A DNA stretch of 50,666 bases from Bigelowiella natans CCMP2755 (Eukaryota; Protista; Cercozoa): positions 1 to 50,666 of the forward strand of contig ADNK01002760.1 in assembly GCA_000320545.1 (NCBI GenBank), in the 5' to 3' direction. Each line of letters starts with the position of its first letter. Positions within the stretch are counted from its first letter, which is position 1. A program made the position numbers and the translations under genes. The notes below the pieces were generated by a model. It saw only the letters and a list, made by a program, of their open reading frames with translations, was not told the origin of the DNA and made no database searches. Positions 1 to 50,666 of the stretch are shown in pieces.

Positions 1-101
1 CACTTCTTTTATCATCGACTTTGTACCTCTCATCCCAAAGCAAAAAAGATCGCGCCTCTGTCATATCTCATTGAAACCAATCCTTCTAATTTTTTACTTA
101 C

Positions 102-474
102 CTATCAAATTTTTGGCGCAGTTCTGTCAAAGAAACGCAATAGTTTCTGTTCTTCATGTCCTCCTCATCATCTTGCAGCGATTTAAAAACAACCTTTGTC
201 AAACTAGCGTCCTTTGAGGCTACCTGTATTGACAATACAGAGTTAATATAATTCTCGGAGCTTTGTGAGAGGGACATTCGAATTGAGACACACGTGTTTG
301 ATCTCGTCATCCCCCCCCCCCCCCCCCCCCCCTTCCCTTAAGGTTCGTATCTAACAAAGCACGTCGATGGGGAGAGGCGATGTCTTGCGTCTGGACCGCA
401 GCCACAATAGTAGGCGTGTGGTTGAAGGTGCCAATCTAACTATTCAATTCTACAAACTCTGCTACTATTATTAC

Positions 475-509
<35 letters not shown>

Positions 510-1268
510 ATATCATTACTGAGACTGCCCTTCTTTCTTGCGGTGTACCTTGCCGTCGTTGTCGCTGCCCCAATTTCTTGTTCTTTTCCTTCTTCTTCTT
601 CAGTGTGATCCTTTGGTGTACGCACTCGGGGGATCACAGACACTCACGGGCTACGTCCACAGCTTCAGTGATGATAAGTAAGTAAAAAGCTCACTTTCGT
701 CGCATATGTGTGTGTGGGGGGGGGAGAGACATTGCCTTAACAGCTTAATCTTAATAATGAAGAAATGTTCATTTTCTGCTACTACTGCTACTTCTGCTAC
801 TACTGCTAAATTAGATGATTCTCGTGTTGGGTGTATGAAACCCTGGGTTATTTCGGCCTTGTGAGGCAACCAGAAATTGAGGTAGACGTAGTAATAGTAG
901 CAGCAGCAGCGGTAGCCGGTGGCCATCGCCAAACAAACATCTACGACTACATGTTCCCTCCAATGTCGCAGAATTATTGTTCTTTCCGTGAAACGGTCAT
1001 GATGATAATTAATGATCGATGATATTCGGTGAGAAGAAGGGAGATTTTATTCCATTCAGCAACATACATAAGATGATAGTAAGGCTAGTACATCGCGCTG
1101 CATCTGTGTATAAGATTCCCTTTACTACTCACTTCCTCCTCACTCTCTTCCTCGTCATATCAGGTTGTGTGCTGCTCTGTCCTAGAATCGTCCAGCACTC
1201 CTATACCTAAGTCATCTATTGGTGACGAGAGGAAGGGCAGTTACCACGAGGCCCACGATGGCGAACAT
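102..1268 (-). CDS. possible 5' part of an intron-containing hypothetical gene running off the left edge
   Basis: One clean exon-like segment at about 102-223 (VASKDASLTKVVFKSLQDDEEDMKNRNYCVSLTELRQKFDR), bounded by CAG and GTAAGT on the minus strand. The other exons and the start are uncertain. Confidence 0.3.
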
Positions 1269-1589
1269 AAATCATCTTTTTCATGGTATTATTGCAACAA
1301 TCATCGGTAGTTCAGATGGTTTTTTGGGTATGGATGCGGTGCCATGTAAAATCATCTTGATGCAGTTTGGTGAAACAATAAGTTGTAGCTGATAGTACTG
1401 CTTATGGACACCATGAAGAGAGATTGAGAGAGAGAGAGAGAGAGAGAAAGGGGCGGGGGGGGTTTAATAAATTCCTCATATTTTACTTTGAAATTTCCCA
1501 AAATTAAAGACGAATTTCTATGCAAACATACAGTAATTTATCTTTCTTTCAATAGGCAAAGGGAAAACAGATTTATCAAAATATCGTTG

Positions 1590-2470
1590 GGAGGTGCGTG
1601 ACACCCGGACACTGAAACCAAACAGAGCTGCAGTTAAACAGCAGCTCCGCAGACGTTGTGCGAACATCACGATGCACTCGCGTTGTCGATTCTCATGTGA
1701 AACCAAGCGTGTAAACCATCCCAAGCGCGTTTGGCGGAGAGAGTCTCGATGGCGAGTCGGTTCGCATAGTTGTTGTTCACTTAGATGCAGGCATCATAGG
1801 AGCATTGCTATGATGTAGAAATATGCATCAATGTGAAATCAAGCACACATAAGCAATGCGATGTACATGCCCGTAAGATCTTTGCATGCAATCAATCGTG
1901 CAATGGTGAAGTGCCTGCAAGCTCTACACCTCATTGCACGGCACATGTAAATCTGCAGCGCTGACGCACATGGTGTCACGCACATGCACGGCAATCATTG
2001 TGAACATGATCGTCGACGACGCGCATGCACGCGCGGTGCACGTCTAGACGTGAAAGGATGATAATTCGAATGTATTTTGGCGGACGCTGCATGCGTGCCT
2101 GCGTGTGGCGCGATTCAGTGGCAGTTGTTGCCATGTTGGTGTCATTCGTGATCATGGGCTTGCGGCACAAGCTGACAATGACCACGATCGAATCTTGCGC
2201 CGATGCATGGCTTTCATCATTCTGAGTCAGAAATGATGAAATTGCTGTCATCGATCAGGCCAAGGCATGCGATGCATGGTCGCAACAATGACGACCGCAT
2301 AGCATCCATCGCTACGGTGTGCATTTCATTACGCATCCTACGCACACGTGTGTGTGCAGCATGCACAGGATTCGATCGTCGCACATGTTGCATGGTGTGA
2401 CGTCACCACTATCTACACGCGAAATTGTGTGCTCCTACACAAGGCGCGTCGTCCGTGCACAGCAATACGA
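1590..2470. other. TpA-depleted, TpG/CpA-rich intergenic tract (partial)
   Basis: No TA between about 2075 and 2298; dense TGCA/CATG/CACG words. Confidence 0.7.
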
Positions 2471-2639
2471 CGCAATGCGCAATTTTTATTTCTCTATAGC
2501 TATCGTTGTCGAATTTGACCACGTTCACAGGCTCAGTGATAAATGATCTCAAGACAAATAACAATGCTAGCAGCCCATGCACACAAACTTGCGTACGTAT
2601 GTGTAAGTTAATTTGATTGACGTTTTAAAGTAATTGCTC

Positions 2640-5600
2640 AAGGGAAATTGGTGACAGCTCTCCCTCAAGCATGTAGCAGTATAAATGCACCACACCAAAA
2701 GATGTTATTATTCACTGGGTGTTCTAGGGCGAAGACTAATAATAATGCTCTTCAACTCAAGATTGCTACAGGAACGTGATGGACAAAAACCTTAGATGCC
2801 AGCAGGGAAATATCCTGCGACATGGACGCATTGTCCACAAACTCCATAATATAGACGACATCGAGTCTTTTTATATTTTCAATAATGTACACAGGATTCC
2901 TCTTCCGCCTTCAAATAATCGTGCAGTTGAGTTTGCAGATTTGGCATTCCCCGGACATGTCAGATGAATGCGTGCCTGCCCGTACCATGCGAATAGTCTA
3001 GTCCAACGATCATCAACAGAAAAAAAATTAGCGGAACTGTGTGCTAATTTACCACTTATAAGGCTCCTCACCCCCCCCCTCCCCCCATTCTCTCTACATA
3101 CAAACACCGTTTAACGTTATAAAAGCCTACCGAGATATCCTCCCTTTCTACTTCGGTGTGGTGTGTAACATCAGTGGCATCTGCAGTTCCTATTTCTCCA
3201 GGATCGCATTCTAACTTTTCATCCTTATCCGTGCATTTGGATGATGCTATTCCTTGCATATGGCGGGAGTCGCTGTCGTGGGCAGCCATAACTTGATCAT
3301 TGCCGGTAACAGGTTTTGTAGGCTCAACAGTCTGGGGCTCCGTGCTATCCTTCCCTTCAGACATTTGCTACAATCGAAAACAAATGGGCAAGACAAAAAC
3401 ACAAGTTTAATATGAGAACTGAAAAGCTATATATATATTTGTTTCTTCAGCCAAAACTAAACGCTGTAAATATGTGGGAGATGTGTGCTAATGACAATCT
3501 ACATCTCAAAACTCCTCGTTTTTGACATCCTAGTTCCCACTCATATTTCCTTATGAACCGCAAGAGTTCTTTTGAAAATCCAGATTTGAAATGAAACCCA
3601 ATTCAACTACCGTAGGCTGGTGCTGCGTGGGTTTCGGGACGACGCCCACAAGCTCGTTTTTATTGGAATATGAAGGATTGTTCTCTACCTCCGATGAAGT
3701 AGATATTATCGAATTATCACGCGGTGTGTTGAGATTCTCATACGATGTCTGAAGATCGAACAAGGTTTCACGTTAGCTTGTTTTCGCGCAGCGCATTGAA
3801 GGGTTATGAAGTATATACTTTCTCATCGTAATAGAAAAAGGAGTCACTTGAAACGCAGGAGAGGGAGGAAGAATGGCGACACTCATCACGACATCTTCCG
3901 TTCTAGGAAATTCACACTTCGGCATATTGCACTAACGGTATAGTTGGTAAACAGCTACTAACCTTGTGCTTCTGCATTAGGAGCTGCATCTTCGACATGC
4001 GCCTATGAAGCTTTTTATGCAATCGCGAAGATGCTGGGGGTACAGCCGATGACGAAGATGATGACATGTTCCGTTGTTTCAACTGAGCAAGGATAGAGGA
4101 AATTATAGAACAAATCTGACGAGTGAACAAGCTATTTGATACAGCACTTATGCTTTGTTCAACCTTGTGAAATTTCTTGGTTAAACGCCTGAAGCTTCGC
4201 CTCCCCCTTAGAAAGAGTCGAACGAGTGGAAGGGAGCAACAGTTTCAGGAGTGATTGCGTGCTCCTTGTACATTAACGGAAAAGCATTTAGACTCATTTT
4301 AAGTCCTCTTTCTCCGAAGACTTATCGAAAATGGCCTGAATTATCTTGTGATTTAAGGTTAAAATATTGTCTTAGGGTTTTTTTTTCCAGTGCGAATGTC
4401 CTCACTTGGCAGAGAGCAATATCTCAAGCAATGTCCGCCAGGTTGTGGCGTTTGGGAGAGAAGACGTATGTTCGGACGGTTGACGTTTAGTAGTTTCCGG
4501 GGCGTTTTCTGGTGTACTTTCGTAGATCTATTCGTTTAATTCATAAACATGCTCGTGGTTAGCGCGTTGGCGGATTCTCTTGGGATGAATTCAGGTAGAA
4601 ACACTTCCGTTTTCTCTTGGTTGGAATTGTTTTCATTGTTGTTGTTCTCATGAGTGCCGGGACTAGTAGGAGCTGGGCTATACTCCCGACATCTCCCACA
4701 GTGTTCGAATCTGATCCAGACCTACGAACACGAGAGTGATGAATCTCGACGATCAAAACTCATCCGATTCTAGGATTTCCCTTCGAATGACTGAGATTTC
4801 TCCTCGAAATAGAAGGATAATGGAAAACATCCAAAACAATCGGTTGACAGAGTGTGTCTGACGGCATGACGTATTTTTCAGGCGGAGGGACATGGATCAC
4901 ATCGAGAATGGGTGTGAATCACATTCTGCGACATAAATATATGGTTGTCTCTGTAAGATATTTATGGTTTGCGCTCTTACTCGTTTACTTTTTACACAAC
5001 TGCTGAGGTAGCTCACGGGTATGGCTCTCGCTTTGCACATGCGGGGAGGGGAGGCAGTAGTGTGGCATTTTTTCCCTATCCTAATCATCATTCCCCTCCA
5101 TGTCCCTGGATCTATCACGCTGTATCAAATGCGGGGTAAAAATAGCATTATCTTTTCACTTAGCAGGTCGTCTAAATCGACGGATGCGGCATCGATATGC
5201 CGTTGGAGACGATACATGGGGTAGCACCACTGGAAAATCGTCTTCCAAAGGCGCACAGGCAACATCCCGACGGGCCGTTGGGGTATGGCCTCGCATTCCC
5301 AAGTTGTGCTCTTAGCTGAGACTAATATCACCTACTTTTGTTCGATTTGCCTCTTCCTGTCCTCTTCTATGCCAGATTGTGCTATCTGTACTCGCAGTCC
5401 TCTTCCTACTCAAAATTATAGCCAGCTCCATCTTAAATCCTCTGCGAAGCTTTTTAGAGACAGTGGAGGTGATTTGTTTTGGAAAGGATTTGTTATGTAC
5501 ACGTGTGTAGATCAAGCCCTCTCTTACGTTAGTATTGTAAGAGTTTGTGTGTGCGCTTTCCCTTCTTCTCCACTTCTGTCCACCAACTATCGGGACCCCC

Positions 5601-6838
5601 CCCACCACCCTCTACCCTCCTTTCTTTAATTATCTGCAAACTTGCTTTTACGAGATCACATTTTGAGCAGTTTTGTTCACTTGCTTCGGTCGGTTGCACT
5701 TACGAAATCTTTTTCACATGTCTCTGCCTGCTTTACGTTCTCTACACTGCAGATCATGCTAACAACATGTGTGTTTCTGTGCGTGTTTTCCTTCTTTGTG
5801 CTTTTATTTTTTTCGTGGACGGATGCTTGCCACTGTCCATCGTCGGTTATGATCTCAGATACGAGCCGATAGTCCGAAGCATATGCTGTAATAAAAAAGA
5901 ATTCTCACCAATAACATGTCTAATTGCCCTGCTCATCATGCACCAGTCGCACGAATTCTAGCATCGAACACTATTCTTCCAATTAGGTATTTTTATTTGG
6001 CCTCACAGCTTATGTTCATCCCCACTCCTCTGCCGTTTATAATAACGTTTTACGTTCTGGCCGCTGGGTAAAGAGCGTAGTAGTACACACTACCAAACAA
6101 AAGACTACAATGACAATCCTGATATGAACGCCACCAAAGACGACTGGGCATAAGTCCATTGGATAAATTTCATTTATTTTTTTTTCCATTCATGATTGAA
6201 TCCATTCGTATGCCCGTACTTATATGTATATTCCTAACTTAGATACTTCTTCAAAGCACGAGGGTTTCTTCTGCTATTCCTATCCTTCATAACAGGTGGC
6301 AAACAGTTACGTGTAGCTGGACAGTCATCAGTATGCTGCTCATTTTGATCCAGAATGCCATTGCTTAATCACCAACTCTCCGTCGTCTCTCACTGCTATT
6401 CGAGAAAAGAAAATACGAGGGATAGATCATCTATTCCTAGTGTTGTCCCCCCCCCCCCCGTCACGAGGCGTATTTCGGATTTCACAGATTCATTTGAAGA
6501 CGTTTCATTTGTTCGTTCAATTTGCAGGCATTCCGTTGAGTTTCAAAGCTGGCCGGGTCCTTAAGCATTTGGGATTTAATGTTCGCCGACACTTCAAGTC
6601 ACGGTACGAACAACTGCACATATTGCGTAAGCAGTATCTCTTCAACAACACGTACCATCAATGGCTACTCGGTTTATTTCTCTACTATATTTGTATATCC
6701 CTTAATACCCCCCCCCCCCCCCCCTCTTTTCCACTCATCTTCGCCTCCCATTTTTTATTATCTCCTTCCTCCTCATTTTGTCGCTATCTGACCCGATTGC
6801 CAACATCCTGGCATACCTTATCATTTGGCAGTGTGCTG

Positions 6839-6888
<50 letters not shown>

Positions 6889-8440
6889 TATATATATAAT
6901 ATTCATGTAATATATAAAATACTATCAAGGGGTCTTCGCGGTGGCCTAGAGTACTTTGATTCGCTCCGAAACGTGTTAGCCGAAAAGCCCATTCGAATGT
7001 AAGTTGTACCATGCCATGATGATAGAAATATGTGGTTATTATAAGCCAATTGTTTATTTACTACACAAATAGAAAGAGGAAGAAGCATTGAATGTATGAT
7101 GATATCTTAGATCAAATAAGTAGCAAACTCGTATGCATTCGTTAAAAACAAAACTCATTTTTGCCCTTCCTTTCTTCTATCCATAAACAATACCAGGTGC
7201 TTCATGCTGATGTGGGCGCCATTGCCGACTCAACTCCTGCCGTTTCTCGTTGGGTTTCTCACGGGTAATATAATCACCAATTAGTTTAAGATTACATTCT
7301 AGATCTAAGATTCCTTGGATAGCCAGAGTGTTGATCGTGAGTAATTTAGTCGGTAATTCAAGTGGTATGAGAATACTTGGAGATTTTATGAAACTTCTTC
7401 TTTTCGGCCTTGAGCTGTCATCACCTTGTTGCCTCTACTGTTTGTTTGGTTGTTGCTGGTGGTGTATCTACTGGAAATCGTCGTCGTCTTTAGATATAGG
7501 AACGAAAGAGTTTATACTGGGGGCTGTTCCTTCCAAGTTGATACACTTCTCATGCCCGCTTATCATTGGCTTAGAAGCGTCGTCTCTCTCCTCAGTAATG
7601 CCCATGCGGGGGAATGGGATAGAGGAGAGGAGAAGGGGGAGGGAAGTGGTCGCCATCTTCTTATTTTTTCCATGCTCCTAGTATGGCACTTGACGTTGCC
7701 GTTGCTGTTTATAAAACAAACACTGTCTTTGGTATTCTGGTAGGCCCTCGCTGGAGAATCCACAAGCTGGTTGTCTCTTATCGTCGTGATCCTTCCAGTG
7801 GCACTGTAAGTCCGTTGTTATCGTAGTAGCGGAGTGCATGGTTTAGCGACGAGATCGATCCCTTCCCCTCTCTAGCCTTGCGAATTCGCCAAGCATCATC
7901 CTTATTGTCATCATTATCATCACCATCACCATTAGCATCGTCATCATCGTTATCACTACTACCAGGTCAATCATACTTCTGGCAGCAATGGCGTACTATG
8001 TCAAAGGCGCACTCGTGAAAATGAAGAACGGAGTCACAGTAATGTTATATGAAGATGTATTGTAAGATATCGCTCACTGATGATGATGATAGCAGTACGT
8101 GCAATAATCTCCTTCCTTATATGGCATTATCTCGCTCCGGGAGAAAATACGAGAGAAGAGGAAGAAAACAAGGAGCAAGGAGAGGAATGATATATTGAAG
8201 AGAAATGTTCATGATGATGACAACAAATTCTGTATTAATTCGAAAATGGAAAGTTCTTTCAGATCGTAAGATTTCACGTGATCTTTTTCAGGACGACGTC
8301 CAATATGCTGAAAAGCTCATCGTGTAGTGAGGGAAAACTTATACAGGCCATTTGCGTTATTCCATCAACAATATGAACTTCAGTGGTTAGAGTAGATGGA
8401 ATTAAGAACGAACGCACTGCTGCACATGAGATCTTCTGAG
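2640..8440 (-). CDS. multi-exon hypothetical protein (possibly more than one gene); ends approximate
   Basis: Series of minus-strand exon-like ORF segments flanked by AG/GT, e.g. CAAVRSFLIPSTLTTEVHIVDGITQMACISFPSLHDELFSILDVVLKKIT, WECEAIPQRPVGMLPVRLWKTIFQWCYPMYRLQRHIDAASVDLDDLL and RKRNPVYIIENIKRLDVVYIMEFVDNASMSQDISLLASK. No domain recognised. Confidence 0.45.
6846..6898. repeat. (TA)n microsatellite in a probable intron
   Basis: Directly visible. Confidence 0.95.
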
Positions 8441-9560
8441 CACAAAATATTCCGAGCTGTAACATAGAGTAATTTTGTCCATAAAATAGAATTTTCTGTT
8501 TTCCCCACATGTGACATCAATTGTTAATCATTGTCATGAATCTGATCATCATCAGCATCATTCTCCCGTGCACACGTTCTGCCATGCTAGCATGGTTGGT
8601 GAAGTGTGAGAAATGGCACACATCAACGCATGTGTTGTCGCGTGACCGCCATCAGCGATGCGATTAGCGATCCACTGTCAGTGGCATGGAACTTGCTGAA
8701 CAGCCAACGTGTGCTGGTGTGTGCGAATTCAATGTGGGAGCTTGCAGACGGCGTGTCAGCATGCTGGTGTGCCCACATGCTCGTTGAGGCATTTTCCTGT
8801 TCTCATTGCGCCACACGGTTGTTGCCACCGACAGGGTGAGCATTTCCAGATTTGGTGAGACTGCATGAAACGAAGAACACACCAAACGCACTCAGCACAA
8901 TCAAGCTGCCGCCTTGCTAGCTTGGCTAGTTGGCGAAAAGTGCCGGCCAGCTGCACGCATGTCTGCATCACGAAACAGAAACAATCGAGCTGAGGAATTG
9001 ATTGTTGAGCCAAGACATTCTGTCCCACGTTTCTGACTTTTCCAGCGAGCATGCGTCTGTGTCATGCGTGCGGAAACGCTTCCGCAATGTCCACACACGC
9101 ATGCCCAAGAAGTGTTTGCTTCACACGGCAACGAAAAAACGTCGTGGGTCACGTGGAGAACACACGAGAATCGCATTGCTGTGTGCACTCAACTTGTTCA
9201 GCACCCAAGTGACTCTTGCAGCTTGTTGCGAGAAAGAAGACAGAAATGAGAGTTTCCATTGGAACATTGAACGTCAAACATTGAAAATTGAACTGCGCAT
9301 TGTTGCAAAATGACCCACGTGCGCAATGAGCACTGCTGAAACGGACTCAGCTAGTCAGTGCCAACGAAAAATTTCTGAAGCAGGCATCGGGTGTGTCATT
9401 GAGGCATGATGAGGCAAAGCGACAAACCCAATTTGATGATCGTGTCCAAAAAAGGAGACGGAGACATTCAGTGAAAAAACAATTCCAAAAAACACATCAG
9501 TTTTCGGCCTTGTGGTTGGGAGCAAGCAAGATTCTGCGGGATGTGAAGGATGTCAGGAGA

Positions 9561-9608
9561 GAGCGGGGATCTGGAAAGTGGGTAGAGCAGGGATCTAGAA
9601 AGTGGGTA
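9561..9608 (+). repeat. two-copy 24-bp tandem repeat
   Basis: gagcggggatctggaaagtgggta / gagcagggatctagaaagtgggta. Confidence 0.9.
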
Positions 9609-9803
9609 GATCTAGAAGAACATTGAACATTGATGAACATTGAACATGTCATGGATCGATGGTGGGTAGATTTGTCCAGTAGTTTTCTCCAGGGGGGGTA
9701 GTTTTGTCTCCAACTCGCCTGTCAGGAGATGGGCACAGCTCGAGATGGAGAAACACCGAAAAACGCCACGGATGATGTCCCTTGCGACAACGACCTCACT
9801 GCG

Positions 9804-9823
9804 ATTCTGGAATTCTCTCGAAC
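9804..9823. promoter_or_regulatory. putative heat-shock element upstream of the sHSP gene
   Basis: TTC-tg-GAA-tt-CTC-tc-GAA, i.e. alternating nGAAn pentamers with one mismatch, about 270 bp before the HSP20 ATG. Confidence 0.55.
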
Positions 9824-10087
9824 TGCTGTCCTCAATTTCCAAAACACAGGAGGTTTGATTGATGCGACACCCGGGATTCGAAGTCTTTGAATGAAAATCA
9901 ACAGGACATTCACTCCCAAAACAACCGAGATGTGTCTCAAGATGTGTCTGGAAATGCTCCAGAAGAAGGCCGGAAGGCATCCCGAAAGTCCCGAGCAGAA
10001 GACAGTGCACAGCTCCTCCATTCTTCCATCACCATCGTCAAAACTCAAAACCCCAAACGAACAACTAACAGCAACTTGACGAGAACG

Positions 10088-10813
10088 ATGTTCCACAACT
10101 ATCATTACCCTGCAGCAGCAGCTATGTCCCTTCTGCGGCCAGGATTTAGACGACCGTTCTACCACGCCTTTCCTGACCTTCGCGATTTCTACAGTGCCGC
10201 TGACTTCGAGGAAGCTTTCGAGTCGATGTCTCGTGACATGAGGAGACTGAGACTTCAGCACGAACAGTTCCTGGCCAGGTCTCCAATGACCGGATCCCCA
10301 AGAAAGAAACAGAAGATAGAAATCCCAATAACCAACGAATCGGCATCGACATCTGAGGCTAAAAGCGTGACTGATGCTAACAAGGAGGGGGAAGGAAAAA
10401 TGGCAGCTGACACAACGGCAAACAAATCAGTCTCCAGAAAAGAAGGATTTAAAGACATATTCTCCAATGAATTCTCAGGTGATTGGTTTGTCGGACTGCC
10501 CTCATCCTCCTCTCTGCTACAAAGAAATGAGGAAGCCGACCGATACGTCTACACACTGGACAAAGCTATTGGAGACATCAAGTGCTCGGTGAGGGATAAC
10601 ACCCTTCACATCGAAGGGACAAAGGAGGAAAATTACGATAACGGTTACTACAAAGAGAGTTTCACTCGCTCTTTCTCCCTCCCTGCGAACATACAGACTG
10701 ACAAGGCGAAGGCAGAACTTGTTGACGGCAGACTGAGCATAAATATCCCAAAGTCCAGTCCTTCCAAGATGGAGAAGGAAGATGCTACCAGCAAGCAAGA
10801 TGCTCAAAACTAG
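10088..10813 (+). CDS. HSP20: small heat-shock protein (HSP20/alpha-crystallin family), intronless
   Basis: C-terminal alpha-crystallin domain: DIKCSVRDNTLHIEGTKEE...SFTRSFSLPANIQTDKAKAELVDGRLSINIPK. The first in-frame ATG is at 10088 (alternative 10124). Confidence 0.92.
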   Translation: MFHNYHYPAAAAMSLLRPGFRRPFYHAFPDLRDFYSAADFEEAFESMSRDMRRLRLQHEQFLARSPMTGSPRKKQKIEIPITNESASTSEAKSVTDANKEGEGKMAADTTANKSVSRKEGFKDIFSNEFSGDWFVGLPSSSSLLQRNEEADRYVYTLDKAIGDIKCSVRDNTLHIEGTKEENYDNGYYKESFTRSFSLPANIQTDKAKAELVDGRLSINIPKSSPSKMEKEDATSKQDAQN

Positions 10814-11099
10814 AGCCATGATGTAGCATGATAGGACAATTATAGACATGTAATATCATGACATGTATGCAACATGTATAGAAATGTGTATACATCATCT
10901 ATGCAAAATTCATGTCTAGTACTCATGTACTTTGAAGATAACAAATAGTATGGGCCATTTGCCCAATTAGACATTTTCACATTACGTAAATGATTCACAT
11001 TAAGCCACATGCTATGTCATGCATTGTGAGCTACGCATTGCCGAATTCTAAAGAGCGATGATGATGAAATTTGCATTTTTATCTTGTGCGTACGTAGTG

Positions 11100-11143
11100 C
11101 GCTTGCTGTGCTAGCACAGCGCACTGTGCATGATGGCGTAAGT

Positions 11144-11187
<44 letters not shown>

Positions 11188-11515
11188 GCGCTAGAGCGTG
11201 CGGAAATCATGCCACAAGTTTAACGAATGCATGCTGTGAACAGACATTTCCTAGATTTGCATGTTGATGCCAAGCTAGAGACTAGTAGATTGCAGTGTGT
11301 GTGTGTGTGCATCTCTAGAGCTTGTTCTGTATTTGATTGGTGTAGCTTGCACAATTCAAATGAAGCAATGGTGTTGATCGAATTTCGGCGTCGATGATAA
11401 AAAAGAGGAAACGCAGCACTTCATTGATTGGGTTGTCTAGTTGTGCGGCAGCCGAACACAATCTGTGAGCAAACAGCTGTCACATGCCAATCTTCTAGCT
11501 CACGGTGGCAACGGG
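11100..11515. other. partially TpA-depleted tract containing a (CA)n repeat at 11145-11186
   Basis: Most surviving TA are in CTAG/GTAG. Confidence 0.65.
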
Positions 11516-11518
11516 AAA

Positions 11519-13277
11519 TTAAATTTCCTCAATGATGGGTAAATATCCTTTCTGCCTCCTTGAGTCACTCACATTACTTGTAAATCCTGAATTTGTCATT
11601 AGAAACCGGTTGATTGACAATGAAGATAGCAAAGTTGACAAGGAGGGTGATACTGAATGGCAATTCACTACTATTCCATTGTCGCAGACTCTCACGGGAA
11701 AGAAGAAGAAGAAGAATAAGAAGAAGAAGAAGAGGAAGAAGGAAAATGGAATCAACAACATGGCGTGTTGTCGCATTGATCAGACATCAAAGGCGTCTTC
11801 AGCATTGTAACCGATTATTTTTTAGTCATAGTTATCTTTCTTCTTAGAACTGAATTTCCCCAGAATCCCCCCCACCCAATCCGCAAACATCCAACGCTAC
11901 TATTTCAGCCTCTCACCATCCTCTGTGGAATCGTGGAGAGCGATCGTTATCGGGGCGTCATCAAAGAGGAAGAAACGCCTAACGCAGCGGGATTTACGGA
12001 AGCACCACACCTGGTAATAATTAACATAGTTTATGATGCAACTGTTGTTGATGATGATGATAGGAGGAGCCCAGAACGACAAATAAAGAGAGCAGATCTG
12101 ACTTCTAATCATGCAGAGGGGAAAATGATGTATTTGCATTTTGGTGCTGCTATGGCGTACCCCTCCCCCCCCCCCCCCCCCCCCCTGTTCGATTCTCTTT
12201 GTAAACATCAGCAAACGTAAACCGAGATAGATAGAAAAATCCCACGCAACTCACCGCTCCTGTTGTGAGAAGTACTGCACATGCCACTACTACCATAATA
12301 ATCGTAGCCTGGAAATGGATGGAGATGATAGCATGGCATTGTTAGGAAGAAGAAGAAGAAGAGGCTAAGAGGGCGGCTGATGCTTCATTTCATTACAAAT
12401 TCAGATGTGGATATTACTGGTCTATATTTCACTTGCATTTCCCCAATTATATACGTTACAGTACCACTTGCAGTGATTCCTCTGCTTTTCTAGTCTCTTC
12501 ATCACTGGGTGCCCCCTGCTTACAGCCAGGACGCACACACACGCACACACACGCGCAAATACGTCATAGTTGTCATGGGCTTAAGTTCATATTTCAGGAT
12601 ATCAGAACTGCACACGTGAGATCTGCTTTCGAAGTGTCGCGGGGTATTAGCGAGAAATAAATACCGCTATTTAGATATTGGTAATAAAGTTATCTACTCT
12701 AAATGCAGCAACGACCTTGCCCCTTAGTTGACCACAGGTGAGATCAATCGCATTTTTGAGGCAGACGTAGGCACATGTGGTGTCATCCTCTTTGCATCTA
12801 AAGGATATAGATGTGCAACAACACCCCGAGTTATCACCATCAAGATCCGACTTCGTCGTTCGTAAAGACCGGAAATATATGGATAATTTCCTACAATGTC
12901 AAATCTTTAAATCATATATACCCTTCCTGGCATCTCGAGGTGATATCCTACATTAATAATCGGTCGTGCAACAAGAATTAGTATGGCGTTGCTTCAATAT
13001 CATTTCATCAAACTATCTATCAAATCAGAGTGCACACGAAGTGGAAGAAGGGGGGCAGGGACAAGTGCACTGGCCTAGTAGAATTGGTCTATATGAATAC
13101 TATTGACGGCGACTTACCGATACGCATTTCGGGTCGTATTTCGATTGACTGTTCGGTATCCTCCCCGTGCAAGAAGCTTCTAAGCATTCTCCGCGCGACA
13201 TATTCTTCGATCCGCGGAGGGGAATAAGGAAGAGTAATGGATAAGGAGAAGGAGTTACAGAATAATTATGATGATGG

Positions 13278-13312
<35 letters not shown>

Positions 13313-15598
13313 GCAATGGCGATGTTGGTGAGACAGCAGTAATGCGAATATAGAAAGCCTTGACGAAGGATCATAAAATGCAATTTACAGAACAGAGTCA
13401 CAGTAACTGTCTACTCGCAGTATTGCTGCAGGGAATGCGTGTATGGGTATGTTGATGCATATTACACACACAGACACACACACACGCACGCACACAAAGA
13501 CACAAAGACACAAAAATACGTAGCCCCCCCCTCCACACACAACTCCGTATAGCGAAGTAAACAGCCGCAGCATCAGAAGCAGTAGCAGCAGATTGTCCTC
13601 TCTACCTCCACCCCCCGACCCCCCCCCTCCTCTTCTCCTTCTCCTTCCATCCACCTTATGAGTCACCGCAAACACGCAGTCCGGCACAGCGGAACAGTCA
13701 TAGTACACGTCGTCGCTCCGACTGGTCAATATCAGATTATTACGAATGTAACAAACTTAGAGGAGAGGGTAGGAGAGAGAGGGAGGAGAGGTCAAGGAGA
13801 TCAGGTGCTACCTTGCACCCTTCTTATTGCCTTTTATGGTTATCACTTATTTTATCATTTGTAGGACTGCCATGCTCATAATATGCGCTAGCACCAAATG
13901 GAGAATAGGTTTGAGTTTTCACTGCTGACACTGGAAGCACAGCAGCCTTTTCTTGACTACATGCTGCCTACCTCCTGCAGATGCCGAGGCTATCACACTG
14001 AGCGGGTGGGTCTTTCCAATTATAGGAGGAGTTTGAGGAGCAGTACTTTTCTCCAAACCTTTAAACACAAGGCCCACCGTCATTACCATCATTGCAATTC
14101 GAGGGTGAAAGGGAGAAAAGGAAGATAGGAGAAATTGCAGTGAGAGAACGATATCTCGACTGCTACCGCAACCATCCGCTCTGGTCATCATCACTCTCAT
14201 CATCACCATCATCATCACAATCGTCGCCGTCGTCATCATCGTTTTAAAAAAAGATCACATCATCATCTTACTCGTGCAGGCAGTAGAAGTACTGTTCCAC
14301 GTGATGCGAGTCATCGATAACATGGCCGTCGCATTGCTTCCAGGCGTCCTCGTAGCAAGGGTCCTGGTGGAAAAACGCAATAATAGACGGCTTTAATACA
14401 TCCAGGAGATTTGGTAAAGGGGAGGACATTTAGGCATATATAGCCGCGCAGCATCACTCTTCCTTTCCTTTTTTCAAATGCTTGCAAGACCGCACACACG
14501 CTACAAACGAGAGGAGCTTGCGTCAAGATCGCCCAGGGAAACAGCTGGTGCTGCTACCAGTGCTTATGTAAAGGCACTATCCCATTCATTCCGACTCGAG
14601 CTACCTTGAAATCAAAGCCCTCCGGTGGAAATCGGTTGATGCATTGGTTAAACAGGCAGGAGCAGTTCGCTCCTGAGTCATCGTGAATCTGGCCTGTTAT
14701 CTAATCAAAACAGCAGCAGCAGCAGCAGCAGCAAGAACAGCAAAAAAGGGGTCAGGAGAACCGAGAGCGTGAGCAGGGACAGTGGCGCAACACAAAAGAA
14801 AAAGAGAGTGGAACGAGGAAGAAATTAAAAATTTATATACAACGCAGGGTTGGGGAAAGCCGAGGAAAGAAAACGCCATCAAACCAGCATCATCATCATC
14901 GTCATCATCATCATCATCATCGTATGATTCAGTAGCCTGGTATCGAAGATATCATTCATCCATTGCATTATCACTCATCCTAGATGCTTTTATGTGATAC
15001 TTTTGCCTTTATTTGTACGGGTCTGGGTGCGATTAATATGAGTATAGAAGAAGAACTCACCGAAGCAACACATTGAGTTCTCCCTGTGCAGTCGTAGACT
15101 GAATTGTCCTCCCTGGCATAAGGAAAGAAATCGAGCTCAATAACGACAAAGCCAGGAAGGGGGAGCATGCATAAATGTAATCTGATTTTCATAAAATAGT
15201 AAGATATGGGGAAACTAATCGCCAGGCCCGAGCACAGGTCACAGCTTTACATCGGTGATAACAGAGAGCAAAGACTTTCTTTCGTTCTGTCTTCTCAACC
15301 CTCTTTGCCAACAAGCTCGATGTATCTACAGCACGTGCGAATTGTGTTGTTGGCTTACAGAAACATGCACTTTTCATTTTCACAGTAGGTGCACGGGTTC
15401 TTCTCCCCCACGTGGCTCCTCCCAGGAACATCAGGAGTGCGCGTTGGTTGGGGGGTTGGGTAGAGCGTATCTCCTCGTAGGCAGAGGCCCTGAGTGTTAG
15501 TGCCGATTCATATGAACAACCAATAGGAAATAACGGATGGCTCTTAATGAGACCATATCAGCGATACTCGAGCACGCCGAAAGCAATGTATCAACAGG

Positions 15599-15648
<50 letters not shown>

Positions 15649-15804
15649 TATCGTACGACGATGTGCATACTTTTGGCAAACCCATCGTTCATATTTGCTT
15701 AGGTTTGGGTTGATGATTTACCATGCAAGTGTTAAGGCAGCCGATTTCTCCCATAACGTCGTTCTCGCAGTCATGCGCCCTGAGCATCTTCGTGTTAGCT
15801 TACC

Positions 15805-15843
<39 letters not shown>

Positions 15844-17775
15844 ATGTGTGTGTGGGAGAGAGGAAGAGAGAGAGAGAGAGAGTCAGAATGCCAGTGGGTA
15901 GTATCTAAGGAATCACATTATTCAATATATTTGATTTAGATATATGGTTATTTTATGAAATAAATGCTGAAAGATGCACATTAGTCATTCTAGACAGCTA
16001 TTGTTTACCCGCCCTCACATAATGACCAACAGTCTTTCACCGTCTCGTTATTCCTAAAAACGCCACATTTCACACGTCAACACGAACTGATGGGGAAGGA
16101 AATAAGCAAGAAATTAAGCCGAAGACATGCAAATTCTACAACAGGAGAAAAATAGCAAATTGCTCATTATTCGTCGATGTATTTGATTCCTTTGTTATTC
16201 CTTTGTTATCGTAGTCTACAACAACAACAAGAACAACGACTATTACTACTACTACTACTACTACTACTACTAGTACTACAGGAAATACAACCATCCTAAT
16301 GGGGGCTGACGATTAGCGCATTGGGTCTCGAGGCAGTCGCATTTTGAGGAATTGCCATTGCTATTTAGGTTGCAAATCCACGTGAGATACAACGATGGTC
16401 TTATCATCGGTTTTGTGCATTACTCATGAGTAGAGAAAGGTTGAAGAAGAGAATTAAAAATGCTCTTGTAGAATTTGACTTTTCAGCCAACCGTGTCTCT
16501 TTTATCTATAAATCTCCCTTTCTCTCCATGCATGCATGCATGTGTGTGCGCGCGCGCGTGTGTGCGTGTAGGCCTGGCCTTCTGTCCTCCGTCTTTATTT
16601 TTCTCTCTTCTTTTCTTACCCCCCTCCCCCCTCTCTCCTTCTCTCTTTCCCACATTGTGGCTTTCGCTAAACATGAAAGGCCTGCACTAGAAGAACTGCA
16701 ATCAAACGTAACCTAAGGATCATTAAGATCGGAAAATTGTGACCGACTATGAGCACGAGGGAGGGTGCAAGATTTTTGCTGTTTTCACGTTGTTCTTCAG
16801 CTCTCTAGAGCTCTTTCTCTCCCCCCCCCCCCCCCTCTATCTCCCCCAACGTCTTTTGATTTTAATTTAAAAAGTCTGAACCTTATCCTCGAGCCTCATG
16901 CAAGCGCCAGTCTTATCACATTTCGCACACTTATTGTCATCCTACCCAGGAGAGAGGTGGGTGAATAGTGAGAGCAGAGATTATTAGTGGACCGGTAATT
17001 CTCTTAGTATGCGCAACGTATTATGAAAAAACATAAACACTGCTCGCACCTTCTTCGGTGCGGGTGTAGTATCTAGACACGTCTCCAAGCACGCAAGGAG
17101 GCAGGTGGGTTCGAAATCTCCAGCCTTCTCGCAATCAGCTCTGCCTCTGTAGTGGTATTCAGGACGTTATGAATCTATATCACCACCAGTTTTCATCGTC
17201 GTTTGAACTTACCCAAGGCATTGGGAATAGCACTCATGGATGACCTCCTCGTCGTAGCCCGTGGGAGGCGGCTTTGAGTTAGTGAACAATAAAGTAAAAA
17301 TTATGGGAGCGGACGCAATCCCATCATCTAGCTCAACACACGTAGGTGATACTCTTTCTCCTGCTGTTTAGAGTTAGAACCATGTTACGTTTTCAACTAC
17401 CATTCGATGCTCTGAACACACTTCCTCTAGACAGTCACAGCCTCCATGTTCCATCGACGCGTTCTTCGCGCAGCGCATTCCTATTCAACCATGATAATCG
17501 TTACCGAACTATTTCGCTTAATACTGCGGAACGAGAATTCAAAAGACATCCAAAAAATGTCAGCGACAGGATGTCCTCTCGAATCGTTCGTTCCAATATC
17601 TCTAGGTAAGGTTATGATACCGACCCATTTCGCCAGAGCATGGATACACAACACTAGTCTCTTTGTAAATGCAGACGTTGTTCGTGTCACACTGGGCACA
17701 TGGGCCTGCTGATGCTCCATCGAAAGCTAGGATGCTCATCAGCAAGACAGCTGCGAAGTCTGAGCTCCATCGCAT
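11519..17775 (-). CDS. Cys-rich type I membrane/surface protein, multi-exon
   Basis: Signal-peptide-like MRWSSDFAAVLLMSILAFDGASA, then many Cys-rich exons (GPCAQCDTNNVC, HECYSQCL, DCEKAGDFEPTCLLACLETCLD, KCDCLETQCAN, DCENDVMGEIGCLNTC, NCSCLFNQCIN, CKEDDTTCAYVCLKN). A TM-like IMVVVACAVLLTTGA follows at about 12255-12305 and the tail ends KGYLPIIEEI*. Confidence 0.65.
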
Positions 17776-18021
17776 CCTGGGTGTGTGGTTAAAAAAAAAT
17801 ATGACAAAATCAGCGAGTCCTGACGATAAACTTCCTCTATTCACTCCTCGATATGGTATGTGCAACGTCGATCGGAACGTGTCACTTTCATTCCCGCGCT
17901 CTAAAATGCAAAAACTAAGACCTGTGCGTAGGACAAATCGGTCGCCACATGATGGGGGAACAATGTACTTTTCAAGCCGAGATGTAAAAGCCTTATACGA
18001 GGGGTGACGATGCGTTCGAAC

Positions 18022-18370
18022 GAGGGCATTCATTTTCTTAGCACTAAAAACAAATGCATTTCAAAGGTGCGACATCAAAACTTAGCGGGTTCATTGTGAG
18101 AAAAGCCAAAAATATTCGACAAATAACCGACAGTTCATGGGCATTCTTTGGGTGTGAAAGCTTGTCGTTTTCGATGAAAGTCCTTGTTCACCGTCATCTC
18201 TCATGAATTTTGAGTTCGGCAGAATCCATTCTCTTTCTCCACACCAAAAGAAAGCCCGAACGTGCTAGCGTGTTTGCCTTTTGTGACAATGATCAACTCC
18301 GGGGTGGGGGCACTCATTTTGTAGGCACTGAAACAGATGCATTTCAAAAGTGCGATGTCAAAACTTAGCG
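18022..18370 (+). repeat. diverged direct repeat of about 65 bp (18022-18087 and 18306-18370)
   Basis: gggcattcattttcttagcactaaaaacaaatgcatttcaaaggtgcgacatcaaaacttagcg vs gggcactcattttgtaggcactgaaacagatgcatttcaaaagtgcgatgtcaaaacttagcg. Confidence 0.9.
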
Positions 18371-19255
18371 TCTAGGAAACCTAGCAGCTAGCTAGCTAGC
18401 TAGCTAGCTAGCCCTCGTGTTTGTTTGGGATTTTTGCACCTGCCGCTGCAGGTCGGCTTGAAAAATGCATCGCTTCCTGTAGCTGGCACAGCTAGGTTCA
18501 CATTCCCCGATCAACGTGTGTGGCATGCCAGAATGAAAGAGTCGCGTTTGTTCTGCGCTGCTTCTGTGACAATGACATCCCCAGAACGAATGATGAACAT
18601 GCAATGTCATGCGAACGAAGGATGCAAAACGAGCCAACAGTGATGAAGCACACCGCACTCGCGCGCGTGTTGTGTTCCAATCATGTTTGCTTAATGTGCT
18701 CGCTGCAAGCTCGCCACCATTGTCGCCTGTGGATGAGTTCGCAAGATTGCATGAAAAATTGCATGTGCCAGTCTAGCAGTTGCTAGCGCGCACGTTTGCC
18801 AGTCAAGCAGTCTGGCCATCTGGTGCACACTCTGGCACGCCTAGACTGCTAGATCGACTGCTAGACTGATACATGCTGCATGCTGGCATGGGCGTCTCTA
18901 CTGCACAACTGTGCGCCATGCTAGTAGCATGCTAGCATGTGGTTGGAACTGTTGCACGCAGCACGTGTGCATGTCTCTAGCTAGCTAGATGTAGCCCGAG
19001 TCATGCAATCTAGCAATGTGCACATCGCTAGATCGCCTTGCTAGCTTGGTAGCTAGACTAGCAGACAATGAAATTTGAGATTGTCGTCTTGCTTGCGTGT
19101 TTTGAGACGAAGCTAGCGAAGGTTGCAGTCTAGCAGTCTTGAGACAAGTTGTGTGTTGTTCGCTCTAATGTTCTAACTCAATTTTGATGCACAATTGCTA
19201 GCATGCTAGCATGGCCTAGAAAGCTGCAATGTTTTGCACTGACATGCGCCTGGAT
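18126..19255. other. strongly TpA-depleted intergenic tract with a (CTAG)n repeat at about 18387-18412
   Basis: Nearly all TA are in TAG/CTA context; two exceptions seen, near 18691 and 18870. Confidence 0.9.
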
Positions 19256-19638
19256 CATACACGCGCATTGCCACATTCGGACTTCAGCTCACTGCTCAGT
19301 CTTCAAGGCGAAGAATGAGCAGATCGCAACAAGCAATGAGGGAATGAAATTCACCAATCATCCTCGTATGATCCAACTAAAGTTTTTAATTCATTTCACT
19401 TTAACGTACACATGAAGTAACAAAACCGTACATTCATGTACCTACCTATTTGCACTCCAATTAAATGTACTCTAATCTCAGTAAAGCAACATATTCATAG
19501 TATTGTAATATATACTTTACGTCTAATCTGCATGAGATCGTTATTTTTGACGACTCCTACAACAATCTAATCTTGCCATTTATTCTATAATACTTTTCAT
19601 TAGTTTTCTTTAACTTGCATGTTGAGACAATATTCACA

Positions 19639-19829
19639 TCAACTAGAAGTCACCACTACCGTTTTTGACGAAGATTGGACAATCGGGCATGGACGGTCAA
19701 ACGATGATTTGGAAACTCCCTCCATCTCAATATCATTCTGATCCTTAAAAAAAAAAGGCTTTCAGGGTAACATGTGGCGATTCAAAAACATGCTCTCAAA
19801 TACTTCTCTCTCTCTCTCGCTCTCTCTCG

Positions 19830-19876
<47 letters not shown>

Positions 19877-22093
19877 GCACAAACGAACGTCGAAATACTT
19901 TGCATACATATCGATATGTTTCTCAATATGTGTACGTGTGTGTGACCGTATCAGTTCCATTATTCGAAGTCATCAAACAGTAAATACTCTCTCACCCACT
20001 ACTACTACGACTACGACCTTCTTAGCCTTGGCAACGGGTGTTTCTGCTACTTTTCTCTTCGAGCGCTTACTGCACAGAATCCTCCGAACAAATTCGGATC
20101 TCGAAAACAAGGCTCCGAACACAATGCACACAGACACCCACTGTAATGGACTAACAGGGTCACCAAACCTATGATGTAAAAGCCGGTTGGCAGAATGATA
20201 CATGTAATAGAATCACGCTAGTATTTTTTATAGTACTTACAGCACATATTTGCATAATCAGTCGTGCACTACACACACATCGCACATAAATATTTGCATA
20301 AGTTTTTGTGCCATGTGTGTATGCGTGCGAGAAGCTAAAAAAATCACACAACAAATATCCAAAATTGTGCTCACTATCTGCACAGTTATGAAATCGAGAA
20401 CTTGTTGTAATCTCGTATAATCGTCCATCCCACACGAAGAAAGAAGCATAACTGACCACATGGTGTTGAAGATAATGCTGAGAAGCTGCCTTGAGTACAT
20501 GATAGTTGCTAGGAGTAGCGCACCAAAGTTCTTAATCATCATGTAGATGAAGTTCTGAGCCTGAATAACGAATTCAATATTTGGGGGCCAAAACGATAAT
20601 TTCATAAATATATATTTTGTATTTTTTCTGATAAGTTCATGCCGAGAGCAGACGGTTCTCCTTTTCGCTTTCTCTTCTTGTTGTTCTTGCAGTGGTGTTT
20701 GTACCGTGATCTGGGATATGATGAGAAGGCCGATGTCGTACATGCAGGCTGGGTGCCTTGCCACGAAACCAAAGAAATTCAGCATCAAATCGCCTTTGAT
20801 CATTACAAGGCCAAGCGCCAAGAATCCCGAGAATAGATTCACGTAGAGCATCTGGTTGTAGTGCGTCAGGCGGTACCCTGATCATGGGGAGGGGGGGGGG
20901 GGATAAATAGGTTACAAACTCAGTTTGCCGAAATACTCACTTACTCATACCATGTGTCATCATCATTCACACAAATATTCATTCGTACAGCGGCTTGCTT
21001 CTACTACCTCTGAAGATCTTCTCCTGTAGGGTACTCGTGAGGCCATCGGCGATGTGATATCCCATCTGACATACAAGGCAGTAGCAGCAGCAGCAGCAGC
21101 AGCAGCAAAAGAAAGACAATTCTAAGTGAAACGCATCTATGGCTGCTACTTGACTGTTTACATGGTGAGAGCAGCCCACGTACCATGAGAAGAATTCCCC
21201 ATTTCGAGCTGACACCCATCTCGGCATCGTATCCGGTCTACAACGCATTTTAGCATATAGCATGCAGCAACAATCAGAATTCATATATGTGAAAGAAAAG
21301 GGGGAAATATCGTGAGAGAGAGAGAAAGAGAAAGAGAGAGAAGGGAGGTGGTAGTTTACCTCAATGTCTCCGGATAATCCGAACATAAAAGCTCCTGCGG
21401 TTACGATCAATGCGACCATATATTCGTCCCAGGTGTACTTCTTGCCGGACATTAGAAAGCCCCACAACATCACCCAGATGATCTGGGTAGAAGGGGGAGG
21501 AGAGGCGGTGGAGAGATGAAAGAAAGAAACGTGCAATTCTGACTAAGCGCAAGATAATGGCAAGTTTTTGGAAAGTATCGGTTGGGTGAAATCTCATATG
21601 AAACGCAGAGACGCGTAATAATAATACCTTCGAACATTTAGACAGGGACTGCATAGCGAAGGTGATATACTTTAATGCCGTATACTGGCAAAGGGTGGCA
21701 AAAACGTTGGAAATCGCTACTGCGAAGTAGTTGGCCATTGGGGCTCTCCGGCTGCATGACTCTCTGGAGTAAAGAAGCATCACGAGCGCAAACGTGGCCG
21801 CACCGAATCTATTGAACATAACGAGGATCGGGGTCCATGATTTCAGGAAAAAATCCTTGGTATTCGTCCCTTCCATGATGTACGGTGTCTGCATCACCCG
21901 CTCCTGCTCGAACGAATACGCCTGTGAAAATATAAAATATAAACGTAAATATCGGTGTGGCCATCTTACTCCGTGCGAGTTACGATCATAAGAAGGCGAG
22001 TTGTGTTTGAATTGTGAATGCGGAGCATACGATGAGGGGAACGACGATTCCAGGAATGCAAGCGAACAACGTCAACCGCGCGGACCTCTCCAT
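19639..22093 (-). CDS. UAA/SLC35B-family nucleotide-sugar or PAPS transporter (PAPST1-like), multi-exon
   Basis: Motifs QERVMQTPY, LVMFNRF, SNVFATLCQYTALKYITFAMQSLSKCSKIIWVMLWG, KKYTWDEY, ADGLTSTLQEKIF, QMLYVNLFS, QNFIYMMIKNFGALLLATIMYSRQLLSII. Confidence 0.88.
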
Positions 22094-23706
22094 GTCACGA
22101 AACTTTAAAAAGTAGATACCAAGGGGTAAGTATACCATGCGGTGAGCAAACCCAAAAAAATCCAGGGTGGGAAATTGTCTCAATAATTAAAATTTATTAA
22201 AAACAAGCACAACCAGGAATTGCATGCAATTTCTAGAAGCTATCAGACTCAAAAATGTACATCGTTATCGCATTTCACCCACCCACCCGCTTACATTAAA
22301 AAATAATGTACAGGTGGTTCTAGAATCACAAAAAATACATCGGCAGCATCTTCACTAGATTAAAACCTGCATCACGAGTAGTGCTGCAATGCCTACTACA
22401 AGGCCTGCTGTCGCAATCACTGAGAGTATATGGTAATTCAGTAAGGATATCTAGTGAATACAAACAAAATTCTTAACCTGCTAAAGTTGTGCTCTCCAGG
22501 TATGAAACCACAGGTACTACTGGCTCCATCTCTGCTGTTCCGCTACTAATAGCCGATAATACTTCGCTGTCTGCGAGCAGAAGCACACATCAAGAGGTGG
22601 TCGCCAAAGAAAAGAACACCAAACAACCCCCGATTGTTGGGAATCAAAGTTTTACGCACACATTGCAGACCAAAAAAGCAGCACACAATCATGTGCAAAG
22701 ATGGATGCCAAGTCGAAAATGACACCTGCACTAACAACTGTGTTCATCAATCCTAAAGACGCCGCGATAAGGATGGTATACATCCTGCAAGGCTGTGCAG
22801 AGGATAGTGGGAGGGAGTTTGGGAGGGAGAGCTTGGAAGTAGTGCTTTCTGTTGTCCGTGTAGGTCGCTGATTAGGACATCTTGAAATTAAAAAAAGGTC
22901 GTTGTCCCTCATTTATTGCTAACGACAAACTTTAAAGTTTAATTTATAAATTTAAGAAACTCATCTTGCACAAATGGGGAGCTACCTTGAATCTGAAGTT
23001 TGTGACTCTACTTTATCAAGATTTATCTCAAACTAATCACTGGTGTTTTTAAGAAATAAACCCATAATATTACTACTTTTTTACAGTCCGTGTAGGAAAT
23101 ATTTCTCCGAAATGTACGGCGATCACATATCGCTACCATTTTCTTATGGTTGAAAAATGGAGGCAAAACCCGACTTTTTTACGGTAGCTTTCTTCCAAGA
23201 ATCGCATCGGCGACCTGAAATTTTCAGAAAATTGTATTGCATTTGTACCTTTGCTACATCTGCTTTGTAAGAAAATACCAACGATCAATCTTCAGTGTTT
23301 GTCTACGAAGAGCAGCATTTTATGTGTAGACGCAGATACAGAAAGCCCCTTGTTCAATGTGCTCTGAATGCAATTTAGGCGTTTATAAAGATTTATGCGA
23401 AACACAAACAAAATATTTGAAGGAAAAGGACATTACATTACTGAGACATTTACTAGAAGGGGATTTTAGATCGTAAAAATGAGACAAGGAACAGATGATT
23501 CGAGATTTTCTCGAGATACTCTATAAAGTTACACCCAGCCGGTGGTGTGTGCACTTGAAAAAACAATCTTGGCAGTGCGGAAGATCTCGAACTGGACATT
23601 ATTTCTTGAGACGACATGCACTGATTGTAATTCTGTAACAATATTGACTGTATTTTTAAATGATTTAGCTTCTGATGCACCATCATAAAGTCTGAAAGTG
23701 AGTGAA

Positions 23707-24547
23707 ATGGCGGCGCGCTTGGCATTGGCTTCCCTTCGGGGTGCTCTATCACGGGGGAGGGCCACATGGTCTATGAAGGTCCGAATTTATTAATGTAGGT
23801 CTAAATTTAGGAATTGAATAGAAGCATCGAAAGATAGACTGATATTCATGCATGTGTGAATCAGAACTCGATGAGGGCATCGTTCGGAGTTAACAGCAAT
23901 GGATTTGGTGGTGTAAGATACTTTGGAATTGAAGTTAACAATATCGCACGATGGGCCAGCTGCAAGGTATTATTCTAGACTAGACTTGCATTACACATTT
24001 CTTCGGTTGCAACAATATTTTGCATACTTATTCGGGGGGGGAAATCATGCACATCAAGTTTTAATGTTCGCTGTTTTAGGTCGAAAACGAAAAGGATGCC
24101 GAGAAACTTGATGAGCTGATTATGAAAGAGGCTATGCCTAAGCTTAAAGATATGGAGGGTTTTGGTGGAATGCGCCGCCTATTTTGCAAGGAAAAATTCG
24201 ATTACAAGATCATGATCTCCTTCCAGGGACTCAAAAATTTTCAAAATTTTATGAACTCTGAAGAACGCAGCGAGGTAATGAATCTGGATAGCCTAGGCAC
24301 TATTCGATCCGCAATCATTTCAGAATGAAATGAAAACACATCTGCATATACCATCACTTCTCACATGAGGGGAAGGATTCTCATTTTGTGATTTTGCCTT
24401 CAGGTCCTACCTATCATGGAGGAGGCAAAAAAATATGCTGTTGATAACGAGATTACATACCAAAACTTTGTTCTAGATAAATTTTCCAGCGAGTGGGGTC
24501 AGGAAGCTACCAGTGCTCTGAAAGAAGATGACCCGACTGCCCACTAG
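23707..24547 (+). CDS. small conserved-looking protein (about 170 aa) with a mitochondrial-type presequence; possible dimeric alpha/beta-barrel (ABM-like) fold
   Basis: Four in-frame GT-AG exons: 23707-23778, 23865-23966, 24080-24274, 24404-24547. N-terminus MAARLALASLRGALSRGRATW is Arg-rich with no acidic residues. Core: NIARWASCKVENEKDAEKLDELIMKEAMPKLKDMEGFGGMRRLFCKEKFDYKIMISF. Confidence 0.75.
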
Positions 24548-25471
24548 ACAGGATTGATTGTGCTCAAAGAGAACCAACATTTTTTTACTGCGCCTGTCCA
24601 TTGTGGGGGGACATTTAGACTGGCACAAAGATAAACTTGCGACATAGCTAAAAGACTGTATGTAAGCAACTTGTTCGGTCGTTAAAAAGTTTCAATACAA
24701 AATCTACACATTGTTCTCCGCCGGTGGGATATGCATGTATGTATTTATTTATATATATCCACACACTTACATTGTTCTCCGCCTGTGGCATGGATATGCA
24801 TGTATGTAAATATGTATATGTTCACACACAAGTGTGTGCATAATAGAGTGAGAGTGAGATAGACTTTATGTCTATATCGAGTATGCTAGTATGTAGGCTA
24901 GTATAGGTATAGAATGTGTAAATAGAGGATAACGACAAATCAACACCACACACACACACACACTAGATATAAATTTATTTATGAATATTATGCATGTAAC
25001 TATATATACGCTAGCACACGGTGTACACAGTGTGTGCATTGTAATCCATAGCTATGTGACTTTATCTAGTTGTACAAATTGCATCTACACTTATGAAACG
25101 TGTTTGTTGGCTAGTTTTTTCACAAATGCGCAATGACATCAAATTACTGCATGTTGCACTAGCCAGCGCAGTATATGCACACCTACGTACACGTACGTAC
25201 AGGTGTGCACAAAGAAGCTTCATGCACTACCAATAACACAGCAACGCTTGGGGACGATGTATTTATAATATTTTGTCACAAATATAGTTTACGTTTCGCT
25301 GCGCTGCCAATACAACGCTTGGGGTCGATGTGTTTTTAATAATCGACAACGTATTATATATAATTTTTGGCATGTAGTGCACACACAGCAAACTACAAAT
25401 GATGAATAAAGGAATCGAATACGAAACCTTCAACAATTTCGACACTATTCGACGGCGCAACCTCCACCCAA

Positions 25472-27795
25472 CTAGAATTCCACCCCCATACTGCTACTAC
25501 TCTTCAGGAATGTGTTCGCTGACTTTTCTACGTCTTGTTGGAGACATCTGAATGCGCTGCTGGCCTCCATTATCTTGCTTACTCGCTTCAGTCTGATTTA
25601 ATGTGGACATTGTTCGCGGATAGAAGAATCAAGGAATGGCGAGAAATAAAGACACATTCAATTCAATTTTATGGAGACTCTCTACTTCACCACAACAGTT
25701 AGCTAAGTTATCTACCCTGTGGTATGTAATCCCAGGCTTATATAGATCGAACAAACGCCTGATCGTTCCCTATAGTAGCCGGTTGAGCAAGGAAAATGAA
25801 AATTAAGTCCTTATTCGAAAGGAAACAAGAGGAGAATAGACTTTGCGTAGAATATGATTTAACAGACAAGATGGATAAATGGCCAACGTCGGTACTCGTT
25901 AACACCTCGTTTTCCTTTATCACTTTGCTTTCCGTTTCATTTTTCTCCTTTTTCATTACACTGAGCCCGTATTCCTCTGCCTTCTTCTCCTGCAAACAGA
26001 TAGGAAAAAACGGAGAAGTATGTGATCAGGCCTCTTTCGTCTGATTCTCCGTTTTGTTTCCATATTTTGTCATTAACTATTGTCATTGTTTTAGTATTCT
26101 ACCCCTAGTAGCTTTATAGCACTATCACGGTCGACTTTCCCGCGCTTTAGCTCGTTCTCTATGACTTGAGAGTATACAATTTATTAGCACAACAAAGAAA
26201 ATGGCGACGGTGACCATACGATACGACTTCCTCCTTCCGAGCAATACATTTGCTCGAAAGCAGATTTGGGTATGGCCGGCAGAATATATTATATTAAAAA
26301 GCTCTTCTTTTGGTATTTCTTTTTGTATTTAGTGGATCGATGCATCACTGCCGGCTATTACGTCAAAGAACTGATAACATCTTGAAAGAGTGTAGGTGGG
26401 AGAGGGGGCACATCATCAACCATACTTTTGTCTGGCAGAGAAGTGTACTTTTTGACATCGTGAAGTTGTATGGTTTTCTGATCAACAGCAGCAACAACAA
26501 CATCCCCCCCTCAAACACTGCCACCTCATATTTATCGAATCACCGCTCCCCCCCCCCCCCCCCCCCCCCCATAAACGTCGAAAGAATGCTATGATAATTT
26601 GATTCCACTGCGGTCGAACTCCGAACCATTTTTTCGCAACACAATCTTCTATCGATGGCGAGAGTGAATGTTCTCAACATCGATCTTATATACGGAGTAT
26701 TACTATATATTCAATCTCTGATGTGGTTGGCCCCCCAACTGCTCATCCATCACCTGTCCTCCTTCATAATGCTTTTTTAATGCAGGAATCGCGGCCTTGA
26801 AGAAGTTCCAATGAAATTCGTTTTTGAAGACCTGATGATGCTTGTATGTAAGGCCAACTCTAGATTGAAGCATCTTATCGTTGTTCTCTTTCTTATACTA
26901 CTTCTTGGACAAGTGTGTAGCATGTCAGCAGATTTCATTTCCCCCCCCCTCCCTCCTAGTGATACTGATACTACTACTACTACGTCTACTGCTATACCAC
27001 TGCTGCTACTACATATGCTGATGCTACCTCGTGACTTGATTTCCTTTCAGCAAAGACAGCTTTCAACTGCCAGATTAAGTGATTATTACCCAGTCGCAAT
27101 TAAACAAAATAAATAAAGCAGAGCGTGCTGCAGGATCGGCCACCTCCTCTTCTCTAACCCCCCTCTACACCCAACATAAACCGTCGTTATTCTCTAACAC
27201 CAACAACTACAGGAGTAGAATTGAACTAACCTTGAATGTGACGATGGCGGCGAAGTAAATACAGATGATGTTGAGTACGTACAGGCAGAAGCTAATTGTA
27301 CCGATGACGACGAAATCCGTGGAAGATCTGTCGAAAGTACGGCTGCTCGGCTCTAGCACTTGGAACAGGGCGTAGAAGTAGCACATTCCTACGTTTACAG
27401 CTGGAGGAAGGAGCGCTGCTGATATTGCTACTCCTACCAGGCTTGCTGTATTGTTGCTATAAGAAGCGATAGTATGAAGGTTAGATATTCAGTGGTGGGG
27501 AAAAAGGCAAAATGCGGTGTTGTTTTTACAATCAGCATCGCCATTACCATTACCATTATCATCATCATTATCATCATCGTCGTCATCCATCATCGTGATC
27601 CAATATTATTACCTCAGGGCGGAGAGCGCAACCCCCACACCCGACGGCACAGCGATCAGGATCCCAATCAACAAACCGCTGAAAAGAAGGAGCGAAGGTG
27701 GGTTGAGTAGGTTGCTGTTCTTCATCTTCATGGTGATGGTGAGGATGATGACGATGATAAACAAGAATATTGAACCAAAATGTATATGGTCATAT

Positions 27796-27833
<38 letters not shown>

Positions 27834-29880
27834 TGCAAGCAGTCGTAGAAGTACTAGCCGCAATTAACACACCTGGGTATCCCCCTCGACTCCATTTCAA
27901 TCGTCGGCCACTCGAGATCCTCTCCCCAATACGCGAAGATTGCTGCAACGCCCACCCCGGATACGAAGCAGAGTAGGAACGCTACTAACTCCGACACCAG
28001 CCCCTCGGTTACCTGATAATGTAGTTGTTGATGACGACGACGATGATGATAATAATGATGATAATGATGATAATGATGATGATGAGATCCTACTGGCATT
28101 GAATAGCGATGCTAGTCACCGTGTGCACACGCACACACCCAGAATTTAACATCTACATCTGCTATTTTTACACATACTTTTGCTCTATTACGAATAATGA
28201 CAGCCCCCCCCTGCCCCCCTCACCGTTGCTTGCGATTACTTACCATATCCCAATTGGCTATGATCGTTCCAAAGGTCATCGACACAATGGGGCCCATCAG
28301 CGGAGAGACGAGCATCGAAGCCACGATGACAACTGTGTTGTTTGTCGCAAGCCCCGTGGCGGATAAGGTAGACGCGACGACAGTGAGAACCCGGAAGTCG
28401 ATGGTATTTTTCGCAGATTCTAGCGCATTCCTGACAACGCGTTCATGCTCTGGACTTACGGGAAGATCTAAGTAGCCTTGGTATTGGTTGGATTTAGCCG
28501 TGCGGAAAACCTGCGTACGAATGATGAACGAAGTCCATGATGGGAGGAAGAGCGATGGGGGGAGGGAGAGGAGGAGGAGGAGGAGGATGAGGAGGAGGAG
28601 GAGGAGGAGGAGGAGAGAGTACAAATTGAAAATTGGATACACTGTTTTTTAAGAAACACGAGGCTTTGACTTTGGGATCGTTTTTAGTTCGCAATTTACC
28701 CCTTTCTCAATTCTCAAAAATGTGCTGCTCGCAGCACTAGCTGGCAAAGGTTGCACGACGGTATATTAGGCGGTATATTAGATGTGTACCTCTAGGGGGA
28801 GAATCGCTATCGTGCCGAAGTGCACACCGACTCCGAGATCGATCAATTTGACACGTAGCATCTGTGCTCTTTCTGCCGTCGTTGGAATAGTTACCTGCGG
28901 CAGAAGTATTGCATGGGTGGGGAAGTATATTTAGTAATCCTATCCCCTCCTCCCCCTCCTCCTCCTCCTGCTCCTTCTTCTTCTTCTTCTTCTTCTTCTT
29001 CTTCTTCTTCTTCTTCTTCTCCTTCTCCTTCTCTTTCCTCTTCTATGTCCCCCATTACACAGACCAGGAAGTGGTGTCCACCCTCAGGGTCATCATCTCG
29101 AACGAATATAGCGTCCTTTACGCCTTCAGCCTCAAACACCTTTTTTAGGCGGTTGGGTATGTTGACAGTGACCTTCTTCATTCCAAAGTTCTCTATCTCC
29201 TTCTGGACAGCAGACAGTTTCCTCCTCTTTACCGGGTCGGCGGGAGGATTGAGTGCGCTACTTTGTTTTTTCCTGGAATCTTCTTGTTTGGCGCCGGTTG
29301 GGTTTTTAGGCCTAGAGGCCAGTTCAACTTTAGGCAGGGAGGCCTCTAGGTGACCAGGCCGTGGCTGAGAATCATTGCTTTTCTTACCTGTCATGCCCCC
29401 TATTTTATTCTCCTCTCCACCAGTTGAAGGGTCTTTATGATGGTCGCTGTTGTTGGAACCTCCTGCTCCCTCCTTCGAGGTAGGAACAGGCTGATTGCTT
29501 GGCCAAGTCTTTTCCTTCTCCCCCTCCAAACCCCCCTCCCCCTTCTCCTCTTCCTCTCCCTCGCCAGCAACTCCTATGTTGATCGGAAGAGTTTCGACTT
29601 CAACATCGGCGGGCGCTAAGGCATTGTGAGACGCTTCTTCGATTCCACCGCCTTCCTGTCGAGAAGAGCCCCCCCCCCCGGAAGGACGATCAACTGTGGG
29701 AGACTGCTCTCCAATGACCGCACTACCATCCTTACTATCTTCGGCCCTAACATCTATTGTTGCCATCGTAGTACCACGTGAGATTTTATTGTTACTATCA
29801 TTCACACTCCTAGCGGAACGTGCACTCTTGTCCGCCCTCTTGCCCCGGTTTGTTTCCTTCATCTCAGTGCCCATATATTG
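25472..29880 (-). CDS. DUF389-domain multi-pass membrane protein; further 5' exons likely up to about 30300
   Basis: SATGLATNNTVVIVASMLVSPLMGPI, WPTIEMESRG, IAVPSGVGVALS, SLVGVAISAALLPPAVN, SFCLYVLNIICIY; long low-complexity N-terminal exon. Confidence 0.85.
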
Positions 29881-30879
29881 CTGAAATTGGGGACGAAGTG
29901 TTAGTGTGTGCACCGTTAAACATTAAGCGCGGAGGTTCTTTCGTGTAAAGTAGAGTTAGCGAGCCATACCGGCCTGAAGGTCAACCTTCCACTATCATCC
30001 TCTCCTTTGATGATCAGCTGTCGATGGAAAACAAATCATGATGAGAGGTTAGCAGCTTGTCAATTTTCCTTCTCTCTTTGTATCACTGCTTACTAACTTT
30101 AATATACCATAACTAACTTTTATGTAACCATGTTCCGTTTATGGTGTGAGAGGGAAGGCCATTCTCTTTGCCATCACGAACGAAACTCCGTTAGGCAAGG
30201 GAAAAGCAAAATTCGTCATAACCGTTGCATGTTCACACCAAAGCAAACGTTACCGTCACTGATTCGGGGACGTGCAGAAGAATCAGGAGCCCTGGCATCC
30301 TAACCCACGATTAAGCTTGGCCAAGGAAGCAAGCAAATCTTTGAGCTTCCAATCCAAGCTGGAGGCGTGGTCCAGGTGAGGGGAGTTTGCTCCTGGGTTT
30401 TTGGAAGGGTAAAACGCAGGCTATTCACGAACAAAAACTGAAATATTTCACTATTTTTAATGGGAAATACAAGGGAAATGGGTTTTCGGTATTGCTCCGC
30501 AAACCTTATGAGGGCAGTATCATTTTCTGGTGATTTTATCAAATTTATCGATGTCGCAGGCCAGGTATCTTCTCCGATGAAAAAGCACAAGCTCCACAGG
30601 GCAGCCTCCGAAGGTATCGTCGCATATCCACCGACGCCTCTTTTTGCATGTTTTCCGGATATAATTTCTTCGTAGTTAGATCTTAATTTCACTTCGATCA
30701 GATTCCTTCACAACGATGGTGCTCCACGCCGCTTCTTCCGGCCAGGGTTTCATTGACCCTGGCCCTTGATTTCGCTTCCCCGCCGCCTTCCCATCCTTTC
30801 GTTTGGTTAAAAGATTGCTGCAAACCATGTCCGGGGGAAGGACGCAATGCATATTTAACTGTTTGCTCTCCTCTTATGT

Positions 30880-31399
30880 ATGATATTGAAGGCTGCTCGG
30901 GATAGTGGTAGCGAAAGCAGGCCCGGGCCCAGGATGTGGCTGGTGATATGTCCTTTTCGTTTCTAATTTGTCAATAGTCTTTCAGGAATCTACGGAGATC
31001 AAATGACTTGTCACTGCCCCTTGAACAACCCCCCCTCCAGGTGTATGCCACCCTGGTGGTGGTTCAATTTATCTTCGGAGGTTGGCATGTGCTGGGTAAG
31101 ATCGCCTTGAAGGTTTGTGAGAGCACATAATTCATCGATGCACGAATTAATATCTCACATACACAATTTTGGCGCATGGCTTTGAAGGGAGGAAGGCCTC
31201 AAAAAACTAATGCGAAATGTCCGGCAATCATATGAATTATGTGAAAATATAACTTAACAGGCGGGTTGTAGCCCCTTCGTATTCGCACTCTATCGAGAGA
31301 TCATTGCCTCCACTCTCATGTAGCAACGGATCGTAGAGAAAAATAGAAGGGAGATGACTGAATGACGAAAGCATTCATGGATATTAGAACAGGAGGATG

Positions 31400-31471
<72 letters not shown>

Positions 31472-31510
31472 TATTTATATAAATGTGTGTGTGCATGTGT
31501 ATATGTGTGT

Positions 31511-31560
<50 letters not shown>

Positions 31561-33624
31561 TATGACTTCCACATAGTTGCAATAAATATAGATTCTCAAA
31601 CGATAACGCGCTACGATAAACCGATTCCATGTTGTCCACGTCGTCTTTTCATCAGTTTCGGCATGGCAGTTCCTACTGATGGGCTGCTACTTCCACGGAA
31701 GAATCATGCTCTTCGCTTCATCTTGATGGGTCGTATATAAAACTGATTTTACAACCCCAAAACAACGAGCTAAACATGATCAGTGATTGCGAGAAAAGAA
31801 AGAAGCTTGGCCAACTAGCCTGATGATGATTACACATGTTATTTCTCATGCAGCACTTGTTTATTGATTGGCGCGCGCGCGCGCGCACACACACACACAC
31901 ACACTCATATGCAAGAGCAGGATCTTTCTTATTTTATTTGACGAAAATGTTACAACTCTCGGAGATGAGATTATTGTACTTTATCGTCGACCTTCAATCT
32001 CTTCACGATTGTACTACTTGCAACTACCTTTTTCGTGATTCCTATTCCTAATTTAGGGATCTGCTCATTCGTTAATGTGGTTGGCTCCGTTGTTGCGCTA
32101 TGTAAGTGGCAATAATAATACTGAGAAGAAGAAGAAGAAGAAGAAGAAGAAGAAGACACAGAATAATATGAAATTCGTGTCAGAGAGAATTCCCATCACC
32201 GTATACTACGAATGCCCATGCCCTGCGAGTCAAGTAGCCTTGTTGGAGAACGAAGTGTTACGTCTTAATCCCTACTTCTTGCTGCACACGGGCCAATTGG
32301 TGCGATTTCATTCTCAATCATTTCGCGATGAAAATATCGTCATAAATTCGCAACTTTTACTTTCATTGGCTTCTGATTGCGGGGAAGTTGTCCGGCGCTA
32401 ATTTCGGATGTATTGTTCTGTCGTGGTCATCACCATTTTCTATATGTGTGCTAATAATGGGGGTTCGAAAGCTTTGGTGAGTGCTCCAAATGTGGCATTA
32501 TTACAGCCCTCAATTCCGGTCTTCGCCATGGGTAGTTGACATTACACAGTACCGGGGGAAGGGGGGGGGGGGGGGGGACACATGACATTCTATTTTTATC
32601 CACTAGAGATTTTAACTCAAGTTGAAACCCAACTGCTGAAAGCTAATTGCTATTTTACGTCCGTGCGTGCATGCATCTTGCCAAAAGGGATCTCGAGACT
32701 ACTGCGCTACGAATGGCTGACATTGTGGAAGTCTCTCGGGCTTGCTCTTTCCGTGGTGAGTGAGTATTTAGCTTTTGGGAATTTAACTTGCAGTTGTGGG
32801 ACTAGACAGACAAAAGCAAGGGCGACGAAGGAAGGGGGCACCTGTATTGCCTCGCTTATTATCTCGAAATTCCTCTTTAGCATAAAGTTGGAGCTGTCTT
32901 GTTCTAATCCTATCATGGTGCTTCTTGTTGTTATTATCTCTCTTATTACCTCTAGGCTGGATCGACTCTCGTGGTGGTGTTCTCCACAGAAGAAAGGTTT
33001 CAATAAGCAGCACATTCCATATTACATCAGTAGCCATCATTCATCGTAGCATCGTCTCTAGTTTTTATATCATGATTTGCTGCTGCTTTTTAACTCCTCC
33101 TCTCCTCCTCCCCCTCCTCCTCCTCATCCCTCACCACCACCTCCTCGTCGTTGTCGTCTTGCAGTGGGTCTTCAAAAGATGCGGTGACCGGGAACATCGT
33201 ACTAGTATTCCAGTGTGCAGCAATGGCAATGCTGTTAGTGCTACAGAAAGACGTTAATAAGATATATCCCCACAAGACTATCACATTTTGGTAATAATCA
33301 ATGTGTCGCAGATGCCATAGTAACGGCAGTGGCAAAAGCAGTTATAATGTTGCAATGTTCATACCAAACCTTCCTTGCTCTTTACGGTCGCTTCATCGCA
33401 TTGCAAGCACCATACAAGACTACTGCGTTGAGAAAAGAGGCGGCTGTAACTGTCATCATCATATGTGCACACAGTGTTTGATGATGAGCGTCGTTTTCTT
33501 TAATCACTATCATCATCATCATCACCATCATTATCATCATCATCATCGTAACATCACCAGGTTTTACAGTATTGGCACAGTGCTAAGCGGTATTGCGGCT
33601 GCCGTCGCTGTCAAGCATGCGGGT

Positions 33625-33658
<34 letters not shown>

Positions 33659-34007
33659 TCCAATACCAACAAATTATTTATGGCAATAATTCCTTCAAAT
33701 GTTGCGCAAAACCCGTATGTAAAGTGGGTGAAATCACGTTTGGGAACTCCGCGACCTATTGCAATACATCGTCAGTTCATTCGCATGTTTTCCTTCCCCC
33801 CCCCTTTCTGCAAACAGCGGCGTTGGACGTAAAGGCTAGGGAGATATGGATTGCGCTGGGATATGCATCCGTGTTTGCTACTATGTTCAACTACATTGCC
33901 ATGACGTGGACAAACAAGTAATAGAAGGAACAGCATACTAGTAGGAGCCAGTGCCACCAGCTTTGGAAGAATGTTGTCTTCTTGCGTGCAAGATATATAA
34001 TAGTATG

Positions 34008-34061
<54 letters not shown>

Positions 34062-35236
34062 ATTGTATATATACAAAATTATATTATGTATAATATGTGT
34101 GTGGTTGATGGGTCTTTGGTGTGCTCATCTGCCGTCTTATCGTTCTCTATCCCCCCCCTCTCACATATGCACACATAGGTATGTGGAAGCATCCGTTGTT
34201 TCCGCCTTCATGACTCTACAGCCTGGTACGTAATCGTAGACACGAGAGCGACAACAACAGCGAAAAAACCTTTCGATCGTGTTGGATTTCCCTAACTTTC
34301 CCACGGTGTTCTTCTACCCAAAAGATTGTTTTCTTCTTTCTCCTTATTCCTTTGTGGGTGGAGGCGTGGGAAGAACGAATACTGAGTGCAAGGGGTTGCC
34401 CAAAGAAGAGAGGCTTTTGCTAATTTTGATATTCATTAAGAATTAGAGTAAGCTAGCAAAGATTGTTCTAGCCGGGTTGTGATTTCCTTCTTGAATTGTC
34501 GTGTTCTTTAGTCGCAACTGTGATATTAAGCGCTGTATTTCTTTCCTACCACGTGGAGGTGCCGCAAATAGTTGCAGGGGTTGTTGTAATAGGTAATAAT
34601 ACTACTCCTTCATTGTTCAGCCGCCACCCTCTGCTTTGTCACTGCTACTGCCACTACCACTGCCACGACTACACACTTCAATACTTACTTTCAAACCAAT
34701 CGCATCCGCGATCAAACCCACACGCACGAGCTGAAGCGACTCTCTACATGAAACAGGCGGGCTCCTAGTTACGAGCTATGGGCAAACGATAGAACGTCAT
34801 GCTACCACCTCGAATGCCGCCGGTAGGCGTTTATCGTCGCCAGTGGACGAAGAAGGAATGGATGATCCTACAGATGAAGTAGTAGATACACATACAGATG
34901 CACGTCAAATCGGCGACCTATGCTATTTAAGAATCAACGTTTATCATGTCGCATCGTCGTTATCATCATCATCATCATCATCATCATCATATCGTCACAA
35001 ATGTGATAATTCGTTTCATTGCGTTTATTCATTTCCAGGAGCAGAGGAAACAATTGACCTCCTCTGCGGACTCAAAGAGCGGAGATGACTACTGCCATCC
35101 ACCGAACGATAAATCATCGGTGCAGCAAATATCCACGCACCAAAGCGAGACATTTGGCATTCGCAATTTGCTGAAAAGACCATTTCTCAATGACGGCAAC
35201 AGGAGCAAGGGTGACGAGGATTTAGAGGACGTTTAG
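30880..35236 (+). CDS. EamA/DMT-family transporter (WAT1/nodulin MtN21-like), multi-exon; start approximate
   Basis: [104 protein letters not shown]. Confidence 0.88.
31401..31555. repeat. compound (TA)n/(TG)n microsatellite in an intron
   Basis: Directly visible. Confidence 0.95.
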
Positions 35237-35314
35237 ATGTATGATGTCCGAAGAACTGTTGTAAGACATGCAATGTCAATGGGGTTTTATTGTTTTAGCA
35301 CAAACAGCATAGAT

Positions 35315-36340
35315 TGTCACACACACCGCCACTTTGACTTCACATGCGCCATGTGCCGCATGCATTTTGCGTTTCTCCCCGTCGCACAGCTGATCATGTT
35401 GAAGTAGTTGTTGATCTCCGCAAGAGCATCGTTGCACTCTAGCACTCTAGCACTGTTTGGTGACCAGCAACAAAAAAGCGTTGGCATGCTAGCATGCGCG
35501 GTCATGCATGCTAGCATGGTCGAAGCAACAATCGCTACCACCATGCATGACCTGTCCAACACCACCACCATCAGTGTCTGCAGCCATGATGACATCTGAA
35601 ATTAGCTAGTTAGCTAGTCAGCTCCGTGGAGAACATGAACTCGAGTCAACTTCACATGCATGATTTGAGCACATCCACGACCTAGCTAGCTAGCTAGCTA
35701 GACGTGCACGCACAACACTGGATTGATGTGATGTGACATCGCCAGATCGGCGGAGACGACAGCGATTTGGCGATCCTTGCTCTGACATCAGTCATGCTAG
35801 CATGGCACTGTTCAATGCGAGCAGACATGAACTCAGAAGTGCTAGATGATGGATTGACGATGCAGTCACCACGTGGCACGCACAAGCACCACATTGATCG
35901 ATCGAACAGTGCTAGAGTGTTGACCGACCTTTCTGCAATGAGCACAATGCTGGAATGAACAATGAACAATGAACAATGAATGAAGCATCGATGCAAAACC
36001 ACATGCGCCAGAAACACATGGGAGACAAGTGTGTGCATGAAGCAGCGCCTCAGCAAAAGTCATTGCGAGGTGGGACTCACACAGACTTGTCAGCACCCTG
36101 TTGGTGGTGAGTGACAACTTGCAACCGAGCCGAACCAGCCGACAATGAACAATGAACAATGATGACGAACTACGTTTCCAAAATGTTGCAAGACATTTGC
36201 AGTGTGCGAAATGCAGTGCCTCGAACTGGCTTCAGTGAGGACTGTGACTAGCAAATCAACTAGCTGATGCAATCCGCACGGACGGTAGAAACATGCAGAA
36301 TGCACACATTCTTGTCCTACGACAACAACAATTGTGCGTC
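35315..36340. other. strongly TpA-depleted intergenic tract with (CTAG)n at 35682-35701 and (AATGAAC)n units
   Basis: Every TA seen is in TAG or CTA context. Confidence 0.92.
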
Positions 36341-36820
36341 GTATTCATAAAATAGCCCGGTAAACAACGCGTTTGAATTCGAAGTTCCGAAATAATCGGT
36401 TCTAATTCGGGTTCACCGACCGACGTTGGTTCCTCAGGAGAGTGTCTGCTGGCTTGGTACGGGTACGGCTACAGAGGGGCACCCCACCTGCCTTCTAGTT
36501 GCTGTTCTGCTGTGGGGAGGGGGGGAATTGCTTTGGTGTTTGTTCTGCTCTCCTTCGAGTATGCATGCAGCTCTGTTGGCCTTCGCTAAACTATGTTTTT
36601 GCAAAAAACTCTGTCCAACTCCCATCAGAAAGCAGTGCTCTTGATGCTCCTACCTGGCCACTGACATGTATCATTGCCGCCATTTCTTGCTCAAGAGCTT
36701 ACGCCGATTGGTAGTGAGGGGGAAAGCACGGAGGGGAGAGACCTGGGGAAAATATGGACACTGGCGCAGTTGCACAGGTTTCACTCTCGGATGTAGCGCG
36801 TTCTGTTTTTGGACTGTGAG

Positions 36821-37170
36821 GTACGGCAACCGCAGCAGTGCTCACTACGCAAAAGGCAGCAATGACGACGACCCCCAAAGTAAGAGCCAGGCCGGAGATG
36901 TTGGTGCGGTTGACTTCCCCCACCCAGATCCTACGATTTCGCACTGGATTGCAGAGGTGCGAGCTATTTCTCGAAGCCTCGCTTAAACAAAGCCATAGAT
37001 GTTTGCTAAAGCACTGAAAAAGTATATATTTGCGCAGGCAAATCAACTCGGGACATCTGTTACAGCGTCGCGTGATGAGCAGATTCTTCCGAGCTACTCT
37101 CCGATCGTGATTATAGGTAGAGGGAGTTCATTTCTGCCCTGCCAGCAAACAATCCATGAACTTCACACAC

Positions 37171-37214
<44 letters not shown>

Positions 37215-37965
37215 ACACACACATACACACACACACTCACACAAAAGGCCCTCTCGGCAGTCAGATGTATTCAGACTTGGGCTTGCATGTACGCCTTCAT
37301 CCATCATTATTTTTGGTCATCATCGTCGTCGTTTCGTCATTGAACGACGACTGTTTAGGCGGCGGGTTGAGTGGAACGAGTGTGAGCTATCACCTCACCC
37401 TTGCAGAACAAAAGAGCCTGCTCCTTGAAGCTCGATCTATAGGCTACGGTTCGTGCTCGCTTTCAAATATATATTGGGTGGTGGCGATGACGATGTGCAG
37501 GAGGAGTCGTATCGTAAACTCGAGAATTGATATTTATACTTGAATTGCGTCATTCTTCTAGGAGCCAGTGGGAGAAACGGTGGCATCCTTCAACCAAAAA
37601 GCTACTTTGAGCTCCCAAAGCTGGTAGTAGTAAGCAGTAGTAGCAGCAGCAGCAGCAGCAGCAGTAGCAGTAGCAGTAGGTAGTAGTAGTAGTAGGTAGT
37701 GGTAGTGGTAGTGGTAGTGGTAGTGGTAGTAGTAGTAGTGGTAGTAGTAGTACACAGCGGCAGTCGTTCTGCCAGCCACGTGTCCAGTTGGAAGCTTAGT
37801 TATCGAACACTGTTACTACTCGATTGGAAATCGTGCTGTTATCTGTTTACGACAAATGTAAGTATTACGTTTACTAACAAGTTTGCGAAACCGCTCTTCC
37901 AAAGGCGCGCAAGTATGGAATCTTGGCAGCTTATAGAATCATCAGGTTCATCATAGCTTGTTTTT

Positions 37966-37997
<32 letters not shown>

Positions 37998-38498
37998 AGC
38001 ACTTGATGCATAGGAGGAGATGGAAGAAAGGAGAGGGACTAATAGCCAACACGGGAAAATCTGAAAGTTTTATTTTAAAAGAACTGTTTGGCAGCAGTAG
38101 GAGTAGTAGTAGTAGTAGTAGTAATTGTATATATTTGGTTGCGTTTTGCTGGATTTTCTGTTCGTCGTCAACCAAGGTTTGAGCAAGAAGGGAGACGAAT
38201 GGTGCGGCGGTTTTGCGCCAACCATGCTCGAAAGTACACAGGAGATGACTTGGGGCTTGTAAGGTATTTTGTAGTCATCGGCATCAGCACTGTCATGGCC
38301 TGCATTTTCGGATCAACATCGTTTTACGAGGGCACAACTGCATGTTAGTCTGTAAACGGCGGTGATACGATGTAGGGATTTGGACGCCATGCTGATATTT
38401 GAGGATGGGGAGGAATTTCTAAAGGAGGTGAGCCGTTGAACTATCGCTTTAGCTTTGATATTATGGCAGTTTGCAACGGTCATTCTAAGGCCTCTAAT

Positions 38499-38534
<36 letters not shown>

Positions 38535-39534
38535 AGAAATTGTTGTATTTTGGTAACATAAAGGTTGGTATCTTTGGACGATCACCTCTCAGGCAGCTAC
38601 TTTGGTAACCATCATCACCACAACATCCTTGTAGCAGTGATATATAAATGCGTTCCATGACAAACATGGTTCTTGACCACGAGAATATTGCGAAAAACCC
38701 TCTGCTTCTTTATCTACCATCCGTTAAGGATGATTGCTGCCGCTACTGTTTTCGCGCAGACATTCGTTTGTTCTTAGGTCTCTTGGGCTGCAAATTCTGA
38801 CCAAAGCAGAATGCCAAGTATTGCGATGCGTAGCGTCATTAGCTAAATCATCCTAGCAGCTCTGTTTTGCATTTCTGGAATGTTTGTAGTTGTCCTCACG
38901 ACGACCTCATGCTCCCTCTCAGTACTATTCCTCACGTTTGCCTCGGCGTATGCTGCTGCCATCAAGCAGTATTGTTTGTTATTTGTTGCAACTGGCATGC
39001 TCTCACGTAGCCGCATCATCACATTGGTCAGGGGGATTGGGAAGCTGGGGCCATACGCCTTCCGAAAGGAGCTGATGCCGTATTATTACTATTATATTGT
39101 AGAGGCATGCGTGAATGCTCGTTGTTCGCTCCTTTTTGCTTGAAGCAGCAAGCGGCGTTGTTCTATTCCCTATTGTTGATTTCTGTCGCTGCGCTGCCTC
39201 CTTCCTAGGTGTCTGGCATCAGGCTCTCCAAAGCACTTGCTTCCGAAGCTGAGCAAGGAGGTCCTTTAACCTTCCTAAGTTCTCCGATATATCGATATAG
39301 GAAGGGGCATAGCATCTTTCCTATTTTGCTACGGGTGGATGATAGAGAGACCGACGTCTGAGCCCCACCCCGCTGAGGACTACATGTTGATGGTGGTGAT
39401 AAAATCAGGAGCCGAGATTAGAGAAGGCGTGGTGGTAGAGGCAGTGGTTGAGGTAGTAGTATTTTTAGAAGTTTGGAACAAGAGTGCATGGATGGAAGAT
39501 GCTGTAGTTGTGTAAATCTCTCTCTCTCTCTCCC

Positions 39535-39589
<55 letters not shown>

Positions 39590-40512
39590 ATGTGTGCATT
39601 TGTTAGAATAAAGAGGGAGGGCTCAACGTGCAGACTAACAGGGGAATCGTGAGGTGCGACAAGGTTGTGTACGCTACCAACGCGTGGACAGGAGGAGACG
39701 CGTTTGGTTAGAAGCAGCTTCTCGTCCATTGCTGACAAAAGCGATGTATTCGAGACAAAGATGGCGAAGGAAGATTGTCAATGGACAGGTAAGTCATAAT
39801 GTGCAGATTAAATACTAGCTCTCACTCTCTTGTATCGCACACATTCCCCCCCCCTCTGCGTTTATACATTTTTGCGCCAAGTTGTTGGCCTTGAAGGCGC
39901 TGTAGCATCTCGCTCTTTGTTTTCCCCAAAGACATGTCTGCTTCATGCTGGTTGTGAAAAATACCAACCGATTCTCTTCTCAGGAGTGCTTGGTTGGAGC
40001 TCCGATAACCTTCCTTGGGTCGGCAGAAGAACTGAAAAAGAATGGGTAGCAAATGTGGTCTTCATCCTATTTTTCAATGACTCAAAATATAGCAGACCTC
40101 CCCCCCCACCCTATTCCACAATGCGAAAAGAGTTTGTGTGCCGATGTGTAGCGTCTGTTTTTGCAAGGTATGTGCTGGTTTTTCTGGGCACGGATTACCA
40201 AGAACCTTGCTCTCTGGACAGGTATGCAACCCCTCATATCAACATTCTCACCAATCGTGTAAATTCTCACTGTTGTGGCCAACTATCCATGCAATATATG
40301 ATAGGCTATTGCGGAGCTGCTCACCGGCCATAAAGTAAGTAACTTCAGCCAGCAACTTAGAACACACGAATGATGTGCCAGTCTCACGCTGCTTTACACG
40401 TGCAAATGTGTAGTTTGGATCTGACCATGCACTCCTTCCTCCGGAATTCGCTCCTACCGAGAAGAGACTGAGTCATAGCAACTTAAAATCCTGGGATGGT
40501 GCTGGGGATTGA
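36821..40512 (+). pseudogene. DAO-family FAD-dependent oxidoreductase, apparently internally deleted and frameshifted; start not located
   Basis: FPHPDPTISHW; IVIIGGGLSGTSVSYHL...LLEARSIGYGASGRNGGIL; VVYATNAWT; WTGVLGWSSDNLPWVG; VCAGFSGHG. The frame changes at 39691 and an in-frame TAG follows at 39709-39711. Confidence 0.7.
37622..37751. repeat. compound (GTA)/(GCA)/(GTAGTG) simple repeat in an intron
   Basis: Directly visible. Confidence 0.9.
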
Positions 40513-41304
40513 TACGAATCGTATTTGCGGGCTTTTCACTGTTGATGACAGTCTGGTACAGATTGTGCGTTAAGAGACTTCAGTATGTCGAGATATCTCT
40601 AGATCTAGAAATGGCTAGGTGTGTGCACGCTTTGGAGCTCGTTGTTAACAATAAAATAACAGCTAGACAGCCCCACAAACGTCTAAATGTTTTGCGCGCT
40701 AAATCTAGATATCTACCTAGGCTACGTTACTATTGTGTCGATCGCGTGTAATACACCATTGAATCGACGTTCAATCCCACACAAATGCAATTAAAAACTA
40801 CTACTTCGCAAGCGTAGATTTACAAAGCGTTGTGTGTTAGTTGCGAGCTAACAAGAGCAAGCAGGTTATTTTAAAAAAATATCTAGATATTTTGCTTTTT
40901 CTGCATGTTTGCTTTCACTATCCAGCCTAGTATGCATATTTGTCTTTCCATTTGCGTAAGGCCGTCACTACGTGTTGCAAATGTCAATTGATGACGGTGA
41001 TCTCGGATGTATTTGTTATGCATGCGCAAAAACGATACGCTGCACATATATGCAACTTTTATAAGTATAAAGAGGCGTGTTTTAGAATAATAACGTAGTA
41101 ACAACAGCATCTATTGTCCAAATCAGTTAGTGCATTTGCCGCTGCTGGTTAAATATTTTTATCATCGTCATCATCATTATCGAGGATAACTTTTTCAGAT
41201 ATAGCTTAGACTTAGCTTAGACTGTGTAGCCTTCAACGCCAAACCAATGTAAGCATTGCCGTTAATAGCATCTAAATGTTATCAAATATCTTTAGAAAAT
41301 ACAC

Positions 41305-41343
<39 letters not shown>

Positions 41344-41424
41344 ACGATTATAAATGCACAGCTTTTGTTAGTCACTTGCAAAACTCTTCCGTAAATTACC
41401 TTGCTTCCTGCTTATAGCTCTCAA

Positions 41425-43652
41425 TTATCGGCTGTCGTGACGAATGTAAGCAAGAGAGAGACCCCCGAGCATTGCAAAGAACCCCTGAACAGAAGTTGGT
41501 TCATTCGTTAATAAAAGATCGACGATCCGGAAACACACCACCAATTAATGACAGCTTATGCATCAAACAACAGAATACTGAGCACTGAAAGTGCAAGACC
41601 CATCACGATTTAATCATGGGCGTTTGCATCACCCATCCACCGGCACTCTTTCTTTTTCGGTCGGTTTACCATAAGAGCCGCCAGCACGAGGACATTGAGC
41701 CAGATGCTGTTGGTGAAGCCCGACTCCATCCCGTAGAACTCCAGGATCGTCTCCCCGTTAAATATCCGGACATCGTTGAACTTGTCGTTGTCAAACTGGT
41801 TGATCATGAGCGCTGTCCACGGGTAGCGCAGAAAGCAGAGCCACGAGAACCACTCCCACCCGGCGGGGATCTTCTCGAAGACGATGAAGAAGCCTCCAAA
41901 GAACATGCAGATCGTGACGTAAGTCGGGAGCAGCGCGTTCGCGGCTTCAAGCGTGGGCACCGCTGACGCGACCAAGTAGGCCAGGACGATGCCAGTCATC
42001 GCCGTGAGGTAGTAGACGAAGATGAACACACCGAAGCTGCCCTGCAAATCGAGACCCCAGAAGATCGTAATCGTGAAGACAAGCGAGGTGAACGTGGCGA
42101 TCACGGCCTCCTCCAGGAACTTGGCCACGAAGTACGTGCTGGTCGTGTAGAGCCCGTCGGACCGTTCTCGGTAGAAAAGAGGCCGATCGAGCGTGAGGGA
42201 GGGGGTGAACGATGCCGCGCCGTAGCCCAGGATCGCAACGACGAAGTACAGCATTGCCGCTGTGCTCTGCATGTCTTGGATGTCCGTTTTGCTCCCCAGC
42301 CCGAAGTACAGGGATAGGATCAAAAGAGAGAAGAGAACCTTATCTCCGAGCCGGGGGCCGACGAACTCCCCGGACGTGTAGTGCGTGGTGGTGCGGTATT
42401 TTAAGATGGTGAGGATGCCGTGCAGCATCGAGTTGACGACTACAGGCTCCCTGGCGTTGAATGTAGGGCCTTTCGCCTTGAGCGTCTTGACTAATTCCGA
42501 GACGCGCTTGCTGTTGTCCTTCGACAGCTGGGAGCTGCTGTATGCTCCGTGGAAGTCGAAGTGCGCGGATTTGCCAGCCTGTGTTTGCATGATTGTGAAA
42601 GACCGAGCTCAGGTATAACTTGCAAGTGCTTCCTCTACAACATTTCTACTACTACTGCTGCTACTGCTACTGCTACTGCAACTACTACAATTAGCCAAAA
42701 CAACGATGTCTTCCTCAACCACACCTCGGCTCCTTCGATTAGCTTATTGTCCTCAGCGACTGACGCAACACCTTTGAGTGGACGAGGAGGAAGGTGAAGT
42801 CATTCACTAGGCCTATGAAAGCTCAGAAGCGCTTTTCATTCAAACAAAATACAGTTCCTTTTGAACCCCCCCCCCCCCCCCCCCCCTTCCTTAAACGTCT
42901 ACCACTAACACCGTGATGATTTGAGTCTTACTCAGATTCTTTGAAGGAACCGTGACTGAATCTAATGCCTTAGAGTTATCTTTATCGTCTTCTTTATCTT
43001 TTCCTTTTATAATAATATATTTTTTTCAGTAATTCAGTGATTGCGGTGACTATTTCTAAGTAGCAGCAGCAGCAGCACCACCACCACCACCACCATAGAT
43101 ACTAGGTAAAGACGCCATCAAGTTGGATGACTTGTGATGCCGCTGCTGTTGCTGTTATTGCAATACAAATGCAGCTTTCTCCTCCTAGAAATGCAAGGGA
43201 AAGAGGGTGATGGAATACCTTCTAACTGTCGGCCGCTGATTAGCTCAACCATCCACTCTACGGTCTGTGAAGAACACAAGGCAGCAAAGGCAGCAGCAGG
43301 AGAAGGAGGAGGAGGAGGAAGAAGAGGAGAAATTGCCGTTTTGGAAAAAGAAGCATACAATACATCCCTCGTTCGTATTAATATGTTGGGGAGGCAATTC
43401 TAGCTGCTCTTTTGCGTATTCAGCATAGTTTTGACGAAAACTTCGGATGAGTCCATTATTATTCTTTCATTTGCGCAGTTGATCTTTTCCCCCGTGACGA
43501 CTCACTAACAACTAGTAGTACTACCACCTACTGGTTCTAGCTACTATTGTCCCTGCAATACCGAGTCCTCTGGCTTGGGAGAGAACCCATGCTTTCCAAA
43601 ATACCCAACCTGGGAAGCAACACCAACAATTAACATATAAATCCTTGAATAC

Positions 43653-43687
<35 letters not shown>

Positions 43688-44928
43688 TATTTATATATCC
43701 ACCGAGATTGGGAGGGCTACTAGCTCATATTGCTTCCACACTACATTTTCCTTCACCACAGGTAGATTATCAACACTACTCGATAACACAACCTTGGGGG
43801 GTGAGGCTGTTTAGACAAGTACAGATAGCAATTGGAACTTGGTGACAGCTCTTCTCGTTTTACGATAACCCCTCCCCCCGCCCCGGCCCCCATTCATGTA
43901 AGCTACTACTACCATTGTCATGCTTGAAACACCGAGGGGCCCATCGTAAATCGTCTTGCCGCTGGAGAGCAGAAACAGATCTTCAAACTGCTGGAACGCA
44001 AATGCCGTAGGGGAATGAATGGTCGCGACAACGGTGCGCCCTATGCATCATCATTATAAATATCAAGGGATCGATTGGATACCACGATCAGGCTAAGAAA
44101 AAAGTCGTTACAGAACTTTGGGTATTAGAAGCAGTAGCTTTTGACATAACTACTACTAATAATAATAATAATAACAATGATAATAATACTAATAATAAGA
44201 ATGGTTCTACGATTAGGTACTCCCGCCTAACCTTCCTTAGCAAGAGCTTTCATTAGCACCACCACTTCGTTTGCCATGTGCGAATCGAGTCCAGTAGTAG
44301 GCTCGTCCAGGAATATCTACCAAGAATGAAGGAGAACTGAATACCACCGGCTGATTGATGAGGAAAGAATGCTCTTTATTGACGGAGGTTACGTACGATT
44401 CTAGGGGATGTCAGTAAGGCCATTGCGATGTTGGTGCGTTTCGCCTGGCCTGAATAATTTTTTGTTCAATGGTGATCATAACAATCATATTCGGCAAGTA
44501 ATATTGTTATTAATAACGCATATCAAACTGATAGTATTCGCTCATACCCCCAGAGATGCCTCGAGACAGCTCCGACCCAATCACGGTATCCTTGCAGCTC
44601 TGTTACACAGTGAAGGCAAACGCATACTTTTCAAAACTGGAGGTAAAGATATGATCTTTCGCGAGGGCTACTACCTCAAGAGAGAGCTTGTGTATAACAT
44701 CGTCCACACGCGCTTCGATTTCCTCTGCGGCCGTACCTGCAGGAAGCTTAAGAGTCCCAGTGTACATTAGAAACTGCTTCACGGTAAGATCGGGCACCTG
44801 TCGCATCAATGAGTGACAAGGACATAGAGGATTACGAAACCGGAAATTTACTGGCAACTCCATCATCATATCTCCATCGTCATCATCGGGCTCATCTTCA
44901 TCATCCGTATTTCCTTCACTGCTGCTAA

Positions 44929-44966
<38 letters not shown>

Positions 44967-45076
44967 TTACTACTACTACACTACTGCTGCTACTACTTTA
45001 CCAGAGTGTCGAATTGCTCCACGTACGAAGTCAGCTTGTTATACCTTTTCATTAGTGATTATACAAATATCATACA

Positions 45077-45118
<42 letters not shown>

Positions 45119-45765
45119 TGGTTCAAAAAGTTCGTGTTAAAAATTCGGAACTTACACAACAGGTCCAGCTCTCTGTCCGTCATAGAGAATCTGGCCGTCG
45201 ATTTGGCCTTTGAATACAATCACCATAAATATCTTGAAATTACACCTGTTGAACCTCTAAAGTGGTAAGCTCTTACCAGTGTTCTTGCGGCCTGCAAGAA
45301 TGTCGAGCAACGTTGTTTTGCCACTTCCAGAAGGACCTTCAATACCGAATCTGTTAAAGCAGCCTTCACTTCTTCGCTATTCTACTACCCATGAGTGCTG
45401 TCAGCCTTCCAGGCAAAAAAGCGCCATTCAAATCATCCAGAATTTTTAGTTCCTCTGTCCGAAAAGTCACTTTCAAAAATGTGACAGAAGCTTGCAAAAA
45501 CCGATTTACCATTATCATTTGCCTTGTTCTTCACAGTGTACACCAAATTCTGGAAAGTCACGTGCATTCCCTGACAAATCACAAGTAGCAATTTCAGCGA
45601 AGTGCGCAAATTTGAATGCTCGCATCCATTCATTCGCATGCACGTGCGTTAGACATTGCTTCTCACTAGTTGCGTCGTGCATTTGTGCGCGTGAGGCGAT
45701 TGACAGACCGTTTTTGAATCTGATGAATAGTTGGATGAACGGCCCCCTACGCCCTTCATCTCCAT
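41425..45765 (-). CDS. ABCG/White-family ABC half-transporter, multi-exon; start approximate
   Basis: Walker [24 protein letters not shown]-loop SYVEQFD, signature RGISG, Walker [14 protein letters not shown]-loop TIHSP, and an ABC2 membrane domain ([14 protein letters not shown]...[29 protein letters not shown]) ending YIRHDSR*. Confidence 0.93.
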
Positions 45766-45881
45766 CGACCCTGGGCTTTTCACCTCGTCTTTGGTGTTTC
45801 AGCGCATCAGAACTAATTCGCTACATGACAGACGACTCCCTGAGCGGAGCCTCGCCAGTGAAAGTCAAAGCCTACTCGTAC

Positions 45882-46180
45882 CTTTTGCCGCTGCCACAGC
45901 TGCGGAAGCCATCTGTCAGTTTGATCGGGTTCAGATTCTCTTCCTTTGAGGCGTTGTCGCACTTGCGCAATCCGACGTGTTGACGGCCAAAAAGGCAGTC
46001 GCTCTGGGATGAACCCCATGCATTCCAGTGAGACGGCGTGTTTTTTGAAGCGAGGTGGCTTCTCGGCCCGTTTGGCAACGTTCGTTGTTCTTCTTCCTTT
46101 CCAAAATGCCGAACTTCGGCAGGATGGCTAGATGGGTCCAAGCATCGTGGGTTCCCGGCGGACCCATGTCATGTTGCGCG
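45882..46180. other. TpA-depleted tract at the retrotransposon insertion flank
   Basis: Only one TA (in CTAG, about 46128) in about 300 bp. Confidence 0.75.
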
Positions 46181-46213
46181 TAAGTGTTCACAGGCCGAGG
46201 CGCTACGTGCACA

Positions 46214-46493
46214 AGTAGCAGGGGGGGAAAGGCACGTTTGCTTCCTTTTGAAGAGTTGTGTTTATTTTTATTAAAGATTATATTTTTATTAAATCGTGCA
46301 CTGCGTAATCATTCGCGAAGCTTTCGCGAATGCCGCCGCACGTGGGGCAGCACACTTCCGGTGTGCTGCCATGAGTCCCGCCGGAACCCACGTGCCTATG
46401 CTGTATTAATATCTACGTTATCTATATTCTATATCCGCGACAACCCCTTTGTTGTCGCACGTGACTTGTGCCCGCGTAGTGGTACGCGCTACA
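46214..46493 (-). repeat. putative 3' LTR (about 280 bp)
   Basis: Starts TGTAGC directly after a polypurine tract, contains AATAAA signals (plus-strand TTTATT at about 46261-46290) and ends GCTACT. The second LTR is outside the window, so the left boundary is inferred. Confidence 0.65.
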
Positions 46494-46501
46494 CCTCCCC
46501 C
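46494..46501 (-). promoter_or_regulatory. polypurine tract (plus-strand priming site)
   Basis: GGGGGAGG immediately before the TG of the LTR; a further purine run lies at 46513-46538. Confidence 0.65.
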
Positions 46502-46544
46502 AAGTCACGTTGCTCCTTCCTTCCTTCCTTATTCCCTTAGACCT

Positions 46545-49500
46545 TCATCGCTTTCGGAACTTCACCAACCACCAGGTAATAGATTCCTCTCTAACCTTAT
46601 CTCCTTTGTCGCTTACCCAGAACTCACCTTCGTCCTTAGGTTCGTGTCCATACCAGCCCTCTGCATCAAGGTCCCCCAGGACCTTATACCAGTGCTCAAA
46701 GGGTAAGTCGGGAACAGCTAGGTAGAGTAGCTGATATTTTCCGTCCTTTATTTTCATAGCTACCCTCTCCATATTTCGTAATCCAGGGTAGCCTAGATAG
46801 ACAATCTTCATGCGCCAATCGTCGTTCACCCTGACCTTATTGTTTCCATATTCCACATCGAACTTAGGTCGGGGTCCTAAACAAGGCATTGCTCGCTCCC
46901 ACACAGTAGGGTTTACTTTAACATCCTCTAGGAGCTTCTCACCGATATCATAATTCTTTAGGTGACTGATGTGGCGCAAGGTGACCCTGTTCCCATCATA
47001 GATGTAGTACTGCTTCCTCCCCTTCCTCTCGGTAACCTTTGCAACGCCACCCCAGAAGGGGTCTTGTTTATTTCTCGATCTCAGATTTACCTTGGCCCTA
47101 ACATACTGTCCTTCCTTTAGAACTCGGCCATCGTACGGGACCTTCTCGTCTTCGCTCTCGGTATCGTCGTCGTTGTCGTCGCCTTCTTCCCTCTCCTTAT
47201 CCTTGATACCTCCCCCAGACGTGAAGGTGTCGTTTACTAACCCTTGTATCTTGTCTGGTGTGGTGCTATTTATCCTGCTTAGGTTGGCCAAGGTGCGGTG
47301 GAGTCGCTCTACCTTGGAGTTGGACTGGGCATAGTATACAGGTGAGGCATCAATATTAGGGTGTGGTAGCTGTAGAAGAGAGGTCTCATTATCCACATGT
47401 AACTTCTTTGGTATCTTGTTTATGCTAACTTCATCAGGGATAGCCTGGAGCTCAGACTCCCAGGTACGGTAGCAGTTAGTAAGCCTCTGCTTATATAAGC
47501 CTTTGTTCTTCTTAGCAACGTTGACCTTGATAATCTTTTTAACCCAGCACTTTCCAGTGGCCACATCAACGAAGGTAAGGTAGTGATAGCCATCGTACTT
47601 ATAAACATCAATTTGCACGATATCTAAGAAGTTCCTTGCTTTGATTTTCTTAGATGCACGGCTCTTGCTGGACTCCTTGGTGGCGACGCCTGCCGCCTTC
47701 AAGCTGGAGCACCTGCAGCCACGCAGGTATGTCCTTATCTCTTTTAGCTTGTAGGGCCAGTAGTAATGGTAGAGTAGAGCAGTGATATGGTTTTCTCCTA
47801 CGTGTGCAGGTCCATGGGCGGTAAAGAGAAGGGCTCCCCTGGTCCGCCGTGGCACGTAGGTACGCCTAACATTATTAGTGTATACATATATCCTATCACT
47901 AAGTACCTCATGCTTGTGTTTGTATTTATCCAGGTGTTCTTGAAGGTGCTGGAGCTCCTCTGGCTCAGGCAGGAAGTCGCCGTCCTCGAAGGTAATCGCG
48001 TTAACCATAGGGGTGACCTGGGTAGGGACTTTCTTTTCGAACAGCCTGCTGAAATAGTCAGCAAGCTGCTTGTCTCCTGGTGCGTAGACCACTGTCCTCT
48101 TGTCCCTAAACTCTTCCGTGTCCGCCCTCATAGCTGCATACTCATCGTTAGGCGCTTCGAGCTTGCGGTCGATGCCTAGGAGGGGCTTGTGGTCAGTCAT
48201 TAAGGTGAAGCTGGGCACCGACAGCAGGTAGTATCTTAGTTTCCTCTGCGCCTCAGTCATGGCTTTATACTCTCCTTTTGTAGGGCTGTACTTGGCCTCA
48301 GCTGCTGTGCAGGCCCTGCCCCACACCCGTATGATCTGCTGGTCTTGGGTAAGTACAGCAGCCATACCTAGCTTAGACCAGTCTGTCCATAGGGTAGCTG
48401 GTCTAGTAGTGTCTAGCTTAGCATTCAATAGGGTGTTGCTGCATAACTTTATTAGGTTATCGAAGTGGGCATCAAGGCCAGCCTTGGCCCACACCTTAGC
48501 GAAGCTGAGGCCTACAGAGTTCTCCTTCCGGTAAGCAGTAGTAAAAGCAGCTGCAGTCCTAGCGTAGGTAGGGGAGAACCTACGTAGTATCCAAGCTGCA
48601 GTCTGCAAGAATGACTTTAACTCCTTTGCATTCTTAGGTTTAGGGGCTTGCTGTAGTGCTGCTACTTTCTCGGGGTTTGGGGTGATGCGGCCTTGCTCCA
48701 GGTAATATCCACACCACTTGATTCTTGTAGCTAGGAATGTACACTTCTGCAGTCTAATAGTAAAACCGAAGTGTGCAAACCTAATAAATATATTTTCCAG
48801 GAGGAAGATCTGAGCGACGACTGTGTTGGTACATATTATGTCATCATCCACATACACAAACACAAACACCCACAACACAGACGCCATCCCATCATGTGTG
48901 TATGCCCTGTAGTTCTGACTACTGAACGCATCCCCTGATATGCTTAGGCCGTAAGGGAATACGACGAAGTGCCACTTCCTGTGCCTGCTGGAGAACGCGG
49001 TAATGGGGCGGGAGGTTTTGTGGATGGGTGTCTGCATGTATGATTCATTTTTATCTAGGGAAGAGTAGTATTTGTATCCTATGACGTGTTCAATAACGTC
49101 ATCTATCCTTGGTGTAGGTGTCTGGATCCTCTTTATTACTCGGTTGTGGCGGATGAAGTTGTGCGCCAGGCGGAAGAAAGGGTAAGTAGGTTTCTTAGCT
49201 AGCACATGTCTCACGTTCCATGGTGAGTTGCTTGGCTCTATCTTCCCTTCCTTTGCCCATTCATTGATCTGCCACTCTATCTTTTCCCAGTCCGCTTCCG
49301 GTCGCCTATGTTCTGGGTCATTGATGATGCACTCTTCGTATCCCTTCTTTAGCTCGATCTTTACTGGGGTAAGCTTGCTGGAGGGCTTCGTCGTCGGCTT
49401 GGTGATGTCAGAGTACTTCTCGTTTAATATTTTATTAATGTACTTTTTGCCTTTGTCGATATCCCAATCATCAGCTGGGGGGGTCTTGTCCAGTAGCTCC

Positions 49501-50615
49501 GTTATCTGTCGGATGGTCTTGCCGGGGTTCTTCTTCCGTAGCTCGGTAGGTGTAGGTAGCTTGTTGTCCGCTAGGTCCATAAACTCTAACGCATTAACGC
49601 TTGACTCAGAGGTCCACTCGTCAAGCCGTATCATGTTCTGGCTGATGGTCCTGCCTGACTTCTTTGGCAACTTAGCAAAGTATATCTTGTGATTGTAGAA
49701 TGATATGATCCCCCCTAATTTTTCTAGGGCATCCTGTCCGAGGAGTAGTTCCATGGATAAAGTCATGGCTACTCGGGTCTTGATTTGGGTCTCCGCGTCG
49801 CTGCCAGGTATCTGTAGCTTTAGCATTAGCTCACCGACGGTCTTCATGGAAGAGCTTCCGTCTGCTTGAGCATATTTACGTTCTTTCTTAGTCACTTGAT
49901 CCAATAGTCCTAACCTTCTTACTGTGCTTAGGCTTATGAAGGACTTCGGCATGCTGCCACTATCCCAAAGGGCAGGTAGTTTCTTGTAGTCTCCGTAGCT
50001 GTCTTTAACTTTAACCTTGGTCATAGCAACTTTGATAGTCCTGTTAGCGTCTTCGTCATTAATGTTGCATACTCCTAAGTTCTTTATGTCGTCTAGGGTC
50101 ATGGGCTTGTCTTGGTCCTGCGTTGCTGGTACTGCTGTCTTCGTCGGCGCCTGCTTAAGGTGATCTAATATTCCGTTTATCTGCTGCTGTATAGCATTGA
50201 TACTGTTCTGCTTTTTGTTCTTATATTTATTGTTCTTCCCGTTGTTGCTGCCTTGCCATTTGCTGTTGTTATATCCTTGTCCTCTGCCTTTCTTTCTCTT
50301 TAACTTCTCGTAGTGTTCGTTGAGCTGCCTGATCGTCATCCTGGGTCGTCCTTCTTTCCTGTCTCTGCAGTCTTTAGCGGTGTGTTTCCCTTTACGTGAG
50401 CAGTATCCGCAACGTCGGTTACCTTCCCTGTCCTTGTACCAGTCTCGCTGCGGCTTAATAGCGTTAATGTTTCCTATGCCAGGTACCTTAGGGCTGGTAA
50501 ACTTGCGGTCCTGCTCCTGCTCGCGTAGGGATATAGCCTGCACTGCTGCCTCCATCGTGGTGTAGCCTTTCTCCGTAACGTAAGTGGATCCTTTATCTTT
50601 ACTTGAACTCTTCAA
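46545..50615 (-). CDS. pol: Gag(C-terminus)-Pol polyprotein with a C-terminal adenine-methyltransferase-like extension
   Basis: Zinc knuckle CGYCSRKGKHTAKDC, protease ALWDSGS, RT FPYGL...YVDD, RNase H WTDWS...TDHKPL...ADYFSR, integrase H-x3-H...QID...VDN...SNSKVERLHRTL, an SH3/GPY-F-like region, then about 130 extra residues. Confidence 0.92.
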   Translation of the reverse strand: MKSSSKDKGSTYVTEKGYTTMEAAVQAISLREQEQDRKFTSPKVPGIGNINAIKPQRDWYKDREGNRRCGYCSRKGKHTAKDCRDRKEGRPRMTIRQLNEHYEKLKRKKGRGQGYNNSKWQGSNNGKNNKYKNKKQNSINAIQQQINGILDHLKQAPTKTAVPATQDQDKPMTLDDIKNLGVCNINDEDANRTIKVAMTKVKVKDSYGDYKKLPALWDSGSMPKSFISLSTVRRLGLLDQVTKKERKYAQADGSSSMKTVGELMLKLQIPGSDAETQIKTRVAMTLSMELLLGQDALEKLGGIISFYNHKIYFAKLPKKSGRTISQNMIRLDEWTSESSVNALEFMDLADNKLPTPTELRKKNPGKTIRQITELLDKTPPADDWDIDKGKKYINKILNEKYSDITKPTTKPSSKLTPVKIELKKGYEECIINDPEHRRPEADWEKIEWQINEWAKEGKIEPSNSPWNVRHVLAKKPTYPFFRLAHNFIRHNRVIKRIQTPTPRIDDVIEHVIGYKYYSSLDKNESYMQTPIHKTSRPITAFSSRHRKWHFVVFPYGLSISGDAFSSQNYRAYTHDGMASVLWVFVFVYVDDDIICTNTVVAQIFLLENIFIRFAHFGFTIRLQKCTFLATRIKWCGYYLEQGRITPNPEKVAALQQAPKPKNAKELKSFLQTAAWILRRFSPTYARTAAAFTTAYRKENSVGLSFAKVWAKAGLDAHFDNLIKLCSNTLLNAKLDTTRPATLWTDWSKLGMAAVLTQDQQIIRVWGRACTAAEAKYSPTKGEYKAMTEAQRKLRYYLLSVPSFTLMTDHKPLLGIDRKLEAPNDEYAAMRADTEEFRDKRTVVYAPGDKQLADYFSRLFEKKVPTQVTPMVNAITFEDGDFLPEPEELQHLQEHLDKYKHKHEVLSDRIYVYTNNVRRTYVPRRTRGALLFTAHGPAHVGENHITALLYHYYWPYKLKEIRTYLRGCRCSSLKAAGVATKESSKSRASKKIKARNFLDIVQIDVYKYDGYHYLTFVDVATGKCWVKKIIKVNVAKKNKGLYKQRLTNCYRTWESELQAIPDEVSINKIPKKLHVDNETSLLQLPHPNIDASPVYYAQSNSKVERLHRTLANLSRINSTTPDKIQGLVNDTFTSGGGIKDKEREEGDDNDDDTESEDEKVPYDGRVLKEGQYVRAKVNLRSRNKQDPFWGGVAKVTERKGRKQYYIYDGNRVTLRHISHLKNYDIGEKLLEDVKVNPTVWERAMPCLGPRPKFDVEYGNNKVRVNDDWRMKIVYLGYPGLRNMERVAMKIKDGKYQLLYLAVPDLPFEHWYKVLGDLDAEGWYGHEPKDEGEFWVSDKGDKVREESITWWLVKFRKR

Positions 50616-50666
50616 ACCTTGGCCTGATCATCACCTGTGTTGTAATTAAAATCATGTAGTTCGTCC

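Follow-up and report, generated by a model that had tools for sequence, protein, structure and literature searches.

TA-depleted tracts between expressed genes of Bigelowiella natans and the flanking-base dependence of TpA hypermutation

The closest described system is the hypermutation of TpA to TpG/CpA in Bigelowiella natans, which was measured by mutation accumulation (Mettrop et al. 2026, bioRxiv 10.64898/2026.01.13.699255). Of 231 single-nucleotide mutations in two integrated viral regions, 230 were A to G or T to C, almost all of them at TpA, and the rate was about 1000-fold over background (Mettrop et al. 2026). Within the viral region, mutation was similar in exons, introns, and spacers (their Table S1); nine more TpA mutations lay beyond the two regions, some without a nearby viral ORF. 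Working at a 1-kb window size, with clusters of 3 kb or more, the authors reported 124 TpA-poor clusters genome-wide, stressed their viral and transposon origin, and found TE domains over-represented in TpA-poor coding sequences. They interpreted the process as genome defense, proposed that an enzyme deaminates adenine to inosine at TpA, named an ADAT2 homolog as candidate enzyme on similarity alone, and suggested small RNAs as a route by which foreign or repeated DNA is recognized (Mettrop et al. 2026). The existence of the mutator, its direction, and its TpA specificity are established by that work. The words "CTAG", "context", and "flanking" do not occur in the preprint text.

Other known systems show partial likeness. 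Fungal RIP also produces localized, dinucleotide-specific transitions that degrade chosen DNA, and it too is thought to serve genome defense; it changes CpA to TpA, so that TA becomes enriched in duplicated DNA. In animals, APOBEC3 and ADAR enzymes hypermutate viruses and repeats by deaminase-type editing with a neighbor preference (a 5' U for ADAR) and act against foreign nucleic acid. Decay of CpG by deamination of 5-methylcytosine likewise removes one dinucleotide and yields TG and CA.

The window analyzed here (50,666 nucleotides of contig ADNK01002760.1) shares with the preprint system the species, the dinucleotide, the apparent TpG/CpA products, and the scar of low TpA and high CpA plus TpG. 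Its tracts are spacers of 0.4–1.6 kb between expressed host genes, whereas the clusters of the preprint measure 3 kb or more and its emphasis is on viruses and transposons. A first-pass annotation of the window had postulated a TpA-specific A:T to G:C mutator, possibly a genome-defense system, for which it knew no named pathway. Such a mutator exists in this species (230/231 mutations) and defense is also the preprint authors' interpretation (Mettrop et al. 2026); the mutator itself is already known, the 2026 preprint has priority, and the remark on the pathway is out of date.

TA depletion and its boundaries

All six spacers that the annotation had called TA-poor were depleted, with observed/expected TA ratios, in order along the window, of 0.46, 0.12, 0.49, 0.56, 0.36, and 0.07; two of them, 1590–2470 and 11100–11515, were only half depleted. 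TG and CA were abundant, as had been claimed (observed/expected 1.1–2.0), and CG was not depleted (0.69–1.20, vs. 0.84 for the whole window). Our own segmentation allowed at most two non-CTAG TAs per 200 bp and gave five tracts (1949–2329, 8488–10105, 18084–19377, 35297–36317, and 45823–46215) of 381–1,618 bp. These sum to 4,707 bp, or 9.3% of the window, which is far below all of the spacer DNA; the signature is not window-wide, contrary to the first proposal. The tracts and the repeats associated with them are as follows (ratios are observed/expected):

1949..2329, no strand: TA-erased tract, the core of 1590–2470 (TA 0.23, TG 1.72, CA 1.81, CG 1.32)
8488..10105, no strand: most complete TA-erased tract (TA 0.14; 6 CTAG and 9 other TAs in 1,618 bp)
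11100..11515, no strand: partly depleted interval (TA 0.49), overlapping the last exon (11227–11585) of a minus-strand spliced gene
18024..18087, plus strand: copy A of a 64-bp direct repeat, just outside the next tract; copy B (18308–18370) is inside it (84% identity)
18084..19377, no strand: CTAG-rich TA-erased tract (TA 0.53; 30 of 45 TAs in CTAG)
35297..36317, no strand: TA-erased tract, its right part made of short interspersed repeats (TA 0.36, TG 2.01)
35954..36120, no strand: short interspersed repeat of ~160 bp (at least 325 candidate copies, 76–94% identity)
36142..36266, no strand: young, abundant short interspersed repeat of ~125 bp (at least 794 candidate copies, many 95–99% identical)
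45823..46165, no strand: TA-erased tract cut by a retrotransposon insertion (TA 0.26 over 45823–46215, 0.08 in the 276 bp at the junction)
46166..50666, minus strand: young, un-erased LTR retrotransposon cut off by the contig end (full length ~5.7 kb, 327-bp LTRs)

Per-tract TA ratios were 0.14–0.53. Gaps without any TA reached 425, 367, 258, 253, 250, 231, 227, and 199 bp; in 200 mononucleotide shuffles of the window, the longest gap averaged 104 bp and never exceeded 171 bp. The GC content of the tracts was 0.49–0.56, compared to 0.41 in RNA-defined introns, which is about the expectation for one G or C gained per lost TA. The introns themselves were TA-normal (0.84) and not, as the annotation had it, full of (TA)n; the window holds 13 (TA)n arrays of four or more units, 300 bp in total, none of them in a tract. 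Both preprint thresholds (Rho TpA ≤ 0.43, Rho CpA+TpG ≥ 1.52) were passed by tracts 1949–2329, 8488–10105, and 35297–36317, and the other two tracts each narrowly missed one.

This composition, TA lost and CG kept, agrees with the earlier statement that neither fungal RIP nor CpG deamination fits. For RIP the direction is reversed, TA being low with an excess of CA and TG, and the tracts are mostly single copy: a second copy of 18084–19377 was sought in the genome and none was found, and 8488–10105 has short partial matches only. For CpG methylation decay, the lost dinucleotide is TA, and CG in the tracts is 0.72–1.32.

The annotation had placed the tract ends near gene boundaries, and this held for the only spacer examined with RNA data, that of tract 8488–10105, which lies among the following genes:

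7600..8572, plus strand: 3' part of gene A, expressed and spliced (introns 7806–7965 and 8039–8291; transcript end ~8557–8572)
8989..9708, minus strand: weak unspliced transcript inside the tract (raw minus-strand reads, five RNA contigs)
9974..10969, plus strand: intronless HSP20 (small heat-shock protein) gene, CDS 10088–10813 (Pfam HSP20, E = 5.5e-13)

Tract 8488–10105 has TA-free gaps of 425, 367, 253, and 231 bp, sub-segments with TA ratios of 0.00–0.18, and three weak partial matches in the genome, being otherwise single copy. It fills the spacer from the poly(A) end of gene A to the HSP20 start codon, beginning ~80 nt within the 3' end of gene A and ending ~20 nt short of the start codon; its edges lie within ~100 nt of mapped transcript ends. 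Gene A was defined by GT..AG joints, contig ends in three transcriptome runs, and raw RNA reads; its last ~80 nt have a TA ratio of 0.13. The weak transcript (contigs 8989–9159, 9143–9682, 9109–9384, 9362–9708, and 9019–9409) had a depth of 2–27, vs. ~140 for gene A. HSP20 contigs begin at 9974–9989, and the transcript is polyadenylated after 10969. The HSP20 promoter and most of its ~115-nt 5' UTR are within the tract, and the TA ratio rises from 0.00 in the promoter through 0.17 (5' UTR) and 0.55 (CDS) to 1.08 (3' UTR). Because the tract takes in UTR ends and a weak transcript, the proposal that intergenic DNA is struck and transcribed DNA spared is only roughly correct. In addition, the neighboring spacer 10970–11226 is only mildly depleted (0.68), and the last exon of the minus-strand gene beyond it (CT..AC joints; contigs from 11227 or 11250 to 11585) has a ratio of 0.51.

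The HSP20 upstream region (9720–10060) has ~80% identity to two other loci, and a paralog of the gene, P0002, has 80% identity. There is some tension here with the preprint's link between the process and viral and transposon DNA, in that a host heat-shock promoter conserved with paralogs lies in the main tract.

The 64-bp repeat is the only TA-rich/TA-poor homologous pair among the sequences compared and a very small sample. At one place CTAAAA in copy A corresponds to CT-GAAA in copy B (one gap); at another, copy A reads ACAT and copy B reads ATGT, and this second difference is the CA-vs.-TG pattern expected from one ancestral TA mutated on different strands. With this pair alone informative, the TA to TG/CA direction in the window is taken from the preprint.

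Surviving TAs and the flanking-base rule

We classified the TAs by their flanking bases, a half-site being a TA with C before it or G after it. The 115 TAs left in the six intervals comprised 62 CTAG, 36 half-sites, and 17 neither, in agreement with the claim that survivors stand in TAG/CTA context; those outside comprised 112 CTAG, 1,029 half-sites, and 1,848 neither. The CTAG share was thus 54% inside and 3.7% outside. In tract 35297–36317 there were 16 CTAG and 7 other TAs, all 7 of the latter half-sites. The few TAs of the ~125-bp repeat, which matched no Rfam or tRNA model, were all in CTAC or CTAG.

To compare survival with mutation rates, we placed preprint Table S2 on the reference by subtracting 329,226 from scaffold_10 positions to give positions on contig C3187 of the assembly; 210 of 210 reference bases agreed. 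Of the A/T mutations, 206 of 210 were at TpA. TAG targets were mutated at 0.44x the mean rate (odds ratio vs. TAH 0.37, Fisher p = 2.8e-6), CTAG at none of 446 targets (7.4 expected, Poisson P = 5.8e-4), and GTAG at 2 of 915 (0.13x). ATAT was mutated at 1.95x and TAT targets as a whole at 1.58x, and ATAG (1.2x) and CTAT (1.8x) were freely mutated. Protection requires a 3' G plus a 5' C or G; a lone flanking C or G is insufficient. The suggestion that a flanking C/G blocks the mutator holds for TAG targets as a whole and for CTAG, and fails for ATAG and CTAT. Across ten TA site classes, survival in the tracts dropped as the de novo rate rose (Spearman −0.76, p = 0.011). These results demonstrate that the rate declines with G/C flanks and that the rate ranking agrees with TA survival in the window. 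The rule that CTAG is never, GTAG rarely, and ATAT most often mutated comes from this re-analysis of Table S2 and is absent from the preprint.

CTAG is also enriched in the tracts beyond simple survival. Its density was 11.5 per kb, 4.4x that outside, and GCTAGC occurred at 4.67 vs. 0.13 per kb; erasure alone is therefore an insufficient explanation. Tract 18084–19377 contains a (CTAG)n array at ~18380–18412 and two copies of a longer palindrome:

8583..8594, no strand: 12-bp palindrome CATGCTAGCATG, the first of six (the others start at 18928, 19202, 35485, 35507, and 35793)

All six copies in the window lie in tracts and none outside. Genome-wide, CATGCTAGCATG occurred at 3,828 sites; the reversed control had 7 and the composition-matched palindrome TGCACTAGTGCA had 134, about 29-fold fewer than CATGCTAGCATG.

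The mutations showed little sign of strand coordination. Among neighboring mutations up to 200 bp apart within single lines, 5 were on the same strand and 12 on different strands; strand runs tests were non-significant (P > 0.13) in 8 of 9 mutation-accumulation lines. APOBEC-like single-strand clusters (kataegis) were rejected on these counts. The process differs from APOBEC3 and ADAR editing also in that its substrate is chromosomal DNA and a 3' G is disfavored, whereas the 5' U/T preference of ADAR/ADAT-type enzymes is seen here too (206/210). Known ADARs prefer a 3' G, the opposite of the preference measured here. One ADAR/ADAT1-type A_deamin locus is present in the genome at C2414:14438–15741, as a candidate only.

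Mechanism and targeting

The tracts are very probably the near-saturated, long-term footprint of the B. natans TpA-directed hypermutation. In chosen duplex stretches, either base of a TpA would be changed by transition (TA to TG, or TA to CA through the other strand), and this would go on until just refractory sites are left. The most likely chemistry is that put forward in the preprint, an enzyme converting adenine to inosine at TpA by deamination. Such an enzyme would have to open the duplex locally or flip out the base, which G/C flanks, chiefly a 3' G, would make harder, and it would hit the strands independently, without processive single-strand runs. Targeting would reach spacers between host genes, partly old short repeats, and probably depends on local silent chromatin rather than foreignness per se; the boundaries near mRNA ends may reflect chromatin state plus selection against coding-sequence mutations.

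The LTR retrotransposon bears on targeting. It encodes an ORF of 1,356 aa (RVT_1, RNase H, and a weak integrase zinc-binding domain), has at least 785 candidate copies at ~100% identity, and makes 4-bp target duplications, NNCA. Similarity to its other copies begins at 46164–46170, next to the erased DNA of the last tract, and its own TA ratio is 1.15. A copy within the hypermutable viral region had 0 mismatches over 4,340 bp. Among 13 flanks of the element, 6 had TA ratios ≤ 0.40, vs. 7.5% of background windows (P = 2e-4). The lack of erasure and of mismatches may stem from immunity of the element, from its very recent arrival, or from collapse of the repeats by the assembler.

Of the other explanations, the one that survives best is that foreign or repeated DNA is itself recognized, for example through small RNAs, the spacers being graveyards of old insertions and chromatin or transcription playing no role. 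Repeat relics in two tracts, the frequency of the LTR element in TA-poor DNA, and the enrichment of TE domains in TpA-poor coding sequences (Mettrop et al. 2026) are consistent with this, but the LTR element, the commonest of the young repeats, shows no erasure, the HSP20 promoter that was erased belongs to the host and is shared with paralogs, and 18084–19377 is unique; we regard it as possible but somewhat doubtful.

A thymine chemistry, in which the T of TpA is modified (e.g., oxidized to 5-hydroxymethyluracil) and mispairs with G or is replaced by faulty repair, yielding T to C that appears as A to G on the other strand, seems unlikely. TpA is palindromic, so A to G and T to C are indistinguishable from sequence; totals for the two strands were 91 and 119, and no deaminase is tied to the process, the ADAT2 candidate resting on similarity. 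However, the 5' T preference suits tRNA adenosine deaminases, which act beside the conserved U33, and a Pfam Tet_JBP search of the genome gave no match, which is weak evidence because the control genomes were equally silent.

Selection against TA in spacers or promoters (TATA-like sites, DNA stiffness, nucleosomes, or TA-targeting transposons) could account for a working heat-shock promoter inside one tract and for the strong enrichment of a specific palindrome. It is very improbable, given that a mutator of exactly matching signature has been directly measured, that the order of survival of TA classes tracks its rates, and that a low/no-RNA spacer and repeat relics are both depleted while a neighboring spacer is un-erased. 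Inherited composition, with the tracts stemming from a single, intrinsically TA-poor repeat family or from foreign DNA already low in TA on arrival, is hardly credible either: part of 35297–36317 does consist of two families of short repeats present in hundreds of copies, and the young 125-bp family already confines TA to CTAC/CTAG, but the tracts do not match one another, 18084–19377 is unique, and 8488–10105 has its three weak partial matches.

Within the hypermutation reading, a more speculative extension, to which we give little weight, is that the tracts form a distinct chromatin compartment of silent inter-gene islands that recruit the mutator and attract LTR-element integration. The exemption of CTAG would then be a protective readout (a modification or bound protein) and not mere duplex stability, and CATGCTAGCATG would be a cis-element (a nucleation, boundary, or protected site).

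It is rare for a eukaryotic mutator to convert A:T to G:C at a single dinucleotide in selected DNA, and this one is a mirror image of fungal RIP. The flanking-base rule and strand independence constrain the mechanism, and the rule can be applied to any candidate enzyme. Because sub-kilobase spacers near active genes are erased to within ~100 nt of mRNA ends, our results suggest a footprint much wider than the 124 clusters of the preprint, and targeting tied to local chromatin or transcription state, not solely to foreign origin. The abundant palindrome CATGCTAGCATG and the un-erased LTR element provide two concrete handles on the system.

TA erasure in the window

The window has a G+C content of 45% and an overall TA observed/expected ratio of 0.81 (50,666 bases). 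The first-pass annotation had described six TA-poor spacers whose surviving TAs were overwhelmingly TAG/CTA. Taken in order, these six intervals had TA observed/expected ratios of 0.46, 0.12, 0.49, 0.56, 0.36, and 0.07, with TG and CA at 1.1–2.0 and CG at 0.69–1.20. They contained 115 TAs, 62 of them in CTAG and 36 preceded by C or followed by G; CTAG accounted for 3.7% of the TAs outside the intervals. The longest TA-free gaps in the window were 425 and 367 bp, and in 200 mononucleotide shuffles of the window the longest gap averaged 104 bp, with a maximum of 171 bp. The observed/expected ratios, the gap shuffles, and the context counts all confirmed the description, and we conclude that the TA erasure in the window is real.

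Segmentation with a threshold of no more than two non-CTAG TAs per 200 bp gave five tracts, which total 4,707 bp or 9.3% of the window. On direct reading of their sequence, the remaining TAs were nearly all within CTAG. In-phase CA/TG strings ("ghosts" of (TA)n) made up 21 bp/kb of the tracts vs. 12.7 ± 4.6 in simulations, an excess too weak to serve as evidence.

TA-erased tracts, segmented by non-CTAG TA count
1949–2329, TA-erased tract
8488–10105, TA-erased tract
18084–19377, TA-erased tract
35297–36317, TA-erased tract
45823–46215, TA-erased tract

The inference of a TpA-directed A:T to G:C mutator was also right, but such a mutator had already been published and measured in B. natans mutation-accumulation lines (Mettrop et al., bioRxiv 10.64898/2026.01.13.699255). 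There, 231 of 302 nuclear single-nucleotide mutations fell in an integrated giant-virus region (scaffold_10:336000–521500) and a virophage region. A→G or T→C changes made up 230 of these 231, nearly always at TpA, and rates were about 1000 times the background. Defence by adenine deamination was proposed, with an ADAT2 homologue as the candidate. The earlier interpretation of the window was therefore largely right, and the phenomenon is known from this 2026 preprint. Flank context (the terms "CTAG", flanking, and tri- or tetranucleotide) is absent from its main text.

Flanking bases and strand in the de novo mutations

The viral region was found in the assembly through the NCLDV capsid family, and 200 kb of the contig that carries it (C3187) were used. 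Positions of de novo mutations were taken from Table S2 of the preprint; the scaffold_10 position minus 329,226 is the C3187 position, and the reference bases agreed at 210 of 210 positions. Adenine on each strand was counted as a target, and its context was the NTAN tetranucleotide. The region contained 12,338 TpA targets, 206 of which were mutated. It was itself partly depleted of TA: C3187:11549–15157 (3.6 kb) and C3187:184698–190300 (5.6 kb) were near saturation, with TA observed/expected ratios of 0.12–0.13, and thus erasure is uneven inside it.

Relative rate of de novo mutation vs. the mean, by following base
TAT, 1.58
TAA, 1.17
TAC, 0.86
TAG, 0.44

The odds ratio for TAG vs. TAH targets was 0.37 (Fisher p = 2.8e-6). 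None of the 446 CTAG targets was mutated, vs. 7.4 expected (Poisson P = 5.8e-4), and only 2 of 915 GTAG targets were (0.13×). TTAG (0.54×), CTAC (0.52×), and CTAA (0.61×) were intermediate, and ATAT had the highest rate (1.95×). The proposal that a flanking C or G blocks the mutator thus held for CTAG and GTAG but failed for ATAG (1.2×) and CTAT (1.8×), which were unprotected despite one such flank. Because of these exceptions, we conclude that protection requires a 3' G plus a 5' C or G. Overall, the mutation rate drops with increasingly G/C flanks.

When the rates of both strands were added together to give ten TA site classes, de novo rate was inversely correlated with survival in the window tracts (Spearman −0.76, p = 0.011). 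CTAG survived best, GTAG/CTAC came second and TTAG/CTAA third, ahead of all other classes. TA survival in the tracts is therefore predicted by the de novo rate.

The CTAG density in the tracts was 4.4 times that outside, and GCTAGC occurred at 4.67/kb in the tracts vs. 0.13/kb outside (36×); this is more than survival alone can produce. The excess stems from (CTAG)n arrays and from a 12-bp palindrome, CATGCTAGCATG, some copies of which are arrayed with a period of 8 bp. The genome contains 3,828 sites of this palindrome, vs. 7 of its reversed control and about 5 expected by chance; TGCACTAGTGCA, a palindrome of matched composition, occurs at 134 sites. No copy was found in the 200 kb of C3187, and in the literature searched the 12-mer occurred only incidentally, in papers unconnected with this alga.

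Copies of the palindrome in the window
starts 8583, 18928, 19202, 35485, 35507, and 35793, CATGCTAGCATG, 12 bp each, all six in tracts

Strand behaviour was analyzed for neighbouring mutations within one line, with mutations assigned to lines as in Table S2 of the preprint. Pairs no more than 200 bp apart were on the same strand in 5 cases and on different strands in 12, and in runs tests eight of the nine lines gave no significant result. Hits therefore look independent on either strand of the palindromic step. The pattern, with no strand-coordinated clusters, is unlike processive editing of exposed single strands. A search for a positional strand switch revealed no more than a weak trend (Mann-Whitney p = 0.03), which we do not take as support for a replication-linked mechanism.

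Transcripts, repeats, and the LTR retrotransposon

Transcripts from three transcriptome assemblies, along with the raw reads of a single RNA-seq run, were mapped to 7600–13500, around the tract at 8488–10105. This tract lies between an expressed spliced gene on its left (gene A) and a small heat-shock protein gene (HSP20) on its right.

Transcribed features around the tract at 8488–10105
3' end at about 8557–8572, + strand, gene A, with two GT..AG introns (RNA)
8989–9708, − strand, weak unspliced transcript within the erased spacer (three transcriptome assemblies and raw RNA reads)
9974–10969, intronless HSP20 transcript, CDS 10088–10813 (Pfam HSP20, RNA)
end at about 11227–11250, − strand, spliced gene (RNA)

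HSP20 transcription starts at about 9974–9989, and polyadenylation follows 10969. From these RNA boundaries, the tract spans the entire spacer between the two genes. On the left it also overlaps the 3'-terminal ~80 nt of gene A, and on the right it contains the HSP20 promoter together with the greater part of the HSP20 5' UTR. HSP20 reached a depth of up to ~10,000 in one transcriptome run, vs. ~140 for its neighbour. Two linked RNA variants in this gene, at 10723 and 10731 (n = 2), were not at TpA.

TA observed/expected ratios around the erased spacer
segments of the erased spacer, 0.00–0.18
eight RNA-defined introns, 0.84
HSP20 3' UTR, 1.08
next spacer (10970–11226), 0.68
transcribed last exon (11227–11585), 0.51

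As a first approximation, the view that intergenic DNA is erased and transcribed DNA spared fits this one spacer fairly well. It is not a general rule. In Table S1 of the preprint, exons, introns, and spacers of the viral region mutate alike (10.64898/2026.01.13.699255).

The tracts are not copies of one intrinsically TA-poor repeat family. Tract 18084–19377 is unique in the genome. Tract 8488–10105 has three partial genomic matches, two of which are upstream regions of HSP20 paralogues (C1597:105161–105517 and C1679:41034–41391), about 80% identical to the erased 340 bp upstream of HSP20. Part of the erased DNA is old repeat material: the right part of tract 35297–36317 consists of two short interspersed repeats, and in the young ~125-bp family TA is confined to CTAC or CTAG. 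No Rfam family or tRNA was detected in the window, both repeats included. Self-comparison of the DNA examined, done to polarise substitutions between repeat copies, gave no TA-rich/TA-poor homologue pair beyond 64 bp.

Repeats in or beside tracts
35954–36120, short interspersed repeat of ~160 bp, at least 325 candidate copies, 76–94% identity
36142–36266, short interspersed repeat of ~125 bp, at least 794 candidate copies, many 95–99% identical
46166–50666, young LTR retrotransposon of ~5.7 kb, with 327-bp LTRs and 4-bp target duplications NNCA

The LTR retrotransposon interrupts the last tract (45823–46165). It has at least 785 candidate copies, near-identical to one another, and is un-erased (TA observed/expected 1.15). 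A copy in the hypermutable viral region (C3187:176729–181068) had 0 mismatches to the window copy over 4,340 bp, which is no evidence of immunity, because collapsed repeats in the assembly could yield the same result and repeats were probably uncallable in the preprint. In the flanks of seven other copies, the TA observed/expected ratio was 0.40 or less in 6 of 13, vs. 7.5% of background windows (P = 2e-4); the element thus tends toward TA-poor DNA. A proposed adenine-methyltransferase-like end of Pol (46545–46925) was unsupported by Pfam (E ≤ 1) or PDB sequence search. With the same searches, the C-terminal 539 aa of Pol (46548–48164, − strand) gave only weak matches to an integrase zinc-binding domain and to retroviral integrase.

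Mechanism and candidate enzymes

The most likely mechanism is the one proposed in the preprint, in which adenine at TpA steps of selected chromatin is deaminated to inosine. Either strand would be hit independently. G/C flanks, chiefly a 3' G, would hinder the enzyme, perhaps because the step must be opened or the base flipped. Targeting may follow a local silent state that also draws LTR integration. Thymine-directed chemistry at TpA is an unlikely alternative to adenine deamination; a genome search for Tet_JBP gave no match, though its controls were equally blank. For adenine deamination, the genome has a single ADAR/ADAT1-type deaminase locus (Pfam A_deamin; C2414:14438–15741), a candidate only; the candidate section of the preprint proposes ADAT2/ADAT3 homologues only and does not mention this locus (10.64898/2026.01.13.699255).

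These results add the following to the known phenomenon: a tetranucleotide rule supported by the de novo mutation data, the placement of one tract relative to transcript ends, hits that show no strand coordination, an association with an LTR retrotransposon, and an abundant palindrome.
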